DNA of 64,000 bases from a bacterium. Lineage in GTDB: Bacteria; Patescibacteriota; Minisyncoccia; Phycocordibacterales; UBA2100. Position numbers and translations under genes: made by a program. This document shows, in pieces, positions 1-64,000 of this stretch. Position 1 is the stretch's first letter; every line of letters starts with the position of its first letter. The notes under the pieces are model-generated. The model saw only the letters and a list, made by a program, of their open reading frames with translations, did no database searches and had not been told where the DNA came from. The stretch is from positions 16,328 to 80,327 of the forward strand of contig RFQR01000004.1 of assembly GCA_009924895.1 (NCBI GenBank), read 5' to 3'.

Positions 1-1116
1 CAGCCTCCTGTCACACAGCCTTCTGTCATGCCTCCGATGACATCTCCTATGCCCCCCGTCGATCTCACAAGTTCAGCCCCTTACACGCCTTTAGTCACGC
101 AGCCTCCCGTGACGCAGCCTTCTGTCATGCCTCCAATGACACCTCCTATGCCCCCCGTCGATCTCACAAGTTCAGCCCCTTACACCCCTCTAGTCACACA
201 ACCTCTAGAGATGCCTCCAATGACACCTCCTATGGCACCTGTCGATCTCACAAGTTCAGCCCCTTACACCCCTCTAGTCACACAACCTCTAGAGATGCCT
301 CCAATGACATCACCTATACCCTCATTACCTCCTGGTTGGAGTTCAGCTGTAGATTCCACCGGGAAAACATATTATTACAAAGAGGATGGAACAGTTCAAT
401 GGGATGATCCAAGTAAACCTGCAAGTCCACCTATGGATATACCGCTCATGAGTTCAGCGCCTTTTGTTTCAGCGCCTTTTGTTTCAGCGCCTTTTGTTTC
501 TGCACTACCCCCTGATTGGAGTTCAGCGATAGACTCGACTGGGAAAACATATTATTATAAAGCGGATGGAACAGTTCAATGGAATATTCCTGGCACTACT
601 ATTCCTGTCGCCCCTGCAACCAATACAGTTCAACCTATTCCTGAAGGAGCTCCTACATATCAAGCCCCCACGATTCCTACACCCCTTCCTGCAGTTCCAC
701 CACAAGAAGCTATTTTATTAGAACCCATTATTCAAAAACCTATAACAGCCAAACTTCCAGTTATAAAAAAGGTAGAATCTAAAAATGAGACATTAGATAC
801 TGCGCTTAATACTGGGTCTGCTTTATTAGATATTTTTAAGAAGTTTTCGGCAAACAATAACAATGCAAACGAAAATGACGAAGACGAAGACGAAAACGAA
901 GACGAAAACGAAAATGACGAAAACGAAAATGAGGATAGCGGTGCAAACGAAAACGAAACCAATAATTCAAATGCACCAGGAACGGGCTCTACCATGTTAA
1001 ATGGCATTCTTGGATTTCGTGGAGGAAACACGACGCGCAGAAGGCCTCGACGCACCCGTAGAAAATATGTGCAGAAACCAGCTCGGAATCATAAAGTATC
1101 GCGAAAACGGCGCTAA
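1..1116 (+). CDS. WW-domain protein with proline-rich tandem repeats; 5' partial (frame is open to the window edge)
   Basis: Two WW motifs: LPPGWSSAVDSTGKTYYYKEDGTVQWDDP and LPPDWSSAIDSTGKTYYYKADGTVQWNIP. About three ~29-aa repeats MPPMTPPMPPVDLTSSAPYTPLVTQP. SAPFV x3. Acidic NE/ND/DE tract. Poly-basic C-tail RRRPRRTRRKY...KRR. Confidence 0.75.
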   Translation, partial: QPPVTQPSVMPPMTSPMPPVDLTSSAPYTPLVTQPPVTQPSVMPPMTPPMPPVDLTSSAPYTPLVTQPLEMPPMTPPMAPVDLTSSAPYTPLVTQPLEMPPMTSPIPSLPPGWSSAVDSTGKTYYYKEDGTVQWDDPSKPASPPMDIPLMSSAPFVSAPFVSAPFVSALPPDWSSAIDSTGKTYYYKADGTVQWNIPGTTIPVAPATNTVQPIPEGAPTYQAPTIPTPLPAVPPQEAILLEPIIQKPITAKLPVIKKVESKNETLDTALNTGSALLDIFKKFSANNNNANENDEDEDENEDENENDENENEDSGANENETNNSNAPGTGSTMLNGILGFRGGNTTRRRPRRTRRKYVQKPARNHKVSRKRR

Positions 1117-1151
1117 CAAGCGCTTAAACTATATGTATTACAAGTGTTAAG

Positions 1152-1853
1152 ATGTCACAGCTCTCGTGCGTTGTCGATACACGCGAACGCGAGCTTATTC
1201 CCCTTTTACAATGGCCTGTTAAAACACTTCCAGTAGGAGATATTTGGATAGGTCTTAGCGGCGAACATGTATTCTCAGGCGGTGTTGTCATTGAACGTAA
1301 AACAACGGATGATCTTGAAGCATCGATTCTGGATGGACGCTATCGTGAGCAACGCACACGACTTACAACCTATTGCCAAGAACGTGGCGCACGCCCCCTA
1401 TATGTTATTGAAGGGCTTATGGATCGTCTCTGGGGTAAACTAACCCAAGAGACACTCCAAAAATATTTAAATCGCCTTGCACTACGATATGGTGTATCTG
1501 TGATTCATACCGATTGTCTTCAATCTACTGCAAAACTGTGTCAGACGATTGCATCACAAATATCTGCAGAATCAGATGTATTTGTTGTAAAAGACCCTGC
1601 TGCGATTCCATATAGTTCTACAGTGTCTATAAGTAAACGAGCCAATCGCGACGATCCGAGAAACTTTGCGTCGGCTGCATTACAGGGGTGTCCCGGAGTT
1701 TCAGCAGCAACCGCAGAAGCTATTCTTTCAGCATTTACAAATCTGACTGGAGTGATGGCAGCAGAAGAGGCTGCATTTGCCACAGTGATAGTGGGGAAAC
1801 GAAAACTAGGTCCTGCGACGGCGAAGCGTCTGTTTGCGCTTCTTCATGCGTAG
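1152..1853 (+). CDS. ERCC4-type (XPF/Mus81-like) structure-specific nuclease with C-terminal helix-hairpin-helix
   Basis: VVDTRE...GDIWIG...VVIERKTTDDLEASILDGRYREQ matches the ERCC4 GDxn-ERKxxxD signature. C-terminal LQGCPGVSAATAEAILSAF is HhH-like. Confidence 0.8.
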   Translation: MSQLSCVVDTRERELIPLLQWPVKTLPVGDIWIGLSGEHVFSGGVVIERKTTDDLEASILDGRYREQRTRLTTYCQERGARPLYVIEGLMDRLWGKLTQETLQKYLNRLALRYGVSVIHTDCLQSTAKLCQTIASQISAESDVFVVKDPAAIPYSSTVSISKRANRDDPRNFASAALQGCPGVSAATAEAILSAFTNLTGVMAAEEAAFATVIVGKRKLGPATAKRLFALLHA

Positions 1854-2423
1854 AAGACGATAATTTCTGCGCCTTGTCCCCCCTTTTTGATTCTCGGAAT
1901 TGTTAGAGTTGTTAGAGTTGTTAGAGTTATTAGAGTTATTAGAGTTATTAGAGTTGTTAGAGTTTTTAGAGTTTTTAGAGTTTTTAGACTTGTTAGAGTT
2001 TTTAAAGGGAGGATGCCAAAATATTTTTTTATGGGAAGAGTTTTTAGACTTGTTAGAGTTGTTAGATTTCTTGGAAGAGTTTTTAGAGTTCTCAGAATTG
2101 GAGTTGCTCCCTGAACTGTTGGGAACTAATGTATCCATTTTATCCCCAATATTAGATGTATCTTGTTTTACTTTTTGAATATTATTTAAACGAGAGTTGA
2201 TTTTAGCTAAACTTTTTTGTATTGCAACAGTCAAATTTCTATTTTTATTTCCCGTATATTCATTGCCGGGAATATCTTTAGGGTCTATATTTATATATTG
2301 ATCTCGGTTTCCCGTTTTTAAAACTGCAACTGGCTTTGTTTGTTTTGTACAATTTCCGTCTGCATTTTTTTGCATTCCAGCTGGACATTCAGAGATTGTA
2401 GCTGTACTCTGTAAGCCTAACAT
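1806..2423 (-). CDS. Low-complexity Asn/Ser/Lys-rich protein with Cys-containing N-terminal region and poly-basic C-tail
   Basis: Non-repetitive 100-aa N-terminus, then NSNNSNNS.../KNSKNSKNS tracts encoded by 9-nt tandem repeats, and a basic tail RRRNYRLLRMKKRKQTLRRRRT. Overlaps the convergent ERCC4 gene by 48 nt. Confidence 0.5.
   Translation of the reverse strand: MLGLQSTATISECPAGMQKNADGNCTKQTKPVAVLKTGNRDQYINIDPKDIPGNEYTGNKNRNLTVAIQKSLAKINSRLNNIQKVKQDTSNIGDKMDTLVPNSSGSNSNSENSKNSSKKSNNSNKSKNSSHKKIFWHPPFKNSNKSKNSKNSKNSNNSNNSNNSNNSNNSNNSNNSENQKGGTRRRNYRLLRMKKRKQTLRRRRT
1901..2090. repeat. Tandem 9-nt repeat (gttagagtt / gtttttaga variants) inside the 1806..2423 CDS
   Basis: Visible direct repeats. 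They produce shadow ORFs on the + strand (LELLELL, VRVVRV). Confidence 0.8.
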
Positions 2424-2435
2424 CCTAATATAGTC

Positions 2436-3029
2436 TTAGAACTTCCATAGTTGCGCCAATACACTTTCCGTAGGATTTCCAGGAGGCGGTTTCGTAGGCC
2501 GTTGAATACCATCTAAAAAGGAATCGGGTGGTTTATATTCCGCGGCGGAACGGGGTGTGGCAGGAGCTCCTCCAATACGTGAAAGATCCGGTGCGAATGT
2601 AACCTTTTGAGCAGTTCCTATCGCCCCTGTTCCTCGTTTACCTCCCACCCCCTTTTTACTCGAGTTGGCGGGAGGGGGCTTCATTGCTTGTGTAATAGGA
2701 TTCTGTTCTCGCATATATTCTTGTTCATAATGCTTCCATGAAATGAATAAAAGATTCGGGTATGTGAATCGTACTTCAAATCCATTTGTTCGCAGTTGAT
2801 GGACGACATATACTATACAATCCTGTAAATCAATGGCGGGTAGGCCAATGATAAATGGTGGAACCGTATAGACCAAATAACTTGGATTTCCAGAAAGTGA
2901 GGATGTCATTTTAATCCGTGTTTGAATCTGGAGTAATACCTGATTATATGCCCGTAACTTCGCAGCATCTCGCGCAACCCTTTTTTCAAATAAATGACGA
3001 GGTTCCAGTTTAGGCGTCTCCCCGGACAT
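2436..3029 (-). CDS. Hypothetical protein (197 aa)
   Basis: Long ORF with mixed composition and a Gly/Pro/Lys-rich C-terminal half. No motif I can name. Confidence 0.55.
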   Translation of the reverse strand: MSGETPKLEPRHLFEKRVARDAAKLRAYNQVLLQIQTRIKMTSSLSGNPSYLVYTVPPFIIGLPAIDLQDCIVYVVHQLRTNGFEVRFTYPNLLFISWKHYEQEYMREQNPITQAMKPPPANSSKKGVGGKRGTGAIGTAQKVTFAPDLSRIGGAPATPRSAAEYKPPDSFLDGIQRPTKPPPGNPTESVLAQLWKF

Positions 3030-3152
3030 GTTCTCTTGTTAGGAGAATAGTTTCTATAATTGTGTATAACCCGCCAATCGATTGACAAATACGCTTCAGT
3101 TGCCGGTAACCACACGTTTTATTATATATTCTATCAACACCCTCTCATATAG

Positions 3153-4040
3153 ATGCTGATACCCCCCTATCGTATTACATTAAGCGGAGGGGGATTAAAG
3201 GGTATTGCCCACATTGGCGCTCTGGAAGTATTATCTGAAAAGGGATATTTGAAATCCCTACGTGAATATGTAGGGATTAGTGCTGGAGCCCTAATAGCCT
3301 TCTGTTTATGCATTGGAACCACCTTATCTGAACTCCGGCTACTCGCATCTCTTCTTGATTTTGGCCTTGTTCGGGATCTCAATCCTGAATCCATGTTCAA
3401 CTTTATGGATTCGTTTGGAATCGATTCAGGGGCAAATCTTGAAAAACTATTGCAAACGATTTTACGCGCTCGTTCTCTAAATGTGCATATGACGTTTCAG
3501 GAGCTTGATGCGCTCAAACTGGGTCCAACGCTTCGGGTCATTGCAATGAATTTGAATACATGTCTGCCACAAGAGTTCAGCGCAAAATTGTCGCCGTTGG
3601 TGGAAGTAGTTACGGCTGTGAGGGCTTCTATGTCGATACCTATTTATTTCTCCCCGGTCCGTGAACCCATCTCGCAACAGTATTTATCCGATGGTGGTAT
3701 TTACTTTCCATCTCCGTTCAAGTTTTTAAACGATGCCGAGCGAGTTCATACACTCTCTCTTAGTTTTAGTCATACACATAAACCATGCGAGAATATTACA
3801 AGCTTGCAGGAGTTTTTATATCAGTTGTATTATTCTATTGATTATACGATTGGGAAAGAACTAGAAAAAATGTGGCGACACTCTATTTTATATATTGATT
3901 GCGGTAGAACGAATATAATGCATTTTGAAGCGTCACAGGAGGAGAAGATGACCTTAATGGAAAAGGGTCGTACATCTGCGGAAGATTTTCTGAAAAAGTC
4001 TCCGGGTCGAAGAGTGGCGCGAAGATTTTCAGTTTCTTAA
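3153..4040 (+). CDS. Patatin-like phospholipase
   Basis: GGGLKGIAHIGAL (oxyanion GGGxK/RG), GISAGA (GxSxG nucleophile), DGG at YLSDGGIYF (catalytic Asp). Confidence 0.85.
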   Translation: MLIPPYRITLSGGGLKGIAHIGALEVLSEKGYLKSLREYVGISAGALIAFCLCIGTTLSELRLLASLLDFGLVRDLNPESMFNFMDSFGIDSGANLEKLLQTILRARSLNVHMTFQELDALKLGPTLRVIAMNLNTCLPQEFSAKLSPLVEVVTAVRASMSIPIYFSPVREPISQQYLSDGGIYFPSPFKFLNDAERVHTLSLSFSHTHKPCENITSLQEFLYQLYYSIDYTIGKELEKMWRHSILYIDCGRTNIMHFEASQEEKMTLMEKGRTSAEDFLKKSPGRRVARRFSVS

Positions 4041-4050
4041 GTAGAAACAA

Positions 4051-4242
4051 ATGGCGCACACTCGCAAGCATGGACACAAGAAGCATGGACACAAGAGGCG
4101 TGGAACTCGTAAGGTGGGGCACAAGGCCATGAAGTGGACTTCCTTTGTGAGTAAGATTCACAAGGAGTTGAAGAAGCGTAATCCTAAGGCCAAGCTTGGT
4201 GACGCCATGAAGGAGGCCAGTCGCCGTAAGAGGGAGATGTAA
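4051..4242 (+). CDS. Small highly basic His/Lys/Arg-rich protein (63 aa); possible nucleic-acid-binding or core protein
   Basis: MAHTRKHGHKKHGHKRRGTRKVGHK... Followed by a perfect hairpin at 4269-4305. Confidence 0.45.
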   Translation: MAHTRKHGHKKHGHKRRGTRKVGHKAMKWTSFVSKIHKELKKRNPKAKLGDAMKEASRRKREM

Positions 4243-4268
4243 GGTGGAACATAGAAATCCCGAGTCGT

Positions 4269-4305
4269 ATTCCGTGATGTGCTTACTGTATGCACATCAC
4301 GGAAT
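4269..4305. terminator. Perfect 14-bp inverted repeat (attccgtgatgtgc / gcacatcacggaat, 9-nt loop) between convergent genes; candidate bidirectional terminator or 3'-end processing hairpin
   Basis: Read directly from the sequence. It sits between the stop of 4051..4242 (+) and the stop of 4330..4743 (-). Confidence 0.55.
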
Positions 4306-4329
4306 AACAAAAGATGCTGGTATATCCGT

Positions 4330-4743
4330 TTAAATACCACCACCCAGTTTTTCATTTAAAAATGCGAGCCATCCAGCCGTATTCCTCTCACCTTGATATT
4401 CGACTATTTTACCGTCGGTCGTTTCTAAAAGAAACGTAGGAAACCCCTTGACGGGCTTTCCCTTTGCAGCCTCAGGGTTTTTTGCAGCATCAATCATGCG
4501 GATTTCGCATTGTTTTGTGCCGACTTGCATGGGCGATGTCTTTAAAAACTCCGTAAACTCTGGCTTCACGCTTTTACAGTGAGGGCACCAATCGGCATAA
4601 TATAATGTAAATGTATTGTTGGCCGGGGCTGGATTTTGAAAGCCTGCTATACCAGAACCAAAAGAAATCCCCAATGCGTATAAGGAAAGCGCACTAAGGA
4701 TCGCAAGGATTACAAGGCCTAGTAATATTGCTTTCCAGTTCAT
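4330..4743 (-). CDS. Thioredoxin-fold protein with N-terminal membrane anchor (CPHC active site)
   Basis: N-terminal hydrophobic helix ILLGLVILAILSALSLYAL, then YYADWCPHCK. Confidence 0.8.
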   Translation of the reverse strand: MNWKAILLGLVILAILSALSLYALGISFGSGIAGFQNPAPANNTFTLYYADWCPHCKSVKPEFTEFLKTSPMQVGTKQCEIRMIDAAKNPEAAKGKPVKGFPTFLLETTDGKIVEYQGERNTAGWLAFLNEKLGGGI

Positions 4744-4792
4744 GTGTATCTAAATTTCTATCTGAGATTTTATATAGCAGATTCTACGCATT

Positions 4793-5224
4793 CTAAAACT
4801 TGGCATATATATTGAGGCACAATAGTTCAACATTCAATATGTCCGTCCAACGGAGAGTTGTGCTAAGAGAACCGCTAAGACCTGTTGGCCATTGAAATAG
4901 GGTTGTGTTCGAATATGTGCCAGGATTCAGAGGGCATGGAATATTTGAACAGAGTGGCTCTACAACAGGGTTCAGAGGAATAAAGTTATACGTAAAGGAA
5001 TATGTAACCAACCCGTCTGTTGCAATATATCCGATAGGGACTGTATATGTGAGATGTATTGTAGCATTCTCCGCTGGGACGGGGGTTAGAGGAGTCAAAC
5101 TCACAGAGTCTACTGTAAAGAGAGTTTCCACTCCACAATCTCGGATAGTAGGGTTAACTGCAAAGAGACTTAATAGAAGGGATATCATGGTTCTAGTATC
5201 TAAGAGACTAGAACCAAAATGCAA
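4793..5224 (-). CDS. Hypothetical protein (143 aa), possible signal peptide
   Basis: N-terminal hydrophobic stretch. Overlaps an alternative + strand ORF (4905..5240), so strand choice is uncertain. Confidence 0.35.
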   Translation of the reverse strand: MHFGSSLLDTRTMISLLLSLFAVNPTIRDCGVETLFTVDSVSLTPLTPVPAENATIHLTYTVPIGYIATDGLVTYSFTYNFIPLNPVVEPLCSNIPCPLNPGTYSNTTLFQWPTGLSGSLSTTLRWTDILNVELLCLNIYAKF

Positions 5225-5689
5225 ATTTTTTTGGACTTAAGCCGTGGGTGATATATTCGTAAAGAAACCACCCGGGACAATGCTCGTGTTTCGTCGGGGA
5301 ACATGGCATACGATAGATATTCCGTTTTCAGATCCGATGCTTACGGAGGGGCACAAGGCGGCGGCAGCGGCCATGATTGCGAATGGGCTCTCCGTTCCTA
5401 TCGCCGAAAAGAGGATGTATGAAATCATTTTAGGAATCTCTCGGGAACAACATGACGGCCCAAAGAACAAAGAAAAATAGGGCGGTATGAAAGAAAAAGC
5501 CAGTGGCTGTAGGGCAGCCACCCCCGTCTGCTATTGTAAATAGAAATCCTAACACCTTTTGTGTCATCTTATAGGTTTCAGGATTTGCAATAAGAAAGAA
5601 GATGAGTGTAGAATAAAAGGCATATTTTGCTTTTAGGGCTACGTTAGGAGGTGACGCCATCTATAGGGATGTGTCAAAATTAAAGGGGT

Positions 5690-8689
5690 CTAAATACATT
5701 TTTTCATCTCGTCTTGTATGAGAAGAAGATATTCCTGACTGAGGAGAATAAATAGGATAAACATCGATATATAGTCTATTGTAGAATCTTTCATCGTTTT
5801 TGAAATTTCAGCAGCTATGGTATCATCTGCTATATTCACACCTTGTCTCGCATACCCATGTCGAGTATCAATAATATCAAACCATTTATTATTTGGTGAA
5901 AATCCATCGGGTATATATGTAAAACTTGGAAACGTGCTTAACGTAATGAGATAGGGATTGGTTGTGTTGAGTGGAATGGGGTTATTAAAATGAATCTTAG
6001 GCAATTTAATAGATGCCGAGTGAAATAAGTTTTCTTTAATCAAACCGACGCTTTTGTCTATGGCATCCCTGTTTTCTTTCATGAACCGAGTATGAATAAC
6101 GGAGAGAATCGTCGTCGGATTTGAATCAGGTGTCGTCATAATGACGTGCAATCCCACATCTTCATTTGTGAGTTTGACAGCTTCACTGCTATGTAACAGA
6201 CTGAATGTAAACTCCATAATGGTGTATAATATTTCTTTCGGTGTATTCTTTGGCATTTTCTCTACCATATCTTTTACAATATCGCGCATAATACTTCTAT
6301 AGAAATCGAGCACGGCTTCGTGACGATCATCCGCATTTGTATAAAATAGGAGTTTAATAAAGAACATTACAAAATAATTCAAAAAACAGGCGACATTCCT
6401 GGCGGGTTTTTCGACTCCTAATCTGGTTTTTACGATTCTATATAAGTCTTTAAATGCTGTGCCGGCTTGGGGGGCGATACCATCCGGTATAATATATTCC
6501 TTATTATGTATTATATTTTCTCCCAATAGCTTCATATTATTAATAAAATCGGATAAAGTTTCGTTTGATTCTGTGAGTTTTTGTTTCATGATTGCTGTAT
6601 CCACTTTTTTAGGAGATTTATTTGCAAACTGGGTAAGAGTTCCTTGTAAACTTTCAACCGTCTCTTGTGCACTGGAAAGCGCCTCTTCTTTTGTCGCAAG
6701 GGATTGTTTCGCCTCCTCCAATGATTCCGTGAGATTTTCTATTTGCACTTGCATGTATTTCGTGTCATAGGTCGATTTAGTAGTCGAATCAGAGGTATTG
6801 CGTATGGAGGTCTCAAGCTGTGTTTGCACGTTTTTTAACTGTGCATCGCACATTGTATATTGGTTAAGAGCTACTTGCAACTGTTTGACTGTTGTTTGCA
6901 TGGCGGCCACTTGTTCATTATAGTCTTTTTCTAGAGTAGCCAATTGTATTTGTAACTCGGCGATTTTATCTTGGTCTAATGTTGTAGCTCCGCCACGTTG
7001 TGGTTGCATGCCAGCAAATGCATCACTTACAGGTGAATATTGGACTTGCATCGGTCCTCTTACACCGGCTTTATCAGACAACGTTTGTACTAAGTTTCTT
7101 AAACGGGTCATTTCAAGTTCCATTGCTTGAATTTGCCGCTGCTTTTGCGTGAGTGTCGTATGTATATCCGCAGTCCCATTTGCGAGTGTTTGAAGATTTG
7201 ATGTTAGCTCTTTATTTTGCTCTCCAAGGGGCTTTATTCTATTCTTAAGAATTGTTAGTTGTTTATTTGCAGTGTCATGTGCAGCTTTTGCGCTTGCTGC
7301 AAAGGCCTGTTCGCTGCGCAATCGAGTTTGCGTTGCGGCGAGTTGTTCACGTAGCTTTACCAGCTCCGCCTGGGTGAATGTAAGTTGTTGATTCTCTTTT
7401 AGCACCGTTTCATGAGCCTTCTTATATCTCTCATACGCGTCTTGCGTCTTTTGTAAATCTTGTTCAGTTTGACTATGATTCGCAAGGGCTTCTTGGAGCT
7501 GTGATTCTAAGTCGGTAGAACTACGTTGTGCTTGATTTAATCGTTCCTCTGTTCCTTTTAGTTCAGCGTTCTTTGCACTATAGTTACCTCTCACGGATTC
7601 AGCCTCCCGTTCTATGTCAGTAAGATTATTCCACGCATCTTTATTTTTCATAACAACCCAGCGTAATAATGTTAACATACGAGTTGTTATGCTGGGCTCG
7701 TTTTTTAGATCTAATACGAGTTGATTAAAGGGGTTCAATAGGTTTGGACTATCTGCATACTCTTGCTTAATTCCGTTCACAAGTTCTACATACTGACTAT
7801 CGAGTTGTTTTCCTACCAAGGATTCAATGAGCCCTGTTTGACCTGACACCCTATCAAGGACTTCTGCTATAGCATAGGGCATGTCGGATCCATCCATTGC
7901 CGCTTGTTCCCTCCAAAGTTTAATATAGGAATCCATCTCTTCTTTTGTAATGGCATGGTCTTGTATCATGGAGACCATTTTGTGCGCAGTGTCTGTTGCG
8001 TCTGCATATTGAGGCACTTCTTTACTCGCTTGCAATGTAAGAAATGCAAACTGGCGCAACATGTTTTCCATATTTTTCAAATCAACAGGATTGGGACGAA
8101 CAACTCCTTTGGGGGTTTTGCTTGGAGTATAATCATATGTATTGTTATTTTTAAGATGTACATCTAAATGTTTCATGAGACTATCGATACGTCTATACAG
8201 TTGTAGTTTTGTTCGCAAAAGCACTGTATCATTTTTTTTCTGTATTAAATCATTCATTTCTGAGATTAAATCTGTCTTTCGTGTGTTGAGCCCTTGTATG
8301 AGTAAACGGAGCTGATATTCATCTTCGGGGGGAAGAATCGTATGTTCCTCTTTATGAAGATTTGTATCAAATACCATACTAAAAATGATTTTCGCATCCG
8401 TATATTCATCACCTGATGCTGGAAAATAGTGTTTTTTAAAAGAAGTAATAGCCGTATCGCGCTCTTCTACAAATCCATCTTCATTGAGTTGAACGGAGTC
8501 ACCTACAATATTGATTCTGTTTTTTGGAACATATGTGTTACGGAGAAGTTTCATGGTATCCGAAACAGGATCTTTATAGGTTTCAAATGGAGTGACAGGT
8601 GTAACACGTGGAGGTGGTTCTTCTGTGTTGTCTGGTTCTGGTAGATAATATAATCCCATCCCATTTATATCCGTTAGTAGCTGCGCCAT
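5690..8689 (-). CDS. Large coiled-coil protein (999 aa)
   Basis: Long central region rich in Q/E/K/L heptad-like segments (LQEALANHSQTEQDLQKTQDAYERYKKAHETVLKENQQLT...). Globular N- and C-terminal regions. Confidence 0.75.
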   Translation of the reverse strand: MAQLLTDINGMGLYYLPEPDNTEEPPPRVTPVTPFETYKDPVSDTMKLLRNTYVPKNRINIVGDSVQLNEDGFVEERDTAITSFKKHYFPASGDEYTDAKIIFSMVFDTNLHKEEHTILPPEDEYQLRLLIQGLNTRKTDLISEMNDLIQKKNDTVLLRTKLQLYRRIDSLMKHLDVHLKNNNTYDYTPSKTPKGVVRPNPVDLKNMENMLRQFAFLTLQASKEVPQYADATDTAHKMVSMIQDHAITKEEMDSYIKLWREQAAMDGSDMPYAIAEVLDRVSGQTGLIESLVGKQLDSQYVELVNGIKQEYADSPNLLNPFNQLVLDLKNEPSITTRMLTLLRWVVMKNKDAWNNLTDIEREAESVRGNYSAKNAELKGTEERLNQAQRSSTDLESQLQEALANHSQTEQDLQKTQDAYERYKKAHETVLKENQQLTFTQAELVKLREQLAATQTRLRSEQAFAASAKAAHDTANKQLTILKNRIKPLGEQNKELTSNLQTLANGTADIHTTLTQKQRQIQAMELEMTRLRNLVQTLSDKAGVRGPMQVQYSPVSDAFAGMQPQRGGATTLDQDKIAELQIQLATLEKDYNEQVAAMQTTVKQLQVALNQYTMCDAQLKNVQTQLETSIRNTSDSTTKSTYDTKYMQVQIENLTESLEEAKQSLATKEEALSSAQETVESLQGTLTQFANKSPKKVDTAIMKQKLTESNETLSDFINNMKLLGENIIHNKEYIIPDGIAPQAGTAFKDLYRIVKTRLGVEKPARNVACFLNYFVMFFIKLLFYTNADDRHEAVLDFYRSIMRDIVKDMVEKMPKNTPKEILYTIMEFTFSLLHSSEAVKLTNEDVGLHVIMTTPDSNPTTILSVIHTRFMKENRDAIDKSVGLIKENLFHSASIKLPKIHFNNPIPLNTTNPYLITLSTFPSFTYIPDGFSPNNKWFDIIDTRHGYARQGVNIADDTIAAEISKTMKDSTIDYISMFILFILLSQEYLLLIQDEMKKCI

Positions 8690-8768
8690 CTATTCAAGGT
8701 GTTGAAAAGTATGTGGAAGTTAAAAACGCAAACAGGTCTAAACGTTCGGATAATATATCTAGATAGAT

Positions 8769-9617
8769 ATGTCGGAACAAATAAAGATTTGCAACCCATG
8801 GAACGCTAAGAATAAGATCATTCCAGAAAAGGAAATTGCTCGTATTCTTACCACTTACGGGGTGCATGATGAATTCAAAGACCTTCGCCTTTTTAAACAG
8901 GCATGTGTTCATACCAGTTATGTGGATAAATCTGATATATGGGCAAAGCAAGAGGAGGCAATGATCCTTGCTGAAAGGCCTGCGAACTGCCTACCTCTTC
9001 AAGTAGGGGATAACGAAGAACTCGAATATGCAGGAGATGGAATATTAAGTGCAGTCGTGGCAACGTATTTGAAGGAGCGGTTTTCTGGACAAGGAGAGGG
9101 ATTTATGACAAATTTACGAACTGAAATTGTGAACAATGATCGCTTGGGAGATTTAGCAAAAAAGGTTGGATTTGCGCCATGGCTTGTGATTAGTCGTCAC
9201 GTAGAAGAAGTGTGCGATGGAAGGCAAAATCTTCGTTTACTCGGGAGTATGTTTGAAGGGTGGTTGGGGGCTTTATATTATTCAGCAGGAAAGGGGGGGA
9301 GAGGATTTGAAGCAGTGCAAAACTTTGTGACGTCCGTGCTTGAGAAACACATTTATTTTGTAGAACTTATTACTAAAAATACAAACTATAAGGATCAGTT
9401 ATTGCGATGGTTCCAAGCAGAGTATCATCAACCACCCAGATATAAAGTTGTGCATGAAGAAGGGCCGTCACATGATCGTATGTTTACGATGGGTGTTTTA
9501 TCTCCAGAAGGGGATGTAATTGCAACTGCGATTGCAAGAAATAAAAAAGAGGCGGAACAAAGTGCAAGTCATAAAGCGTTGGATATATTAACAAAGCGTT
9601 CTACACAAAAGAAATGA
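8769..9617 (+). CDS. Ribonuclease III with C-terminal dsRNA-binding domain
   Basis: ELEYAGDGILSAVVATYL is the RNase III signature (ERLEFLGDA-type). C-terminal PPRYKVVHEEGPSHDRMFTMGV...KKEAEQSASHKALDIL is a dsRBD. Confidence 0.9.
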   Translation: MSEQIKICNPWNAKNKIIPEKEIARILTTYGVHDEFKDLRLFKQACVHTSYVDKSDIWAKQEEAMILAERPANCLPLQVGDNEELEYAGDGILSAVVATYLKERFSGQGEGFMTNLRTEIVNNDRLGDLAKKVGFAPWLVISRHVEEVCDGRQNLRLLGSMFEGWLGALYYSAGKGGRGFEAVQNFVTSVLEKHIYFVELITKNTNYKDQLLRWFQAEYHQPPRYKVVHEEGPSHDRMFTMGVLSPEGDVIATAIARNKKEAEQSASHKALDILTKRSTQKK

Positions 9618-9636
9618 TATCGTAGCCCAGTTTAGA

Positions 9637-12600
9637 ATGGAAGCGGGAGTACCAAAAGGTCGAGGTCGAACCTTTGGTGTTGGAAAAAAAGCACCCCCCG
9701 AGTTACAAGTTCCTGTCAAATCATCGGAGGATATTCGACCCAGCTTTGATAAATCACAACTAAAGCCGGCAGTTTCCTATGTAGCTCAGCCAATGTTTTC
9801 AAAACCAAAACCAAAACAAAAAAACAATTCCAAGTCGGTAGGAGCCCCCGCACCAAAGCCAAAGGCACCTGTTGTGAAACCTGAGACAAATACACTTGCG
9901 GATATCTTGGAAAGTGAAGAGGATGCTAAGGCGACTATCAAAGAGGCTGAAAAGGAAACGCCTGAAGAGGAAACGCCTGAAGATGAGATTTCAGAAGAGC
10001 CTGTCTATGGCGCACTCACAGGTGAACTAAAAAAGATGGGCGATCTTATTGTAGAGGGTGAAAGAAAGAATTTATATAATACAAATGTTCCTACTACATA
10101 TATTCCTCAAACTCGTCGTGGGTTTTCACAGTTTATCAAAAAAACATATGCGCCATTTGAACTTCCTGCGGGACCTATTACAATTCCAAAAGGTGATACA
10201 TATTATCCCTATCAGAAGTTTGTGCGTGATTATATGCGCAAAGAATCGCCATATAGAGGTATTCTTGTATATCATGGGCTCGGATCAGGAAAAACATGTA
10301 CGGCAATTGCCGCATCCGAGGCCCTGTTTGCCACTGCGAAGAAAAAGATTATTGTCCTTACTCCCTTTTCGCTAAAAAAGAACTTTTTGAAAGAAGTAAG
10401 TTTTTGCGGATTCAGGCATTTTCAACTACAGAACTATTGGGTCCCTCTAGATGTAAAAGACCCTACGACCACTCTGTTTGCAAATCAGATATATGGACTC
10501 TCGGGTAAGTATATAAAAACGGCCAAACATATCTGGGTTCCTGACTTTCGAAAGCCCCCCTCCGAATCGAACTACAAAACACTACATGACGAAGACCGTA
10601 TGGAAATACGTAAACAAATTCTCACAATGGTAGAATGGGATCCTGTAAAGAATCCGTCAGGTCGTATTCGATTCATTTCATATAATGGTATTTCTGCCAA
10701 GAAACTTATGGCAATGGCGTGCGACACATCCAATAAAAAGTTTTTTGATGATGCTATTATTGTAGTAGATGAAATACATAATCTGATTCGATTGATGCAG
10801 GGGAAGATTCAACCATATTTGACAAAACAAGGGCCCGGCAATAAAAAGGTTCGTAGAACGGTTCCTGTGGAAGAGATTACTCCCGAGCGTTGGAAGCCCA
10901 GTCTATGCACGGAAAGCACAAAAATGTATACGCGGGGATATTTGTTTTATAGACTTCTGTTGGATGCAAAAAACTCTAAAATCATTGGTCTCAGCGGGAC
11001 ACCTCTTATCAACTTTCCAGAGGAACTTGGAATATTAGCGAATATTCTGCATGGATATACAAACACATTAGAAGGTGTTATTGGGCAATCGGGCAAATCG
11101 GTGCAAGAAGATGTAGAAAAAGTTGCTCGTGCGCATCCGCATATAGATTACGTATCTGCAAAACAGGATCCCAGGGGGGGTGGGGTGCGTGTATTGATGA
11201 CACTTCTACCTGCAGGAATACGAAAGATTGAAAATGAAGAGGGTGTTATACGTATTCCAGAAGATGAAGATATTCCTTCAAATGAAGAAATCCTTACATC
11301 TATACGAACTGCATTTGAAGGCGCCGATATTTCCTTTAGTGGGGAGTTGAAACATCGCTCTGTAGAGCTATTACCACCTTTTGGTGATATGTTTACGGAA
11401 TATTTTGTAAATGGACAGTCTATTAAATCCAAGGCTGTATTAATAAAACGTTTAACGGGGCTTATATCGTATTATAAGGGGTCGAGCCTAGAACTGATGC
11501 CTCGTGTGAAAGTGGATGAGATTGTGCGCGTCCCGTTTAGTTTGTATGCACAAAAGGCATATTCATTCAAAAGGTCTACGGAAGTGAAATCGGAGATGGA
11601 GAAAACGCCTGGGCAAACGATTGATGCTGTATGGGCACAAGTCTATGAGCTGGGTGATTCGGCTTCTGCGAATAACTATAAGATGGGCTCTAGACAAGCC
11701 TGTAACTTTGCATTTCCTCCAGGTGTAACACGGCCTTCTGCGAGTGCTATTGATTTGAAACAAGAAGCCGAGGCGGGGGAGAGTTTCACGGGAATCACGG
11801 ATACTCCTACGGAAGAAAAGTATGCGGACGACGAACTTCAACTGACGAATGATGAACTCATGGATGTGTCTGAAATAGCAAAGGAGGATGACACGATTGA
11901 AGAGACATTATATGAAGTAGAAGACGTAGAAGTATCCGCTAAGCCTGCCGTGAAGCCTGCCGTGAAGCCTGCCGTGAAGCCTGCCGTGAAGCCTGCAGGA
12001 CAAACACGTAAAGCAAATACCCCTACAGGTGATATTCGCTTTTCAAATAAGTTAGAAAATGAATATAAAGTATTTGATACATATGCACCAACTCCATTTA
12101 CAATTACGACAGGAGGTCATACCGATACATTTCCAACGATAGAACATTATTATCAGGCTATGAAATTTAAGACTACAGATCCTGACTGGTATAAAACAGT
12201 GCGTGACGCGCCTACACCTGCAAAAGCAAGGGAGTTAGGGGGTGAAAAGGGACATCCTGTGAATCCGAACTTTATGGCGAGCCGTTTGGAATATATGAAG
12301 CGAGCCATGGATATTAAGTTTGGCTCAAATAAAGAGTTAGCAGCCCTGCTTCTTTCAACTGGCGATAAAAAACTTATACAAGCATCTCCTGTCAATAGCT
12401 TTTGGGGGGAAGGTGGTGAAAAAATGGGGGAAAATCATCTTGGCAAAATGCTTATGGAAGTGCGCGGTGAACTGAAGCTAATAGAAGGTATGCCGGATCT
12501 GGAAGGTGGTGATCCAAGCGATATAGAATGTAAAGCTGGAACAAAACCTGGAGAGAAATATCCGGCAGCGTGTGCAAGGGCCAAAGAATGTTTGAAAACA

Positions 12601-13842
12601 ATTGCAAAAGAATACATGAAACTGGAAAGTAAAGATGGTTTACAAAACTATTCGGCAAAATATGCGGCCATGCTTGAGCGTATAGTAGCAGCCCCCGGGT
12701 CTTCCCTTGTATATAGTCAGTTTCTCGATATGGAGGGGATTGGTATTTTCCGTGTGGCAATGGAAGTGAATGGATATGCTCCTATTGAGATTACATCTAT
12801 GGGGGGCGCATTAGTATTTACAAAGGCTACAGAGGAATCTTTGCGCAAGAATCCAACACAGCCACGATATATGACCTTTTCAGGAAAAGAAGAACCCGAA
12901 GTGCGCCGCGCGGCGCTAGATATATTTAATGCAAAGTTCGAAGAACTTCCTGAGTCGATGCATAAAATACTATCGGAATCTGGGTATACAGATAATAAAA
13001 AGGGGGAGTTATGTCGTGTATTTTGTATTACATCTGCCGGCGCAGAAGGATTGTCTCTTCGCAATGTCCGTGCGGTTCATATCATGGAACCATATTGGAA
13101 TGAAGTGCGATTAAGACAAGTGAAGGGGCGCGCCATTCGTATTGGCAGTCATTTGGATTTACCAGAGGATCAGCGAGACGTGAGTATTTACACATATATC
13201 TCTTGTTTTTCAGAGAGGGCTCAAAAAGACCGCACAGGTGAATATAAGATTGATGAAACACTATTGCTTCATGATAGTGTCGATGCATCAAAAGCAATGG
13301 CCGTTGGACTTCCTATAAAGCCGGATATGACAACGTATGTGCTAACGACGGATGAAATGATCTATACGATTTCTGAGAGAAAACGGAAGATTATTGAAGC
13401 ACTTGAATGTATTATGAAAGCTGCGGCAGTAGATTGTGAACTGAGCTATAAACAAAATAAGGATGGGAAGTTCGAATGCCTCCCTTTAGAGGGGGCGGTG
13501 GGTGATTTTATATACGACCCTATATTGGAACAGGATATATTGGCTTCTGCAGGGAAGTTTAATGATAATGATATATGCGTAGGAAGTATAAAGCCAAATG
13601 AGTTTTTTAAGGTTGTAAATAAAGTTGCATATTTATTAAAAGAGGTTGTGAACGAGGAAGGCACAGTAATACGATATGATGCGTATGAGGCAATACAGAA
13701 GAAGGACCCAAAAAATCCTGAAAAAATTGTTGCAGAGAAGAAGATTCCTGAGAAAAAACTGGGAACGGTGGGAGTGCGCATGATAGAGGGAGTGCCACAA
13801 CCAGGTCCGCCTGTGAATATTCCTAAGCCGGTAGCGAAGTAA
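9637..13842 (+). CDS. D6/D11-like SNF2-family helicase (poxvirus early transcription factor small subunit-like) with an internal NADAR (YbiA/DUF1768) domain
   Basis: YPYQKFVRDYM...RGILVYHGLGSGKTCTAIAASEALF (Walker A), VVDEIHNL (DEXH), GLSGTPLIN, TSAGAEGLSL, QVKGRAIRIGSH (helicase motifs V-VI). Between the two RecA lobes (nt ~12031-12480): FSNKLENEYKVFD...EHYYQAMKF...PAKAREL...MKRAMDIKF...LLLSTGDKKLIQASPVNSFWGEGGEKMGENHLGKMLMEVR. That inserted segment matches NADAR. Confidence 0.9.
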   Translation: MEAGVPKGRGRTFGVGKKAPPELQVPVKSSEDIRPSFDKSQLKPAVSYVAQPMFSKPKPKQKNNSKSVGAPAPKPKAPVVKPETNTLADILESEEDAKATIKEAEKETPEEETPEDEISEEPVYGALTGELKKMGDLIVEGERKNLYNTNVPTTYIPQTRRGFSQFIKKTYAPFELPAGPITIPKGDTYYPYQKFVRDYMRKESPYRGILVYHGLGSGKTCTAIAASEALFATAKKKIIVLTPFSLKKNFLKEVSFCGFRHFQLQNYWVPLDVKDPTTTLFANQIYGLSGKYIKTAKHIWVPDFRKPPSESNYKTLHDEDRMEIRKQILTMVEWDPVKNPSGRIRFISYNGISAKKLMAMACDTSNKKFFDDAIIVVDEIHNLIRLMQGKIQPYLTKQGPGNKKVRRTVPVEEITPERWKPSLCTESTKMYTRGYLFYRLLLDAKNSKIIGLSGTPLINFPEELGILANILHGYTNTLEGVIGQSGKSVQEDVEKVARAHPHIDYVSAKQDPRGGGVRVLMTLLPAGIRKIENEEGVIRIPEDEDIPSNEEILTSIRTAFEGADISFSGELKHRSVELLPPFGDMFTEYFVNGQSIKSKAVLIKRLTGLISYYKGSSLELMPRVKVDEIVRVPFSLYAQKAYSFKRSTEVKSEMEKTPGQTIDAVWAQVYELGDSASANNYKMGSRQACNFAFPPGVTRPSASAIDLKQEAEAGESFTGITDTPTEEKYADDELQLTNDELMDVSEIAKEDDTIEETLYEVEDVEVSAKPAVKPAVKPAVKPAVKPAGQTRKANTPTGDIRFSNKLENEYKVFDTYAPTPFTITTGGHTDTFPTIEHYYQAMKFKTTDPDWYKTVRDAPTPAKARELGGEKGHPVNPNFMASRLEYMKRAMDIKFGSNKELAALLLSTGDKKLIQASPVNSFWGEGGEKMGENHLGKMLMEVRGELKLIEGMPDLEGGDPSDIECKAGTKPGEKYPAACARAKECLKTIAKEYMKLESKDGLQNYSAKYAAMLERIVAAPGSSLVYSQFLDMEGIGIFRVAMEVNGYAPIEITSMGGALVFTKATEESLRKNPTQPRYMTFSGKEEPEVRRAALDIFNAKFEELPESMHKILSESGYTDNKKGELCRVFCITSAGAEGLSLRNVRAVHIMEPYWNEVRLRQVKGRAIRIGSHLDLPEDQRDVSIYTYISCFSERAQKDRTGEYKIDETLLLHDSVDASKAMAVGLPIKPDMTTYVLTTDEMIYTISERKRKIIEALECIMKAAAVDCELSYKQNKDGKFECLPLEGAVGDFIYDPILEQDILASAGKFNDNDICVGSIKPNEFFKVVNKVAYLLKEVVNEEGTVIRYDAYEAIQKKDPKNPEKIVAEKKIPEKKLGTVGVRMIEGVPQPGPPVNIPKPVAK
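11938..12000 (+). repeat. Perfect 12-nt coding tandem repeat (aagcctgccgtg x4) encoding AKPAVKPAVKPAVKPAVKPAG linker
   Basis: Read directly. Lies immediately upstream of the NADAR domain. Confidence 0.9.
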
Positions 13843-14533
13843 TAAGGCGAGAGTTACATGTTCCCTGTTCAACGAGGGGGGGATCTGCCCAAAGTGCCTT
13901 CCCTTTATGGAGCATGAGTTGATAATTCATTTCCCAATCTATGATTTCTTTGAACGGGAGAAACGTCTTATTCAAGCGTTTCATATAATCGGTCGTAAAG
14001 AGCATAGAATCCGTGCAACGAAAGACCCATTGATGCGGGGGTGTAAATGCCCGTGTGGGTGCATAATAGGAGGCAGGGGCGCCAGGGGCGCGTGTCCCAA
14101 CACCTTCTCCTAAACTAATATAATCCCACGGCTTGTCTGCAGCGTCTACCAGGAGCGCATTCAAACATTCTACAAAATCTGCACGTAGCCATACATCGGA
14201 TTCAAGTGTGAGTATGAGACCCTCCTCGGTAGATGCCTGGCGAACAGCTTCTGCGAAATTCAGACCCAAACTGATTTCTCCGCGTGTAAGTCCCCACGCT
14301 TTGAATGTAAAGGTGGGCACATCTCTTTTTAAAAAGGGATTATATGCGGCGAAGATTTGTTCTACAGTTAGATCTGCACCCCATGTTGGGGCACAGATCT
14401 TGATACGCTCTGCAGGTATTCCTATTTGTAAAAGATGAGGTAGGAGGCGATCATATCGCTCCTTTTCTTTTATAGGATGACAGAGCACATACACTGTTTT
14501 GACAGCATCGGGCCACATTCTTTTGAGATACAT
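13823..14533 (-). CDS. Putative glycosyltransferase, GT25-like (LPS-glycosyltransferase family)
   Basis: LTRGEISLGLNF...EEGLILTLESDVWLRADF resembles the GT25 GEIGCALSH...ILEDDV pattern. Overlaps the helicase stop by 20 nt (convergent). Confidence 0.6.
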   Translation of the reverse strand: MYLKRMWPDAVKTVYVLCHPIKEKERYDRLLPHLLQIGIPAERIKICAPTWGADLTVEQIFAAYNPFLKRDVPTFTFKAWGLTRGEISLGLNFAEAVRQASTEEGLILTLESDVWLRADFVECLNALLVDAADKPWDYISLGEGVGTRAPGAPASYYAPTRAFTPPHQWVFRCTDSMLFTTDYMKRLNKTFLPFKEIIDWEMNYQLMLHKGKALWADPPLVEQGTCNSRLITSLPA

Positions 14534-14536
14534 AGT

Positions 14537-14788
14537 TTATACCTTAAATCCCTCGGCTTCTTCGGCCTTTCCAGGAGAAATAGACACCTTTTTGGGAGAA
14601 CTTTTCGCCGTTGTAACCGCGGGTAAGACTCGTATAACACCCGTCGATGAATTGCATTCTTTGCATGCGTATAACATATTTTTACGATCCAGGAGTTCTG
14701 CCCTGGCATGCCTACACATCCATTTGGGCCTCACACCTTTCGACACAAGGCCATTCAAGGGATTTACTTGTATTACGGCATCATTCAT
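14537..14788 (-). CDS. Small Cys-containing protein (83 aa), possible zinc ribbon
   Basis: WMCRHARAELLDRKNMLYACKEC. Tightly spaced between two minus-strand genes. Confidence 0.4.
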   Translation of the reverse strand: MNDAVIQVNPLNGLVSKGVRPKWMCRHARAELLDRKNMLYACKECNSSTGVIRVLPAVTTAKSSPKKVSISPGKAEEAEGFKV

Positions 14789-14796
14789 CCGCTATC

Positions 14797-16932
14797 TTAT
14801 GCTTGTAAATTATCGGGGCGAAGCTTGGCGGCCGAATCCATTTCACGAGTAATGACGCGCATGATGATTTGGATTTGATGATTCATATTGATGAGGCGAG
14901 CAGAAGAGGGGATTGTTCCTGCAGTCACAGTATACACAACTGAACCGGCGAATGTTCCATTAATATTTGCAATCGTGTTGAGAACGATGACACCCGTGCC
15001 TGTCGTATAACTCTGGACAACGGCTGTGAAGTTATTCGCAGGAGTTGCGCCATTTACAAAGACTGGCATACCGGCAGTATAGGCTAATCCTGTAGGAAGT
15101 GTTAGCGTCACGGAACCACCCGCGGAAGGTGATATAGTTGTTGCGGTGGCATTGTTTCGGAACGTGGCCACCGAGGCGATATAGTTTGTCACCCAGGAAC
15201 TGATAGTAGTTGCGCCTGTTGTAGGATCTTGGAAGTTATTTCGGATAATGATAGAATTTGCATACCCGACGTTATTTGCTCCATCCACATATCCATTGGA
15301 CGCACCCGTACTGATACCTATTGCCGATACAAGAATACCTTGGGGCTGTGTCAAATAGTTCACGAGGTCTACGACTCCAGGATATGTGGAAAGCGTTGAC
15401 TGAAATGATACATTTTTTAGAACAATACGGTCCCCTTGGCTCACCATAAACTGGCTGAAATAGGCGGATGTTTGCAGCCATATCCATTCGTAGGTGGCCG
15501 CACCAGACCCCTTATAGTTTGTAGTAGATGCCGTATTACTCGGCATTAAAACGGCGGTCACAGTTAAACTGTCGTTTGTCGTGCTCACCAAAGTTCCATC
15601 CGGTCGCTGAATCTGAAATGTGAGCTTCTGAAGCGTGGATAAAGGGGTTGGATAATACACTTTCTGGCATTTTAAGAACTTGGGAATCATACGCGCATAT
15701 CCGCGATTGTTTGCATTACTATCTGATGTCCAATATGCATCATAGGAAATGGATGCGAAGGAGTTATTGATTCCATCATTCGTTCCATATCCGTTATGAT
15801 TCAACTCGGGAATACGCACTTGAAGATAGGGAAAGGAAAAGATATTCGTATTTAGGCTTGTTACGAAAGCACTTGCAGTCGTGTCATATGTTCGAAGAAT
15901 ATCAATGCCCTCCGTTGGCATGATTACTTTTACGAGCTCAATGCGCGTAATATTCTTGAACTTGATATTGGTGGCAGTATTGTAGCCGAAGCCTGGTTGA
16001 TTATTGGCAGGGTCAAATGTAACGGAAAAGTTATATCGAGTTTCCGTGGTATTATTGACCCAGTCGCGGTCGGCGCTATAGACAAACAGGTTATGTTCCG
16101 TTTCCTTATATGCCACAATATCATCCTGTGGCTTGATTACATCTTGAGGAAGAACACGGTCACGATAGGAATCCGATATGGCTATAGTAGGGTTTGCAGA
16201 AGCAATACCTTGAGAACGGGAGGTGGGAGGGATTTGCCCCGCATCTCCTAAAAGAACGGCGCGAGGATCCGGAAGGGTTCGTGCGGATTGCACAATCTCA
16301 TTGCGCCCTAGGGCGCGCTCTGTTTCGCGCATAATCAGAGATAGTTGATCACGTTGGCGTGAGGCCTCTGCGCTATTTCGAAAATCTACGTCGGAGTTTA
16401 CAAAACGGTTCATAGAGGTGTCTTGAGGAACAATGGCGAGTTCCTGGCTTTGGGGGGGGTTCATCGCGGCGTCTCGTGCAGCCTCCGTTTCACGAAGCTT
16501 CTTCAACTCTTCAAATCGTGATAAAGGGGATGGGCCATCTGAATCCATATTTATACGAAAATCAGGTTGTGTAGGAACAGCCACGGCAGCCCCCTGACGT
16601 TCATTCTGTATCTGACCAAACCGACTAGTAACATCCATCTGAAGAGCATTTTCCTCGGGGCGATTGTTGCGCTTCAAATATCCCAAATAGTCTGGAACAA
16701 CCGCCTGTAGAACTTCCTTATTCAGAAACTGCGGCGTTTGATTCGGATTTTTGGCGTAGACTTCCGTCATATAATGTTTCACTGTCTTAATCAAACGTTG
16801 CTGCTGCTTTTCAGTTAAATCATCCCCCATCCGACGTTGAAAGTCCGTATATAAAATACGTTCCAACATAGTCTCATTTCTAACATTAAAAAACTGGTCA
16901 TGCACGTTTGCCCCGGGTCGTATGTCCGTCAT
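14797..16932 (-). CDS. Hypothetical protein (711 aa), beta-rich; possibly a structural (jelly-roll/capsid-like) protein
   Basis: Long ORF. The C-terminal two thirds are rich in T/S/N/G/Y, as in beta-sandwich virion proteins. I cannot confirm NCLDV major capsid protein motifs. Confidence 0.7.
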   Translation of the reverse strand: MTDIRPGANVHDQFFNVRNETMLERILYTDFQRRMGDDLTEKQQQRLIKTVKHYMTEVYAKNPNQTPQFLNKEVLQAVVPDYLGYLKRNNRPEENALQMDVTSRFGQIQNERQGAAVAVPTQPDFRINMDSDGPSPLSRFEELKKLRETEAARDAAMNPPQSQELAIVPQDTSMNRFVNSDVDFRNSAEASRQRDQLSLIMRETERALGRNEIVQSARTLPDPRAVLLGDAGQIPPTSRSQGIASANPTIAISDSYRDRVLPQDVIKPQDDIVAYKETEHNLFVYSADRDWVNNTTETRYNFSVTFDPANNQPGFGYNTATNIKFKNITRIELVKVIMPTEGIDILRTYDTTASAFVTSLNTNIFSFPYLQVRIPELNHNGYGTNDGINNSFASISYDAYWTSDSNANNRGYARMIPKFLKCQKVYYPTPLSTLQKLTFQIQRPDGTLVSTTNDSLTVTAVLMPSNTASTTNYKGSGAATYEWIWLQTSAYFSQFMVSQGDRIVLKNVSFQSTLSTYPGVVDLVNYLTQPQGILVSAIGISTGASNGYVDGANNVGYANSIIIRNNFQDPTTGATTISSWVTNYIASVATFRNNATATTISPSAGGSVTLTLPTGLAYTAGMPVFVNGATPANNFTAVVQSYTTGTGVIVLNTIANINGTFAGSVVYTVTAGTIPSSARLINMNHQIQIIMRVITREMDSAAKLRPDNLQA

Positions 16933-16988
16933 GGATAGGTCTCTCTATTTAAGATGCAGGACCTTTTTAGATTGGGTGAAGCGCATTC

Positions 16989-17870
16989 TTATGTAGAAAA
17001 AAGCCAATCGCGAAGATCTAGCATATCCGAATCTTTGGGTTTGCGCCTCGTGATTTGAGTAAATGTATCACCTTCTAGCATGCGAATAATGCAATATATA
17101 CAGTATACGCCGCATTCTGTGCTACTGTATTGTATACGCCGTGCATTATAGAACAATTTCATATTTGGATCTTGTGTCGTAAGCCATTTCATAAAACGAG
17201 CTATTTGGGCGGGAGGTTCCATTCCGTATGAATCAAAATAATAACATGCATGACCGGCTACATCAATGAAATTGGCGACCCAATGACTACCGGATTTATA
17301 ATGGGGGTCGAGATTGTATACTATTCCAATATGACGAGTGCCGTTTTCAAGGGCTTTTTGCACACGAATCTCACAAATTTCGGTCATGAGACACTGGGTA
17401 TTTTCACCAGTTTTATATGGATTGGGGGCAGCAAAGTCAATAGGAAAGGGGCCCATGAATTCAAAACTAGGGTATGCATCTTCATATTGATTTAACACAT
17501 TCGCAATATTGGTAGAATCAAGCCACGCATCGGGATCTGATATCCATTCTTTTGGCATAGCGGGCCTTAAATATCGATAGGCTAAATCGGCCTTCTCTTT
17601 ATTGTCAATAGGGAGTTTATTCAGAAGCGTTCTTTCGGCCCCGGGTGGGACATTCAGGCGCTTTCCAATTTCATTCCGTAGTTTGCGCCCTCTATACGAC
17701 GAAGGAATTGCGAGCGTATGTGCTACTTTCTGTAGAACCTGGAGGGGTATGCAGCCATGCGGAGGTGTAACTTTTCCCATAGATGGATGGCATTGCGAAG
17801 GTCCCGGCATTGGTTGACCATGTTTCTTGCGAGTAACTTGTTTAAGTTTCTTGTGTAAAGAGTCCCGCAT
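16989..17870 (-). CDS. Ulp1/adenain-like cysteine protease (C48/C5 clan CE)
   Basis: HWVANFIDVAGHACYYFDSYG (His, Asp) followed by IQYSSTECGVYC (Gln, Cys). Order and spacing are as in Ulp1 / poxvirus I7 / ASFV S273R. Confidence 0.8.
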   Translation of the reverse strand: MRDSLHKKLKQVTRKKHGQPMPGPSQCHPSMGKVTPPHGCIPLQVLQKVAHTLAIPSSYRGRKLRNEIGKRLNVPPGAERTLLNKLPIDNKEKADLAYRYLRPAMPKEWISDPDAWLDSTNIANVLNQYEDAYPSFEFMGPFPIDFAAPNPYKTGENTQCLMTEICEIRVQKALENGTRHIGIVYNLDPHYKSGSHWVANFIDVAGHACYYFDSYGMEPPAQIARFMKWLTTQDPNMKLFYNARRIQYSSTECGVYCIYCIIRMLEGDTFTQITRRKPKDSDMLDLRDWLFST

Positions 17871-17913
17871 CCTACTATTTTATAGATAGATAACCTTATA
17901 CAAAACAAGAAAG

Positions 17914-18132
17914 ATGGGAACATTTACCGAAGGTATTCGTATGGACGCATATTGGAACTATGTCGGCACACCCTTCCTTTTTTGTGTTATTGGCTTTGGA
18001 ATGTTCGTTCTCTTTCAATCGAGTGAACTACAGCTTGCAAGTCAAGACTATATCCACAAAGAAGTAAGAAAACTACAGCAGGGGCGTCAAAGGACTCCTG
18101 TCGCGCGTGTTATCCAACCAACCGCTAAATAA
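17914..18132 (+). CDS. Small membrane protein (72 aa)
   Basis: One hydrophobic helix FLFCVIGFGMFVLF. Confidence 0.35.
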   Translation: MGTFTEGIRMDAYWNYVGTPFLFCVIGFGMFVLFQSSELQLASQDYIHKEVRKLQQGRQRTPVARVIQPTAK

Positions 18133-18156
18133 AGTATTCGTGTTATAGAAAGCTAA

Positions 18157-18453
18157 ATGGCCTGGTGGCAATGGTTAAGTTTATTAGGATTTTTCGCAGC
18201 TATCATATATACAATATATACCATATCGGCTGCATCCGCAAGCAGTGATCTCAAAAGGAATATGACAACTGCTATCACAAATGTCACAATCGTCAATACA
18301 ATATTGATGTTGATTTTTGGAGGGACGGCCTACTTTTATCTCGACTCGAATCTGACCGCAGAACGCCCCTATATGATTCTAATGTTACATATAAGTCTTT
18401 TATTATCCGTCATAAGCGTGAGTATTGTAAGCCTTCAAAAACTAAACAGTTAA
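18157..18453 (+). CDS. Small two-pass membrane protein (98 aa)
   Basis: WLSLLGFFAAIIYTIYTI and VNTILMLIFGGTAYFYL hydrophobic helices. Confidence 0.45.
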   Translation: MAWWQWLSLLGFFAAIIYTIYTISAASASSDLKRNMTTAITNVTIVNTILMLIFGGTAYFYLDSNLTAERPYMILMLHISLLLSVISVSIVSLQKLNS

Positions 18454-19020
18454 GATGGCGACAATACGATGTTGCAGGCGAAACTTTCCCGTCCAAGTCT
18501 TTGATACAGGCTGTTGATGGAATGAAAGTCCCTGGAACTTTATTGCAAGTTTCACCTGTTTACCGGGTGCAAATAGGGTAGGCGATATGATGCCACGTGA
18601 CCAAGCATTCTCATTGTATATATATATTTCATTTGTGAGACCCATGGATGAAGAGGGGCAGTATAAATGAATCGCGCCATTTTCTATAAAAGGTTGGAAT
18701 CCTTGATATATATTTTGTTTTGTATAGGTGGGATTCTGTTTGAACCATTTGTCTTGATTTTTTATAACTGTATTGATTAACATGTCTTGAAATGTGATGA
18801 GTTTATTGGCTATAGGGCATCCCTGTAGGGAAATAATGAGGCGCCCTGACGCGACATCATATGATTTTACGGGAAGGAGTGGTAGAAGAAGACAGAGATT
18901 TATAAATGTTGCATCCCCGTCCGAATACGATAGGGGGGATATAAGTTTCGAACTTTGTACAGGTGTCCCAATAGTTATTTCTGAAAGTTCCATTGTATCT
19001 AATGGAATGGTCCACTCCAT
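18442..19020 (-). CDS. Hypothetical protein (192 aa)
   Basis: ORF only. Confidence 0.5.
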   Translation of the reverse strand: MEWTIPLDTMELSEITIGTPVQSSKLISPLSYSDGDATFINLCLLLPLLPVKSYDVASGRLIISLQGCPIANKLITFQDMLINTVIKNQDKWFKQNPTYTKQNIYQGFQPFIENGAIHLYCPSSSMGLTNEIYIYNENAWSRGIISPTLFAPGKQVKLAIKFQGLSFHQQPVSKTWTGKFRLQHRIVAILTV

Positions 19021-19112
19021 CGTCTATTGTATAGTGTGTAGGAACGCCTTAGGCGATATTATTTGTGGGGGGGTAGACGAAAGCCTTAAAGCTTCGCCTC
19101 TTTCACAGATAG

Positions 19113-20054
19113 ATGGACACACTCTCCATATGTTGGCGGGGTATGGCTGGCACGGGGAAAAAAACAGCCCTGCACACGGCACTCAAGAATATTGCTCATA
19201 TACGCGAGATTCCTTTTACAATTCAAATGCGCGGAACAGGGGCTATAGGGGCAACAGGGGATGTCACGGAGGCGGGGGCGACAGAAGAGGGGGCGGATCC
19301 AGAAGATTCTATGGCGGGACAGTTTATGATGGAAACATCCTTTATACATATCGGTCTTGACATTGCTCGTATGTCTATGCAGGATAAGCATATTTTAAGA
19401 CCTATTCTTGCAAATTTGGGCCAGGGTTCGCAAGTAATGGCTGGAAAGCAGGGGCGCGGTTCACGTATTCTTGTTCTGTATCATGCCCATTTATTGAGTT
19501 CCGAATCTGTTCTACTCATACAGGCATGCCTGGAACAGAACGAGGGCGATTTATCTATATGGTTTACATCAGAACTGCCTGTTCCTCAAAGAATACGCGA
19601 TTGGTTTGTAGAAGTTCCTGTGGGAGGGGAGGATGCTGCATTTGAAACATTTCAAACGGCGATACAAGGCACTGCAAGTTGGTCAAGTATATTTACAGCA
19701 ATTATTGATAAATGGCGGCGTTCTCCGCCTCCTAAGATACAGGATGTGAAAGAAGTAAAGGCATTTGTGTATGAAATGTTAATGCGGAACCTACGTTGGG
19801 TGGAGGCTACTCATTTTATACTAGACGTTCTCTTATTGCATCCTGATATTACAGAAATACAGAGGAAGGCTGCGATTGGGGCTTTGGCGACATGTGAGGC
19901 GACAGGGGGTGGATATACAATTCCAAGTTATCGAATCCCTATTATTTGGGAAAGTTTATTTCTTCAACTTCGCACTATTTTTACTAATGCAGTAACAGAT
20001 GTTGCCCCTTCTATTGGGCGAGTTAGTAAGTCATGCAAAAAAACTATGGGATGA
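19113..20054 (+). CDS. Hypothetical protein with degenerate P-loop (GMAGTGKKT); possibly an inactive AAA+/clamp-loader-like protein
   Basis: GTGKKT near the N-terminus. The hydrophobic strand ILVLYHAHLL sits at the Walker-B position but has no acidic residue. Confidence 0.5.
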   Translation: MDTLSICWRGMAGTGKKTALHTALKNIAHIREIPFTIQMRGTGAIGATGDVTEAGATEEGADPEDSMAGQFMMETSFIHIGLDIARMSMQDKHILRPILANLGQGSQVMAGKQGRGSRILVLYHAHLLSSESVLLIQACLEQNEGDLSIWFTSELPVPQRIRDWFVEVPVGGEDAAFETFQTAIQGTASWSSIFTAIIDKWRRSPPPKIQDVKEVKAFVYEMLMRNLRWVEATHFILDVLLLHPDITEIQRKAAIGALATCEATGGGYTIPSYRIPIIWESLFLQLRTIFTNAVTDVAPSIGRVSKSCKKTMG

Positions 20055-20829
20055 ACCCTCCGATTCATGGACCGTCTGTGAGCCTGAAGGGGATGAAATG
20101 TTTTTGGCCGAACAGGAGGCTACTACAGGGGGGCAGTTTGATCGATTGGGATTGAAGAAAAGTATATGGGATGGATATAAAGATGGCACTGTGAGACGAG
20201 TCTGTAAGCGTTTAGGAGGGCTGGCACGTGTCCTAGCTTTTCTGCCAAAAGGGGTGGTAGAGCCTGATTGGGATATGTGGGCAAAAGTGTTTCAGTGGTT
20301 TGGTCCTGCGGCGAATAAGAAACCCTGGAGAGTTACATATTATGCGTCGGAGTGGAAAAGGGGGTTTCCTCAAAAGGGACAGGATTTGGGCGCAGAGCAT
20401 GTGAACGGAGGCTATACCCATGGATGTTCTACGGATGGCATTTATATATATCGTCATGAAGAGCATACGCGTGTATTGATTCATGAAATGATGCATGCAG
20501 CGTGTTTAGACGAACAGGGTTGGTCGATTCCTGAGAGGGAGGCCATGGTGGAAACGTGGGCAGAACTTATATTGATTGCGATTGCATCCAAAGGAACACA
20601 TGTGAAGGCGAAACGTCTATGGGTGGCACAGAGTCATTGGATTGCGGACACGAACTGGAAAGCGAGGCATATAAACAATACGGAGGATTCTACGGATTAT
20701 GCGTGGCGGTATTTGAATGGGCGTGAAAAGATGTATGCACGACTTGGAATAGCATTGCCGGTAGCGAGACCTCACCATAGTAGAAGGGCTACGTCACTGC
20801 GTTTCACGCATCCAATGTTAGAAGTGTAG
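19999..20829 (+). CDS. Putative zinc metallopeptidase (HExxH)
   Basis: VLIHEMMHAACLDEQG. Overlaps the upstream ORF by 56 nt, so the real start may be an internal Met (about 20098). Confidence 0.5.
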   Translation: MLPLLLGELVSHAKKLWDEPSDSWTVCEPEGDEMFLAEQEATTGGQFDRLGLKKSIWDGYKDGTVRRVCKRLGGLARVLAFLPKGVVEPDWDMWAKVFQWFGPAANKKPWRVTYYASEWKRGFPQKGQDLGAEHVNGGYTHGCSTDGIYIYRHEEHTRVLIHEMMHAACLDEQGWSIPEREAMVETWAELILIAIASKGTHVKAKRLWVAQSHWIADTNWKARHINNTEDSTDYAWRYLNGREKMYARLGIALPVARPHHSRRATSLRFTHPMLEV

Positions 20830-20859
20830 GTATCATAAAATAGAATTAATATATAAAGA

Positions 20860-21081
20860 ATGCAGACTCACTGCAATAAACGTTTACATTCTCATGTAAC
20901 ATGTGGTGATATAAACGGAGAAGTTGCAGCTGTGAATGGAATCGACCTACGGCTAAAAAATGGCAATTCGTGGATACCTTGTCGCAGCTGCCACCTTAGC
21001 AGGAAAGGTGGCAGTCGCGGCAGACGTACCCGGCACATGCGTCCAAAGAAGCGCAAGGGCACGTATCACAGGCGTCGTTAA
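20860..21081 (+). CDS. Small Cys/His-containing protein with poly-basic tail (73 aa)
   Basis: HCNKRLHSHVTC...CRSCH, then GSRGRRTRHMRPKKRKGTYHRRR. Confidence 0.35.
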   Translation: MQTHCNKRLHSHVTCGDINGEVAAVNGIDLRLKNGNSWIPCRSCHLSRKGGSRGRRTRHMRPKKRKGTYHRRR

Positions 21082-21108
21082 CCATCTAAACCTATCGTAT
21101 TATACTAA

Positions 21109-21330
<222 letters not shown>

Positions 21331-21367
21331 AATTGCCTTTCAATACCTCCTAGCCCCCTATTACGAA

Positions 21368-22267
21368 ATGGGTGTGAAAGGGTTGTATTCATATTTACGA
21401 GGATATCGGCATACTATTGTAACGCACACACTCCCTAGAGAGCCTAAACTTCGCATCGGGTTCGATGCAATGTCTATGCTTTATACGTATAAATCCGATT
21501 ATATGGAGATATACCCGAGCTTGAAAGAACTACAAGAAAAGGGTCACACCCTCGTCTTTATCTTAGATGGTAAGTCGCCTGTCGAAAAAGAGGTGGAAGT
21601 GAAAGAAAGAAGAACTGCGCGTGATACCGCTACACAGCAAGCCACCGTATTAAAAGAACAGCTTGCAACAGCGACACTTACACAGAAGGAGCGAGAGATT
21701 ATAGAGTATTCTGTGGCACGCCTGGAATATCAAGGATGGCATATAACATATGAGATTCGACAGGCATTTCAAAAAACCCTTACGGACATGGGTATTCGAT
21801 TTGTGAAGGCTATACACGAGGCGGATGATGTTCTTACAGATTTAGCAGCGGCACAGAAACTGGATATAGTTGTCAGCACAGACATGGACTTTCTCTTATC
21901 AGGAGTTCCACGTCTATGGATTCCCTTTCGCAGATCATATAATGGATTTGAAGAAATACTACTTTCCGAGGTGCTTCAAGGAGAAGGAATCGAACAGGCG
22001 GGACTCTTAGACGCAGGAATATTGTGTGGTGTAGAACCCCTCCGAGGACGTATACATATAGCTGCACATACGGCGTTTAGTTGGATGCGATATTATACAA
22101 ATATAGAAACACTTCTGCAAAGTAATGTGAAAGATACGAGCCTTGATATATTCATGGATGCCGTCCTCTTAGAAAGTGTCCGAAAGCATTTTCAGGCACA
22201 TCCGTGGGAATCGAGAATTCGCCCAGATCATCTAAATGAATGTAAAAGCTTTCTTGAGGCACTTTAG
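21368..22267 (+). CDS. FEN1/XPG-family flap endonuclease (5'-3' exonuclease)
   Basis: N-terminal MGVKGL, then FILDGKSPVEKE (N domain), then EADDVLTDLAAAQKLDIVVSTDMDFLLSGVPRLW (I domain). Confidence 0.85.
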   Translation: MGVKGLYSYLRGYRHTIVTHTLPREPKLRIGFDAMSMLYTYKSDYMEIYPSLKELQEKGHTLVFILDGKSPVEKEVEVKERRTARDTATQQATVLKEQLATATLTQKEREIIEYSVARLEYQGWHITYEIRQAFQKTLTDMGIRFVKAIHEADDVLTDLAAAQKLDIVVSTDMDFLLSGVPRLWIPFRRSYNGFEEILLSEVLQGEGIEQAGLLDAGILCGVEPLRGRIHIAAHTAFSWMRYYTNIETLLQSNVKDTSLDIFMDAVLLESVRKHFQAHPWESRIRPDHLNECKSFLEAL

Positions 22268-22272
22268 AAGGG

Positions 22273-23586
22273 ATGGCATATGGCATTCTATTTGCTGCAG
22301 TTATACTTGCATCCATTGCAGTTATATACTTTTTTGTGTTAGAGGGATTTCAAGCACTCCCTGCATATACACAATCCAATATGGAAGATACATGTAAAGC
22401 ACTTACGAGTTGTAGTAAATGCCTTGCAAATAAGGATTGTGGATGGGCGGTTGATTATGCGGGTCCGGTAAAAGGACTTCCTGGTGTCGCAGATGGAACT
22501 ATTCTGGCATGTATTCCAAGTCAATCAGGGAAGCCATATGTAACACCTAACTTACAAAACTGGATGGTATTACGGGATGGTACAAAACAACTTACGAATT
22601 TTATAAGCGATCTTGCAAAATGCACGGATATAACATGCACATCTTTTACATCGTGTGCAACATGTGCATTTTATAATACATGCGCATGGCAACAAACAAA
22701 TGCCCCCGACGGAACCTTACAACAATCGTGTATAAATACTGGATCCGGTTCTGGATCTGGTTCTGGTTCTGGATCTGGTTCTGGATCTGCTATAGATACC
22801 AACGTGAATACTATTACAAGTGTGAGTATGTGCCCTCCTCCACAATGCAAGGACCTTACAGACTGTGTGACATGTGCAAATACAACAGGATGTGGCTTTT
22901 GCACGAACTCTGGAAAATGTATGAAACAGTCCGAGTTTGGTTCAGGCTCAAATCAATGTGACCCAAAGGCTCAAATAACGCTTCCTGTGAAATGTCCATG
23001 TAATGTTATTACAGATTGTGCAAGTTGTGCCAATAGAACGGGGTGTGGATTTTGTAAGACAAATAAACTATGTGTGAATTTGAATGCGATGGGGTTGCCT
23101 CCCATGGGGACTTGCACACCGGAGGACGTTTTAACAAATGGGTCTCAATGTAGTCCTGGTAATGATATAAAACCGGATGGTACAGGACTTGATACACGAA
23201 CGGCGCCGAATCCTACACAAGCGGATATTGATGCAGCGGCGACTTCTGGAAACTTGGCGGTAGGAGGGGATATGACTCTTCAGACAAATGCAGTGAGGCC
23301 TGAAAGAACACCTGTGAGTTCTTCTGTATCATATCCACTGATAACAGCCCCAGGAGTTGCTCGAAGAGTTGGTGCAAGTTCAGTTCCAGCTACAGTGCGG
23401 CCTGGAACAGAAATGGCTTCACCTTTAGAGTCCTATGTAAAGATGCTTGTAAACTCACAGCTTGCTGCACAAGGTATTCCAACAAATGAGCCATTCCAAG
23501 TAAATGAATCTACTGCTATTCCAAATGCAACTGATTATTTGAAAAAGATATTTCGTGGCGTCTTTTCAGAATCTACGAGGTTCTGA
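22273..23586 (+). CDS. Cys-rich membrane/secreted glycoprotein with repeated PSI/plexin-like CxxCxxxxxCGWC modules and a (GS)n linker
   Basis: N-terminal TM helix. Repeats TSCSKCLANKDCGW, TSCATCAFYNTCAW, TDCVTCANTTGCGFC, TDCASCANRTGCGFC. GSGSGSGSGSGSGSGS at nt 22741-22790. Confidence 0.7.
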   Translation: MAYGILFAAVILASIAVIYFFVLEGFQALPAYTQSNMEDTCKALTSCSKCLANKDCGWAVDYAGPVKGLPGVADGTILACIPSQSGKPYVTPNLQNWMVLRDGTKQLTNFISDLAKCTDITCTSFTSCATCAFYNTCAWQQTNAPDGTLQQSCINTGSGSGSGSGSGSGSGSAIDTNVNTITSVSMCPPPQCKDLTDCVTCANTTGCGFCTNSGKCMKQSEFGSGSNQCDPKAQITLPVKCPCNVITDCASCANRTGCGFCKTNKLCVNLNAMGLPPMGTCTPEDVLTNGSQCSPGNDIKPDGTGLDTRTAPNPTQADIDAAATSGNLAVGGDMTLQTNAVRPERTPVSSSVSYPLITAPGVARRVGASSVPATVRPGTEMASPLESYVKMLVNSQLAAQGIPTNEPFQVNESTAIPNATDYLKKIFRGVFSESTRF

Positions 23587-23591
23587 AAAAA

Positions 23592-23684
23592 TAGCGGGAC
23601 CTAGTTTCGATCTAGGGACCTATGGGTTACTGGGAGACCAAGGCATCCTATGAGCCCATCGCAATTCCTCTTTGCTATCCCGCT
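23592..23684 (-). tRNA. tRNA-Met (CAU) with eukaryotic initiator-like features and a 21-nt intron after position 37
   Basis: Minus strand folds as AGCGGGA-TA-GCAA-AGAGGAA-TTGC-G-ATGGG-CTCATA[GGATGCCTTGGTCTCCCAGTA]A-CCCAT-AGGTC-CCTAG-ATCGAAA-CTAGG-TCCCGCT-A. It has an A1:U72 pair and three consecutive G:C pairs closing the anticodon stem. The T-loop is AUCGAAA (A54, A60) and the discriminator is A73. Exons total 72 nt. Confidence 0.7.
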
Positions 23685-23711
23685 TTTGAGATACTATGAG
23701 TGTCTCAAAAG

Positions 23712-23785
23712 CGGCCCAAGAGGGAGTTGAACCCTCGATCTTTCGGTTAACAGCCGAATGCTCTAACCAACTGAGCTATCGGGCC
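23712..23785 (-). tRNA. tRNA-Asn (GUU), eukaryote-type
   Basis: Minus strand GGCCCGATAGCTCAGTTGGTTAGAGCATTCGGCTGTTAACCGAAAGATCGAGGGTTCAACTCCCTCTTGGGCCG forms a 74-nt cloverleaf. The anticodon arm TTCGGCTGTTAACCGAA is identical to animal tRNA-Asn. A T-run follows the 3' end. Confidence 0.9.
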
Positions 23786-23842
23786 ACGAAGAGCCTTTCA
23801 GTCGCTTTGTGGTTCGATATCAAAGGGATTTTCACCTCTGAA

Positions 23843-24163
<321 letters not shown>

Positions 24164-24204
24164 TTATGTATATCTAGAAAAAATGTGTGTATCACTTATA
24201 CACT

Positions 24205-24951
24205 TTATGCGCTGGGGGGAGCGGCCTTCACATAGTGACGATTCAGGTAGCGCTGGAGATTGAAGTAGGTCAGGGGCTCACCCTCACCAATCGCCAACAG
24301 CTTCTTGAGGGCCGCGTCGGGCTTGATATCGTGCTTGTTCTTCAAGTTGTTCTCCTTGACGTAGTTGTTCACGCCCTTGGTGACCTCTGAGCGGCTCATA
24401 AGGGTGCTGTTGGGCTTGCCAAGGAACTTGCAGAGCTCATCCGTCACCTTTGTGGGGATCTCAAAGATGCTGAGCTTGCGAGGCTTCTCCTCACCGCCCT
24501 CCTCGGTCTTGGAGCGGCGCTTGCGCTTGCGAGCATCCTTAATCTCACGGTGAACACGCTTCTCCAGCTTCTTCACCTGAGATAGCATAGCAGACACAGT
24601 CTCCTTGAGAGTATTCAAGTTACCAGTAACGGCCTTGAGGTCCTCATCCAGGGTGGTGGTGGGAACAACCGGGGCAGCAACGGGAGCCACCTCAACAGGG
24701 GTGGAGGTCACAACAGTGTTTGCAGCGGCCTTCGCGGCCTTGCCCTTTGCAGCGGGCTTAGGGGTCTCCACAACAGGGACGGAGACGGACACGGGGGCGG
24801 GGGCGGCAGCCTCCTTCTTCGCAACGGCCTTGACGGGCTTGGCAGTCTTGGAGGCAGCAGGGGAGTTCATTTGTATACCGGAGGATAAGGAAGTATTAGA
24901 GGGCATAATACGCAGGTTTCTAGATGCTTTGTTGATATACCGGGTCATCAA
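24205..24951 (-). CDS. SWIB/MDM2-domain protein with histone H1-like Ala/Lys/Pro-rich N-terminal half
   Basis: The C-terminus LCKFLGKPNSTLMSRSEVTKGVNNYVKENNLKNKHDIKPDAALKKLL fits the SWIB consensus. The N-terminus is AKPVKAVAKKEAAAPAPV...KPAAKGKAAKAAA. Confidence 0.85.
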   Translation of the reverse strand: MMTRYINKASRNLRIMPSNTSLSSGIQMNSPAASKTAKPVKAVAKKEAAAPAPVSVSVPVVETPKPAAKGKAAKAAANTVVTSTPVEVAPVAAPVVPTTTLDEDLKAVTGNLNTLKETVSAMLSQVKKLEKRVHREIKDARKRKRRSKTEEGGEEKPRKLSIFEIPTKVTDELCKFLGKPNSTLMSRSEVTKGVNNYVKENNLKNKHDIKPDAALKKLLAIGEGEPLTYFNLQRYLNRHYVKAAPPSA

Positions 24952-25100
24952 TTTTGGAAAGCTGAGCTCCTATTTTTTTATACCGGAAGGCAATTCTCCT
25001 TTTTCTTTTTGAAACAACCGGGATGTCCGTCGTATTCATGTTGAACTGCGGTTTTTCAGGAAGAATCTGGAAACCGGGGCCTGGCTAAATCCCGTTCCCA

Positions 25101-26075
25101 GTGGTAGAGATGGAACCCGGTGTAGCACGTGAGTTTCGTAAATGTCATAATGTTAAAAGTCGTGCAAATCCAAACATACAATGCTCATTTCCAGCAACGC
25201 AAGGAGATTACTGTTCTCGCCATTTCAAAAATCCAAATCCTTTCAAATCAAAAATGAAACACATAGACTTATCTAGAATATACACTCGATCGGAACATAT
25301 ATTCATCAAAAAAATTCAAACACTCTGGAGGCGAGTGGCGCCTTTGAGGCGATATCGTCAACAGGGTCCTGCCGTAAATGCAATGGAACTTGCTACAAAT
25401 ACCACCGAGCTGTATTCATTGGACCCCCTTCACACAATCCCAAAGGCATATTTTATGAGTTTTGCAGATGAATCAAAGGTTATTTGGGCGTTTGATATTC
25501 GAACTCTTGTGCATTCGATGGCTACCGGATTTGCATCACAAAATCCATACAATCGGACAGAGTTTACTCAACACGCAAAAGACAGAATTTATGCACGTAT
25601 TGCATGGCTTCGCGAAAGAAAGTATACTATTTTACATATTACGACAGACATTTTAACGCCCCAACAAGCATGGAATCAGTCGGTATTGGATATTTTTTTG
25701 AAAATAGAGGCATTAGGATATTATGTGAGCTGCGAGTGGTTTCATGCAATGAACTCGTTTGATCATTTGAGATTCTATAAACATTTATTATATTTATGGG
25801 ACACACGATTAGAGCTTTCACGTGCCCAGAAAGAACTGATCGTTCCTGGGCACGTGTCTGGAGGACAGCGCATCTTTCGTTTTGATCCTGCAGATCTTTT
25901 TGACAAAACACGAGCGTGGTGGGAAAAGAAGAACTTGGCACTCATAGAAGCATTTGTTACAAGGGCTCAAGATAAAGAACACAAAAAGCTGGGAGCCATG
26001 TATGTGCTCATGGCTTTAGTGCAAGCATCTACAGCGGCAGCGAGAGCGCTTCCTTGGGTTGTGGAAATGCTTTAA
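25101..26075 (+). CDS. Hypothetical protein (324 aa)
   Basis: Long ORF with Cys/His-containing N-terminus (KCHNVKSRANPNIQCSFPATQGDYCSRHF). No motif I can name. Confidence 0.6.
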   Translation: MVEMEPGVAREFRKCHNVKSRANPNIQCSFPATQGDYCSRHFKNPNPFKSKMKHIDLSRIYTRSEHIFIKKIQTLWRRVAPLRRYRQQGPAVNAMELATNTTELYSLDPLHTIPKAYFMSFADESKVIWAFDIRTLVHSMATGFASQNPYNRTEFTQHAKDRIYARIAWLRERKYTILHITTDILTPQQAWNQSVLDIFLKIEALGYYVSCEWFHAMNSFDHLRFYKHLLYLWDTRLELSRAQKELIVPGHVSGGQRIFRFDPADLFDKTRAWWEKKNLALIEAFVTRAQDKEHKKLGAMYVLMALVQASTAAARALPWVVEML

Positions 26076-26088
26076 ACCCACGCTACCG

Positions 26089-26637
26089 TTAAAAATCTTC
26101 ATGTTTGGCCCCCCAAGCTACCGCAATCCCTAAAATATCTTTGATAGGAGCATTTATTACAATCACAGGCAACGACGTAGTAGGTCGTTCCGTGCGATAT
26201 GCAGCCCATCGATGATGCCCGTCCACAATATAGTTGTCTTTTGAAATAACAAGTGGAACCATCACTTTTGTAAAAATGGAATCGGGTTCTTTCACAAGAT
26301 TCTTAATGATTTTCTTATTGATTTCACTTTGAGATGGATGTAACTGTAATGCCGTGCGTTTTCCTTTCATGCTAGAAATATTATATACTTTTTTAATAAA
26401 CTTCCGAAAATGCTGCACATCTCCTTTTGTTTGAAACTGAGGCATATATTTCCGTCGAATACCGAGATCCCCAGCACATAAATGTTGTTTTGCTACACAT
26501 AAATCTTCATCTTTGGTGTGTCGGGGTTTTTTATACGTAAGTTTACGCACCCATTTTTTATATACATGTTTCCGCGTCCAGGGTTTTTCAGGATCTTCTT
26601 TTGGGAATGTTCGACTCACTTTTCGAGTGCGACTCAT
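26089..26637 (-). CDS. ParB-like nuclease domain (ParB/Srx fold) protein
   Basis: KDNYIVDGHHRWAAY carries the DGHHR signature. Basic N-terminus. Its ATG directly abuts the stop of the upstream GT4 gene (TAGATG). Confidence 0.7.
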   Translation of the reverse strand: MSRTRKVSRTFPKEDPEKPWTRKHVYKKWVRKLTYKKPRHTKDEDLCVAKQHLCAGDLGIRRKYMPQFQTKGDVQHFRKFIKKVYNISSMKGKRTALQLHPSQSEINKKIIKNLVKEPDSIFTKVMVPLVISKDNYIVDGHHRWAAYRTERPTTSLPVIVINAPIKDILGIAVAWGAKHEDF

Positions 26638-27870
26638 CTAGTTATTACACGGATATTCTCTCTTCAGCCAATCGAGGTCTTTACGATTATTATTCTCTTG
26701 ATAAAACCCCTTTCCTGTGAAAATGGGTATCAGAGATGCAAAATATTCCTCATACATGGGTGCAATATGGTCAAATGAAAAGTTTTTTTCTGCAAACTCA
26801 CGACATTTACGCCTATCAATCTTATGCACATTTTTTGCAGCCCATACGAACTGGTCCATATTACGGCATCGATACCCAGTTACGCCATGTATATTATTCT
26901 CCGCAAATCCCCCCCAATCGGATGTAATAATAGGTGTTCCACATAAAAGTGCCTCAATCGTTACACCTCCGAATGGCTCATTATAGTGTGTAGGCGCAAG
27001 TAGGGCTAATGCCCCACGTAACATGACATCGCGTTCGTGCGGTTCCAGATATCCTACAAGTTCCACTTCGGGGGGTGGCTCAAATCCCACATTCGCTTTA
27101 AAGTCACCTTGTCCCGCTACCTTTAGTTTCATTCCTGTCCGTTTTGCAATTTCCACTGCAATCCCAATCCCCTTTGATTCAATGATACGACCCAAATACA
27201 TAAAATAACTTCCGGGTGTTGGACTAAACTCAAAGTCTTCGAGATCGAAATAGTTTGGAATCACAGCATCTGTCCATTTCGGCTGCCACTTTTCTTGCCC
27301 ATATACATAGTTCATAACGGAATATGATTCATAAATACTAAAAGGTGTAGAGGGTGTATTAAAACATCCAATACCGGGCTCTACACAAATCATATCAGGA
27401 TGTGCTTTGGCTACATCTGCATGTCCAATCCCCCAAAAACATAATAGAATATCGAGGTGTTGCTTTCGTTTGCCAACTTCAATAATCGCACGTTCATTAT
27501 ATACTTTATTACAGTTATCGGATGTATTATGACGAAACAACTCTTTCTTCCAATCATAGTGACCATATGTGTCTTGAAAAAGTTGGTTATCCGTGATAGA
27601 TACTTGTTCCGTGCATTCAATATCAGACTCGTTATGACCATAATGAATGACGGTATGGCCACGTCGAAACATCATTTTACCAAACTTAAGTGCTTTTTGT
27701 GTAAATGCACATGCGCTGTAATCTTTTCGTGTCACTGTGTGCGGAACGGCAAGAATATGAAACCGGAATTTTTTCTCAGGGGGGGGTTTCATAGATAAGA
27801 CAGACCGATGTTTTCGTGTCTTTCGTGGATGCATTTTTTTTATATTTCTTGAGACTCCTTTTGAAGACAT
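26638..27870 (-). CDS. Glycosyltransferase, GT4-like (GT-B fold)
   Basis: EPFGGVTIEALLCGTPIITSDWGGFAENNIHGVTGY is the E-x7-E nucleotide-sugar binding motif. Confidence 0.85.
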   Translation of the reverse strand: MSSKGVSRNIKKMHPRKTRKHRSVLSMKPPPEKKFRFHILAVPHTVTRKDYSACAFTQKALKFGKMMFRRGHTVIHYGHNESDIECTEQVSITDNQLFQDTYGHYDWKKELFRHNTSDNCNKVYNERAIIEVGKRKQHLDILLCFWGIGHADVAKAHPDMICVEPGIGCFNTPSTPFSIYESYSVMNYVYGQEKWQPKWTDAVIPNYFDLEDFEFSPTPGSYFMYLGRIIESKGIGIAVEIAKRTGMKLKVAGQGDFKANVGFEPPPEVELVGYLEPHERDVMLRGALALLAPTHYNEPFGGVTIEALLCGTPIITSDWGGFAENNIHGVTGYRCRNMDQFVWAAKNVHKIDRRKCREFAEKNFSFDHIAPMYEEYFASLIPIFTGKGFYQENNNRKDLDWLKREYPCNN

Positions 27871-27931
27871 ATCTTCCTTCTATCGTGATGTGCTAAAATT
27901 AAGAACCCCTTGTGGCGTTTCTTACCAGCCA

Positions 27932-28432
27932 TTAAGCGCTTGGTGTGCGATTAATGTTCATACTGCAACCAGGCCCATTTGAAACAAACGGGGGGAAATA
28001 CACACGATTACCGGGATCTGTGCAAGGTGCCACATACATTGTAGATAAGTTTTGTTGTGTAAAGGGGGGTGCGTTGTAGTTAATACAGGGCGTAGGAAGA
28101 ACAATTTGTGATATCACTCCCGTATCCCCTGGTTTATTTGTTGAACATGGGGCGTTGAAAGCGGATGCTTGAGCTGCTTGTAAGACGCCTATATATTCAC
28201 CATTTGTTCCTTTTCCACATATAGTTGCTTGACCCGAGCATGCATCGCGTGTGGATATAGATGACACTCGACCAGGTGTAGGAATACCCGATGCTTTTGC
28301 CTGATTCACCATTGTTAAGAGGGAAGCATCTACACACCGGTTTCTTGCCACATATTTTGTGGCCTGTTCTTGTTGATATCGTAGAAGTTCTGACTGTGAC
28401 AATACCATCTTGATTCTACACGGCTGGCGCAA
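27932..28432 (-). CDS. Hypothetical Cys-containing protein (166 aa)
   Basis: ORF only. Confidence 0.5.
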   Translation of the reverse strand: MRQPCRIKMVLSQSELLRYQQEQATKYVARNRCVDASLLTMVNQAKASGIPTPGRVSSISTRDACSGQATICGKGTNGEYIGVLQAAQASAFNAPCSTNKPGDTGVISQIVLPTPCINYNAPPFTQQNLSTMYVAPCTDPGNRVYFPPFVSNGPGCSMNINRTPSA

Positions 28433-28482
28433 AAAAAAACGGGCCGTCGCGTCAGCCTAAAATTGACGCCCCACTCCCCCCT

Positions 28483-29355
28483 ATGGTTCGTATAGCCGAA
28501 ATGTCTTCTGTTGTTACTCCTGCATCCTTCAGTGTATCTAAGATCAGTTTCTCCGCCGTGAAGTCTTTAGAGTCGGGTGGTAAACAAGCGTATTTGAACT
28601 ACAACAGTCAACCTCTCGTTTTGCAGGTAGGGCCTCTTCAGACTCCATTTGGCATGTCTGTCTTTGATAAGGGTGGTCCTCCCAAGTATTCTGTGGACGT
28701 GAATCTCCGCGGATATGATGACCCTGCAAACAACCCTACAACTGCAGCACTCTACAATCTCTTACAAAGTCTCGACGATTTCATGTTGGACCAGGGTGTC
28801 AAGAATGCAACTTCTTGGTTTAAGGGCGTCAAGAGTCGTGAGGTCCTTTCGGAGCTCTATACTCCTACTGTAAAGTTTGCCAAGGATCAGGCGGGGAATG
28901 TGAAGCCCTACCCCCCTACAATCAAGCTGCAGTTGCGTCAGCGAAATGGCAAGTTTGAGACAAATGTATATGATGACCAGAAGCGCCCTTTGACGGATGT
29001 CCCCTTGGAGGACGTGTTAGTGAAGGGAACGATTCTGACAGCCCTCATTCAGTGCACGGGTGTTTGGTTCGCAGGTGGTAAGTTTGGTATTAGTTGGAAG
29101 GCGATTCAGATTCGCGCAGATAAGGTCCCTCAGAGACTTTCAAACTATGCATTCGTGGATGAGGATAAGGAGGACTCTGATACAAAGGCGTCGTTTGCAA
29201 ACCTTCACGAAGAGGAGGAGGATGACGAGGTGCTGGATTCAAAGGTAGTCCCCCCACCGGTGGAGGACGATGAGGAGGCTCCTGTTCCAGTCCCCCCAAA
29301 GAGTCTGAAGATGACCGCAAAGAAGGTGGTGAAGACTCTCCCTCTCAAGAAGTAA
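28483..29355 (+). CDS. Hypothetical protein with acidic C-terminal tail (290 aa); possible DNA-binding protein
   Basis: Two-part beta-rich core (…GVWFAGGKFGISWKAIQIRA), then EEEDDEVLD...EDDEEAPVPVPP. Any PC4-like assignment is speculative. Confidence 0.55.
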   Translation: MVRIAEMSSVVTPASFSVSKISFSAVKSLESGGKQAYLNYNSQPLVLQVGPLQTPFGMSVFDKGGPPKYSVDVNLRGYDDPANNPTTAALYNLLQSLDDFMLDQGVKNATSWFKGVKSREVLSELYTPTVKFAKDQAGNVKPYPPTIKLQLRQRNGKFETNVYDDQKRPLTDVPLEDVLVKGTILTALIQCTGVWFAGGKFGISWKAIQIRADKVPQRLSNYAFVDEDKEDSDTKASFANLHEEEEDDEVLDSKVVPPPVEDDEEAPVPVPPKSLKMTAKKVVKTLPLKK

Positions 29356-29414
29356 GTCAAGGTGAGCGTGATCTGCCTACAGTGAAGCATTCCCATATTT
29401 TTTACAGTATTGCA

Positions 29415-29445
29415 CGATGATGTTTTTAACATAAACACATCATCG
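29415..29445. terminator. 9-bp perfect inverted repeat (cgatgatgt / acatcatcg, 13-nt loop) in convergent intergenic region
   Basis: Read directly. Lies between the stop of 28483..29355 (+) and downstream minus-strand genes. Confidence 0.4.
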
Positions 29446-29737
29446 TAAATAAAAATACAAACATTTAACGCCCACACCCACATGCGCCGGAAGTAGGACG
29501 ATTAAAAGAGATACCAGAGGCATCTTGGGCACAAATGCATCCACCCTGCCGGCGAGTGATCAAGATTTCTGCAGTCTGGAACGTGGGCTGTTCCTTCCGC
29601 ACAATATTGTAGTTGGAGGTTGCGGCAGTGGTAAGACTATTATTATAGCCGTATAAGACAGCAGCGCGTTTACGGAATGTAATGTAAGATGCATCAAATA
29701 TGGCAGTAGGCATGTTTCTCTGTAGGGGACTACGAGA

Positions 29738-30214
29738 TTATATAGGGAGAACCGGGTTACCAGGTTTATTCGGTAATCCGCAAGAACTCCCTTGAAGAAT
29801 AGGTTGTCCTGCATTAATATACAATGCGGGTATAGGCGGGCACGGGGCAGGAAAGTTTCTTGCATATTCTGAAAATCTTGCACCTGGGTTTGTCGCATCT
29901 ATAGACATATCAAGTGTTCGCTGTTGAAGTCGCGCAATGCGTATAGATTCTGGAACACAGCCCTCTAGACTTTGATATGTATTGAAACAATTCTTGACAG
30001 TCGCATTCAGCAGCATACTTGGCACTGGAACTTGCGGCCCCGCTTGTGAAACTCCACATAGAGCTCCACACGCTTTTCCTGAACCAAGGGCTCTCGCTTT
30101 TGCAAGTGCCTCAGCCGCCATACAGGCCCTTGTATTTGTAAGAAGATTTGCTATTCGCCCACCTTCTGTCATTGTTCTATCAATCGTTCCAGGGGATGTA
30201 GAACACCCTGACAT
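29738..30214 (-). CDS. Hypothetical Cys-rich protein (158 aa)
   Basis: Last gene of a tightly packed minus-strand array. A 2-nt spacer separates it from the upstream stop. Confidence 0.5.
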   Translation of the reverse strand: MSGCSTSPGTIDRTMTEGGRIANLLTNTRACMAAEALAKARALGSGKACGALCGVSQAGPQVPVPSMLLNATVKNCFNTYQSLEGCVPESIRIARLQQRTLDMSIDATNPGARFSEYARNFPAPCPPIPALYINAGQPILQGSSCGLPNKPGNPVLPI

Positions 30215-30216
30215 CT

Positions 30217-31533
30217 CTATCGGGTTGTCCTCTTTTTAGATTTTGTCCTTTTTTTCGACGGCCTTTTTTTCGACGGCCTCTTCTTCAATGTTTTCCCCTT
30301 CTCTTTGTTGATTCGTTCAAACTTTGCTTTTAAAAGGGATGCGTATCCGACTTGATGCCCTGTACATTTTAGACTGAAGGGAGAAAACTGTGAGTGTTTG
30401 GCCCTATAGTTTTTGTCTGACAATTCTATGAAGTTTTTTACTTGGCATATGATACGTTCGCCTAAATAGTCCGGACTACTATTTGTAAAAATATGGATAC
30501 TTAAATATAATGTAATCAAAAACTCAAGACTCGCAACTCGAATAGAGCCTTTGTCGGGAAGTGGAATACTTCTATACGAATGGCATGCGGTTTCTTGTAT
30601 GAACATACATATAGGTATATCACGCCTTCGAAGTTCAATCCGTAAAGGGACTATCTCTCCACGCTCTTTGTGGAGAAAGACTTCTATCGAATCATCTTTT
30701 AACATATCACGTATCTCTATTATATCCTCTTTCGGTTCAGGGCTTACAAAAAGAATGGGATATGTTCCATGACTGTTAAACACGGCATTTTGATGTGTGA
30801 TCCCCTTCTTATAGATACTTGCAAGGGGGCCATTACATAAGATTCGCTTATGTTTAATACCATACTCTAATATTTTTTTTCGTATATCCATGGGAACATA
30901 TGCTTCATATTGATTCTTAGTTGTGCGACACGCTGCACGAATAGGAAGTTCTGTATTTATCAACTTTAGACGGTCAAATACTTTTTCCCATCGCGATATC
31001 ATTCCATGGGGGCGGCTAAGTTCTAAATACATCATCATACGTAAGATATCAGGGTCTGTATAATGAACGTCATTTTTTACAATAGAACGCCTGTATATGA
31101 TTGTGAATAGTTCTGGTTCAATAAAAGAAATATCTGCAACTGCTATAAAGTTCACTAAAATCTTTTTTGTCCCTGCATGCATACCGACTTTATTATGCAC
31201 ATCTGTAAACCCCGCATGCTTCAAATCGTCTACAAGATGTTTTACATCTTCCTCGACATCGGGTGTATAAAAATCATAGTCGGGGAGATCCACGTCGGGA
31301 TTATAAAACTGTTTGGATACAGGAAGAAGTTCATTCATGGCGGTTCCACCATAACATACGCGCTTTTTCCGTTTTATGAAATCACGCACAATGGAAAGGG
31401 CTTGAATCAGCGATGTATCATGCGCAGACTCATATTTCATACGATACTCGCCTTTTTCTATTGCCTTTTTTAAGCGTTGGTTGACGATTGCTGTTTTGTG
31501 CGAAGATGTATGTGTATTAATATCTTCCTCCAT
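30217..31533 (-). CDS. Hypothetical protein with possible pol-beta-type nucleotidyltransferase motif and poly-basic C-tail
   Basis: VCYGGTAMNELLP...DVDLPDYDFY loosely fits G[GS]x...DxD. C-tail KKRPSKKRPSKKRTKSKKRTTR. The functional call is weak. Confidence 0.55.
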   Translation of the reverse strand: MEEDINTHTSSHKTAIVNQRLKKAIEKGEYRMKYESAHDTSLIQALSIVRDFIKRKKRVCYGGTAMNELLPVSKQFYNPDVDLPDYDFYTPDVEEDVKHLVDDLKHAGFTDVHNKVGMHAGTKKILVNFIAVADISFIEPELFTIIYRRSIVKNDVHYTDPDILRMMMYLELSRPHGMISRWEKVFDRLKLINTELPIRAACRTTKNQYEAYVPMDIRKKILEYGIKHKRILCNGPLASIYKKGITHQNAVFNSHGTYPILFVSPEPKEDIIEIRDMLKDDSIEVFLHKERGEIVPLRIELRRRDIPICMFIQETACHSYRSIPLPDKGSIRVASLEFLITLYLSIHIFTNSSPDYLGERIICQVKNFIELSDKNYRAKHSQFSPFSLKCTGHQVGYASLLKAKFERINKEKGKTLKKRPSKKRPSKKRTKSKKRTTR

Positions 31534-31542
31534 TCCTACTCT

Positions 31543-33450
31543 TTAGCTACTATTTCTTAAAAAGGCGGCTTTGGAACGAAATGGCATTCCATTATATTCT
31601 GCAATAAGTGATTTTGTTTCTTCAATATCGTGACTGAAAATATCAAGGGGGATCATATGTATACCGAGCTTATTGAGAGCCGTATCAAGGACGGTGGTAG
31701 TAGGATTGGATGCCTGAGAGGGCATTGCAATAATAAACGCCCTTTTTGCAGTTATAGCAAAATCGTCCATTTGCTTTTCAGTCATGGAAGACACGTTTGC
31801 TAGATTCATTATAACCGCCTGTGGGGTGACTCCTGGGGCGGGAGCTTGTGTGATGCCGATTGTATCTTTTGGATCTCCCAAGTAGACGCGCATGTTAACC
31901 CAGTAATCGAGATCATCTGCTGGATCTATACGCGTCCCTTTCCGAAACACACTTGTATCTGCATTACAAAGAATAATGACTTGTCCCTCAAACGCCTTGA
32001 GAGGTGTGCTGACTAGGACGGATTCTTGTTTCTGCCTGTGAAAGATGCCGAGGGGGGACATGCCGAGATGTTGAGGAGCGAGTGGTTTTAATCCAGTTGC
32101 GATTCGACTAAGAAACTCCTTATATTCATCTGGTTCGCGAAGAATACTGGGGGCGCGACGAATGTGTAAATATAGTATGAGAGGGGCGGCATGATTCGGG
32201 GATTCGGGTCGGAATGCAAGATTTGCAAGTGTCTCTGCTACTTTAGATATATCTGCGGAGTTTTTACTTACAAGGGCGCCATCATCTGCACGATATAAGA
32301 GACAAGGAATACCAGGGGGTGCAAACTTATTATTCAATGTTTTATCAAGGTAATCAATTTGAAATACAAAGCTTCGAATACCTGCTAAAAGTGCTTGGGC
32401 GGTTGCATCCTCTGCATCAAACGTGCCTTCGGGTTGTGGACCCAAATATCCGATTTGTTTAATCGTTTGTGGTTGTATATCTAGCATAGAAAGTGTAGAT
32501 GGATCCACTTGTTTAGCCTTGGCCATATCTGTAAAAAACTCTTTTTGCAGCTTTGAAAAACTAGATAGAATCGCCATTCTATCATTTAATACTGTGAGTT
32601 GATTTGATACACTTTTTGCTTTTTTATTTGCGTCTGCAAGTGTCCACGCTGTAAATCCACTGGTAAAATAAAAAATGATAAGAAAGATGAATGTAACAAG
32701 GAGTGTCCACGACCATGCAGAAGCATCCCATTGTCGTAGGCGTGTTATAAAATTTCCAATGGCTACAGGAATATTAACATAAAAATTATATACAGATGTT
32801 TTTAAACTCGAAAACATACTGCTCAAGGAGTATGTTGATTTAGTCGTAGTTGCAAACTGTTGGTCCAATGCAGCTAACTTGCCTGCGGTTGTGGTAGAAA
32901 GCCCTGTAACTTGTTTCACGGTTCCTGCTAATGTGGCTTTTCCTGCTTGCTCTATTTTATTCACTAAACCTGCGGCGGCAGTATCTGCTATCGACCCTTT
33001 TGTAAAACCAAGCGCACTCGTTTGAGGGAGTTGAATCCCTTTAGCCGTTGTTGCAGCTTTCTGCGCAGCCGTTGTTACCCCCTTAGCAGCCGTGTGCGCA
33101 GCCGTCTGCGCAGCCGTTGTTACCCCCTTAGTAGCCGTGTGCGCAGCCGTTGTTACCCCCTTAGTAGCCGTGTGCGCAGCCGTTGTTACCCCTTTAGCAG
33201 CCTTATGTGTAGCCGTTGTTACCCCTTTAGCAGCCTTGTGTGTAGCCGTTGTTACCCCCTTAGCAGCCGTCTGCGCAGTGGTTGTTACCCCCGTTTTAAC
33301 AGCATGTAGAGTCTTTGCAGCGGCTTTAGGAACTCCTTTGACTTTAGCAATAGCAGATTTTGCAGACGCTGAAACGGCCGGTTTTTTAAGCCCCTTCACC
33401 TTTAAACTAGAAAAAGGGTTTTTTATTGTTTTTGCGCCCCCCTCGCTCAT
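31543..33450 (-). CDS. Membrane protein with N-terminal 11-aa tandem repeats (KGVTTAxHxAA, about 8 copies), one TM helix and a large C-terminal domain
   Basis: Repeats are encoded by ~33-nt DNA tandem repeats at about 33040-33300. TM WSWTLLVTFIFLIIFYFTSGFTAW. Confidence 0.7.
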   Translation of the reverse strand: MSEGGAKTIKNPFSSLKVKGLKKPAVSASAKSAIAKVKGVPKAAAKTLHAVKTGVTTTAQTAAKGVTTATHKAAKGVTTATHKAAKGVTTAAHTATKGVTTAAHTATKGVTTAAQTAAHTAAKGVTTAAQKAATTAKGIQLPQTSALGFTKGSIADTAAAGLVNKIEQAGKATLAGTVKQVTGLSTTTAGKLAALDQQFATTTKSTYSLSSMFSSLKTSVYNFYVNIPVAIGNFITRLRQWDASAWSWTLLVTFIFLIIFYFTSGFTAWTLADANKKAKSVSNQLTVLNDRMAILSSFSKLQKEFFTDMAKAKQVDPSTLSMLDIQPQTIKQIGYLGPQPEGTFDAEDATAQALLAGIRSFVFQIDYLDKTLNNKFAPPGIPCLLYRADDGALVSKNSADISKVAETLANLAFRPESPNHAAPLILYLHIRRAPSILREPDEYKEFLSRIATGLKPLAPQHLGMSPLGIFHRQKQESVLVSTPLKAFEGQVIILCNADTSVFRKGTRIDPADDLDYWVNMRVYLGDPKDTIGITQAPAPGVTPQAVIMNLANVSSMTEKQMDDFAITAKRAFIIAMPSQASNPTTTVLDTALNKLGIHMIPLDIFSHDIEETKSLIAEYNGMPFRSKAAFLRNSS

Positions 33451-35238
33451 CTATTGTGATGTAATATATTGTGCAAGAAACTGATTGCGTGATAGAATCT
33501 TTACACCCTTTGCTTTCGCCGTTTTCATCTTTTCAGTTTCCTGTATAGGACCCTCGGGAATAAGAAGTATGGTAACTTTTCCAGAAAGGGCAGATACTAC
33601 TGTATGGCCTTTTTCCTCTATCATTGCTTCCAGCTCTTTATCGCGAAATCCTGATAAGCAAACTGTTTGCATGTTTGCAGAAACGGGCTTTCCAACAGAA
33701 ACAGGGATCGGATATGGAATATAGCTCACTTCTTTCTCACGCCATGCTGCATATGTAGGAAATGTCTGTAGAAATTTCTGAAAACTTTCCGTAGTCCAAC
33801 CTTCGGGAGGAGATATGTCTCGCCATCTACGAGGATCTGCTTCCACTGCAAAGAGACTTGCTAACTTTATTGTTCCTACTCCTCGTGGCATCATCGACGA
33901 AGCCTGCATGAGTGTAGATTCCGAAACGTTTGAAAGAGATGTTCGTAGATTTGTATATAAGTTCGCGCCTGTTTTGGGCCCTAGAATCTTCGATAGAGTG
34001 TCTTTGGATGCGCCCCATACAAGTGCCGGCCCTGTTATACTCGCAGCTACCAATGCCTCCGCAGTTGCCGGTCCTGCTCCGGGAATCTCCAGCGTTTTCA
34101 GGAAATGATACAGTTTTGCAGTAATTGTTTCTGTCGTTGTGCCTACAACTGTAATATGCGCCTCCCCGTCCCAGACCCATGTTCCTTTGGGCGGAAAGCT
34201 CGCCTCTGCAGCCCCTACAAGAACCCTATCGAGTTTTGGAATCACATCCCCACTTCTACGAATAACCACTTTTGCACCAGGTCCTAAACTATATTGGAGA
34301 ACCGTTCGCGCATTATGAGCTGTGCAGTATTCAATTGTGGCAGAACCAATCACGACCGGGTCAAACCGTAAACGGGGAATCATATAGCCTTGGGCAGAGG
34401 GGGCCCATAGCACTTCTTGAACCGTCGTTTCGGCAGATTGATCTGCAAGGGACATTTTGAATGCTACACAGTCTTTTGGGTTTCGCGCCCGTGTGCTTGT
34501 AGATTCGGACACAGGAACTTGATTCAATCCTACAACAAGTCCATCCGTGTCATAGTCACTCACATTACGCCTCTCTAGTAGCTTTTCTGCTAAGCTTGTT
34601 TCTGTAAGTATACCTGCAGTCACATACCAGGGAACTTCATATTTACGCTCTTTTAACCATTGAAATTGTTCATTGCGTGTCATATATGAATTCATAACTT
34701 CATATGCCACGAAATGTATTTTAGATATATTTTCCTGCCTGGGTGTTTTTTGATGCACTTGTCCATTTACCCAACTACGACTTAGAATTTGACCTTCAGA
34801 CCGCGGAAGTATCAGCTCTCCACGAACTACATCCGTTCCCCGTATAAGACCTTGTATACCGAGACGCACAAGATGTGATATCTCTTGGCCCAGAATACCA
34901 TCCCCACGGAGATATAGTGTGTTCTGTGTAGGATTCCAAAGAGCCGAGAGTCCATCCAGTTTTTCACTCACAACATAGTTTTGATTCTTTGCAAGAAAGC
35001 GTTGTAAAGAATCTTCACCAGGTTTTACCTTATCAAGGGAGGGCATGGGATACGGAAGCTCTACCGCGCCTGGAGGAGGCGCGCCAATCTTTTTTAAATA
35101 CGAATTCTCTGGATCTAGAGCTGTAAGACGTTCCACGAGACTATCATACGCCTCGTCGTCCATCTTTAAAGTTCCACCATTATAATATGCATCCGATGCC
35201 TCTTGTAGCAGCTTTACAATACCTGCTACAGTAGTCAT
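33451..35238 (-). CDS. NAD+-dependent DNA ligase (LigA-type) with C-terminal BRCT domain
   Basis: Adenylation motif SEKLDGLSALW (KxDG). Ia-like N-terminus. OB and HhH regions. C-terminal BRCT VCLSGFRDKELEAMIEEKGHTV. Confidence 0.9.
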   Translation of the reverse strand: MTTVAGIVKLLQEASDAYYNGGTLKMDDEAYDSLVERLTALDPENSYLKKIGAPPPGAVELPYPMPSLDKVKPGEDSLQRFLAKNQNYVVSEKLDGLSALWNPTQNTLYLRGDGILGQEISHLVRLGIQGLIRGTDVVRGELILPRSEGQILSRSWVNGQVHQKTPRQENISKIHFVAYEVMNSYMTRNEQFQWLKERKYEVPWYVTAGILTETSLAEKLLERRNVSDYDTDGLVVGLNQVPVSESTSTRARNPKDCVAFKMSLADQSAETTVQEVLWAPSAQGYMIPRLRFDPVVIGSATIEYCTAHNARTVLQYSLGPGAKVVIRRSGDVIPKLDRVLVGAAEASFPPKGTWVWDGEAHITVVGTTTETITAKLYHFLKTLEIPGAGPATAEALVAASITGPALVWGASKDTLSKILGPKTGANLYTNLRTSLSNVSESTLMQASSMMPRGVGTIKLASLFAVEADPRRWRDISPPEGWTTESFQKFLQTFPTYAAWREKEVSYIPYPIPVSVGKPVSANMQTVCLSGFRDKELEAMIEEKGHTVVSALSGKVTILLIPEGPIQETEKMKTAKAKGVKILSRNQFLAQYITSQ

Positions 35239-35275
35239 ATGTGTATGTGTATATTACAAATATATGTATCCAATT

Positions 35276-38200
35276 TTATTTAGTTCGTGTATTCGTTTGT
35301 GAGCGTGATACAGTAACACTTCTACTGCGAGATAGACTCATTGTAAATGACGGTTTCGCTGTAATGAGTGTTCGAGAAGGAGTTATAGTGGTTGTTATGG
35401 ATCTTGATTGTGTTGGTAGGACTGTTATGAGTGTGCGAGAAGGAGTTATAGTGGTTGTAAGGGAGCGTGTTCTTGTTACACTTACAGACAGCGTAACAGT
35501 GGGTCGCACTGTTATGAGTGTGCGAGAAGGAGTTATAGTGGTTGTAAGGGAGCGTGTTCGCGTAAGACTGATAGTACGGGAGAGTGTTCCTGTCACACAG
35601 GCTGTAGGTGTTACCAATAAGGATGCAGGAATCGTTCTAAGAGGTGTAAAGCTGCGCGATTGCGTGATAGAGCGCGATGGCGTGCCTGTGACGCAACGCG
35701 TCAGTGTTCTCGCGAAAGATGTTGGGAAAGCGGATGAGCTTCGTGTAATACTGATTGTAATACTGCGTGTAGGACTTATCGTCGTTGTTTGTGATACAGA
35801 TTGTGTGACGGTTCGTGTAATACTTACAGACTTTGTAGGAGTTACTCTAGCCGTAATAAGAGTTCGACTAGGAGTGATTGTCGTTGTAAGGGAACGTGTG
35901 CGTGTGATGCTTATAGAGAGCGATGGAGTGCCTGTGCCTGTTCGCAACATGGTTGTCGGTAGATTCGTTTGTGTAAGACTGATTGTGCCAGTCCGTGTGA
36001 CGGTATGACTTGTGCATCGGGAGACTGTAACAGAAACAGTAGAACTCTGTGAGAGCGTCATAGATTGAGAAATGGTGTTCGTAGATGTGAATGGATTGCT
36101 TTTTGATACAGTTTGTATATTGGAAAGAGTCCATGCGACACTGGGAGTTATTGTAGAAAAAGCGGAGTTGGAGATAGTTGATGCGGGACTTGCAGTCCAT
36201 GGAGAACTTGTGAGGGAACTATACAAAGTATTTGATGCGGTTTGAGAGGAACTCCCTATATTGCTGAGGCTGATACTTCCTAGATTTGTCGCAGTTCCAT
36301 CTATAGAACCGGATGGGGAAGCAGAACTGGTGGCTGTCGCGGTAGCAGTAGAAGAACTGGTTGCTGTCGCAGAACTGGTGGCTGTCGCGGTAGCAGTAGA
36401 AGAACTGGTTGCTGTCGCAGAACTGGTGGCTGTCGCAGAACTACTTGAAGTCGCAGAACTCGTGGCAGTGGCAGAACTCGTGGCAGTCGCAGAACTCGTG
36501 GCAGTCCCCGTGGCCGTCGCAGAACTCGTGGCAGTCCCCGTGGCCGTTGCAGAACTTGTAGCAGTCCCCGTGGCCGTCGCAGAACTCGTGGCAGTCCCCG
36601 TGGCCGTCGCAGAACTCGTGGCAGAACTTGCCGCTGTGCCTGTTTGTGTCACGGTTGGTGACACAGTTTGTGTAGATGTTGTCGAACTAGAAGAACTGAA
36701 TACATCTGAGAATGTATTGGGAGTAGCAGATCCACTCCATGTTCTTAGAGTAAGAGATGGAATCGCGGAGTCTGTTCGTATAGGGCTAGATGTTTGACTC
36801 GTGTCTACAGAAGCTGTGCCGGCCGTCGCGCTGCCATCCGGACTCGTCGAGACAGTCGTTGCCATAGATACAGACACACTTGCGGAACTACTGGACCACT
36901 CGGACGACGATATGCTCGGAGTTCGTGTAAAGCCCCCCGTATTCGTGAGAGTTAGACTTGTAGAGCCACTGAGACTTGACACGGAGGATTGTGATACGGT
37001 GCTAGAAGAAGACTGACTCACACTTTTCGATACTGCAGCCGATTTAGAACTGGAACGAAGCCCACTTAGCGTTTTGGAGACGATTGCTGAAGCAGATATG
37101 CTACGCACTCCTGAGCGGCTTTTGGACAAGAGAGGTGATACCGTTCCAGATAGAGAAGTAGTAGGCGTCCTGGAAACGGAATCACTCGGCGTGGAGGAAC
37201 GGCTTGCAGAACTCGTAAGGGACGCAGATACAGAGCTACTGGAAGAATCACTCATACTTCCATGGGACACAGAGGCTGCGGCGGAAAGGGAGATAGTTGG
37301 TTCTGTAGATGCCGATAGGGACGCATATGGAGAACCAGAGGAACTGAGAGTGCTGCCGGAAGATGATGCATCGGGGCTAACAGTAGGTCGCTCCGTCCCA
37401 GATCTACTCCCCGTGGTTGTTCCTGTTTGCGTGAGAGTCTGTGTGACAGTGAGTAAGAGAGTTCGTGTAGAACTTGCTGTGATAGGAGGTGTAGGACTTT
37501 GCGCAACAGATGCGCTTACGCTTATGCGAGGGCTTTGACTCACCGAGCTAGATATTCGCGTAGAAAGTGTCGGAAGTATTGTTTTTGATACAGTGGCTGT
37601 ATTCACAATAGAAGCACTCGCCAGCCCTGTGCCGCTCATTGTGGTAGAAGAACTATGCGATTTACTGGATGTCTGAGACGCAGTATATGTCCCACTTCCT
37701 GTAGAAGTTTTTGTAGAGCTGGGTGAGCTACTTATAGATGTGGTGGTTGTTGGCGTTTTGGAGGAGGAAGTAGAGTTTGTAGGAAGGGGTGTAGTGGTAG
37801 AGCTTGCAGTATACGAGACGGAATCGGTTCCGGTAGGACTGGGACGAGGCAGTTTGGATAGACTCGCGGAAGGGGATCCTGTCGGTGGAGGTCGTCGGGA
37901 CATGCTTGCGCAGGCAGAGGCACTTGCGGAACGAGACGCACGAGCGCTGAGCGTGGCAGTGGTACAACCAGTATTTGTTTGCGAACCTGCTGTAGTCCCA
38001 GATACAGTGGCAGAATCTTTCAGACTTTTTGTAAATACCTGGCAGCGTGTAGGTGATACGGATACTTTAGATGTTTTGGAGGGTGGGTCCGAGCGTGTAT
38101 GACTCGCGGTAAACTGGAATGAGTTTGTTAGAGCCGTGGTTGTGCTGCCGGTGCTAGAGAATCGTGTGCTACGGGACAAGGTTCCAGAGGCGGTTTGTGT

Positions 38201-38797
38201 TTTTGTCAAAGGGAGTGACGTAGTAGCTTTTGCACTAGCTGTTCCCGTTTTGGTGGATGTGAGACTACTTGTAGATGTAGGGGAAAGTAGCAGGGAACTT
38301 GATGCGAGAGGGGATTTAGAAAGAGTGGCCGATGCGGTAGAAGTTCTGGAGGCGCGTAGGGATGCAGAGACCGTGGGGCTGGCAGAGGAACTTCGCGAGG
38401 GCCTTGTGCTAACAGTTCCTGTAGGACTTGCGGATGTCGTTTTGGAACTCGACACAGATGATGTGAGGGTAGGAGTTGGAAATCGGCTGTATGTCAAAAG
38501 GCTCGTGGAAGTTTCTGTTTTGCTGGGAGCACGCGATACTGTCGCCGCAGAACTTGCACTAGCCGTTTTTGTTGGCGCAAGGCTCCATGTAAAGGGCATG
38601 GTAGGCCTCATAGATTTCGTAGACGTTGTGCTAGGACTCACAAGCGATGTTGGAAAAGAGGTTCGCGTGCTTGTTGTCGTTTTTGTAGAGGTTTTGGATG
38701 CCGTTGTTGTGTAGCTTTGTATTGCCGCGCTATCAAGTAGCAGCCGGTCTGTTTGACCCTGTGTGGCCCAAAGTGCGAATAGCAGGAGCCAACGCAT
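35276..38797 (-). CDS. Mucin-like Ser/Thr-rich secreted protein (1173 aa) with several internal tandem repeat families
   Basis: Signal peptide MRWLLLFALWATQG. More than 60% S/T. Repeat blocks SSATATGTAT x n and TRSLTTTITPSRTLITV x n. Confidence 0.75.
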   Translation of the reverse strand: MRWLLLFALWATQGQTDRLLLDSAAIQSYTTTASKTSTKTTTSTRTSFPTSLVSPSTTSTKSMRPTMPFTWSLAPTKTASASSAATVSRAPSKTETSTSLLTYSRFPTPTLTSSVSSSKTTSASPTGTVSTRPSRSSSASPTVSASLRASRTSTASATLSKSPLASSSLLLSPTSTSSLTSTKTGTASAKATTSLPLTKTQTASGTLSRSTRFSSTGSTTTALTNSFQFTASHTRSDPPSKTSKVSVSPTRCQVFTKSLKDSATVSGTTAGSQTNTGCTTATLSARASRSASASACASMSRRPPPTGSPSASLSKLPRPSPTGTDSVSYTASSTTTPLPTNSTSSSKTPTTTTSISSSPSSTKTSTGSGTYTASQTSSKSHSSSTTMSGTGLASASIVNTATVSKTILPTLSTRISSSVSQSPRISVSASVAQSPTPPITASSTRTLLLTVTQTLTQTGTTTGSRSGTERPTVSPDASSSGSTLSSSGSPYASLSASTEPTISLSAAASVSHGSMSDSSSSSVSASLTSSASRSSTPSDSVSRTPTTSLSGTVSPLLSKSRSGVRSISASAIVSKTLSGLRSSSKSAAVSKSVSQSSSSTVSQSSVSSLSGSTSLTLTNTGGFTRTPSISSSEWSSSSASVSVSMATTVSTSPDGSATAGTASVDTSQTSSPIRTDSAIPSLTLRTWSGSATPNTFSDVFSSSSSTTSTQTVSPTVTQTGTAASSATSSATATGTATSSATATGTATSSATATGTATSSATATGTATSSATATSSATATSSATSSSSATATSSATATSSSTATATATSSATATSSSTATATATSSASPSGSIDGTATNLGSISLSNIGSSSQTASNTLYSSLTSSPWTASPASTISNSAFSTITPSVAWTLSNIQTVSKSNPFTSTNTISQSMTLSQSSTVSVTVSRCTSHTVTRTGTISLTQTNLPTTMLRTGTGTPSLSISITRTRSLTTTITPSRTLITARVTPTKSVSITRTVTQSVSQTTTISPTRSITISITRSSSAFPTSFARTLTRCVTGTPSRSITQSRSFTPLRTIPASLLVTPTACVTGTLSRTISLTRTRSLTTTITPSRTLITVRPTVTLSVSVTRTRSLTTTITPSRTLITVLPTQSRSITTTITPSRTLITAKPSFTMSLSRSRSVTVSRSQTNTRTK

Positions 38798-38849
38798 ATC
38801 TATTAAAGATATATATGCGATGGCTTAAGTGTTTCATGATATCATATTC

Positions 38850-39110
38850 TTACACATCAAAGTGAGGAACGGGGAGGATTTTTGTTTCATACATTCCGCT
38901 GTCTTTAGGTTCTTTTTCCTTGTCTTTTTTCTTGTCTTTTTCCTTTGGATCTTTTGACTCACCTGCTTCTGTAGAGTCAATATCGATTGAAAACTCTACT
39001 TTTTTTCCGCAGCAGTTGGAACGTATATGTTTATGATTGATGGCACTATATATAATTCCGACAAGGGATATAAATAGACCCGTTCCACCAAGGGCGGCAC
39101 CTGTGTCCAT
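38850..39110 (-). CDS. Small membrane protein with Lys/Asp/Glu-rich tail (86 aa)
   Basis: TM LFISLVGIIYSAI, then KDPKEKDKKKDKEKEPKD. Confidence 0.4.
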   Translation of the reverse strand: MDTGAALGGTGLFISLVGIIYSAINHKHIRSNCCGKKVEFSIDIDSTEAGESKDPKEKDKKKDKEKEPKDSGMYETKILPVPHFDV

Positions 39111-39205
39111 GGTATTCTATTATACCGCTTAATATTTTTTAACTTTGATACTTCCCGGTATCACGGTATTTTTTAGACTCTCAAAAGAAACTGTATTCGA
39201 TAGGA

Positions 39206-39817
39206 ATGACGGATCTCTCAGGCACGGGTGCAAAAGGATTCGTATTTGAAGAATTGATGGACATTACTTTGCGAAAACTTATCCAACCGTTCGCTTCAAA
39301 GGGTGTTTCCACGCGTCTTCTCAATGAACAACAGATTCGTGATGAGTTTGGGGAACAATCCTTGAATGGCGTGGATCATTTCTTTCTGTTGGAGAAGGCC
39401 GAGCCAGTGCTTTTCTTGATACAGGAAAAATGGAAGTTCGTGACGAATCAGCGCGAAGTCAGCCAGTTTCTTGATTGTTGTGCGCGAATTTTGGCGCGCA
39501 TGCCGGATTTTAAGGGGCGTGTTATACGCATCTGGGTAACCCGAACACAGCCCACCGCGAATGGAGAGAAATCCTTGAGCGAAGGAGGCGCGTATGTGGT
39601 TCAAACCAGCACAAGCATGTCCTTTTTAGCTCAGATGACGGGGCAGTTTATATGCGAACTATTGGGGGATAGAAGTATATGCACTGATATGATTGCGACG
39701 ATGCCGAATCTTCTCTCGGGAGATACTCCGTTGGAGCCTCTCACAAAAGAACATCAAGAAAAAGCGGTGGGAAGTATACATTCTGCAAAAATCAAAGTGT
39801 GTGTTGTGAAAGCTTAG
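39206..39817 (+). CDS. Hypothetical protein (203 aa); possible PD-(D/E)xK-like nuclease
   Basis: GVDHFFLLEKAEPVLFLIQEKW has a D...E.K arrangement. Weak. Confidence 0.5.
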   Translation: MTDLSGTGAKGFVFEELMDITLRKLIQPFASKGVSTRLLNEQQIRDEFGEQSLNGVDHFFLLEKAEPVLFLIQEKWKFVTNQREVSQFLDCCARILARMPDFKGRVIRIWVTRTQPTANGEKSLSEGGAYVVQTSTSMSFLAQMTGQFICELLGDRSICTDMIATMPNLLSGDTPLEPLTKEHQEKAVGSIHSAKIKVCVVKA

Positions 39818-40009
39818 CGCCGCCGCCTCGTTCCAGCCTTCTGATTTGGAGCAGGTGCAGGCACAGGGGCAGGAGCAGGGGCAGGAGCAGGAGCAGGTGC
39901 CTTTTTCTTATGGTGTCTCCTCTTCTTGTGTGTGAATACACCCTTCACACTCGACACGAGTTCGTTAAACGCTCCCTGTACCTTTTTCATAAAAGATTGT
40001 GCCATTCTA

Positions 40010-41098
40010 TTATTGGCGTGAGAAATAATCATCAAGCGCCTTATCAAAAGCGTCCATTTTTGTTTCCACGGCCTCCCCTTTTTTCAACTTTGACACTTTT
40101 CCGCGAGAACGGAATGCCTTTAGAATGGCAGGAAGTGATTTAGGAGGGTCATATGCAATGACTTCGCGAAAAAACTTGGGAACTTGTCGAATAGCTTGTG
40201 ACATTGCAACCGGGTCTTTAATGAGAGGGGGGGCTGCGGGAACTTTCCAACGGGGTACTTCACACAGAATTTGCGTAAGGATTGTTAAAATCTGTTTTCG
40301 TGCGCTACCCTGAATGTGTGTATCACCTGCTTTCCACATATGGAGAATACATTGAAACTCTTCATGCATCCGGACGAGTTGTTTGTCGGCAAGTTCTTTA
40401 TACATTTCCGCATACAGTGCCATAATGAAAAATCCGACACCCCCTTTTTGTTTTGAACCGGGGGATGCGCGATCATACGTGCTAAGAGATGCACCTTTGA
40501 TTTCTTTTTTTAACTTTGCCTCTTCTTCAAAAAACCATTTTATCCAAAAAAGGGCGCGTTCGAGTGAGCCATCCGTAATAGCCTTACATAACTCGGCGCC
40601 TCCTGTGCGTAATAAAGGAGAGTCTCCTTCCGCCTTCCATACCTTATTCAAGACTGCTGTCGGAGTAGCGGCGGCAACAGCTCGTATCCAACCTTCGAGA
40701 TGTGTTTCTACACCCACCTTTGGCCATGTAACCAATGTTCGTGTCGGTGCATCTCGCACAACTAATACAATCTCTCCAATGCGTATTTGAAACTCTTCGG
40801 ACGTATAGGCCTGTTCATCCGGAATGCGCTTTAATATATCATGTATTTCTTCAATGCGCTTTTTTAAGTATACAAATATGCGAGGAGATGCAATACCAAT
40901 ATGGGAAAATGCAAAATCCCATATGGCCCTCACAAATACGTCTATGCCACCGCTCGTCACAATATCTGCAGCGAAATGAAGTGCTCGACCGGTGCTTACG
41001 GCACCTGCTTGTCCGAGGGAACTTTCAAGCGCGCGAAGAGCCTCGTGTGGTTCATATCCACATCGTGTGCGAGGTTTTTCTTCTTCCTCGGTATTCAT
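40010..41098 (-). CDS. Hypothetical protein (362 aa)
   Basis: ORF only. Confidence 0.6.
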   Translation of the reverse strand: MNTEEEEKPRTRCGYEPHEALRALESSLGQAGAVSTGRALHFAADIVTSGGIDVFVRAIWDFAFSHIGIASPRIFVYLKKRIEEIHDILKRIPDEQAYTSEEFQIRIGEIVLVVRDAPTRTLVTWPKVGVETHLEGWIRAVAAATPTAVLNKVWKAEGDSPLLRTGGAELCKAITDGSLERALFWIKWFFEEEAKLKKEIKGASLSTYDRASPGSKQKGGVGFFIMALYAEMYKELADKQLVRMHEEFQCILHMWKAGDTHIQGSARKQILTILTQILCEVPRWKVPAAPPLIKDPVAMSQAIRQVPKFFREVIAYDPPKSLPAILKAFRSRGKVSKLKKGEAVETKMDAFDKALDDYFSRQ

Positions 41099-41287
41099 TG
41101 GTATTTAGGGCCAACAATCTTTTTTCCAAAATTCTTACGACTGGTGCGTGGGATCAGACCTTTTGCCTTTAAAGAAGCTACCCCCGTGAAGCCTATTGAT
41201 TCGCCCCGTCTCCAACGCCGAAGCATGGCCCGATTTTTCCTAGTAGCCCGATATCCTCTGCGCGTATTCATTCTGTTATACGATTAG

Positions 41288-41728
41288 ATGAGTCGTGGGA
41301 CACGGAAATATTATGCCGGATTATCAAAGAAGCAGGCCACCCGCAGAAGGGGCGAAATCGCGCATAGAAAAACCATGGATTGGCGGGATCCGGCTGCGTA
41401 TATTCCATTTGGAACGGATACGGGGGTGAAAACGCGGCAGTCAGGGTATACGGCCAAATGGAAGCGAAAGTTTCCAGGCGCAAAGTCATTGGATGAAAAG
41501 GCTGCCGCGACGGGGGTGCCTTTGAAATATATTCGCGAATCCTATAATCGCGGAATGGCTGCCTGGCGCACGGGTCATCGACCAGGCGCCACACAACAAC
41601 AATGGGGATATGCGCGTGTGCATTCGTTTCTTCTATGCGGAAAGACGTATCATACAACCGATTCCGATATTGCATCGGAGGCGAAGAAATCTTCCAAAGG
41701 GGCGAGAGATTGGTTTACCAGGTGCTAA
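41288..41728 (+). CDS. Hypothetical conserved-looking protein (146 aa)
   Basis: Distinctive block PLKYIRESYNRGMAAWRTGHRPGATQQQWGYARVHSFLL. Family not identified. Confidence 0.5.
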   Translation: MSRGTRKYYAGLSKKQATRRRGEIAHRKTMDWRDPAAYIPFGTDTGVKTRQSGYTAKWKRKFPGAKSLDEKAAATGVPLKYIRESYNRGMAAWRTGHRPGATQQQWGYARVHSFLLCGKTYHTTDSDIASEAKKSSKGARDWFTRC

Positions 41729-44700
41729 AATCGGATAATGGGGAGTTCTTGAAACCGCGCGTGCGGAACGGGATAACTTACCCGTGTTCTATCGTGCACT
41801 GTTGTCCAGTATACACCATTTTGAGAGCTTTCTAGTTTCCATCGAACCGGGTCACCTTCAATTCCATTGTCAGGATTTGCAGTTGTCCACGTAAAACCGT
41901 CCATGAGCACTGCATATGGAAATGCAAATACGAGTGCCTTTTTATTCATATCCGACCATCCCTTTCGGTAGCCATCCCCGTTCACATCTTGTATATCTCC
42001 AACCCAAGTCCCCAAGGGATTTGTCACTTTGGCATTGCGTATATCGATTTCCTGATTCCCCAAGAAGAAACGAAACTTTGATATATGGACGCTTGGATGA
42101 TCAGGGGAGCGGGTTTTAATGGGTCGAAAACGGATATATTTATAACTATTTCCCTTGTTTGTATGGGTATGAACAACCGCGTCTGCTTGACGAAGGGGCT
42201 CGTCATACATAATGTTTAGATCCCCCCCTTTGTTGCGTATTCTATCGAGGCCAAAGGAGGGTGTATCTAAGGGAAATGTGGATTCTGTTATTTGGATGGG
42301 TGCGCCATAGTTCGTAAATGCCTCTTTATTCGGATTTACATAGGGATTGGAAGTATCTGAAACGGTTGTTGGCATTTTCACAGAATCAAACGATACAGGT
42401 ATATTCCAAGATGATTCAGAAAAGGGTATTACAGCTGTATCATTCGTTTGCATGGGCTTGATAGCATAGCAAGTGGCCCCTGCTAGACCGTTGGATATGG
42501 GTTGTTTGTTGACTCCTGGAGAACCAGTGCCACAGTCCGTTGTGACAGGAAAATATCCAAAGGATTTTATTCGAATACTAGATGTTTGTTTATCGAGCCT
42601 TCCTAAAGAAGATGAACTAGACGTGAGTGTTAAAGAATCTCCATCAAACCCACCATCTGAAAATAATGTTACTTCTAAACCGGTGGGCACATCTACTTTA
42701 TACACCCCGTCGTTTATAATTCCAGATGTTTTCATTGGATCTATACCATACTCCCCTGCCCCTAATGAAACTATGGGTCCTTCTGTTCCATCTGGGTTTT
42801 TACTGAAAAAGGTTGCCACAGTGCCCGAAATCCATCCAGGAGAGCACCAGTGTGCCCCCGCGTTTTGAGCTGCTACAAGTTGATCATATGTCGCAAGCCC
42901 TCCACCGTATGTGCTACATATATTTGCCGCATCTTTTTGCGAAGAACTAGTTTTAACATGAAATACTTCAAATGCCCTATTTCCTGTAGATATTGTATTT
43001 ATATTTCGGAGAAGATCATCTGGGGGTTGCGGAAGAATAGGGAACATGTTCACAGCATCAAATGCGCATTCCGCAAGTTTGGAGGGTTGCATTGTGAAAC
43101 GCATTCCGCTTGTGGTAGATGAACTAACATTATATGTATTTCCAGAAGGTATCAGTGTATCTTCTTGATATGTAATATCACATGTATTTGCGTCAAGGGT
43201 TCCAACACGTGTGATGGTATTTATTTGTTTTTTGTGCAGATTTTTACTTGTGTAATAGCGTATCATTTCATTTAGAACAGCGGTGTCTTTACAGGATGTA
43301 GTTGGACATGATCCTAAAAATCCAATCGCACCTGCAGAGGAAAGTGTATTTTTTCGAAAATCAGGAAGAATCGCGGCAGTAGAAGAAGTTACTGCCGATA
43401 TATTGGAAGAGAGACTATTCATCATGCTAGATAAAGTTGTTTCAACACCCGTTTTAATTTGGGACGCATATTCCATTGGTTTATAAAGTTGGGGTATATT
43501 GTCTTGAATAAATGTGCCGCCGCCTTTTGTAGAATCTTTTGCAGTATCATATTGAATACTACAGTCGGATATATTCGTATGAACATATGTGGAGAGTTTA
43601 ACACCCTTTATCACTCCAGAGGGGAGCGGAGTCGTCACAGGGACTTCTGCACCTGATTTATTATATGAGAAAGAGCCCTTTTTTACCATGACTCCTTTTG
43701 CATTTGCAATCGTAGAATCATAATTTATATCTGCTTCTATATCACATTGATACTTATTTGCTGTAACCGCGCGAGTGATTCGTAAAATGGACCCAGGAAC
43801 AGTTGGATCATTGTTATATTGGTCTGCTATACGAAATAGAACATCCAAATCTTCACATGTTGTTTTATTTCTACATCCTCCACTTGCATTATCTAAATAG
43901 TTGTTGGTAGGCACGGGTTTTGGAAATATGAAAGGAGTATCCCATATACCCATATCGTTTGGCTTAGGCATAAACGCAAATCCAGAAATATCAAATACTG
44001 CATCATCGGAACCCCATAGACCTTTATCTATTGTATATGGGAACTTCGCTGCTCGTGAAATAGATGGTTGGGGTTTATTTGCTACATCATCCCATGGTAT
44101 TTCATCCCATATTATATCGCATTGCATATTATTAAAATAACTAGTTCTTGCAGATCGAATCTTGTCTATACGCAATGTATATTTCTTTATATTCACATCG
44201 GGTGCCTTATTCCCTCCTACATCTATAGTATTTGTTAACTTAATATCTCCTGCGTCTACAGCATCTATATAGTCATTCATTATGCGACGAAGAGTATCAC
44301 GATCATTGCATGCAAATCCGATATTTGTATTGTATGTATATTGTATGGTTGGAGCATAGTTAACATTTCCTGATATTGCGCTATTTGTTTCTTTCGGGCC
44401 ACAATTGAATTCAGAAAGAAAAGATGTGACGCAACGTGAATCCATTGAAAATCCAGAAATACTAAACGTTCCATTCGATGTATCATATGTGTAGAAGAAA
44501 CGACCCACGACTCCTTGAATAGGAGGAAGAACTGCCGCAGCAAGTTGTTCTTCTAGTTTTGCCACATTTGATTCATATGAGTTTCGTGCCTGATCGAGTA
44601 TATCTTGGGACATTTGTGTCGACTTCTGAATATTTGTATACTTGTCTTTTATTTCTTTAATTCTATTTTGTATATCTGTCGTATCGGATTGCTTTTGAAG

Positions 44701-46197
44701 ATCAAATCGCAGGTCTAGAATTGTATCTCCTATGGTTGAAATGTGAATTATAGTACTCATAATATATTTGCCATTCATAGATTCATAGAACGATTGTGCA
44801 ATAGAATCTAACATAGCCTTGTTGTTAATATCGAGCCCTATTCGTTGGCCATTTACCGTGGGTATCATAAACTTAAGGGTATTGACGGATTTTTCTAAAA
44901 GAGATGAATCATTTATATATTTTTGTTTCATAATACGGATCGTGCGGGAATAAATCCACTGTATTATGAATGTGCGCGCCGCATATGGAAGTAATCCAAG
45001 CATATCGTTTGTAAATAGGGTAGAACAATGCCCATTGTTGAATGATTTATTTTCCTCTGATACAACTGTTTTATAATCGGTCCCTTGTACGGACTGTATC
45101 AACTCTGTGCGACAAAAGTGTTCCTGACCTGTGCTTGAACGAATATACGGCTGTAAATCATCATATCGTATATTTATGAATTTATCTATATCATCTGTTG
45201 CGCCCAGAAATATTTTCTTACATAGATCTATACTTCCTTTCATTTGATTCATGGCCGTATCCGTGATTGTGCCAACATAATGGATATTACAATTCATGTT
45301 TTGCAGTTGGTTTACATCATATCCTCCGAGTTCATATAGGAGATTTATAGGAGATGTTATAACGAGGGTGGAATAGAGACTACTATTTGCCATATCAGGG
45401 CGTGCCTGTATCCAAGAGCTTGGAACGCGTAAATCCGAGGCGGCCGAACCATGATTCTCTATGACGTATTCATATACTCTTTCAAGGTCAATAAAAGGGA
45501 AACTGTTTGTAGAAATATTTGACGAACCATTGAAGGATATAACTAACGGCGAAATAGGATATACAACACCATCTACTGGCGAAGGTGTTAGGTTTATAAA
45601 GTTGGGAAATGTGACACTTTGCGTAATATCGGTAGATAAATAACTTTGGGAGTCCACAACCTGTCCCTGAGCATCCACTATGACGGCGTTCATACCTGCG
45701 ATACCACTTAACATTATATTATCCGAATCTCCTCTTCCTGTAAATATCACTTCCGATATTTGATATGTATTACCGAGATCCACCTGCCAATATGCATTTG
45801 AATAGTTTAAACCGGCTTGCCATGTCTTATTTAATCCTATTCTAGGAGTTGTTACACCATCTACTGTGACGGATATATCCGCAGAACCTGAAAAGTTAGC
45901 AGGGTTTACATTCGTTGAAACAGGTTTTTGTAATGCTAGATTTGTTCCATTCATATCTAGCACTTGAATTTGTGATATTCTCAAATATCCGTCACCGTTC
46001 ATCGGTGTATATATACGAACATATCGACCTAATGTAGTTTTTAAAGATTTTAAATAGGATTCCATATCAACATAGTTAAGAAAGCCGTCTGCCAAGGAGC
46101 CCCTGTTTGGTTTAGATATATGCCCACTTTGATGTATAATATATACGAGTAATAAGATAATTCCTATCCCTAACAGGGTGTAGATTATCCAGCCCAT
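41725..46197 (-). CDS. Giant type-II membrane protein (1490 aa) with F5/8 type C (discoidin)-like carbohydrate-binding domains
   Basis: N-terminal TM IYTLLGIGIILLLVYII. AYWQVDLGNTYQISEVIFTGRGD is the discoidin hallmark. A second galactose-binding-like domain sits at the C-terminus. Confidence 0.8.
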   Translation of the reverse strand: MGWIIYTLLGIGIILLLVYIIHQSGHISKPNRGSLADGFLNYVDMESYLKSLKTTLGRYVRIYTPMNGDGYLRISQIQVLDMNGTNLALQKPVSTNVNPANFSGSADISVTVDGVTTPRIGLNKTWQAGLNYSNAYWQVDLGNTYQISEVIFTGRGDSDNIMLSGIAGMNAVIVDAQGQVVDSQSYLSTDITQSVTFPNFINLTPSPVDGVVYPISPLVISFNGSSNISTNSFPFIDLERVYEYVIENHGSAASDLRVPSSWIQARPDMANSSLYSTLVITSPINLLYELGGYDVNQLQNMNCNIHYVGTITDTAMNQMKGSIDLCKKIFLGATDDIDKFINIRYDDLQPYIRSSTGQEHFCRTELIQSVQGTDYKTVVSEENKSFNNGHCSTLFTNDMLGLLPYAARTFIIQWIYSRTIRIMKQKYINDSSLLEKSVNTLKFMIPTVNGQRIGLDINNKAMLDSIAQSFYESMNGKYIMSTIIHISTIGDTILDLRFDLQKQSDTTDIQNRIKEIKDKYTNIQKSTQMSQDILDQARNSYESNVAKLEEQLAAAVLPPIQGVVGRFFYTYDTSNGTFSISGFSMDSRCVTSFLSEFNCGPKETNSAISGNVNYAPTIQYTYNTNIGFACNDRDTLRRIMNDYIDAVDAGDIKLTNTIDVGGNKAPDVNIKKYTLRIDKIRSARTSYFNNMQCDIIWDEIPWDDVANKPQPSISRAAKFPYTIDKGLWGSDDAVFDISGFAFMPKPNDMGIWDTPFIFPKPVPTNNYLDNASGGCRNKTTCEDLDVLFRIADQYNNDPTVPGSILRITRAVTANKYQCDIEADINYDSTIANAKGVMVKKGSFSYNKSGAEVPVTTPLPSGVIKGVKLSTYVHTNISDCSIQYDTAKDSTKGGGTFIQDNIPQLYKPMEYASQIKTGVETTLSSMMNSLSSNISAVTSSTAAILPDFRKNTLSSAGAIGFLGSCPTTSCKDTAVLNEMIRYYTSKNLHKKQINTITRVGTLDANTCDITYQEDTLIPSGNTYNVSSSTTSGMRFTMQPSKLAECAFDAVNMFPILPQPPDDLLRNINTISTGNRAFEVFHVKTSSSQKDAANICSTYGGGLATYDQLVAAQNAGAHWCSPGWISGTVATFFSKNPDGTEGPIVSLGAGEYGIDPMKTSGIINDGVYKVDVPTGLEVTLFSDGGFDGDSLTLTSSSSSLGRLDKQTSSIRIKSFGYFPVTTDCGTGSPGVNKQPISNGLAGATCYAIKPMQTNDTAVIPFSESSWNIPVSFDSVKMPTTVSDTSNPYVNPNKEAFTNYGAPIQITESTFPLDTPSFGLDRIRNKGGDLNIMYDEPLRQADAVVHTHTNKGNSYKYIRFRPIKTRSPDHPSVHISKFRFFLGNQEIDIRNAKVTNPLGTWVGDIQDVNGDGYRKGWSDMNKKALVFAFPYAVLMDGFTWTTANPDNGIEGDPVRWKLESSQNGVYWTTVHDRTRVSYPVPHARFQELPIIRF

Positions 46198-46233
46198 TCT
46201 ATCTTGATTCCTTATTTTTGATATGTGCCTTCT

Positions 46234-47178
46234 TTACGTAATCAAGTTTGATTTCATATTTTGTAAAAGTTTTGTAATATTTATAAGTCTATCGGATGTT
46301 GTTTGTAAGGTTGTATTTACACTATCACCGGATATGATAGATTTTGTGATAAACTGTATTATATCCGGAGATATATAATAGGGAGATAGCTGACGCACTT
46401 TTGATAGTAGGGTCGATGTATCTACACCCACCATTGTTGCATCAAACTTCAAACTATCGGCTGGGTCGCAGCGTAAGAGTGAATATACAGTATTAATCGT
46501 ATATAAGTTGGAAGATAGATCTACTTCTTTCGTAAAAAGGCTCGCATTCATGTCATCATATTTTCCTGGAAGTGGAAACATCTTTTTTGTTTGTGTAGCA
46601 AGATTTATACAGGCAGTAGATAATGATTTGGGATTACATTGGGTTTTGAGCATAACTTGATAGTTCATATTCTCATCTTGCATGGCGGCGGCAGACTGTA
46701 TATGCTTCGATGCACCCGTTGACATATAGTTTAGGGAACTTAGTTTGGATAGATACATATCGCGCAAACTTTTCAGGGCATTGCACGATTGTGCTCGCGG
46801 ATTGTCTGTCCAGCTATTCTTTGTATTTTGATCATACAAGTTGACACTCATTTCACTTTGAAGTTGGTCGTAGTTTGTAAAAAGTGCATTTCTAGCCGCA
46901 GATACATCGTAGTTATATCGCGCCAGTGCGTATATAGATATATAGAGGGGGAAGCTAAGGGGCATCGTATCCTTTGAATTTGTTGGGTCTGGATTACTTA
47001 CGCGTTGAATCTGTGCGGATGTTGTAGGCGTATCCTTATTCTTTACAATATCCCAAAATCTAGCAGGTGTGTCTGAGGACATCGTATTAAATCCCTCGGA
47101 TATGCTGAATATATGTAATAAGAGTATGGCTATACTAAACATAGCGAATATGTATATATATGGATATATCTTTCGCAT
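46234..47178 (-). CDS. Membrane-anchored hypothetical protein (314 aa)
   Basis: N-terminal TM YIYIFAMFSIAILLLHIF. Confidence 0.6.
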   Translation of the reverse strand: MRKIYPYIYIFAMFSIAILLLHIFSISEGFNTMSSDTPARFWDIVKNKDTPTTSAQIQRVSNPDPTNSKDTMPLSFPLYISIYALARYNYDVSAARNALFTNYDQLQSEMSVNLYDQNTKNSWTDNPRAQSCNALKSLRDMYLSKLSSLNYMSTGASKHIQSAAAMQDENMNYQVMLKTQCNPKSLSTACINLATQTKKMFPLPGKYDDMNASLFTKEVDLSSNLYTINTVYSLLRCDPADSLKFDATMVGVDTSTLLSKVRQLSPYYISPDIIQFITKSIISGDSVNTTLQTTSDRLINITKLLQNMKSNLIT

Positions 47179-47191
47179 AGCTCCTATGTTC

Positions 47192-50100
47192 TTAGGATAT
47201 TTTTTGTAATACTTCGTTCACTTTATTACTTGGTTTTGCAGTATTATAAGAGAATAAGGACGGGGTTATTCGCTCCACCCCTTCTACAAAGACAGTTCCA
47301 GCGGTAGTTATGGATACTGTATCGGGATCAAACTCTATTACTTCTTTTAAACTGTTTGTATCACATGCATCTGAAAAAGATGCTGTCAGATATGTGCTAA
47401 TACCTGTATTTATTGAAGAGTTGCTTGCAATAGACGATTTCTTCGTAACATCCTTCATAATCATATATTCACACATAGAGGGAGTTCTTGCAAAACTTTG
47501 TTGTATTGCGGTAAGGGTTTGCAGTGTCGTATTTACACTCGTATCATAGGACGATGTCTTACTGGATTGCTTGGAATCAAATGCCCTTTTAATACTTGAG
47601 ACTACATTTGGGTCGCGACAGTTTATTTGACACTGTGGGTTTGTATAGGGTGTATCCAAAGAACTACTAGATGTTAGCCCATATGCATTATTGCTTATAT
47701 CGGTATATGAGGATATACTTATGAGATTGCGTATAGCTGTAGGTGTTAAGGGTGTAGCACACACGGATCCTGCATTGTTTATATTTATTTTAAATCGTTT
47801 TGCAAGTGTATTTGTTTGAGTTACAATGGGATTATATAAAATATCATCATATGCATTATATAACTCTGAAAATAATACATCACATGTAGCATCGATATTA
47901 CTTGGGGGAGCCCATTCATACTTCTTCGTTTTTGTAGTGCCGATTGCAGAAATTTGTGACATTGTACGAGTTGTCTTTATAGTTTCATTGGACGCGGGTG
48001 TCGTGCTTGCATTGTAATATTCCATAATCATATTCATTACAGTTGGATTATTGCATTTTAGTTGCTTTATTGCTTGCGCCCCATATACCGAACATGCTTC
48101 TAAGAATACTTGTGATGCGCCAACGGTGTTCGTTAGATTTATGACAGTGGTCTCTGCTTTATTTACATTTTCGTCGAGGGCTTTCGTAGGATTTGAATCT
48201 ATGATCGGTTTGACAACGGATGATAGCATATTCATAATCTTATCCCCTATCGTATTAAATGTTAGTATACCGCCTACTGTATCTACTGATTGGAGATAGG
48301 GTGTATTTTCTTGAATAAAAGTTGAATCATAGCTATAGTTACTAAAACTATACGAGCAGTTGGGAAATGTCAATCGGATGGCATTCGGCGTGCTTATATT
48401 GGGAAGATTTGTTTGCCATATAGGAGTTGCATTTATATCATTGTCTACTAAGACTTGCATATATGTTTTTGAAATATTTGTAAGGGGGGCATCGAGTCCT
48501 GGGCAATAGTCAATAGCATTGATTGGATATACTGCGCCCAAATCAATTTCAATATATTCATTAGATTGTGTATTATTTCCTAGTTCCCAATAGTCTCCTG
48601 CATTGCGAGGCCCCGTATATCCATCCACGATTGTATCAGGTGTGCTTGCTCTATATTTTTTAGATGTAGCAAAAACAGGTTTGTTTAATGCAATATTCAC
48701 ACTATTGGACCACACAACAATCTGCGAAACTGCAAGGTATCCTGGGCCTCCATTTGCTGCAGGAGTCATACGCACATATCTTCCATATGCGATACCGTTA
48801 TCAGATGTTCTATCTGTTACACCTACCTGTGCTGAAACTATGTCTCTACCCACTGTTGTTTTTCCATTACCTACATCTCGAAGCATTTCTACGTCATAGT
48901 CGCACCTATCTGTGGAACGTGTAACAGCACGCAACACCTTTAGAATCTGGTTTGTGTTGTTACTATTAAACTGTTGTATAAATGTATCGATTTGTCGTTT
49001 GTCTTGGCAGCGGGCGGGACAGCTACCTAATGTAGTTTCGATTGGTAAAGCACGAGGCACTACAAACGGGGCTTTGGGCACATTAAACTGATTTATCACT
49101 TGATCCGTGAAGTCGACATATTGTATATAATCTTGATTTGAAGTTGCCTTTTCCGCCACTTGTGCCCCGTTTGCATCCAATATTTGGATTCGAATCCCTG
49201 CGTTACGGGATGTATTAGGGGAATCTAACATTCCATATATATATACAGTATTAATCAACTGAAGATATCCTAAATCTATATCCACATACTCATCTTGCCC
49301 ATTCATTTGAAATATATTTTCTACTCCATTTAACACAGCGATTGTTCCATCCACGATTTTAGTAGGCCCTTTTCCGCCATTTGAACTGGTAGATCTCGCA
49401 TATTTATTCAACGCGGCGTTTTTACCTACGCTATTATATACAACTACTTGCGATAACTGTAGTATTCTATCATTTGCTGTAAGAGATGGTCTTATACGAA
49501 TATAACGACCCTGTATTTTGGGAACTGATAAAGTTCTTCGCGTAGGATATATTGTTTCCTGTGTTAAAGGGTCTGTATAGGAACGGAGTGGATATTGGTT
49601 CCAATCTTGTGAAAAGTCGTCTGTTGGGGCCCATACACATGTGCTTTTATCTTTTATCTCGTATCTTCTTACAACTTCTTCAAACTGTATATCTGTGCCC
49701 TCTACATTTCTAGATGGATCATACGATACACTTGTCCATTTATAATAACATCCATTCTTTCCACGTGGTTCAATACCTAATACTGTTTTAATATGTTTAT
49801 TTCGCAAGGTTTGATACCGATTTATAGTATCGCGCAATACAAACTCATTGGTGCACAATAACTCCGTTGTTATGACTTTTTCACAAAATGAAAAACTAGG
49901 AACATATCCGCTTTTATCCGCGGCCCTTTTCTCGTATATAGGTCCGTGATTAATCGTATAGTAATCATTATTTGTGGCGACGAATAATCCATCTTTTGGA
50001 TTGCCTACGATTTGATGTTCAACGGATTTTCCTAAAGAGACGGATACTGCATGGGCTCTATCATATGCATCTGTCACTGCTTGTCCTGCCATACCTCCTG

Positions 50101-51379
50101 CGATACCTCCCGCAATACCTCCTACAACTGCATTTCCTCCTGCTCCAAAAGGTCCTGCGCCCGCAACAGCGCCTGCGCCCAAATTCACGGCCATCGTCGC
50201 ACTTGTAGTTGCAAGAGACCGTTGAAATGTATTCATGTCCCAGCCTATTTTACCGGCTTCTTTCTTTGTAACTTCAAAGATTTTGGGCACAGAGATAGGA
50301 GGATCTACGCCTTCATCGGCAGACTTTACATGAGCCGCAGGTGCAGTAAAGTCTGTATGTGTGCAGCCGGTTACAATAAACAGATTCACAGTATTTCCAG
50401 TCGTGGATACTGGTTGACTGACTGAATTTGCATTTTTATCTGTTTCAGATTTGCTGAAGTAAAATCGACGATAGGACACCGTATTTCCAGGATCATCATC
50501 GTATGTGGTCCCGTATGATTCTGTATAGTTATCGCCTGTAATAGGATGGAAGGATACTGTTTTCATTGCGCAGGCGACATCACAGGATAGTTCAGAGGAT
50601 GCTATGACGCCATAAAACATCACAATATATTCAAAACTGAGTCTACCATCGGATAATAACTTTGCATGCAATGTAGATTGATCATAATAAAACTGGGCCA
50701 TGCGATCCATCATAATAGGGTGTGCAAAATCACACACAGGAAAATCGAGTTGATTCGTATTTGTAGGAGGATTCAATCCTGGATCATATACAGTAACGGT
50801 TTTTGGAAGCATTGCTGGTCGCGCATATGTTTGCTTGTTCCCCCAACACACGCCGGCCACTTCATGAAACCCATCACGACATCGTTCACGACAAAGAGCC
50901 CCTACATCGATATCATTACCCCTACATCCCTTCCAGCAGACACCTAAGACTTCTTTTTCATCACCGCTACAATTTTCACGACAAAGAGCCCCTACATCTT
51001 TATCGCCTGGATTACATCGCCCCCAACATACGCCTAAGACTTCATTCTCTTGATCGTTACATTTATCACGGCAAAGAGCCCCCACATCTGTTTGATTACC
51101 TGTACAGTCTTGCCAGCATACGCCTAACACATAGCGCCACCCAGGTCCATATGAATCACAATTCTTTTTTGTGCAAAGTGGTAGTATAACCCAGTCATCG
51201 TCACCTGGATTACAGGATGAAACACAGAGTCCCACGCCATTATGTTTAAAAGTATCCCCATATTTCCTACAATTCTTCTCTCGTTCCAATACACTATGTT
51301 TAATTTTTTTCATATATGTATCATACCTGCAGTTACTCCAATCTTGACATAGTGGAAAACATACGCCCCCACCACCCAT
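47192..51379 (-). CDS. Giant protein (1395 aa) with N-terminal 4x Cys-rich tandem repeat and discoidin-like domains
   Basis: Four repeats of VLGVCWxxCxxxDxDVGALCRExCxxxExE, encoded by DNA repeats at about 50800-51300. YVDIDLG and YIEIDLG discoidin-like motifs. Gly-rich hydrophobic segment GAVAGAGPFGAGGNAVVGGIAGGIAGGMAG. Confidence 0.8.
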   Translation of the reverse strand: MGGGGVCFPLCQDWSNCRYDTYMKKIKHSVLEREKNCRKYGDTFKHNGVGLCVSSCNPGDDDWVILPLCTKKNCDSYGPGWRYVLGVCWQDCTGNQTDVGALCRDKCNDQENEVLGVCWGRCNPGDKDVGALCRENCSGDEKEVLGVCWKGCRGNDIDVGALCRERCRDGFHEVAGVCWGNKQTYARPAMLPKTVTVYDPGLNPPTNTNQLDFPVCDFAHPIMMDRMAQFYYDQSTLHAKLLSDGRLSFEYIVMFYGVIASSELSCDVACAMKTVSFHPITGDNYTESYGTTYDDDPGNTVSYRRFYFSKSETDKNANSVSQPVSTTGNTVNLFIVTGCTHTDFTAPAAHVKSADEGVDPPISVPKIFEVTKKEAGKIGWDMNTFQRSLATTSATMAVNLGAGAVAGAGPFGAGGNAVVGGIAGGIAGGMAGQAVTDAYDRAHAVSVSLGKSVEHQIVGNPKDGLFVATNNDYYTINHGPIYEKRAADKSGYVPSFSFCEKVITTELLCTNEFVLRDTINRYQTLRNKHIKTVLGIEPRGKNGCYYKWTSVSYDPSRNVEGTDIQFEEVVRRYEIKDKSTCVWAPTDDFSQDWNQYPLRSYTDPLTQETIYPTRRTLSVPKIQGRYIRIRPSLTANDRILQLSQVVVYNSVGKNAALNKYARSTSSNGGKGPTKIVDGTIAVLNGVENIFQMNGQDEYVDIDLGYLQLINTVYIYGMLDSPNTSRNAGIRIQILDANGAQVAEKATSNQDYIQYVDFTDQVINQFNVPKAPFVVPRALPIETTLGSCPARCQDKRQIDTFIQQFNSNNTNQILKVLRAVTRSTDRCDYDVEMLRDVGNGKTTVGRDIVSAQVGVTDRTSDNGIAYGRYVRMTPAANGGPGYLAVSQIVVWSNSVNIALNKPVFATSKKYRASTPDTIVDGYTGPRNAGDYWELGNNTQSNEYIEIDLGAVYPINAIDYCPGLDAPLTNISKTYMQVLVDNDINATPIWQTNLPNISTPNAIRLTFPNCSYSFSNYSYDSTFIQENTPYLQSVDTVGGILTFNTIGDKIMNMLSSVVKPIIDSNPTKALDENVNKAETTVINLTNTVGASQVFLEACSVYGAQAIKQLKCNNPTVMNMIMEYYNASTTPASNETIKTTRTMSQISAIGTTKTKKYEWAPPSNIDATCDVLFSELYNAYDDILYNPIVTQTNTLAKRFKININNAGSVCATPLTPTAIRNLISISSYTDISNNAYGLTSSSSLDTPYTNPQCQINCRDPNVVSSIKRAFDSKQSSKTSSYDTSVNTTLQTLTAIQQSFARTPSMCEYMIMKDVTKKSSIASNSSINTGISTYLTASFSDACDTNSLKEVIEFDPDTVSITTAGTVFVEGVERITPSLFSYNTAKPSNKVNEVLQKIS

Positions 51380-51427
51380 CTACTATAAGAATATATCTGA
51401 TAGTAAAATGTATTTACGCAAAGTGTA

Positions 51428-53482
51428 TCAACAGTTCCACCGCCTACAGCCGCAACTCATATAGACTGAATCTCGGGAATCGGCCCAACAATCAAGTGTT
51501 TGCGTGCCTATACCTGTTTTTGTGTCAAGATTTTCGCCTGGCCATTGTTGGTCACAGGGTGTATAATCCACAGGATATACGTTTGCAGAGCGCGTATAGG
51601 TTGTTATACGGGACTCTTTGGCTTTGGTCTGTGGAACACGGCTTGATTTGGCATATGTTCTTGGAACTCTACTTTCTTTTGCATATGTTGTTGGAACATA
51701 TGTGCTAATATTACAGAGCATATCCACATCAGACGATGTCCATGTTCCGGGATCGCACGGTCCTCTCGCAATCCCAGCTGTTATTTTCCATCCTGGAGGC
51801 AATGAATCACTGGTATTTTTATGACTTGTAAAATCACTACGTGGTTCTGTCCCCCTCGCATACGAATGTTTGTTCACGGACATTGTTGTATCCGCCATAT
51901 AGGGTTGTAACATATATGGAGATTTCAGTGTCATACTACCATCGGGTAGATAGCATACATATGACTCAAATGCGTCAAGGACCATGAAGGGTGGTAGAAA
52001 TGTGGTAATAATAAAATATAACGTGTCATCATTAATAAGAGTGGCTAACGGTTTCCCACCTGGAGGACATACTCCTCCATTTTCAAACATTTTATCAAAT
52101 AGAGTGGGAAGGAGAACTTGCAATGTTAGAAAAGCAGCCATGCATATTCCATCCATTACGTTCCATATGGTAGTGATTGTATCCATTATGATTGCCAAGT
52201 TAACAAACGCTGGCGCGGCGGGTGTAAAACATGCGGCTGTTATAACACTTGACATTGCTGTTAATGCAGCACTAATAGATTGAAATACACTAAGTTTTGT
52301 AGTAACTGTTGCAAGTTTTGCCTGCAGTTTGCTTCCTAAGAGCTGCTTTAACGTATTTGCATATGCTTTTGCTTGATTAAATCCAGTCATGAGTTTTGTG
52401 ACGGGGCCAAACTTTGCTAACTGTTTCCCAACTGCTTGCACCGGTCGTCCAAGCCTTTCTGCCACTTTTGATTGGATACTCGCCATTTTCGCCTGCAAAA
52501 TCTCGGTAGGTTTTCCAATCGCATCAATCGTGCGTTGATATATTCCAGGACGCCGTTTTTTATACTGATCATCTTCAAATAGCTCGGCCTCCGTTAACAT
52601 GCCACCACTCGCGAGTTTTGCTTGTCTCGCCTCATTTCTCGAATCAGCGATTCCACCCCAAGATGCCGTTTTTTGAAATAATTTCAGTTGGGCATTCGTG
52701 AGTCCCTGCTTTCCCGATCTATTCATTGCCCCCGCCATCTCATCTTGTGCCTTTGTCATTATAGAATTATATATAGTTGTTGCAACGGTTGTCAGTGCCG
52801 TTTGACCTACTGCAGCTGCAGTAGCCTCTGCCGTTTGTAACATCATGGCCGTATTAGGATCATACGCATCTACGCCAAGAAATAGGGAATGATATAAAAT
52901 GGCTTCTCCCTGCTCTACTACATTCTTGGGATCGGATAGGGCCTTTTGAATGTAACATTTCGTAAAAATACTTCGAGATGCCGCAGATGTTACGTCGCCC
53001 CATACAACATCCTTTTGCAAATATTGCGCATTGTCCGCATCCCACGGAATACTGGAAATATCGGCATCAAAGTTACTCAAATACGAGCCAAAATCGGGAA
53101 TAAGTGTGTCTGTGACGGGTATTGAATTTAATAAATCCAGCATATCTTGTGTTGGATATAAGTTGGCACCCGCATATTGTTTGTATTTATCGTCTTGCAT
53201 TGAAAAAGACACTTTCATCGATGGACCATTCCATATAGGGAAATTGGGAGCAGTATTGGTATCAAATCCTTCTACTACTGGAACATCCCCATACGATACA
53301 GAAGTAAATGTTTGAGCAGGGATTGTATCTCGTGCTTTTTTAGGTGATATATATCCCATCGCGGGAGCCTTTTCTGCTACGGGTGTTGTGTGGCGCCGCT
53401 TCCATATGAAAAAGTAAATAAATAAACTACATGTAATAAGAAGTCCTAGAAATGGAAATAGAATATGTAATCTAGACCGCAT
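51428..53482 (-). CDS. Polytopic membrane protein (684 aa)
   Basis: N-terminal TM plus several internal hydrophobic helices (AAFLTLQVLLPTLF, FIITTFLPPFMVL). Confidence 0.7.
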   Translation of the reverse strand: MRSRLHILFPFLGLLITCSLFIYFFIWKRRHTTPVAEKAPAMGYISPKKARDTIPAQTFTSVSYGDVPVVEGFDTNTAPNFPIWNGPSMKVSFSMQDDKYKQYAGANLYPTQDMLDLLNSIPVTDTLIPDFGSYLSNFDADISSIPWDADNAQYLQKDVVWGDVTSAASRSIFTKCYIQKALSDPKNVVEQGEAILYHSLFLGVDAYDPNTAMMLQTAEATAAAVGQTALTTVATTIYNSIMTKAQDEMAGAMNRSGKQGLTNAQLKLFQKTASWGGIADSRNEARQAKLASGGMLTEAELFEDDQYKKRRPGIYQRTIDAIGKPTEILQAKMASIQSKVAERLGRPVQAVGKQLAKFGPVTKLMTGFNQAKAYANTLKQLLGSKLQAKLATVTTKLSVFQSISAALTAMSSVITAACFTPAAPAFVNLAIIMDTITTIWNVMDGICMAAFLTLQVLLPTLFDKMFENGGVCPPGGKPLATLINDDTLYFIITTFLPPFMVLDAFESYVCYLPDGSMTLKSPYMLQPYMADTTMSVNKHSYARGTEPRSDFTSHKNTSDSLPPGWKITAGIARGPCDPGTWTSSDVDMLCNISTYVPTTYAKESRVPRTYAKSSRVPQTKAKESRITTYTRSANVYPVDYTPCDQQWPGENLDTKTGIGTQTLDCWADSRDSVYMSCGCRRWNC

Positions 53483-53546
53483 ATGGCCTTCTTCTATTTC
53501 AAACCCTTAAAAAACTCTTATTCGAATATGCGCGCTTCGTATTGAC

Positions 53547-53996
53547 TTACTCGCTTGTCGATACTCCGAACTTTTCTTGTATTTTGAGAATAGATGCTTT
53601 CATTACATCATCTCTATTGGGAATTAGAACATCGGGAATAGGATGCGTCGCAGATATCGCATCGCATCCGAATGTATTCGATGCGTTCGTGAAATGTTCA
53701 ATAAGTTCTTTTGTATGTTCCATACTATTTACAGCATTTTTCTGTTCATATTCTGCAAGAATACCCTTGTTGGCACGAAGACTTTTTAGTATACCATGAC
53801 ATGCCTGTATTTTAGTATTTCCTTCCATGTTGGAAAATCCCTCCAAGCGTGGTCGCGTGTATATGTATATTCCTACTATGAGTAGTCCAATACACATCCA
53901 AAATAAAGTATATAGAATATCCCAGGCCATTCTTCTTTCTACATTCGATACATTATAATCCATATGTTTCGCACCCATGTTTGGTAAATAAGCCAT
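53547..53996 (-). CDS. Small membrane protein (149 aa)
   Basis: TM AWDILYTLFWMCIGLLIVGIYIY. Confidence 0.45.
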   Translation of the reverse strand: MAYLPNMGAKHMDYNVSNVERRMAWDILYTLFWMCIGLLIVGIYIYTRPRLEGFSNMEGNTKIQACHGILKSLRANKGILAEYEQKNAVNSMEHTKELIEHFTNASNTFGCDAISATHPIPDVLIPNRDDVMKASILKIQEKFGVSTSE

Positions 53997-54261
53997 GAAA
54001 CATCTTTAGTGTTTCATCCAGATTTACAATAAGAATATCCTTGTGTTTCTCTTTTATTTCAGTATAGTTGTCGATTTGTGATTTCAGTTGTAGGCATATT
54101 TCTTCAGATGCCTGTTGTGCCGGAGAATCTTGTGCTGTTTCTTGCGGTATGTCTTGAAAGCCATCCCTTTGTTTTGAGTGCAAGTATAGTATATATCCTA
54201 TACAGCATGCTAGAATGTAATATAGACCATATCGTTGAAAATGCTTTATAAGTTGCTCCAT
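53953..54261 (-). CDS. Small membrane protein (102 aa)
   Basis: TM GLYYILACCIGYILYL. Confidence 0.4.
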   Translation of the reverse strand: MEQLIKHFQRYGLYYILACCIGYILYLHSKQRDGFQDIPQETAQDSPAQQASEEICLQLKSQIDNYTEIKEKHKDILIVNLDETLKMFHGLFTKHGCETYGL

Positions 54262-54303
54262 TTACTATAGCAACAGTTGAAAAATTTTTATAAAAAAGCA
54301 CGA

Positions 54304-56649
54304 TTATTTCCAGGGAGTATTACATTTATATTTATTTAATACATTACGTAAGTTTGTTCTCTCATTTGTTAGATTTGTAACAGTGGGAGTAATGGCACCA
54401 AGGTTTGTGCGTATATTTGTATAATTCGTATTCACATCCGTATAAGCTCTTTTAATTTGAACGCAGCTTGCTGTAGTTGCATCCGTGCACGACGGATTTG
54501 ATGGATTTTGAATACATGCATTTACAGCACCGTCATTACATTGTAATCCTTTATAGATTTGATCTAATGTTTGTGTAGCATTGTTTAGTTGTGTATCCCC
54601 ATTCATCAAACCTGTTTGCATATTTACGATATTTGTTAAATTATTACTTAAATCGGTATACGACTTCATAAATACATCACAACTAGAAGAGTAGTTCATT
54701 TGCACCCTGTTCGCATATCCAGTATTATTTAAAATATCGCGAACACTTTCACAAAAATACATCCCCGTCGTTGGATCATCCGCTATACAAATTTGATCAT
54801 TCGGGTCGAGGCTATTATTCAACATATTTGTAGCAAGCTCTTCAGTATCACATAACCATTTATTATATGAACCAAAGGATGTTTTTGTGCAGGAAGTTGC
54901 CTGAAATCCTTCTACGCAGGATCCCCCAATCTTTTTTGTTCCAGGCGGACAGTCATATATACACGTGCCTTTATAGAATATTTCATTTGACTTACATATC
55001 TGTGATTCCACTTCTGAATCGCGCGTGCGCGAGATAGATTTCGGAGTACAATTCACAGAATCCGATAGCTCATTTTCTGTACATGTTTTTGCACACTGCC
55101 CATGTATGAAATGTTCATCCGTATTACAAATAGGGACCTTTTTTTCCGTTTTGAAAGGGGGTTTAAATGTTCGAATAGTATTTTCGGTTACTCCGTCTGG
55201 AAATGCGCATGCTCCCTCTTTGGGAGTAGTTCCTGTAGGACATACGGAATAACAATTATCAGGGTTCATATGCAAATAATGACCCAAAGGACATTGTTCT
55301 TTCCTATTCCACTGCCCTTGGCGGAAGGGTTCTATATCTGTAAACTGTGCTTCAGGCGGTTTTACACCGTAACATGTTGCAGTGTATGTTGCATCACCCT
55401 CTAGGCCTGCGTCCGCGATTTGTTCCGCAGTGGCAAGAACCCCTCCGTATCTTTTACACTTGTATACTGCTTCTTCTGACCCCCCCTTTACACGATATAC
55501 TTCTTTTTCAGGCATATATTCGGAGACATCCCCGCTCCCAGCTTTATTACATGTTGCAGCTTCTATCATATACACTTCATATCCAGAAGGGCATGAATAT
55601 AATACAGGATACTGTGTATTCGTGGCTCGGGTCGGGCGCAACACAGGGATTCCATTACACATGGAACCATTCTCTACATATCCTTCTGGGCACTTTGAAT
55701 AACAACTGCCATTTGCGCGCGTAAACCCGTCTTTGCAGGCTGCAGTATCTGCTATCCGCGTGTTAACCATCGAAGAGTTGGAACTGAAACATACGACATG
55801 TTTCATTGGCTGAGTTCCAGGGAGCAGAGTCCACGAAGCGGAAGGAGTTTGACTCAATGAAAAATATATCTTATCATTTGTTCCAACACCATATATCATA
55901 TGATTTGTTAGGGATATCTGTTTCATGGCAGCACCCTTCAGTTCTCGCCAGTTTGGTGACACCGTCACATTCGTATCTGCGTAAAAGACTGTATTCGTAG
56001 AATCCAGCACCGCTACATCGGATCCATCAAAGACTACTTGTAGGAATGTTCTACCGGCAAGTGTGCCTGAGACATTGACCCATACAGATTCTATAAAGTT
56101 GGGCGTATAATACAGGACGTTCTCGGTTCCTATTGCATAGGCCGCCCCCCCTTTTATAGATATATATGTATATGTATTGCCTTCATATGCAGGTATAAAC
56201 AGCGTGGATTTCGTTACATCTTTTATATATATCAGTTTCTTCGATTCATTGATTCCAGCTATCATAGGAAAATCCATAGATACCTGTGTCACCGAACCGT
56301 CCAATATACTCCATGTATAACTCGCTCCTGTCAATAAAGTCCCATAATGGGCTACATTTGCATTATCTACACCTACCAGTTGTCCAGAAGATCCTGATAC
56401 TTGCTCAAAGCCTTCTGTGACGGCTTTCCAGTTTGGTATATTTGTGAGCCCATCATTTGCAATGAATAGAGTCCCATTGGGTGTCAGACCAGATAAGAGA
56501 ATACTTTCCATATTCGCCATACCTTCACATGATGGGTATAATATCCAGAGTCCTACTATACATAAAATGACTCCGAATAGAAATATATATAACATGACCC
56601 CTCCTACTAAGAACCTGGTTCTTATCTTGTGTACAGGACACGGTATCAT
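54304..56649 (-). CDS. Cys-rich membrane glycoprotein (781 aa)
   Basis: N-terminal TM. Many paired Cys and N-x-S/T sites. Its ATG overlaps the stop of the upstream GT4 gene (ATGA). Confidence 0.75.
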   Translation of the reverse strand: MIPCPVHKIRTRFLVGGVMLYIFLFGVILCIVGLWILYPSCEGMANMESILLSGLTPNGTLFIANDGLTNIPNWKAVTEGFEQVSGSSGQLVGVDNANVAHYGTLLTGASYTWSILDGSVTQVSMDFPMIAGINESKKLIYIKDVTKSTLFIPAYEGNTYTYISIKGGAAYAIGTENVLYYTPNFIESVWVNVSGTLAGRTFLQVVFDGSDVAVLDSTNTVFYADTNVTVSPNWRELKGAAMKQISLTNHMIYGVGTNDKIYFSLSQTPSASWTLLPGTQPMKHVVCFSSNSSMVNTRIADTAACKDGFTRANGSCYSKCPEGYVENGSMCNGIPVLRPTRATNTQYPVLYSCPSGYEVYMIEAATCNKAGSGDVSEYMPEKEVYRVKGGSEEAVYKCKRYGGVLATAEQIADAGLEGDATYTATCYGVKPPEAQFTDIEPFRQGQWNRKEQCPLGHYLHMNPDNCYSVCPTGTTPKEGACAFPDGVTENTIRTFKPPFKTEKKVPICNTDEHFIHGQCAKTCTENELSDSVNCTPKSISRTRDSEVESQICKSNEIFYKGTCIYDCPPGTKKIGGSCVEGFQATSCTKTSFGSYNKWLCDTEELATNMLNNSLDPNDQICIADDPTTGMYFCESVRDILNNTGYANRVQMNYSSSCDVFMKSYTDLSNNLTNIVNMQTGLMNGDTQLNNATQTLDQIYKGLQCNDGAVNACIQNPSNPSCTDATTASCVQIKRAYTDVNTNYTNIRTNLGAITPTVTNLTNERTNLRNVLNKYKCNTPWK

Positions 56650-58004
56650 TCGTCATCCTCTTTTACCGCTTTAAGACGACGAATCAAGGTTTCACACGAC
56701 GTTTCCCACGTATACTTGAGGACTTTTTCCTTCGCCGCTTTCCCATGCGCCTCTTTCTTATCATTGTTCAAGAGATACTCCTCCATTGCGAGACAGACAT
56801 CATGCGGATCACATGCCATCGCTTCCCCTCCCACGGGACTAAATGCCCCTGGCAGATAATAACGAATCGTGGGCGTAATAAGGGAAGAGTTCTCGGAACT
56901 ACAGAACTCCTTATAGCCACCAATATCCGGGACCACCTGAGGAACGCCTACACCCATTTGTTCAAACTGACATAACCCCCACCCTTCCCCATCCGCTGTA
57001 GAAATACCTACATCCGCTGCATTATAAAATAAGTTGATTTCTTCGTCCTTAAAGGACATGTTTTGCGCTGTGATAATAAGACGATTTGCGAACTGCTCAA
57101 TAGCAACACCTCGTAGTTTCAGTTCATGCGAAAAAATGTTAAATAAATCCCATCCACCTTTTTCCCCCCTGTCGCAAATACACAGAAGGTATATGGGCTT
57201 GGTAGGATACTTCACTAAGAGCTCCACAAATGCCATCAATAGAATATCATACCGTTTCCGTGGCTGATTACGATTTAAATTTAGAAAGAGAAAGACGTCA
57301 GGGGGCAACGATAACTGTTTTCTCGCCAACTCGCGTGGCACAGAAAAGAACTGCTTGGAGTTGAATCCGTGCAACAATACATCGACGGGTCGTGTAATGT
57401 TCTGGTCCTTCAAGCACTTCTTCCAATACGGACTAAATGCAAACACTCTATCTGCGTCACGATTCAAAATATCGAGAAATATTTGATTCTGTTTCGTATA
57501 TACTTGATCGCAATAAACCCATAGTTGAAAATTCCTAGGAATGCCTGATTTTCGAATAGCCTCCATAAACTGTGTGACGACCGCCATATCATTATATATC
57601 ATAACCACCTGGGGCTTTTTCTTTCGAATCACATCAGGAAGAATCCCATATCCAAACCCCTGTTGCAATGGTTTTTCCAAGGCTGCCACATCAATCACAT
57701 CAACACCCGGAGGATATGGGCGAAAGACATTGGATAGTTCATGAAACTTTTGAATGCCAAAATGAGTTATATGTAACCAGGGGTGTTTTGCAAGCTCCGT
57801 AAGAATACCATGTGATACTTTTGAATATCCAGTAAACTGATGGACATGTGTGCTTACAAGTAGAAATCGAAGTGTATCTGGGCTGGGCTCGGTCTTTGTA
57901 AACATTGAGCCAAACCCGATAGTAGAAAGAGATTGTGTTTCCGTTTTTGTGGCCAATAATGTTTCTAGATTTTTTAAATACTCGGGAAGATTGGGATCAC
58001 TCAT
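56646..58004 (-). CDS. Glycosyltransferase, GT4-like
   Basis: GEGWGLCQFEQMGVGVPQVVPDIGGYKEF is the E-x7-E motif. GT-B N-terminal Rossmann region. Confidence 0.85.
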   Translation of the reverse strand: MSDPNLPEYLKNLETLLATKTETQSLSTIGFGSMFTKTEPSPDTLRFLLVSTHVHQFTGYSKVSHGILTELAKHPWLHITHFGIQKFHELSNVFRPYPPGVDVIDVAALEKPLQQGFGYGILPDVIRKKKPQVVMIYNDMAVVTQFMEAIRKSGIPRNFQLWVYCDQVYTKQNQIFLDILNRDADRVFAFSPYWKKCLKDQNITRPVDVLLHGFNSKQFFSVPRELARKQLSLPPDVFLFLNLNRNQPRKRYDILLMAFVELLVKYPTKPIYLLCICDRGEKGGWDLFNIFSHELKLRGVAIEQFANRLIITAQNMSFKDEEINLFYNAADVGISTADGEGWGLCQFEQMGVGVPQVVPDIGGYKEFCSSENSSLITPTIRYYLPGAFSPVGGEAMACDPHDVCLAMEEYLLNNDKKEAHGKAAKEKVLKYTWETSCETLIRRLKAVKEDDE

Positions 58005-58029
58005 TCTTCCTAGTCATTGCTATGATACT

Positions 58030-61000
58030 TTAGACCTTTCTCCATTCTCCTACCACTTTATAGAAATTCTCACGACATTCCATCCATGACAAAAGGAGTT
58101 TCATACGATATGCTTCAAGCATTGTTTTGTTTTTCATAAGTTGCTCTATAAACTGGGCCGCATCCTTCCAGCTGGAGAGGGGTAATATTTGCAGATGCTC
58201 TGTTATCCAGTCAATCCACATACGGTTCTCCTCCGTTTTCACTAAAATGGGTATACATCCACATTCGAGTGCTTCATAGAAACGAAATGTCTCTGGATTC
58301 ATTCCATCGGGGCAGGGAACAAACACTGTATCCAGGAGCGTAGATATATACGCATTTTTGTCAAGGGATCCTGGATCATTCCAGTCGTTGAAGAACTGAG
58401 ATGTATATGTGCAGGAAATATCAAATAGGGGCTGCATATTGGTGCGCCGATTTTTCCAGTTCGTGCCAAAAAAAGACCATGCGAGTGTTCGAAACGGGAG
58501 TCTTGGTGTCTTTTCTAAGACATTTTTGGACCCCCCATGTAATGTCCAATGAAACCCAAGTGGAATCGTGGTGACTTTTGCGGGAAGTGTCTCACGAATA
58601 TAGAAACGCAGAACTTTCTCACATCCACTCAAATCATAGAGATCTATATCATCGTCTAACATTTCATCACTTAGATGGAGCACACGGAATTTGGCGCCGG
58701 CATCGGACCATCTTGTCAACATATGTGTAATTTTCGGAATATGAGGTCGCTGTAGTATTACGATTGGCGTATCCGTGGGAGGAGTGGCATCTACTGAAAT
58801 CTTCTCAATCGGGGCCAGGGAGGGCTTTCCAAATAAGTCGAGTAACCATTGACCTTCATGTAGGTGTGAAAAATCCAGGTTTTGTTCAGCGAGGCAGACA
58901 AACCGAAAGGGGAGCTTGACTGATGTAGAATAGCTCCTCTTTCGCATCCCTCGGCTCATATATGGCAGGCGCCGGACGTTGAGAACTTGGACGGGTTTCG
59001 GCGGAGCGCGGATCTCCTGTAGGGCCGCAGCAATATCCATCGGGGTATCTGGCAACTCTTTCGGTGTAAAACGCTCATCATTATTCCATAAGTCACTGTC
59101 AAACCCATCAATCCTATTGAAGTCATTAAACTGACTATTTGCATATTTCGGGTCGTCGTCTTGGTAGCAGCCGGCCACAATCGGGTCCAAGATATAGGAC
59201 TTTAGAATATTCACAGGATTACAAAGCACATGGTCCGCACTTGTCCAAAATCCATCCCTATCCTCGATCATCTGAATGATTTTCTGCGCACCCCGCTTTG
59301 TAAGTATATATGCATACGCGCATAAGTGAAAATAGCGCGTAGGCGTGGTTTGCCCCCAAAGTGTATTTTCTTGTATACGGCAAAAGGAGTCATTTACACG
59401 CTCTTTGATTGTATCAAAGCTTGCTCGATTGGGTGGAAGCACGCCTCCCAGATATAGAATATCGTAATCTTCTGGAATATCCTCTACGGCCGCCTTCCAT
59501 GCATTTTCCCACCCAGGACGAAGCTTGACATCATCCTCCAAAATCAAATAGTTTTGAATATTTGTATGTTCATGTGCCAGTTTCCACCAAAGTCCTAAAT
59601 GACTCAGGGCACATCCAGCCACCGCCTTTTTCCAGAAAAAGTCATTGGATTTCAGGACGCGCTGGACACTCGGTGTCAACTCGAGCGCGCGACCATCTAT
59701 TGCAGACCAACGCTCGACGCGCCCTTGGAGTTCTGGGCAGTTTTTCCAAAGGCGTTCTAGGCGATCTGCGCGACGGTCGAGATTAATAACATATGCATCA
59801 TCAATCTGTTCTGTAAATGGGATATGCGCTTGGAAGTTCCCGCGATGCATATACAGGGAACGACCGGATGTAAATGTTTTCCGGAGACTTCTATCACAGC
59901 ATACGGGATCGAGTGGATACCGTGCAACCGAATGACGCATGGCGAGAATACTCAAAATGCTCTGATCGTGGCGATGGCCGTAGGGTTTTCCATCTGGACC
60001 GACGCCGGCCCATTTGGGACCTACAAGAACTTCGCGTCGTTTTGCAAGGGCCATGGCTTCTTGAAAGAGGTGTGTGGCCGGGGCAACGCCCGCGCGATAT
60101 ATTATATTTGCTGCTTGAATTTGTTGAGCCGCTAGTTCGGCACCGGTGACATGAAGGGCTTCACAAAACTCGGGAGAACACCAGCGCTTGTTTTCCTCTC
60201 GAGGATCTTCTAGGAAACAGAGACCAGATGCCTGCGCTTGTCGCATCCAGGCTTGTGGCCAACGACATAAAAAGGATCCGGCGTCGGTATAGAAAATGAT
60301 CTTCTTTGCAAATTCCTTGCGTCCACACACCTCGTTGAGAATCCATATCTTCCAACCAAAATGTTGAGGATCCCAGAAATCCGTAAAAGCATCTGTAGGG
60401 GGAGTTGTATCTGGAAGAGACTCAAACGCGGCAAAGGGAAACTTGGATTGTAGAACAGCTCCTGTATCTTCCGGCACATCTGAAGAAAGAAATACGAGGG
60501 CCTTCAGTTCCGGCATGGCCTGCGTTTGTGTTCCAACGGAAATGAGCCAGTGTTGCAGGGATGGGAGATACTTACGAGTGGCGCAGGTAACCATGAGAGG
60601 AACTTCGAGCGTGTTCTCTATATCGGGCTTCACCTCGGGCTTCACCTCGGGCTTCACCTCGGGCTTCACTTCGGGCTCCGCCGCTGCTACATATGTATCA
60701 CCTACGGTCACCGGGAAAGAGTTCACGGCAAAACCACCCAGGCCGAATATACGCCGAGCACATTCCGCCATCGTGCGATGACACCAGGCAACTTTATAGG
60801 GATCCAGTGCAGGAACTGCAAATCGTTTCAACCACTCGCTGTCATTTTCATCTACACGCTGCACAGCCTCTATGAGCTGTTCCGGTGTTGTAAACTCACG
60901 CGCATCAATACAACCAGACACATTAAAATCGCGTTCAAATGCGGGGTCGCCCCAATAAATAGGAATGCATCCGGCCGCTTTTGCATGCAGATATTTTTCT

Positions 61001-62781
61001 GTCACGTAGCCGCGGGCCGAGTTATTTTCATATGCCAAACAGAACTTGTAGTGTTTCAGGAACTCGAGTTTCTGTTGTTCCCCGCCCCCTCCTCCTGCGC
61101 CGGCAAAAATCCCATCCCCTACATTGTTAAAAAGGCGCCCTGCAGAATCGACGGGTTTATAGTCGGACAACCATTGGAATGCAGTATTTCGTATAGGATT
61201 TGACGGATTTGATACAACAAAGGCGCAGAATTTCTTCTTTTGTTCAAGTTCAGATGCATAGACGCGCGTGCAACGCTCCAAAGGAATCGGTTTCGGATTT
61301 ACAATACGGGAGGCGTCTGCTCCAAACCAATCAATCTCCAATATCCATAGGGGAAAACGGAGATATATCTCAGACATCATATCATAATGCTGAAATCCAA
61401 GATTGAGCTTGGCCTCGGGGATTGGTTTTGTGTTTTCTCCTGTGAAATGGATTTTGGGCAACTCTTTTGGAAGCGCTTTCCAGGCTTCTCCAAAAGGTCC
61501 AAATATTACTACAGAATCACCAGAACTTGCAGGACCACCTACAACTTTCACGGGGGGATCCAACTTTGCGCCTGCCGCGGAGAGCATCAGTGTAAAAAAG
61601 TTATATTCGGGGACAAAGTTCTCCCACATGTCACAAAAACCTACACGCAGTGTCGCGCTTTGGCTAGGAATAGGTGATACGAATCCCTCTAAGACCCCCC
61701 TCCAGGCTTTTTGAACTGTTGGCGAGAGAGGAGAGTATCTATGAATCATCTGCGCACGTATAGTCTGTATTACATCCGCTGCAAATATTCCACTTTTGTT
61801 AGTTATATCTTCTTTCAAACGTTGAAACGCAGAACACGCCTCTCCAATATGATTATCAGAATAATATCCGCGTTCAAGTCCAAATCCAATATCACGTAGA
61901 ACAGGAGAGTTATGAATAAGAGGGATTCCTGCCCATGCCACATCCAGGAGCATGGGTCGCACAAGAGTGAATCGAATATGCGATAGAACACAGCTCATAG
62001 GCTCTCGAACCCATTCTACACAGCGTTGGCGACCTACAAACTCCCCACTTAATCCTACTGCGTCGTCACTACAGTGTTTTACAATATTTTCCATAAAAAA
62101 CTTGCTTTTTATTATAGTATCTGCATTGTGAACCTTCCAGTTCGCAATCTCCATCCCACGCCGTTTTGCTTCACGCAAGATTACAAGGGGGACTGTAGCA
62201 GAGCTCGCATTTGTTGTATTCGTTTCTGCAATATGAACCTTCCATTGAGTATCTTCTTTCCATGTCTCGAGACCCATCATTCGTATATGTGTTGCAGCAG
62301 GGGAAGGGGACCAGAGAAAAGGGACGACGCGCACAGGAAGGCCTGAAAGCAACTCCACGATTTGGACCGAACCCTCTTCTGTTGCAGCAGTATCCATCAT
62401 CCAAACCTCCGTTAGCCCCTCGAACTCCCTTTTAGGAGTTATGGAGGTTGGATATAAACAGCACTCCATCTCTTGTAAAAGAAAGGGTTTTCGTATGACC
62501 CAAATAGATTGTTTTGTTAGCTTTGCTCTAAGTTCGGTTGTAAGAATCATACGATCAATCTCAAATACTATATCATATCCTGATGCATCTTCAATGGAAA
62601 TTATTTTCCAATAGGGTTCAAGATCCTTGCAATCATCCCACCAAGTTGCTTTCCCCGTCATTTGAATAAAATGGACTTCATGACCAAACTCTCTCATAAG
62701 CTCTGCGATTGCGAGGGATGTATTTGCCATACCCGAACTAAACATCGAGTGTTGAGCCGTTGCCAGTACTCCTACACGCAT
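58030..62781 (-). CDS. Multidomain glycosyltransferase (1583 aa): GT-B N-domain, GT10 fucosyltransferase-like module, GT25 module and further C-terminal GT-like module
   Basis: N-terminus MRVGVLATAQ...GHEVHFI (GT-B). YKFCLAYENNSARGYVTEKYLHAKAAGCIPIYWGDP is the FucT motif (FxLxFENS...GYVTEK). YVINLDRRADRL...GCALSH...LILEDDV is the GT25 signature. EVKPEVKPEVKPEVKP linker. Confidence 0.85.
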   Translation of the reverse strand: MRVGVLATAQHSMFSSGMANTSLAIAELMREFGHEVHFIQMTGKATWWDDCKDLEPYWKIISIEDASGYDIVFEIDRMILTTELRAKLTKQSIWVIRKPFLLQEMECCLYPTSITPKREFEGLTEVWMMDTAATEEGSVQIVELLSGLPVRVVPFLWSPSPAATHIRMMGLETWKEDTQWKVHIAETNTTNASSATVPLVILREAKRRGMEIANWKVHNADTIIKSKFFMENIVKHCSDDAVGLSGEFVGRQRCVEWVREPMSCVLSHIRFTLVRPMLLDVAWAGIPLIHNSPVLRDIGFGLERGYYSDNHIGEACSAFQRLKEDITNKSGIFAADVIQTIRAQMIHRYSPLSPTVQKAWRGVLEGFVSPIPSQSATLRVGFCDMWENFVPEYNFFTLMLSAAGAKLDPPVKVVGGPASSGDSVVIFGPFGEAWKALPKELPKIHFTGENTKPIPEAKLNLGFQHYDMMSEIYLRFPLWILEIDWFGADASRIVNPKPIPLERCTRVYASELEQKKKFCAFVVSNPSNPIRNTAFQWLSDYKPVDSAGRLFNNVGDGIFAGAGGGGGEQQKLEFLKHYKFCLAYENNSARGYVTEKYLHAKAAGCIPIYWGDPAFERDFNVSGCIDAREFTTPEQLIEAVQRVDENDSEWLKRFAVPALDPYKVAWCHRTMAECARRIFGLGGFAVNSFPVTVGDTYVAAAEPEVKPEVKPEVKPEVKPDIENTLEVPLMVTCATRKYLPSLQHWLISVGTQTQAMPELKALVFLSSDVPEDTGAVLQSKFPFAAFESLPDTTPPTDAFTDFWDPQHFGWKIWILNEVCGRKEFAKKIIFYTDAGSFLCRWPQAWMRQAQASGLCFLEDPREENKRWCSPEFCEALHVTGAELAAQQIQAANIIYRAGVAPATHLFQEAMALAKRREVLVGPKWAGVGPDGKPYGHRHDQSILSILAMRHSVARYPLDPVCCDRSLRKTFTSGRSLYMHRGNFQAHIPFTEQIDDAYVINLDRRADRLERLWKNCPELQGRVERWSAIDGRALELTPSVQRVLKSNDFFWKKAVAGCALSHLGLWWKLAHEHTNIQNYLILEDDVKLRPGWENAWKAAVEDIPEDYDILYLGGVLPPNRASFDTIKERVNDSFCRIQENTLWGQTTPTRYFHLCAYAYILTKRGAQKIIQMIEDRDGFWTSADHVLCNPVNILKSYILDPIVAGCYQDDDPKYANSQFNDFNRIDGFDSDLWNNDERFTPKELPDTPMDIAAALQEIRAPPKPVQVLNVRRLPYMSRGMRKRSYSTSVKLPFRFVCLAEQNLDFSHLHEGQWLLDLFGKPSLAPIEKISVDATPPTDTPIVILQRPHIPKITHMLTRWSDAGAKFRVLHLSDEMLDDDIDLYDLSGCEKVLRFYIRETLPAKVTTIPLGFHWTLHGGSKNVLEKTPRLPFRTLAWSFFGTNWKNRRTNMQPLFDISCTYTSQFFNDWNDPGSLDKNAYISTLLDTVFVPCPDGMNPETFRFYEALECGCIPILVKTEENRMWIDWITEHLQILPLSSWKDAAQFIEQLMKNKTMLEAYRMKLLLSWMECRENFYKVVGEWRKV
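60625..60680 (-). repeat. 12-nt coding tandem repeat encoding (EVKP)n linker inside the multidomain glycosyltransferase
   Basis: cgggcttcacct x4-5 on + strand. Confidence 0.85.
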
Positions 62782-62818
62782 CCTATCTCGTAAGATTCGT
62801 GGAGAAGCTTTTAGACCA

Positions 62819-63883
62819 TTAGCGTCGCAGAGTTGAGGTCCTTCGTATATATGATCGTTGTGTTTTACCTACTTTCGTAGCCCATTTTGTAGGCCCTTTC
62901 GTAACCCGTTTCTTAACCCGTGTTGTAGCCTTTTTCTTTTTACGTATAGAATGCATAGGAGTCATCATATGTCGCGTATATTTGTTGATAAGCGATAGTT
63001 CCGCTTCATATAACATGTGATAGTTTTCTAATGCTACCCCATGTATACTTTCCTTTACATGTATATGATACATCTTCTCATTTTTACCCATGGAACTCGA
63101 CCTAGACCTAGATTTGAACGGCGAAGCATTTTCAGACATTACGCTTAGATTAGATCGAATAGATTGCGTTCCATTTGTATCTATAGAACTAGACTTCGAA
63201 CTCGAACGTATATTCATAGAAATATCGCCTGTATGCAATCTCTCGAATAGTGTGCTTAGAAACCATTCTATATCATCATATGCATAGTCAAAAATATTGG
63301 ATGTTTCATTTCGGTCGGCCATATCATATGCGTGTTTCGCAATAGCACACAGGCTAAACATTGTTTCATCATATTTCAATCGCAGCTCAGGCGTATCACT
63401 CGACCCATAATACTCAAATACGCCAGCGTGATCTGGTTTTCCAAAAAACGTAGAGATAGTCTGCATATTCTCTGAATTAAATAGTATTGTATACATACTG
63501 AGTGGAAGGTGCAGCGCCATTCCATAGGCATATGCTATATATGGGATTTCTGGCATATATTGTAAAATGAAATATGTAAAAAAACCAGGATATTGCATAT
63601 TCTTACCTAGAATCATATCCAACTCCTCTTGCGAATCCCTGTCGCCGCCTTTCATAGACATTGGCATACCCCCCGATATAGGTAATAGCCCACCTACGGG
63701 AGGAATATCACCCAATACAAGACTGATATCCGCCTCTGAAAAATCTCCGCGTTTCATAATTTTAGTATGTATAATCTCTGGGCGAAATATAACTTTATCT
63801 ACCGCATTTGGAAAAAAAGTCCTGAATGTTGATAGATGCCTTATTTCCCTTCTTTTTAAATTTACAAGAAACGGATATTTCAT
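62819..63883 (-). CDS. Hypothetical protein (354 aa) with poly-basic C-tail
   Basis: C-tail KKKKATTRVKKRVTKGPTKWATKVGKTQRSYIRRTSTLRR. Confidence 0.6.
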   Translation of the reverse strand: MKYPFLVNLKRREIRHLSTFRTFFPNAVDKVIFRPEIIHTKIMKRGDFSEADISLVLGDIPPVGGLLPISGGMPMSMKGGDRDSQEELDMILGKNMQYPGFFTYFILQYMPEIPYIAYAYGMALHLPLSMYTILFNSENMQTISTFFGKPDHAGVFEYYGSSDTPELRLKYDETMFSLCAIAKHAYDMADRNETSNIFDYAYDDIEWFLSTLFERLHTGDISMNIRSSSKSSSIDTNGTQSIRSNLSVMSENASPFKSRSRSSSMGKNEKMYHIHVKESIHGVALENYHMLYEAELSLINKYTRHMMTPMHSIRKKKKATTRVKKRVTKGPTKWATKVGKTQRSYIRRTSTLRR

Positions 63884-64000
63884 TTTATACGTTTCTAAAT
63901 AATCCAGACCTTCCGCTATATCTTCAATCGTTCGTGGAAACTTTTTGAGTATATCCGAGACCCGTGTTTCTATATTGCGTATAACAAATGATAAAATGAT

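Follow-up and report, generated by a model that had tools for sequence, protein, structure and literature searches.

This locus raises the question of what a NADAR domain does between the two RecA lobes of a helicase, and whether it still works there as an enzyme. The gene is one unbroken frame in the window (the whole 64-kb stretch of DNA analysed), and the same 1401-aa protein is predicted from the source scaffold (ENA ERZ28575157 scaffold_109, 80.5 kb). An RNase III gene lies upstream, in a synteny with the helicase gene that is kept in relatives, and the source is best explained as an uncultured Imitervirales-like giant virus. Pfam, PDB matches and a structural model agreed that the protein is a transcription ATPase of poxvirus type whose two RecA lobes flank the NADAR domain, as a sequence-only reading of this DNA had proposed, and every motif quoted in that reading was present in the protein (Table 1).

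Table 1 Layout of the helicase–NADAR gene, with positions in the window
Feature	Residues	Position	Strand	Remarks
Whole gene, NPH-I (D11)-like SF2/SNF2-type ATPase with embedded NADAR	1–1401	9637..13842	+	Single ATG-to-stop ORF
N-terminal K/P/E-rich low-complexity region	1–185	9637..10191	+	Weakly conserved, 20–44% identity to close homologues
RecA lobe 1	186–475	10192..11061	+	Pfam, motifs; 80–87% identity to close homologues
Walker A GLGSGKT	214–220	10276–10296	+	
DEIH	378–381	10768–10779	+	
Motif III SGTP	453–456	10993–11004	+	
Family-conserved middle domain	476–714	11062..11778	+	62–72% identity; folded alpha/beta elements in model
N-side tether	715–801	11779..12039	+	Hypervariable, mostly disordered; acidic stretch then KPAVx4; 21–37% identity
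KPAV-encoding 12-bp tandem DNA repeat		11941–11996	+	4.7 copies, 100% match, giving KPAVx4 then KPAG
NADAR (YbiA-family) domain	802–947	12040..12477	+	Pfam, PDB matches, AF2 model
C-side tether	948–963	12478..12525	+	Short; 31–64% identity; pLDDT <50 at 954–959 only
RecA lobe 2	964–1200	12526..13236	+	Helicase_C 1098–1170; 81–86% identity to close homologues
Motif V TSAGAEG	1132–1138	Within RecA lobe 2	+	
Motif VI QVKGRAIR	1161–1168	13117–13140	+	
C-terminal domain and tail	1201–1401	13237..13842	+	

SF2 motifs I, II (DExH), III, V and VI, of which lobe 1 holds Walker A, DEIH and SGTP, are all intact across the two lobes and did not vary in a 40-sequence alignment (A1); Pfam matched the motor with ResIII (residues 204–243), SNF2-rel (192–472) and Helicase_C. 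The sole PDB helicase matched, by sequence and by family profile, was vaccinia NPH-I, with lobe 2 matching NPH-I residues 408–500 (E=6e-14) and the profile matching 6RFL_Y (E=1.3e-14); neither search matched D6 at E<0.001. Foldseek aligned the model to NPH-I chains over both lobes (E=4e-8, TM 0.5–0.59), the best both-lobe match, with SWR1/SRCAP/INO80 and a 637-aa pre-initiation-complex chain (7AMV, E=4e-4), by its length possibly D6, as runners-up. The motor is nearer D11/NPH-I than D6 or cellular SNF2, so that of the earlier 'D6/D11' label the poxvirus type stands and D11 is the closer of the two.

Members of the NPH-I (D11) class are ssDNA-dependent ATPases on the viral RNA polymerase, with a role in elongation and termination. 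Vaccinia NPH-I (D11L; 6RFL, 7AOH and 8RQK chain Y) has the same SF2/SNF2-like two-lobe motor and motif set as the query protein, but at 631 aa against 1401 aa it lacks the N-terminal low-complexity region, the 240-aa middle domain, the long acidic inter-lobe linker and the NADAR. By the titles of 6RFL and 8C8H, both NPH-I and the capping enzyme belong to the complete vaccinia RNA polymerase complex, and homology to NPH-I, at about 12% identity in structural alignment, suggests that the query motor too would belong to a viral RNA polymerase complex.

Between motifs III and IV, the sequence-only reading had seen an insert of about 500 aa. This stretch comprises a conserved domain (residues 476–714) and a hypervariable linker of about 250 aa (715–963) that holds the NADAR, and only the latter stands as the variable insert: the middle domain is not part of the insertion because orthologues with and without NADAR both have it, with BLASTP blocks spanning residues 1–714 in the NADAR-less ones. 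In the AF2 model, the N-side tether has pLDDT <50 at residues 716–741 and 761–797; 21 of the 86 residues at 715–800 are D or E, and the (KPAV)4 repeat noted earlier is indeed perfect, down to its 12-bp DNA unit. Where the NADAR is missing, orthologues have in place of this tether a linker (median 133 aa) that is acidic and rich in Ala.

The inserted domain is a genuine NADAR of the YbiA family. The segment picked out by the sequence-only reading matched PF08719 over positions 2–163 of its 163 (E=1.2e-27; 97.5 bits, cutoff 35.1) and TIGR02464 at 95.4 bits (cutoff 73.7), and hit E. coli YbiA (PDB 2B3W; E=4e-21) and the Phytophthora nicotianae NADAR (8BAU; 5e-9), whereas with 46.7 bits it fell short of the cutoff of 240 for the NCBIfam anti-phage NADAR model NF053876. 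AF2 modelled it at pLDDT 90–97 with a predicted YbiA fold, an alpha-helical core with two small flanking sheets, which Foldseek aligned to 2B3W (TM 0.79, rmsd 2.9) and 8BAU (TM 0.69). With these two enzymes and the Chondromyces YbiA antitoxin of YarT it shares the E...K motif of EHYYQAMK, the WG motif, the G-x-N-x-LG motif and the fold; those proteins are stand-alone and have E125 and D130, whereas the query domain forms part of a 1401-aa motor and has other residues at these two positions and at those of R79 and W89.

The sequence-only reading had called the domain complete, which is true of its fold and profile coverage and untrue of its catalytic residues. The ribose-binding Glu (E836, 12142–12144) and phosphate-binding Lys (K843, 12163–12165), equivalent to PnNADAR E43 and K50, are kept, as is the Trp of the Asp-x-x-Trp motif (D130 and W133; here W923). 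The Glu that defines the YbiA family (E125 in PnNADAR and EcYbiA, E167 in SCO5665) is replaced by Gln915 (CAA, 12379–12381), which pairs with E125 in gapless alignments to 2B3W and to 8BAU. The Asp that positions the distal ribose (D130/D172) is replaced by Asn920 (AAT, 12394–12396). The absence of catalytic residues, which that reading had named as evidence against itself, is thus borne out in part. Nor does the query carry the catalytic residue of DarG1 or phage type (an Asp two residues N-terminal to the aligned Glu, as D171 in EcC7, or a His), since the sequence there is Leu913-Ile914-Gln915. Two PnNADAR pyrophosphate contacts are also altered clade-wide, R79 to G/S/A (G in the query) and W89 to F; given these changes, ADP-ribose binding may be weakened or the ligand different.

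Active-site positions have been mutated in bacterial NADARs that are only about 30% identical: E167Q, the equivalent of the Glu-to-Gln change at 915, and E167D abolished G- and C-ADPr hydrolysis by SCO5665 (PMC12945103), and D171A/N and E88Q inactivated or crippled the E. coli EcC7 NADAR (PMC11543638). Residues of the D130/W133 type matter for ribose and pyrophosphate positioning and for YbiA N-glycosidase activity (PMC11543638, PMC12945103, PMC9303266). From the residue states, we infer that the query NADAR binds without hydrolysing, or hydrolyses very slowly; it might alternatively compensate for the lost Glu, for example via E925, a residue close to W923 that does not vary within the near clade.

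The query protein is not alone in this architecture, which the sequence-only reading did not know from D6/D11 helicases: it recurs in many metagenomic orthologues, with 36 cases among the best 120 of 1338 homologues, the majority of orthologues lacking a NADAR, although our literature search found no paper describing a NADAR within such a helicase. A sister lineage has its NADAR at a second helicase site, near the start of the C-terminal region, where it separates the counterparts of residues 1227 and 1230 (16 IMG/VR loci and P0163). On giant-virus contigs, NADARs are also fused to the C-terminus of RPB2 (7 IMG/VR loci and P0186) and of the capping enzyme (4 loci), the latter best explained as having joined independently of the helicase/RPB2 NADAR lineage. 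These fusions suggest a tie between the domain and viral mRNA synthesis, and strengthen the link to transcription drawn earlier. The closest non-viral relatives are tandem NADARs of a diplonemid, which have Phe at the catalytic position and are fused to cyclic-nucleotide-gated channels and kinases.

The NADAR domain is under purifying selection. Its identity among close homologues is 60–69% compared with 21–37% for the linker, with pN 0.236 and pS 0.847 (saturated) compared with a linker pN/pS of 0.404/0.730. In the near clade, 52 NADAR positions are invariant, among them the cleft residues E836, K843, N920, W923 and E925 and the GEN motif, while position 915 switches between E, Q, N and D. 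The catalytic column holds Glu in 6 of 41 inter-lobe helicase copies, 1 of 10 RPB2 fusions and 0 of 4 capping-enzyme fusions, as against 78 of 85 NADARs that stand alone. The full E-K-E set is kept in 6/41 inter-lobe copies and 12/18 second-site domains, so selection for catalysis continues in some members of the family.

Our preferred reading, to which we give a probability of roughly one half, is that the NADAR is a binding module tethered to the transcription complex, with hydrolysis lost in the query lineage. By homology, the NPH-I-type DNA-dependent ATPase would be a motor on the viral RNA polymerase complex; the family's inter-lobe insertion point, a disordered acidic linker, would here carry the YbiA-family NADAR on flexible tethers of about 85 aa (N-side) and 10 aa (C-side). 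Giant viruses have attached this NADAR lineage repeatedly to their mRNA-synthesis machinery, at two helicase sites and the RPB2 C-terminus. The query domain would then bind an ADP-ribose-type ligand at the transcription complex with very slow hydrolysis or none, candidates being free ADPr/NAD, a base bearing ADP-ribose or an RNA end derived from NAD. It could serve in recognition or regulation, as a naturally occurring substrate trap made from a NADAR enzyme. Relatives with intact E-K-E-D-W sites probably still act as N-glycosidases.

The sequence-only reading had instead proposed a DNA-scanning de-ADP-ribosylase. As weighed here, this would be an active ADP-ribosyl-nucleobase glycohydrolase that the motor moves along DNA and that clears adducts from the genome of the virus or from nascent RNA, as counter-defence or transcription-coupled repair. 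For the query protein, such lesion-removing activity is unlikely because Q915 and N920 replace activity-essential residues, and the switching of position 915 amid so many invariant ones is unlike that of a selected catalytic residue. Among the 44 ORFs of the window, we found no ADP-ribosyltransferase (ART), PARP, macro domain or Nudix gene, and no linkage to a DarT/ART toxin; to our knowledge, the presumed protist hosts have no DNA-ADP-ribosylating defence. On the other side, the fold is complete with E836, K843 and W923 in place, and a fusion to RPB2 fits lesion clearance ahead of the polymerase. In vitro, every NADAR class tested to date has hydrolysed G-ADPr (PMC11125620), and the catalytic position is plastic across the superfamily, with a shifted Asp in DarG1 and a His in active phage NADARs (PMC11543638, PMC11125620). 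DarG1 (the DarT1-associated antitoxin) and phage T4 AdfN/gp30.3, of the same superfamily as the query domain, provide a precedent for viral use of a NADAR against nucleic-acid ADP-ribosylation (PMC11825919, PMC11543638), but their catalytic residue is the shifted Asp or the His where the query has Leu913 and Gln915, and an N-terminal DNA-binding extension like that of the query is absent from them. Intact E-K-E-D-W relatives do occur in the same helicase family, chiefly at the second site, and for these an active glycohydrolase remains plausible.

It is also doubtful that the NADAR is purely a structural or protein–protein docking domain that binds neither a small molecule nor a modified nucleotide and attaches, for example, to another subunit of the transcription complex. 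Such a role would accommodate two other inter-lobe clusters in which the equivalents of E43 and E125 are both lost (A/M/I...Y), and some copies lack an internal segment, yet the domain persists; it would also accommodate the altered ligand contacts of the query clade and, as docking predicts, attachment at several places (both helicase sites and the RPB2 C-terminus). However, the invariance of the cleft residues and GEN motif in the near clade makes the pocket the conserved element, and a domain that most orthologues lack is not a core structural one.

We consider it improbable that the NADAR is an allosteric sensor whose pocket binds NAD+, ADP-ribose or a derivative and whose inter-lobe position tunes the ATPase, coupling transcription to NAD/ADPr status. 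The location is that of the regulatory inserts of INO80/SWR1, top structural neighbours of the motor, the C-side tether is short, and the diplonemid tandem NADARs on channels and kinases look ligand-sensing; against this, the same NADAR lineage works after lobe 2 and at the RPB2 C-terminus, so the inter-lobe position is not required, and rigid coupling is improbable across an N-side tether that is long and disordered. A chimeric assembly or two-gene read-through, conceivable for a metagenomic scaffold, can be dismissed given the unbroken frame, the same architecture on dozens of independent contigs (JGI, ENA, Logan and IMG/VR) and a coherent AlphaFold model.

The query protein has partial parallels among cellular proteins. 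The 'split' ATPases INO80 and SWR1/SRCAP, next-best structural neighbours after NPH-I, likewise hold a foreign module between motifs III and IV, and Rad5/HLTF has a RING in its SNF2 inter-lobe insertion. These inserts recruit partners (Rvb1/2) or carry E3 ligase domains, whereas the query insert is flexibly tethered and, in most orthologues, dispensable; we know of no INO80, SWR1/SRCAP or Rad5/HLTF insert that carries a NADAR. A nematode NADAR protein acts in a eukaryotic-type mRNA 5′-end processing context and has one domain without the conserved catalytic residues (PMC9303266); unlike the query protein, it lacks a motor domain, occurs in nematodes only and belongs to a different NADAR lineage.

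The helicase is encoded in a single unbroken frame, and the same protein was called on the source scaffold, of metagenomic origin and 80.5 kb long (ENA ERZ28575157, DAMP20-1 scaffold_109). Pfam placed a full-length NADAR between its SNF2-related/ResIII and Helicase_C matches (see table), confirming the inter-lobe position proposed in the sequence-only reading; the domain also passed NCBIfam TIGR02464 (95.4 bits against a cutoff of 73.7). All five motor motifs lay where that reading had put them, and its (KPAV)4 repeat was found to be a perfect 12-bp tandem repeat in the DNA, preceded by an acidic stretch. The label 'D6/D11-type' was correct and can be narrowed to D11/NPH-I-like: vaccinia NPH-I (the D11 product) was the only helicase match in the PDB, for the protein (E=6e-14) as for a 40-sequence family profile (E=1.3e-14), and an AlphaFold2 model of residues 150-1349 (mean pLDDT 77, pTM 0.68) matched the NPH-I chains of the complete vaccinia RNA polymerase complex over both lobes (E=4e-8, TM 0.5-0.59). 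The split-ATPase remodelers SWR1, SRCAP and INO80 came next, and after them (E=4e-4) a chain of 637 residues, a length that fits D6/VETF-s, from the poxvirus pre-initiation complex. An identity as D6/VETF-s was rejected in favour of D11/NPH-I on sequence, family profile and structure matches.

Features of the NADAR-bearing helicase and of selected genes around it in the window
Feature	Window position (nt)	Strand	Residues	Remarks
ERCC4-type nuclease with HhH	1152-1850	+		
NPH-I-like helicase with NADAR	9637-13842	+	1401 aa	
SNF2-related			192-472	Pfam, weak match
ResIII			204-243	Pfam
Motif GLGSGKT			214-220	
Motif DEIH			378-381	
Motif SGTP			453-456	
Family-specific domain	11062-11778		476-714	no Pfam match
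Inter-lobe linker site	11779-12525		~715-963	hypervariable
(KPAV)4 repeat	11941-11996			
NADAR			802-947	Pfam, full-length, E=1.2e-27, profile positions 2-163 of 163
Helicase_C			1098-1170	Pfam
Motif TSAGAEG			1132-1138	
Motif QVKGRAIR			1161-1168	
Convergent ORF	13823-14533	-		overlap with helicase 13823-13842
XPG/FEN-like nuclease	21368-22264	+		
NAD-dependent DNA ligase with BRCT	33451-35238	-		
F5/8 type C (discoidin) ORF	41725-46197	-	1490 aa	
F5/8 type C (discoidin) ORF	47192-51379	-	1395 aa	
Multi-domain glycosyltransferase-type protein	58030-62781	-	1583 aa	

An insertion between the lobes was thus borne out, but not its proposed extent of ~500 aa: BLASTP against 120 homologues assigned residues 1-714 and 964-1395 to the family core, residues 476-714 forming a conserved folded domain that is present also in orthologues without a NADAR, and only the linker site was hypervariable. 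The linker is acidic, Ala-rich and of low complexity in 84 NADAR-less orthologues (median 133 aa) and one NADAR domain longer in 35 NADAR-bearing ones (median 296 aa). The model shows the NADAR as a globule predicted with very high confidence (pLDDT 90-97), held by a low-confidence tether of ~85 aa on its N-side and a short one of ~10 aa on its C-side. No relic NADAR was detected in the linkers of the NADAR-less orthologues (hmmsearch --max, best E=0.12), a result compatible both with loss and with primary absence. The domain between RecA lobe 1 and the linker gave weak Foldseek matches to ferredoxin-like (ribosomal S6) and ACT-type folds, which suggest a small alpha/beta module. Some NADAR-less orthologues (among P0018, P0036, P0038 and P0110) carry other conserved pieces at the linker site, for example the motif EYYESRGEEVPPEY, and the insert of P0110 reaches 459 aa; going by these sequences, the helicase family seems generally prone to take up insertions at the linker.

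The architecture, of which the sequence-only reading had known no example among D6/D11 helicases, recurs: 36 of the 120 best homologues carry a NADAR at the same inter-lobe site, in at least three clusters of a neighbour-joining (NJ) tree of the core domain, two of which have lost both catalytic acids (A/M/I...Y). When the NADAR segment was searched exhaustively (9787 representatives at E<=1e-3) and IMG/VR was scanned, a second site emerged, occupied in P0163 and 16 IMG/VR loci that are orthologues of the same helicase at 40-50% identity; here the NADAR follows RecA lobe 2, at a point flanked by the counterparts of query residues 1227 and 1230. Among the best 80 IMG/VR helicase loci, 4 had an inter-lobe NADAR, 16 a second-site NADAR and 60 none. 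No named virus was found among the homologues or cluster members, and the phage database returned stand-alone phage NADARs only (30-39% identity). Membership of the DarG1-type or phage-type NADARs was rejected on the catalytic residue and model score.

The NADAR had been described as complete, which does not hold for its active site. In PnNADAR, E43 serves distal ribose binding and K50 phosphate binding, E125 is the family-defining catalytic Glu, and D130 and W133 position ribose and pyrophosphate (PMC11543638, PMC11125620). Ungapped alignments to 2B3W and 8BAU, a MAFFT alignment and an HMM alignment were concordant: the query keeps E836, K843 and W923, and has Gln915 at the E125 position, Asn920 at the D130 position, Gly at that of R79 and Phe at that of W89. 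The Q915 codon, CAA, is common to four independent contigs (P0007, P0008, P0010 and L068) and so is not a sequencing error. SCO5665 lost all activity on G- and C-ADPr as E167Q and as E167D (PMC12945103), EcC7 lost activity as D171A/N (PMC11543638), and the Asp and Trp of the D-x-x-W motif are among the residues required for YbiA N-glycosidase activity (PMC9303266). The proposal that the NADAR-helicase removes ADP-ribosyl groups may stand for the family in general, as second-site active sites look intact, but is unlikely for the query with its Q915 and N920. That the query is an active hydrolase all the same, by means of a compensating residue, seems unlikely beside these mutant data.

Identity to close homologues was 60-69% for the NADAR, 62-72% for the middle and C-terminal domains and 21-37% for the flanking linkers, and against the DNA of homologue P0002 the NADAR had a pN of 0.236 (pS saturated at 0.847) and the linker one of 0.404. 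Of the NADAR positions, 52 do not vary across the 12 members of the near clade, including E836, K843, N920, W923 and E925 of the pocket and the GEN motif; toggling is confined to position 915 (E in 5, Q in 4, N in 2, D in 1). On these comparisons, the NADAR is kept by selection despite its altered active site, and the invariant pocket with a toggling residue 915 is the mark of a pocket that is still conserved after selection on its catalytic residue has lapsed. A purely structural docking domain could likewise be conserved without catalysis; beside the invariant pocket, we think this improbable. The reading that we prefer, at a probability of about 0.5, is that the NPH-I-like motor tethers the NADAR module to the giant-virus transcription complex and that in the query lineage, with the pocket conserved and two catalytic/ribose-positioning acids amidated, the module would recognize an ADP-ribose-type ligand without cleaving it, or with strongly attenuated cleavage.

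Retention of the catalytic Glu, counted over sequences that are related and not phylogenetically independent, was 78/85 for stand-alone single-domain NADARs (<=260 aa), 12/18 for second-site helicase domains, 6/41 for inter-lobe copies (the remainder Q, Y, D or N), 1/10 for RPB2 fusions and 0/4 for capping-enzyme fusions. We give counts by class; a pooled Fisher test (p=7.5e-21) was set aside because it ignored relatedness and left out later second-site loci. Replacements as diverse as Q, N, D, Y, F and H show that there were several separate events. The ancestral and second-site NADARs look like competent N-glycosidases. The E43, K50, E125, D130 and W133 set is usually intact in the second-site lineage (P0163; L011-L014, L038, L101-L125), two loci of which, L013 and L119, carry two tandem NADARs.

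Fusions were not confined to the motor. RPB2 with a C-terminal NADAR was found at seven IMG/VR loci (L004-L010, for example L004:2041-6984; three GVMAGs) and in P0186, with mostly D, Y or F in the catalytic Glu column. At four loci (L030:3049-6483, L031, L032 and L035:2953-6450), a Glu/Lys/Pro-rich linker joins a C-terminal NADAR to a capping enzyme (guanylyltransferase, cap_C and N7-methyltransferase); this NADAR has Tyr or Phe in place of the catalytic Glu. In vaccinia, NPH-I and the capping enzyme belong with the polymerase to one 'complete' complex (titles of 6RFL and 8C8H), so the common denominator of the fusions would be the viral mRNA-synthesis machine. In a rough NJ tree of NADAR domains, without support values, both helicase sites and the RPB2 copies formed one block and the capping-enzyme copies fell elsewhere, among stand-alone NADARs, which indicates at least two independent recruitments. 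In a check of mutual exclusivity, which asked if genomes with RPB2-NADAR have a NADAR-less helicase, no RPB2-NADAR contig was among the best 80 IMG/VR helicase loci. The IMG/VR scans also gave, at one locus each, NADAR with a PNK 3'-phosphatase (L034:4948-6786) and SLOG (YAcAr) with NADAR (L028:5389-6411); P0171 combines two NADARs with a Pif1 helicase.

An allosteric metabolite sensor would suit a domain lying between the lobes, but is weakened by the same domain working from other attachment points, and we regard it as quite improbable. An assembly artefact can be given next to no weight.

The closest non-viral relatives (P0155, P0158, P0159, P0161, P0168, P0172 and P0178) have their NADARs in tandem pairs. 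These are joined either to a protein kinase or to EF-hand, ion-channel and cyclic-nucleotide-binding domains, and two of the proteins come from the diplonemid Namystynia karyoxenos. Phe occupies the catalytic Glu position in most of them, so a ligand-sensing role may be theirs, and non-catalytic NADARs seem to exist elsewhere too.

Both domains are of known kinds, and automatic annotation at JGI labels the combination 'ribA/ribD-fused uncharacterized protein' or 'N-glycosidase YbiA'. Recent work has shown NADAR enzymes to be erasers of guanine- and cytosine-linked ADP-ribose, on DNA as well as RNA. We found no published NADAR in an NCLDV helicase, RPB2 or capping enzyme, although the 2012 paper by de Souza and Aravind, which reportedly defined the superfamily, might list such an architecture; where papers on giant viruses refer to NADAR, it is solely as a stand-alone metabolic gene. 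The main interest lies in the recurrent link to the transcription apparatus, whose three NADAR-bearing transcription/capping components offer a defined context in which the function of NADARs in eukaryotic viruses can be tested, and in the natural series from eraser to non-eraser: orthologous sites that are intact (E-K-E) or substituted (Q/N/D/Y/F/H) amount to a natural experiment on erasers versus readers, as in macrodomains. Tentatively, giant viruses may hard-wire NADARs into their cytoplasmic mRNA factory (the motor at two sites, RPB2 and the capping enzyme), and the module of the query lineage, by analogy with reader and eraser macrodomains, might be the first natural 'reader' pseudo-NADAR, binding without cleaving. 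If so, giant-virus transcription would routinely involve, or be threatened by, ADP-ribose- or NAD-linked chemistry, either on the template DNA or at the 5' ends of nascent RNA. We know of no nucleic-acid ADP-ribosylation or NAD-RNA-end system described in protist-virus conflicts; the fusions suggest that such modification or NAD-derived RNA ends matter there.

The source is an Imitervirales-like member of Nucleocytoviricota, and the window holds giant-virus-specific DUFs (5759, 5824 and 5871), a mimivirus-type poly(A) polymerase catalytic subunit, an I7/Ulp1-like protease and many glycosyltransferases. An RNase III gene lies directly upstream of the helicase (gap 19 nt), and the 3' end of the helicase overlaps a convergent ORF by 20 bp, likewise in relatives L002 and L003. 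The order patatin, coiled-coil protein, RNase III, helicase, protease is kept in a 306-kb relative, which marks the helicase as a vertically inherited core gene and not an island gene. The mimivirus early promoter motif AAAATTGA was not enriched (2 matches against 6.5 expected), and no ART, PARP, macro or Nudix domain, as of a cognate writer, was found among the 44 ORFs of the 64-kb window. The ERCC4-type and XPG/FEN-like nucleases and the DNA ligase are DNA-repair genes of the window; the ligase is another NAD-using enzyme, its relation to the NADAR being at most putative. The 1583-aa protein combines at least five glycosyltransferase-type domains (DUF2827, GT10 fucosyltransferase, GT25, GT47 exostosin and RXYLT1), and the two F5/8 type C ORFs, one of which also has an Xlink (hyaluronan-binding) domain, may encode surface or fibre proteins.

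Follow-up and report, generated by a model that had tools for sequence, protein, structure and literature searches.

The tRNA islet and its genomic setting

The window, by which we mean the whole 64-kb stretch of DNA that was analysed, belongs to a 97.7-kb contig, itself from a presumably larger genome. Between two of its protein genes lies a short tRNA islet on the minus strand, which reads, in the direction of transcription, tRNA-Asn, hairpin, tRNA-Met, hairpin. Its features are given below; R1 is a covariance model described in the next section.

23712..23785, minus strand: tRNA-Asn(GUU), intronless (ARAGORN; full-length match to Rfam RF00005)
23680..23714, minus strand: inter-tRNA hairpin with 16-nt arms, one mismatch and a 3-nt loop (repeat search, 94% complementary)
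23649..23684, minus strand: tRNA-Met 5' exon, 36 nt, positions 1-37 without nucleotide 17 (sequence, ARAGORN -i, R1)
23628..23648, minus strand: 21-nt intron, GGATGCCTTGGTCTCCCAGTA, at the canonical 37/38 position (R1, syntenic relatives, constrained fold)
23592..23627, minus strand: tRNA-Met 3' exon, 36 nt, positions 38-73 (sequence, ARAGORN -i, R1)
23563..23589, minus strand: hairpin directly 3' of tRNA-Met, with 12-nt arms and a 3-nt loop (repeat search, 92% complementary)

A first-pass annotation made from the sequence had placed two minus-strand tRNAs 27 nt apart, which agrees with the gap at 23685-23711, and had called the first of them tRNA-Asn(GUU). ARAGORN (23711-23785, minus strand) and the Rfam tRNA model (23712-23785, minus strand; 74.6 bits, E=1.7e-14) both return this identity. 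The anticodon GTT lies at 23751-23749 and the discriminator G at 23712, and CCA is not encoded. The gene is kept in seven syntenic relatives, in which substitutions in the acceptor and T stems compensate one another. The first-pass annotation also held the Asn anticodon arm to be identical to that of animal tRNA-Asn; any such likeness has no special meaning, as the arm reads CCGAA in the window versus CCGGA in the closest relatives. The comparison of AAC and AAU usage that had been proposed as a check gave nothing distinctive: Asn accounts for 4.9% of codons in the window, with AAT:AAC at 666:291, and these figures are uninformative because tRNA-Asn(GUU) reads both codons.

The gene content of the window supports its assignment to an uncultured freshwater giant virus (Nucleocytoviricota, Mimivirus-like), sampled as a gene-dense metagenomic contig that was deposited as "bacterium". 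The window encodes a Mimivirus-type poly(A) polymerase catalytic subunit (PF19244), homologous to PDB 4P37/4WSE, for which a homologue search returned 6559 metagenomic relatives. Other ORFs match NAD-dependent DNA ligase, RNase III, XPG, ERCC4, Ulp1/I7 peptidase, patatin, DUF5871 and DUF5759. Capsid, PolB and A32 genes were not seen within the 64 kb. The tRNA region is not an assembly artefact, because it is base-for-base identical in two independent assemblies (ENA ERZ28575157 scaffold_109 and Logan SRR8075959).

The contig might instead be cellular, either eukaryotic nuclear or, as the database label has it, bacterial, in which case the tRNAs would be ordinary host genes. The exact protein matches, NBV77007.1 and NBV77018.1, do carry the GenBank label "[bacterium]" on the 97.7-kb contig, and the tRNAs are of eukaryotic type. 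However, about 92% of the window is coding, in long intron-free ORFs on both strands, and the poly(A) polymerase, I7/Ulp1 peptidase, RNase III and NAD-dependent ligase are hallmark genes that argue against a cellular source, as does the presence of related tRNA genes on giant-virus MAG contigs in IMG/VR. Nor is a bacterial source compatible with a eukaryote-type initiator whose intron is spliced by enzymes. We regard a cellular origin as exceedingly improbable.

Detection and identity of the initiator tRNA gene

The second tRNA gene occupies 23592-23684 on the minus strand. It was reported neither by ARAGORN with default settings nor by Rfam, whether at the gathering threshold or at E<=10. These misses reflect the limited sensitivity of default tRNA finders to intron-containing initiators and do not count against the gene. 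ARAGORN run with intron detection recovered a 72-nt tRNA with a 21-nt intron at c[23592,23684], the same coordinates as in the first-pass annotation. We also searched the window on both strands with R1, a covariance model trained on 44 intronless initiator tRNA genes of giant viruses, every one of which differs from the window gene by at least 15 nt. The best match in the whole window was 23595-23682 on the minus strand (60.1 bits, E=2.5e-16), with a 22-nt insertion directly after CAUA in the alignment; the next match outside the tRNAs had E=1.4.

The eukaryotic initiator signature claimed for this gene can be read directly from the sequence: A1:T72, GGG/CCC at 29-31:39-41, the T-loop ATCGAAA with A54 and A60, and A73. 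A1 at 23684 pairs with T72 at 23593, and A73 lies at 23592. The acceptor stem is paired at all seven positions, and CCA is not encoded. In the 5' exon, which is near-invariant across eight syntenic genes, the anticodon CAT falls at 23652-23650 and A37 at 23649. The 3' exon comprises CCCAT, the variable loop AGGTC, the T arm CCTAG-ATCGAAA-CTAGG, the acceptor strand TCCCGCT and the discriminator A73. With the intron removed, the anticodon loop CTCATA/A (the slash marking the junction) has 7 nt and displays the anticodon CAU. An unconstrained fold of the 93-nt precursor gave no cloverleaf and was no more stable than shuffled sequences (z=-0.82); non-cloverleaf unconstrained folds are common among intron-containing pre-tRNAs. 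From its identity elements we infer that the second gene is a eukaryote-type initiator tRNA-Met(CAU), and we predict its use in initiation.

ARAGORN itself reads the gene differently, as a tRNA-Thr(CGU) whose non-canonical intron lies between positions 33 and 34, a label that arises because of its intron placement. There is a genuine ambiguity in the sequence that permits this: with GTA at the end of the intron and ATA at the end of exon 1, excision of ATAGGATGCCTTGGTCTCCCA also leaves a 7-nt loop, CTCGTAA, and the same holds for three relatives (L159, L162 and L176) whose introns likewise end in CCAGTA. The body of the tRNA, however, carries initiator-specific elements throughout (A1:U72, GGG:CCC, A54/A60 in ATCGAAA, A73), and it scores 60 bits on an initiator-only model that sets the insertion after CAUA. 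In addition, the two syntenic intronless genes (L168 and L171) read CTCATAA, and the isotypes that ARAGORN assigns to relatives are inconsistent (Pro, Leu, Thr, Ala, Ser), whereas placement at 37/38 always yields CAT. The 37/38 placement thus rests on comparative data and not on ARAGORN. On these comparative grounds the Thr(CGU) reading was rejected, and we give it practically no credence.

Intron position and splicing signals

The first-pass annotation had put the 21-nt insertion at the canonical tRNA intron site, 37/38, and this position is borne out by the R1 alignment, by the intronless syntenic twin L171 and by 29 other viral genes. In some viral genes the splice junction is formally ambiguous by one nucleotide, owing to flanking A residues. 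A hairpin lies within the intron, and the 3' tail reads CCAGUA. G(-3) and A(-4) of this tail are able to pair with C32 and U33, which corresponds to the eukaryotic anticodon-intron (A-I) pair; as the pair is absent from the constrained minimum-energy fold, it is a potential for pairing and not a demonstrated structure.

A strict archaeal bulge-helix-bulge was not present, either by hand or by constrained folding: between positions 32-35 (CUCA) and intron positions -6 to -3 (CCAG), only two of the four central helix pairs are possible. An archaeal-type reading of the intron was dropped for this reason. Eukaryotic endonucleases are not known to require a strict bulge-helix-bulge. At 21 nt, and 9-32 nt in relatives, the intron is too small for self-splicing group I or group II introns.

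Signals at the 3' end of the intron recur across viral genes. G stands at position -3 in 16 of 27 independent viral intron families, against a background of 26% G (p=2e-4), and a purine occupies this position in 30/31. Within the lineage of the window, the four long introns keep the 3' tail CCAGTA and the hairpin, the latter with compensatory changes. The enrichment of G at -3 and the conservation of the tail and hairpin count in favor of these viral introns being under splicing-type constraint.

Intron turnover among syntenic relatives

Seven syntenic relatives of the window gene have introns of 26, 26, 26, 10, 10, 0 and 0 nt at the same point. The 72-nt product predicted from splicing, exon 1 joined to exon 2 of the window gene, recurs base for base as one of the two intronless genes (L171). 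Across the eight syntenic genes the exons are virtually invariant, while the insert and the flanks diverge. This series shows an intron that changes and disappears rapidly among close relatives while the exons stay fixed. Because two syntenic relatives lack an intron, it is dispensable, and no function for it is required. One distant relative (L161), found through the adjacent PSI-domain ORF, has an islet with tRNA genes for Asn, Gln and Leu and none for Met.

Recurrence in giant viruses

The intron-containing initiator is recurrent in giant viruses and not unique to the window. In IMG/VR we found 38 loci with intron-containing viral initiator genes, comprising 29 distinct genes besides that of the window, as well as at least 110 distinct intronless ones, a lower bound from which no fraction of intron-containing to intronless genes is derivable. 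In the 29 other genes the inserts at this site are unrelated and 9-32 nt long, and all of these genes give CAU. The insert lies exactly at 37/38 in all 30 distinct genes. A1:T72 is present in 29/30 and A73 in 30/30, at positions not forced by the search pattern. Four more intron-containing genes, once spliced, are identical to intronless genes on other contigs.

The statement that eukaryotic initiators are normally intronless therefore needs qualification: it stands for model eukaryotes, whose initiator tRNAs are not known to carry introns, but not for giant viruses, and the window gene is less exceptional than was first implied because the intron-containing form recurs there. No precedent for an intron-containing giant-virus initiator tRNA turned up in the literature searched, coverage of which was incomplete, so that this is weak evidence of novelty.

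We compared 23 distinct intron-containing genes after splicing: of the 21 stem pairs, 20 are standard in 23/23 and the remaining one, D-stem pair 13:21, in 22/23, with up to six pair types per position; the same pattern is seen in 129 genes when intronless ones are included. This maintenance of stem pairs with compensatory changes is counted in favor of purifying selection probably acting on the initiator genes.

These comparisons bear on whether the window gene might be a pseudogene in decay, an initiator whose anticodon loop has been disrupted by an insertion so that no functional tRNA results. In keeping with decay, the insert is variable (0-26 nt) and dispensable among syntenic relatives, it lacks the strict bulge-helix-bulge motif, and it sits in a variable tRNA islet from which Met is missing in the distant relative. 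Against it, exons remain virtually unchanged in the eight syntenic genes while insert and flanks diverge, and 30 distinct genes have their insert exactly at 37/38 and keep every non-forced stem pair through compensatory changes. The 3' ends of the inserts are also enriched for the G at -3 that can pair with C32 (p=2e-4), and random disabling insertions would not be expected to be confined to the sole position that the splicing enzyme can process. We consider a pseudogene very unlikely.

Hairpins and transcription signals

The inter-tRNA hairpin extends into both genes, taking in the final 3 nt of tRNA-Asn and the initial 5 nt of tRNA-Met, and it forms in an unconstrained fold of the dicistronic RNA. 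Its stem is also found in L159, L162, L164, L165, L168, L171 and L176, where the loop and one internal pair vary. The hairpin 3' of tRNA-Met overlaps the last codons of a convergent ORF (22273-23586, plus strand) and is kept in relatives via a compensating indel (TTTTCAG/CTGAAAA versus TTTTACAG/CTGTAAAA). A hairpin of 8 bp or more comes after 35/139 viral initiator genes, compared with 28/2000 control windows. By analogy, the presence of a hairpin after each tRNA suggests Mimivirus-style viral transcription.

Elements of the type used by Pol III were also seen. The A box, TAGCAAAGAGG, matches TRGCNNAGTGG at 10/11 positions, and the B box, AGATCGAAACT, is initiator-type. A T6 run after tRNA-Met is Pol III-compatible, yet it forms the 5' arm of the 3' hairpin and is lost in L159. 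Among the matches listed, a run of four or more T within 12 nt follows 9/30 intron-containing and 26/109 intronless viral initiator genes. The T6 run was accordingly downgraded as a candidate Pol III terminator, being a hairpin arm in which the T-run is not conserved.

Proposed expression and splicing

The analyses above demonstrate the genes, their cloverleaves, the initiator signature, the position and boundaries of the intron, its rapid turnover among close relatives against unchanging exons, and the recurrence of such genes in giant viruses. We think it likely that the account as a whole holds, namely, a giant-virus tRNA islet with an intron-split initiator that undergoes host processing and splicing and serves in translation start. 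Both tRNAs would be transcribed during infection, probably by the viral RNA polymerase and possibly as one precursor, with Mimivirus-like 3'-end formation presumably taking place at the hairpins. The host would trim the ends with RNase P and RNase Z and add CCA. The anatomy of the intron suggests excision by the host protein-only tRNA splicing endonuclease together with a ligase; the endonuclease would find its cut sites by measurement from the mature domain and rely on the C32:G(-3) A-I pair, with the 3' splice site in a 3-nt bulge. The 72-nt product, which bears the full set of sequence identity elements of a cytoplasmic eukaryotic initiator, would then be charged by MetRS and start translation with eIF2, supplementing the host initiator pool.

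The first-pass annotation had asserted dependence on the host splicing endonuclease; it holds as a reasonable inference from anatomy, not as a demonstrated result. Alternatively, the gene may be functional but rely for intron removal on an endonuclease and a ligase encoded by the virus itself. RNA-processing enzymes are numerous in giant viruses, with RNase III and poly(A) polymerase present in the window. Replication of Mimivirus-like viruses takes place in cytoplasmic factories, remote from the nuclear splicing endonuclease, and the part of the genome seen here is 64 kb only. On the other hand, none of the 39 window ORFs scanned matched a tRNA-intron endonuclease, RtcB or a Trl1-type ligase at Pfam thresholds, and full-text literature searches found no published giant-virus tRNA splicing endonuclease. 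The canonical site, the potential A-I pair and the lack of a bulge-helix-bulge also correspond to what the eukaryotic host enzyme requires. Splicing by viral enzymes thus appears unlikely, and we favor the host enzymes.

Implications

Viral initiator tRNAs are under-counted because standard settings miss or mislabel such genes. Intron-aware ARAGORN wrongly assigns the window gene and a number of its relatives to Thr, Ala, Pro, Leu or Ser, and it misses entirely the marine tRNA-cluster loci L002 and L003 and their duplicates (L012, L016, L021, L022, L026, L030, L031 and L035). Many giant viruses carry their own copy of the tRNA that gates every round of translation. Giant viruses are known to invest in initiation factors, and an initiator tRNA of their own fits this pattern. 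Obligatory splicing would tie expression of the tRNA to eukaryotic tRNA-splicing machinery that viral transcripts can reach, a constraint on host range and on the site of transcript processing. Alleles of one locus with introns of 26, 21, 10 and 0 nt and near-invariant exons offer a natural experiment on the role of a tRNA intron.

A more speculative reading, toward which we remain doubtful, is that introns of virus-encoded initiator tRNAs are a virus-specific trait in evolutionary flux, one that cellular eukaryotes do not regularly share. Consistent with it are the 30 intron-containing genes beside at least 110 intronless ones, the unrelated introns at one site and the twins with identical exons, even within one syntenic locus. 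If true, introns would have been gained or lost repeatedly within viral genomes and might have a selected role, such as an initiator supply conditional on host splicing. Another possible role would be intron-dependent methylation to m1A58, the modification that stabilizes eukaryotic initiator tRNA. Intron-dependent m1A58 methylation was recently shown for a tRNA-Tyr intron (PMC12168002).

Comparison with known systems

The spliced window tRNA closely resembles the eukaryotic cytoplasmic initiator (yeast IMT, human tRNAi-Met): both have 72 nt, the anticodon CAU, A1:U72, G29-31:C39-41, A73, the T-loop AUCGAAA with A54 and A60, a 7-nt D-loop (AGAGGAA) without nucleotide 17, a 5-nt variable loop (AGGUC) and no encoded CCA. 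The anticodon loop CUCAUAA is identical to that of the yeast initiator. The window gene differs in being virus-encoded and in having a 21-nt intron. Its D stem (GCAA/UUGC) is rich in A/U, while that of most initiators, viral or cellular, is GCGC/GCGC.

Archaea also have tRNA introns (PMC4090602), and archaeal intron-containing initiators likewise bear a short intron at or near 37/38 that is removed by a protein endonuclease; the window gene, in contrast, has no strict bulge-helix-bulge (two of four central pairs) and has a eukaryotic/viral T-loop and context. Phages, including cyanophages and T5, encode their own initiator tRNA-fMet (PMC4810235). These, too, are virus-supplied initiators, but of bacterial type, with other identity elements and no protein-spliced intron.

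Canonical-position tRNA introns are documented in giant viruses (PMC11946776; PMC9894930). They include intron-containing tRNA-Tyr in PBCV-1, Aureococcus virus AaV and Juan de Fuca mesomimivirus vSAGs, and Mimivirus tRNAs with introns of about 20 nt at 37/38 (PMC9894930; PMC11946776). The window gene is like these in its eukaryotic type, its short intron of about 20 nt at 37/38 and its presumed host splicing. It is unlike them in its isotype, an initiator not being reported in either paper (PMC9894930; PMC11946776), and in an intron that is polymorphic (26/21/10/0 nt) among syntenic relatives. The intronless giant-virus initiators of IMG/VR (at least 110 distinct) belong to the same gene family as the window gene and share its signature, differing in having no intron.

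Source of the DNA

Long ORFs on both strands make up ~92% of the 64-kb window. Pfam scans of 39 of its ORFs returned the following proteins:

30217-31533, minus strand: poly(A) polymerase catalytic subunit, Mimivirus-type (PF19244)
8769-9617: RNase III with dsRBD
In the window: NAD-dependent DNA ligase
In the window: XPG/FEN1 nuclease and ERCC4 nuclease
In the window: Ulp1/vaccinia-I7-like peptidase
In the window: patatin, SWIB-domain protein, several glycosyltransferases
In the window: DUF5871 and DUF5759

PDB entries 4P37 and 4WSE, both titled "Putative poly(A) polymerase catalytic subunit" and representing enzymes of Megavirus and Mimivirus, also match the poly(A) polymerase. NBV77007.1 and NBV77018.1 (locus tags EBR66_02515 and EBR66_02575), encoded on a 97,724-bp contig that carries the label "bacterium," have identical counterparts in the window. 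Independent assemblies, ENA ERZ28575157 and Logan SRR8075959, contain this DNA as well, with the tRNA region identical in both. We conclude that the window belongs to an uncultured, Mimivirus-like giant virus (Nucleocytoviricota) sampled by metagenomics and that its GenBank label is wrong; the 97,724-bp source contig has the gene content of a giant virus and was mis-binned or mislabelled as part of a MAG. Large ORFs at 41725-46197 (minus), 47192-51379 (minus), and 22273-23586 (plus) carry the metazoan-style extracellular domains Xlink (hyaluronan-binding), F5/8 type C (discoidin), and PSI (plexin repeat), and are possible candidates for host-surface interaction proteins.

An intron-containing initiator tRNA gene

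The tRNA region is arranged as follows:

23712-23785, minus strand: tRNA-Asn(GUU)
23680-23695 and 23699-23714: hairpin 1, 16-nt arms, overlapping the end of tRNA-Asn and the start of tRNA-Met
23649-23684 and 23592-23627, minus strand: tRNA-Met exons
23628-23648, minus strand: tRNA-Met intron
23563-23574 and 23578-23589: hairpin 2, 12-nt arms

The tRNA-Asn gene is unambiguous (ARAGORN, 23711-23785 minus; Rfam, 23712-23785 minus, 74.6 bits). The second gene was reported in the window neither by default ARAGORN nor by Rfam, even at E ≤ 10. With intron detection, ARAGORN called c[23592,23684], a 72-nt tRNA with a 21-nt intron, at exactly the coordinates of the first-pass annotation. The training set of a custom covariance model, R1, comprised 44 initiator tRNA genes of giant viruses, all intronless and all differing from the window gene by 15 nt or more. 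The top match of R1 in the window lay at 23595-23682 (minus; 60.1 bits, E = 2.5e-16), where 22 nt are inserted right behind CAUA; tRNA-Asn came second (42.5 bits), and all other matches had E > 1. These results and the identical region in two independent assemblies confirm the earlier observation of two tRNA genes, the second of them interrupted by an intron.

With ATA at the end of exon 1 and GTA at the end of the intron, two intron placements are formally possible. ARAGORN's, at 33/34, excises ATAGGATGCCTTGGTCTCCCA and yields Thr(CGT); the canonical one, at 37/38, excises GGATGCCTTGGTCTCCCAGTA and yields Met(CAT). The eukaryotic initiator hallmarks claimed in the first pass are all present in the gene body (A1:U72, G29-31:C39-41, T-loop AUCGAAA with A54 and A60, and A73), and the 7-nt D-loop, without nt 17, is of the initiator type. 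A metagenome scan for near-exact exons, with 0 to 30 nt allowed at 37/38, found 16 loci, six of which (L162, L164, L165, L168, L171, and L176) share the window's Asn-hairpin-Met-hairpin order. A seventh syntenic relative, L159, was reached through a homologue of the window's poly(A) polymerase (80% identity). The insert at 37/38 measures 26 nt in L159, L162, and L176, 10 nt in L164 and L165, and 0 nt in L168 and L171, and the joined exons of the window are identical to the intronless L171 gene. In IMG/VR, the initiator signature with 9 to 32 unrelated nt at 37/38 occurs in 38 loci (29 distinct genes); after splicing, four of these 29 equal intronless genes on other contigs. The isotype that ARAGORN assigns to the intron-containing relatives varies (Met, Pro, Leu, Thr, Ala, or Ser); the 37/38 reading is always CAU.

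We rejected Thr(CGT) with a 33/34 intron, against which stand the initiator elements, the R1 insertion after CAUA, the syntenic intronless L171 gene, and the CAU that a 37/38 placement yields throughout the IMG/VR relatives. As gene body and R1, syntenic relatives, and IMG/VR relatives agree, the anticodon is settled as Met(CAU). The proposed 21-nt intron one nucleotide 3' of the anticodon is likewise borne out by the R1 insertion, by L171 as the spliced product, and by the 29 IMG/VR genes.

Selection on the tRNA genes

Across 23 distinct spliced sequences from intron-containing genes, 20 of 21 stem positions form standard pairs in every sequence, and the remaining one (D-stem pair 13:21) does so in 22. 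Positions left free by the search pattern take up to six pair types each, and the pairing pattern is the same once intronless genes are added (129 genes). Among the 8 syntenic genes, exons vary at only two positions, while intron, spacer loop, and flanks diverge; in tRNA-Asn, too, the acceptor and T stems have changed in a compensatory way. Judged from sequence, this pattern is the mark of purifying selection on a working tRNA, and a pseudogene reading is disfavoured. Because the Asn anticodon arm differs in the window's closest relatives, its animal-like form in the window carries no weight.

Intron anatomy and splicing

In the intron's 3' tail, CCAGUA, G(-3) and A(-4) can pair with C32 and U33, so that the 3' splice site falls in a 3-nt bulge made up of U(-2), A(-1), and A38. 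Eukaryotic splicing endonucleases are known to use this anticodon-intron pair (reviewed in PMC4090602). Position -3 is G in 16 of 27 independent intron families versus a 26% background (p = 2e-4), and 30 of 31 introns have a purine there. In the window's lineage the four long introns share this tail and a hairpin of six pairs, in which substitutions are compensatory (A:U in the window where the other three have C:G); the 10-nt introns of L164 and L165 keep the tail and nothing else. A strict archaeal bulge-helix-bulge cannot form in the window gene (2 of 4 central pairs possible), and self-splicing is ruled out by the length of 21 nt. The anatomy therefore fits excision by a eukaryotic-type protein endonuclease and ligase.

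No tRNA-intron endonuclease or RNA-ligase family matched among the 39 ORFs scanned, and literature searches turned up no giant virus reported to encode a tRNA splicing endonuclease. Given this, and the eukaryotic-type anatomy, the most economical reading is that splicing would depend on host enzymes. The first-pass annotation had stated such dependence outright; the anatomy fits it, and host splicing is what we infer.

Transcription and 3' ends

A palindromic hairpin directly follows each tRNA, and both are kept in relatives (L159: 12237-12271). Hairpin 2 shows a compensating indel among relatives (TTTTCAG/CTGAAAA versus TTTTACAG/CTGTAAAA). Mimivirus transcripts are reported, under the "hairpin rule" of Byrne 2009, to end at hairpins. 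Perfect hairpins of ≥8 bp within 46 nt downstream follow 25% of 139 viral initiator genes versus 1.4% of random windows from the same loci (~18-fold). Transcription of tRNA-Met by Pol III is possible, as the gene has good A and B boxes; T4+ runs, though, follow only 9 of 30 intron-containing and 26 of 109 intronless viral initiator genes, and the T6 run 3' of tRNA-Met is the 5' arm of hairpin 2. The passage in PMC4810235 on Byrne 2009 has Mimivirus tRNA transcripts observed as polyadenylated, and the viral polymerase therefore assumed to transcribe them. Because hairpins are kept and enriched, T-runs are infrequent, and Mimivirus offers these two precedents, we favour by analogy transcription by the viral polymerase, with 3' ends that would form at hairpins; the window's RNase III (8769-9617) may take part.

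Hairpin 2 reaches into the stop region of the ORF that converges on the tRNA genes (22273-23586, plus) and could serve both converging transcripts. Just upstream of tRNA-Asn, a 106-aa ORF (23843-24163, minus), which may be co-transcribed with the tRNAs, has repeated Arg-Ser dipeptides at its C-terminal end (PRSRSRSRSRSRSRSRR), the product of the tandem repeat (CAAGGT)x8 at 23890-23935; its L159 homologue (11832-12152; 106 aa) lacks the repeat.

Related loci and comparison with known systems

The slot is a variable tRNA islet: in L161 (4313-4586), a more distant relative whose adjacent ORF is 52% identical, it holds tRNA-Asn, tRNA-Gln, and tRNA-Leu without an initiator. Asn/initiator-Met adjacency recurs on several unrelated contigs, and the neighbouring tRNA-Asn(GUU) can itself carry a 26- to 27-nt intron (L001, 8734-8966; L027, 3782-4020). 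One contig (IMGVR_UViG_GVMAG-S-1101171-110_000001, 119,264 bp) has two initiator genes, L005 and L015, with introns of 11 and 32 nt, and one MAG (GVMAG-S-1101166-124_000001) has intron-containing and intronless copies with identical mature sequence (L027 and L078). A marine cluster, widespread in IMG/VR, runs Gln-Tyr-Asn (with Thr in some) and then an initiator with a 22- to 24-nt intron (L002, L003, L012, L016, L021, L022, L026, L030, L031, and L035); L141 carries the intronless twin of the L008-type gene, which is related to this initiator. ARAGORN -i called the intron-containing initiator in none of these ten loci; if they are prasinovirus-like genomes, published tRNA counts may be missing an initiator. 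Beside some viral initiators (L023, 12527-12614; L033, 499-586; L170/L172/L175), ARAGORN predicts "tRNA-Stop(tta)" and "tRNA-SeC(tca)" with an 8-nt intron, which could be suppressor-like tRNAs or mis-calls from intron placement.

Initiator tRNA genes of the eukaryotic type are common on contigs of giant viruses, with at least 110 distinct intronless and, besides the window's, 29 distinct intron-containing genes. This qualifies the first-pass annotation: in giant viruses an intron in an initiator is not exceptional but recurs across 38 IMG/VR loci. Full-text searches found no paper on giant-virus initiator tRNAs with introns, and a 2025 survey of eukaryotic tRNA introns pools initiator and elongator Met (PMC12168002). 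The class-level pattern, intron-bearing initiators together with an allelic series of 26/21/10/0 nt at a single locus, does not appear to have been described before. This series could be used for testing tRNA intron function, and the gene is relevant to annotation and to how giant viruses take over translation initiation. A tRNA-Tyr with a short canonical intron is known from PBCV-1, AaV, and mesomimivirus vSAGs (PMC9894930), Mimivirus tRNAs have introns of ~20 nt at 37/38, and among the amoebal giant-virus genomes that bear tRNAs, 73% contain tRNA introns (PMC11946776). The window gene is a member of this known class of virus-encoded, intron-containing eukaryote-type tRNAs rather than a new kind of system.

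Follow-up and report, generated by a model that had tools for sequence, protein, structure and literature searches.

What is a run of tightly packed glycosyltransferase and giant lectin-domain membrane protein genes doing in this 64,000-nucleotide window (the whole stretch of DNA analysed), and do its two kinds of gene act together? The region belongs to the genome of an uncultured mimivirus-like giant virus, as its Imitervirales-type gene set indicates, and a sequence-only reading had described the run as a single island. It is instead composite: a deeply conserved triad of glycosyltransferase genes lies within a backbone of ligase and poly(A)-polymerase genes and is followed by a lectin cassette that was inserted in one clade. 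The best explanation, to which we give a probability of about 0.45, is that a cytoplasmic glycosylation line is coupled to a membrane-anchored adhesive lectin cassette of the particle.

Organization of the locus

The run contains ten tightly packed, minus-strand open reading frames (ORFs) with inter-ORF gaps of −44 to +64 nt; the minimal spacing and single orientation noted previously are thus confirmed, but the count of eleven consecutive genes is not, as the gaps are too small for another. The co-directional block extends beyond the window end, and the minus-strand bias begins already near 26 kb. The downstream boundary of the cassette is a plus-strand DUF5824 gene (41288–41728; Pfam DUF5824, E=7.8e-30), a homologue of which lies directly 3′ of the GT4 gene in relatives lacking the cassette. 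A 135-aa minus-strand ORF overlapping it (41268–41675) is probably spurious.

At the other end, a minus-strand ORF (62819–64000) runs off the window. The 354-aa ORF at 62819–63883 had been described as a basic-tailed protein; the basic tail is present, but the ORF represents only the C-terminal half of a longer one of ~760 aa, which starts beyond base 64000, has no transmembrane (TM) segment and matches no Pfam family. The source scaffold contains two 100-N gaps with ends collapsed in the window, and because one of these is at ~62826–62880 there is slight uncertainty over the final codons of the 354-aa ORF. The ~760-aa ORF sits between a standalone DUF2827 glycosyltransferase and the multi-module glycosyltransferase only in the closest relatives; its homologue in locus L003 is 754 aa, and L001 has in the corresponding place an ORF of 975 aa that is probably homologous.

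The glycosyltransferases

The five-module glycosyltransferase (1583 aa; 58030–62781, minus strand) was delineated from Pfam and PDB matches and contains a DUF2827 module (residues 7–361), FucT_N plus GT10 (382–654), an unclassified conserved module (~700–990), GT25 (996–1174) and a GT47/RXYLT1-like module (1427–1567), with an (EVKP)4 linker encoded at 60623–60677. The full architecture is kept in 481 homologues. The DUF2827 match is full-length (PF10933, 94.7 bits; profile positions 8–359 of 362). The GT10 module (PF00852 Glyco_transf_10, 68.7 bits, cut-off 23.9) matches Helicobacter pylori FucT over residues 424–649 (PDB 2nzw, E=1.7e-21; 1e-32 with a profile), and all five residues corresponding to FucT E95, R195, Y246, E249 and K250, which we take to be the catalytic base and GDP-fucose-binding residues, are identical; these (E449, R531, Y592, E595 and K596) do not vary among 21 homologues, and neither does the DxD-type metal site E1082-D1083-D1084 (EDD) of the GT25 module. 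The latter (PF01755 Glyco_transf_25, 55.6 bits, cut-off 24) is related to mimivirus R655 (PDB 9crz, E=7e-11; 1.5e-14 with a profile) and, in a PDB search, to ColGalT1 (E=1e-4). The C-terminal module matches RXYLT1_C (30.3 bits, cut-off 27), Exostosin_GT47 below its cut-off (30.9 bits, cut-off 33.4) and PDB exostosin-1 (E=0.005 with a profile). Of the five modules originally proposed, module 3 has no Pfam or PDB family match and is unrelated to the others by hhalign.

Downstream is a GT4-family enzyme (452 aa; 56646–58004, minus strand; Pfam Glycos_transf_1 PF00534, 37.3 bits, cut-off 26.4), whose E-x7-E motif reads EGWGLCQFE; no other gene in the block is as well conserved (identity up to 83%). 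Pfam cut-offs are passed by the DUF2827, GT10, GT25, RXYLT1_C and Glycos_transf_1 matches; the transferase modules are genuine and probably active, with fucose addition a plausible prediction for GT10. Neither the 1583-aa nor the 452-aa protein has a signal peptide, TM or hydrophobic segment.

GT4 is directly downstream of the five-module gene on the same strand in 64 of 83 related loci, and a standalone DUF2827 glycosyltransferase, here just beyond the window, is upstream of it in 52 of 53. From these comparisons the three genes form a deeply conserved block with seven predicted transferase modules, all of them free of signal peptides and TM segments. Its backbone includes the DUF5824 gene, a 362-aa gene, an NAD-ligase and a poly(A) polymerase, and in many lineages the triad adjoins the ligase and polymerase genes without any lectin cassette. 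Peptidase_S74 beta-solenoid fibre genes flank the triad; the most fibre-like genes, encoding a Peptidase_S74 beta-solenoid protein and an NHL giant, are upstream, just outside the window.

The lectin cassette

The cassette, all on the minus strand, begins with a 781-aa Cys-rich (34 Cys) protein with an N-terminal anchor (54304–56649; TM residues 14–32). It has tectonin beta-propeller repeats at ~187–282 (Pfam Tectonin, 41–44 bits), which would serve as its carbohydrate-binding module, a segment weakly resembling Link and a helical C-terminus rich in N/T; same-position homologues are 1000–1390 aa, some with both Tectonin and Xlink. Two small membrane proteins follow, a 102-aa protein (53953–54261) with a DGF motif after its hydrophobic segment and its 149-aa paralogue (53547–53996; TM 27–45, then EGF). 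In relatives, one HMM cross-matches both of these small ORFs.

Giant 1 is split between a 684-aa membrane protein (51428–53482) and a 1395-aa protein (47192–51379), which are in the same frame and separated by a TGA plus 48 nt; in many relatives their homologues form one fused ORF of 1450–2150 aa. The N-terminal half has a TM segment with an EGF motif and a segment, IPWDxDN...WG, that is conserved; its long helices include a hydrophobic hairpin (~368–465), its C-terminus is Cys-rich, and its AF2 model is mostly helical (pLDDT 60). The C-terminal half contains 3.5 Cys-rich ~30-aa repeats, repeated helix plus beta-sheet modules, a glycine-zipper hydrophobic helix at residues ~385–440 and two discoidin domains at ~624–760 and ~866–1010 (Pfam F5_F8_type_C, 37.9 bits; the ~624–760 segment is under the cut-off at 21.7 bits). 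Residues 190–620 are modelled confidently (pLDDT 80, pTM 0.79), with no significant fold match in BFVD or PDB; the repeat modules of the giants are probably NTF2-like, judged from Foldseek matches to VirB8, TcpC and NTF2 folds that are weak and non-significant (E 0.02–0.1).

A 314-aa N-anchored, S/T-rich (21%) protein with an EGF motif (46234–47178) is conserved directly after giant 1, and is followed by the 1490-aa giant 2 (41725–46197), which has an N-terminal TM segment with a DGF motif. Pfam and PDB matches delineate a discoidin domain (~57–200; F5_F8_type_C_2 PF22633, 28.7 bits, cut-off 27.8), a coiled coil, repeated C...CD modules, a Link domain (1077–1130; Xlink 35.8–39.8 bits, cut-off 27, covering profile positions 1–60 of 92), a betagamma-crystallin domain (1138–1213) and, at the end, a weak galactose-binding-like domain whose discoidin-like match is under the Pfam cut-off (12.4 bits). 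The closest structures are Protein S (PDB 1prr, E=1.7e-14) and the TSG-6 Link domain (2e-4); most of the 30 homologues found have both F5/8C and Xlink. Of the four discoidin-like segments in the two giants, two thus score above the Pfam cut-off and two below.

Five cassette proteins have N-terminal hydrophobic anchors, and the 102-aa protein is probably anchored likewise. An [ED]G[FM] motif after the TM helix is common to all cassette anchors ([ED]GF in 5/6), and the TM-[ED]GF signature occurs in 56 of 153 N-anchored ORFs of related loci versus 26 of 1241 controls. Serine plus threonine content is 17–21% in the 781-, 684-, 1395-, 314- and 1490-aa proteins versus 10–11% in the glycosyltransferases, and the 781-, 1395- and 1490-aa proteins each contain 15–18 N-x-S/T sequons. 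The positive-inside rule did not settle membrane topology; if the large domains are lumenal they would be out of reach of cytoplasmic glycosyltransferases.

The cassette is inserted after GT4 in one sublineage only. Approached from the glycosyltransferase side, 18–20 of 55 loci contain it, all immediately downstream of GT4; around four distant giant-family members taken as starting points, the genes invariably run mini-fibre (S74), DUF2827, multi-module glycosyltransferase, GT4, two small TM proteins, giant 1 and giant 2. This order holds down to a similarity between giants of E~1e-7, and the gene order expected among relatives is accordingly seen in many related loci. The giant family is rare, with 125 representatives among 1.84 billion (1.84e9) proteins, all metagenomic, and a search for homologues in cultured viruses found none (best BFVD E=0.045). 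Relative to L001, L003 and L004 the cassette proteins share 29–52% identity and the glycosyltransferases 65–83%, such that the former diverge about twice as fast, and lectin modules (F5/8C, Xlink or none) are swapped between lineages, which is the pattern of receptor-binding proteins.

Proposed function and relation to known systems

The constant position of the cassette next to glycosyltransferase genes, as compared across these loci, argues for functional coupling. In a coupled system, the standalone DUF2827 enzyme, the five-module enzyme and GT4 might assemble an oligosaccharide stepwise, by analogy with chlorovirus multidomain glycosyltransferases. The glycan would probably contain alpha-1,3/4-fucose (GT10) and a hexose from the GT25 module, and would be placed on viral structural proteins by enzymes acting in the cytoplasm, independently of the host ER/Golgi. 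The cassette would supply six or seven bitopic membrane proteins, in each of which an N-terminal anchor is followed by a stretch rich in K/R and by an [ED]GF(Q) motif, the two giants being conserved scaffolds of repeated, probably NTF2-like modules onto which discoidin, Link and betagamma-crystallin domains are grafted. Together these may form a membrane-anchored adhesive layer of the particle that either binds host glycans for attachment or entry, or holds the virus's own glycan or fibre coat, and the cassette proteins and adjacent S74 fibres may be substrates or partners of the glycosyltransferase line. The locus is probably a putative machinery for a sticky, sugar-coated virus surface, and plausibly a glycosylation-plus-adhesin module that is a new version of virus-encoded glycosylation systems.

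A second possibility, which we find rather doubtful, is adjacency without coupling, with the triad belonging to core morphogenesis and glycosylating the capsid protein and/or S74 fibres, and the cassette having no relation to it, inserted in one clade where the site permits and serving, for example, as an apparatus for entry/fusion or as a scaffold of the internal membrane. The triad occurs much more widely than the cassette and lies in the conserved DUF5824, 362-aa, NAD-ligase and poly(A) polymerase backbone; since many lineages have it without the cassette, it has other substrates and the adjacency could be historical. The cassette also has a lower GC content (36.5–40% vs 46–48% in the glycosyltransferase genes), most genes have a start-proximal ATAG motif of their own and so do not constitute an operon, and the glycine-zipper, hydrophobic-hairpin and weakly VirB8-like, NTF2-type repeats fit a membrane-complex scaffold. 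However, the cassette directly follows GT4 in all four giant-side and all 18–20 glycosyltransferase-side contexts, and a linkage that survives so much divergence would scarcely be expected unless selection maintained it.

A more far-reaching version of the coupled reading, which we regard as unlikely, is that a large, uncultured lineage of mimivirus-like viruses has an attachment/entry apparatus not recognised before. In it, orphan anchored scaffolds of 1.3–3.2 kaa would exchange lectin tips, carry a lineage-wide N-terminal 'TM-K/R-EGFQ' signal for targeting or processing (at which the viral Ulp1/I7-like protease, encoded at 16989–17870, may cleave), and be obligatorily coupled to the seven-module glycosyltransferase line. 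Its lectins may bind the glycan that the line makes, giving a self-assembling lectin-glycan coat.

Still less probable is display on the host, with the lectin proteins situated in the ER or plasma membrane rather than in virions, where they would alter adhesion, aggregate cells, block superinfection or capture glycocalyx while the glycosyltransferases remodel host or viral surface glycans. The signal-anchor-like segments, many cysteines and sequons are consistent with this, Link, discoidin and tectonin domains are typical of extracellular-matrix or innate-immune lectins, and chloroviruses remodel the infected cell surface with hyaluronan. But no hyaluronan or chitin synthase is found in the window, the glycosyltransferases have no targeting signal, and the linked fibre genes, whose products have S74 chaperone domains, speak for a role in the structure of the particle. 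An artefact, with unreal giant ORFs or a chimeric assembly, would be suggested by the two scaffold gaps but is highly improbable: dozens of independent assemblies have these ORFs in this order, a separate Logan assembly also has the genes, domain scores exceed curated thresholds, and AF2 models the conserved core with confidence.

Most experimental work on virus-encoded glycosylation concerns chloroviruses and the mimiviruses that infect amoebae, and we know of no established mode of attachment or entry for most environmental giant viruses. On the coupled reading, the rare lectin-bearing giants, strictly linked to glycosyltransferases, are concrete candidates for surface or entry machinery in an uncultured lineage; the seven-module line is widely conserved and open to expression and assay, and the anchor plus EGFQ signature could predict the membrane proteome of these viruses from metagenomes.

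Close genomic parallels are the fibril glycosylation gene clusters of mimivirus and the Megavirinae (PMC10117803, PMC9614988), in which glycosyltransferase genes are likewise clustered in a mimivirus-like genome and thought to decorate an external layer, and the GT25 module is homologous to mimivirus R655. The present locus differs in having lectin giants anchored in the membrane and, upstream, S74/NHL proteins that resemble fibres. A copy of the mimivirus fibril cluster was considered and rejected: nucleotide-sugar biosynthesis Pfam families are absent from all ORFs of the run and the rest of the window, and GMC-oxidoreductase-type fibril scaffold proteins from the window and 10 kb upstream. 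The self-contained system envisaged earlier fails on the same two absences.

Bacterial DUF2827 proteins are cytoplasmic putative glycosyltransferases constantly linked to trimeric autotransporter adhesins (bioRxiv 10.64898/2026.01.22.700529), and share with this locus the frequent tandem copies and the linkage to long fibrous or adhesive surface proteins; here, however, the genes are those of a virus, four other glycosyltransferase modules are joined to one DUF2827 copy, and S74 fibres and TM-lectin giants take the place of the autotransporters. Similarly, unlike the H. pylori alpha-1,3-fucosyltransferase, GT10 is one module of a 1583-aa protein and does not have the C-terminal heptad and membrane-anchor region. 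The giants recall VirB8/TcpC bitopic proteins of type IV secretion scaffolds, in which an N-terminal anchor precedes at least one helix-plus-curved-sheet (NTF2-like) module, on non-significant fold matches, but are viral, ten times larger and bear lectin modules. Tetraselmis polinton-like viruses have a structural module with a tail fibre and an FA58C carbohydrate-binding protein (bioRxiv 10.1101/2025.10.09.676808), a similar linkage of a discoidin-type protein to a fibre gene, although those proteins are small and soluble, in 20–40 kb elements without glycosyltransferase genes or membrane anchors.

The five-module enzyme itself, compared by description, resembles chlorovirus PBCV-1 A064R and A111/114R, multidomain glycosyltransferases for cytoplasmic capsid-protein glycosylation (PMC7826918, PMC9614988). 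Like these it is a virus-encoded, soluble multi-glycosyltransferase polypeptide with a fucosyltransferase module, and by analogy would build glycans on structural proteins without the ER/Golgi. The PBCV-1 enzymes have three modules, whereas the present enzyme has five, from different families (DUF2827, GT10, GT25, GT47-like and one unclassified), and stands in a fixed triad with two further glycosyltransferases.

Gene content and organization of the island

The window is taken from a metagenomic scaffold (ENA ERZ28575157, DAMP20-1_SAMN10254614_METAG-scaffold_109; 80,549 bp) with the gene content of a mimivirus-like giant virus. The mimivirus-like gene set includes a poly(A) polymerase catalytic subunit, an NAD-dependent ligase, a SNF2/NADAR helicase, a Ulp1/I7-like protease, RNase III, patatin, ERCC4, XPG and SWIB, together with the mimivirus-derived families DUF5759, DUF5871 and DUF5824. 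The window's relatives are IMG/VR giant-virus MAG contigs, the largest of 542 kb; no cultured relative was found by cluster look-ups or by Foldseek comparison of a structure model with BFVD (no significant match), and megablast of the glycosyltransferase (GT) genes against a phage collection gave no match. In the SNF2-type helicase (1401 aa; 9637–13842, +) the helicase lobes are separated by a NADAR domain (97.5 bits), the Ulp1/vaccinia-I7-like cysteine protease is encoded at 16989–17870 (−), and a tRNA-Asn (GTT) gene is located at 23711–23785 (−).

Ten minus-strand ORFs with gaps of −44 to +64 nt fill the island at 41725–63883, one fewer than the eleven consecutive genes counted in the sequence-only reading. 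The domain calls of that reading are correct and mostly lie above Pfam curated cut-offs: both the 1395-aa and the 1490-aa protein have discoidin domains, the 452-aa product belongs to GT4, and the 781-aa protein is Cys-rich, with 34 cysteines. The last of these also contains tectonin repeats, and the 1490-aa protein has, besides a Link module, a betagamma-crystallin domain matching Protein S in PDB (E=1.7e-14). The 1583-aa protein (multi-GT), described as a five-module glycosyltransferase, has DUF2827, FucT_N/GT10, GT25 and GT47/RXYLT1-like C-terminal modules, and a conserved, unclassified module at residues ~700–990. The basic-tailed ORF, called as 354 aa, makes up the C-terminal part of a longer ORF (~760 aa) that runs past the window end. 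The public scaffold gene call that places a 135-aa minus-strand ORF (41268–41675) after the 1490-aa gene is probably wrong and the ORF probably spurious, because the overlapping plus-strand ORF (41288–41728) matches DUF5824 (E=7.8e-30) and is conserved in relatives.

Of 35 genes, 18 have the sequence ATAG ≤16 nt upstream of the start codon, against 6.9% for ATGs overall (binomial P~2e-12). The tetramer is mostly 0–5 nt from the ATG (e.g. ATGs at 46197, 51379, 54261, 62781, 8689 and 19020) and looks like a genome-wide start-proximal promoter or initiator element. Transcription of the island as an operon is rejected, since most genes have a start-proximal ATAG element of their own. The mimivirus early promoter motif AAAATTGA is not enriched in the window (2 sites versus 6.5 expected).

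A conserved glycosyltransferase triad and a variable cassette

By synteny the island is a composite structure. Conservation among relatives extends to a triad consisting of a standalone DUF2827 GT, the multi-GT and GT4: GT4 is directly 3′ of the multi-GT in 64 of 83 related loci, and the DUF2827 GT is 5′ of it in 52 of the 53 loci with room. The conserved backbone order is the triad, DUF5824 (opposite strand), a 362-aa gene, NAD-ligase, a 635-aa membrane protein and poly(A) polymerase. In the window, seven genes (781, 102, 149, 684, 1395, 314 and 1490 aa) are placed between GT4 and DUF5824, and such a cassette is present in only 18–20 of the 55 loci with enough downstream sequence. The cassette has a lower GC content (36.5–40%) than the GT genes (46–48%) and evolves roughly twice as fast, with identities to three related loci (L001, L003 and L004) of 29–52% versus 65–83% for the GTs. 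In the distant relative L092, an HNH endonuclease gene (515–943) is inserted between the multi-GT and GT4. The 635-aa protein (31543–33450, −), conserved between the NAD-ligase and poly(A) polymerase genes, has a central TM segment and an N-terminal array of ~6 copies of an ~11-aa repeat, KGVTTA(A/T)H(T/K)AA (33-nt DNA period), and matches no Pfam family. A second, separate GT4-family enzyme (26638–27870, −; 410 aa; Glycos_transf_1, 59 bits) is encoded 14 kb from the island.

Conserved motifs suggest that the GTs are functional. The multi-GT residues aligned to H. pylori FucT E95, R195, Y246, E249 and K250, the catalytic and GDP-fucose-binding residues of that enzyme, are identical to them, and both these and the EDD motif of the GT25 module are invariant in 21 homologues (48–70% identical); the 452-aa GT4 contains an E-x7-E motif. 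Identical architecture is seen in 481 homologues of the multi-GT. Its module at ~700–990 has no Pfam family, PDB match or profile similarity to the other modules, and is a putative GT by context. No hydrophobic segment occurs in the GTs, whose predicted site of action is therefore the cytoplasm or viral factory.

Beyond base 64000 of the window, the 10 kb of scaffold that lie 5′ of the multi-GT (L086 1–10000) contain the rest of the 760-aa ORF, the standalone DUF2827 GT, which is interrupted by an N gap, and a mini-fibre relative (140–196 aa) with GPT triplets. The opposite strand encodes a fibre-like 848-aa protein, in which a Peptidase_S74 (S74) intramolecular-chaperone domain scores 27.5 bits (cut-off 22) and beta-solenoid matches are weak, and an NHL-repeat giant of >1534 aa. 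S74 fibre genes adjoin the triad repeatedly in relatives. Bacterial DUF2827 proteins are cytoplasmic putative GTs with constant linkage to trimeric adhesins (bioRxiv 10.64898/2026.01.22.700529), a suggestive parallel to the viral triad–S74 fibre neighbourhood.

Anchored and giant proteins of the cassette

In all six anchored cassette proteins the anchor is followed by [ED]G[FM], which reads [ED]GF in five of them and EGM in the 781-aa protein; the distance is a few residues in most and ~45 residues in the 684-aa protein. The version in relatives is usually EGFQ preceded by K/R. The positive-inside rule is ambiguous on the membrane topology of these proteins. Outside the island, an anchor with [ED]GF(Q) is found in a 437-aa PSI (plexin-repeat) protein (22273–23586, +), and a variant AGFQ follows the anchor of a 137-aa ORF (4330–4743, −). 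In related loci L002–L094, 56 of 153 N-anchored ORFs have the signature, against a background of 26 in 1241 control ORFs (2%), an enrichment that points to a common targeting or processing signal and may reflect a lineage-wide membrane-protein sorting or cleavage signal. In poxviruses and ASFV, Ulp1/I7-like proteases cut behind Gly-Gly or Ala-Gly; by analogy, xG|F in the EGFQ motif is a candidate processing site.

The two giants are giant 1, encoded by the 684-aa (N-terminal half) and 1395-aa (C-terminal half) genes, and giant 2, the 1490-aa protein; a C...CD sequence module is present in ~5 copies in each. For the giant 1 core (residues 190–620 of the 1395-aa protein), a search of 1.84 billion protein clusters yielded only 125 representatives, all metagenomic and nearly all 1300–3250 aa long. 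The AlphaFold2 model of the core is confident (pLDDT 80, pTM 0.79) and places a glycine-zipper hydrophobic helix between two modules, each made of helix plus curved sheet. Foldseek gave no significant match in BFVD or PDB, the recurrent weak matches being NTF2-like proteins (such as VirB8, CagV and TcpC). The 684-aa model is poor (pLDDT 60) and its PDB search uninformative. Lectin modules are exchangeable on the giant scaffold, some homologues having F5/8C, some Xlink and some neither. F5/8C plus Xlink is kept in most of the 30 giant 2 homologues.

The giant 1 gene has been fissioned or fused repeatedly, because it is a single ORF (1450–2150 aa) in many relatives and is split in a different frame in L001. 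In the window the two genes are in-frame, with a TGA and 48 nt containing a TATAGTAG start-proximal element between them (51379–51428). Stop-codon readthrough is rejected as the explanation of the in-frame split, given this promoter-like TATAGTAG before the second ATG and the different frame in L001.

Linkage of triad and cassette and comparison with known systems

Four contexts recovered from distant members of the giant 1 core family (similarity down to E=7e-8) have an identical order of S74 mini-fibre, DUF2827 GT, multi-GT, GT4, two small TM proteins, giant 1 and giant 2. A single-protein locus search with the 684-aa protein found nothing, and an alignment-based search started from the giants added no further contigs. 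In the loci and contexts examined the triad occurs without the cassette and the cassette never without the triad, an asymmetry that is our main argument for functional dependence of the cassette on the triad. We favor, with a probability of roughly 0.45, a reading in which a putative GT line would glycosylate in the cytoplasm in multiple steps, coupled to membrane-anchored multi-lectin proteins that would form an adhesive layer of the particle; neighbouring fibres would be further likely substrates.

In the main rival reading, triad and cassette are linked by position only, the cassette being an independent apparatus with a membrane, entry or scaffold role; the triad's frequent occurrence alone leaves room for this reading, the one-way association argues for dependence, and we regard the rival as somewhat unlikely. 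Display of the cassette proteins on the host surface is a distinctly weaker candidate. An annotation or assembly artefact is highly improbable, as the same genes are found in an independent Logan assembly of SRR8075959. The source scaffold does contain 100-N gaps, duplicated for ~55 nt at their ends, at window ~62826–62880 and ~39100–39154; both appear collapsed in the window, which leaves the 354-aa ORF less certain at its 3′ end, as well as the region before 39206.

The literature searched has no account of the giant family, its strict coupling to the triad or the TM-EGFQ signature. Searches on the sample, on S74 fibres and discoidin/tectonin in giant viruses and on conserved GT clusters likewise turned up no description of the module, although their coverage was incomplete and this is absence of evidence only. 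Of the proposed likeness to mimivirus and chlorovirus clusters, that to the mimivirus fibril glycosylation clusters is loose, and their defining nucleotide-sugar synthesis genes and GMC-oxidoreductase scaffold are missing from the window module. The closer counterpart is the multidomain cytoplasmic GTs of chloroviruses, and the window module is predicted from its sequence to work alike.
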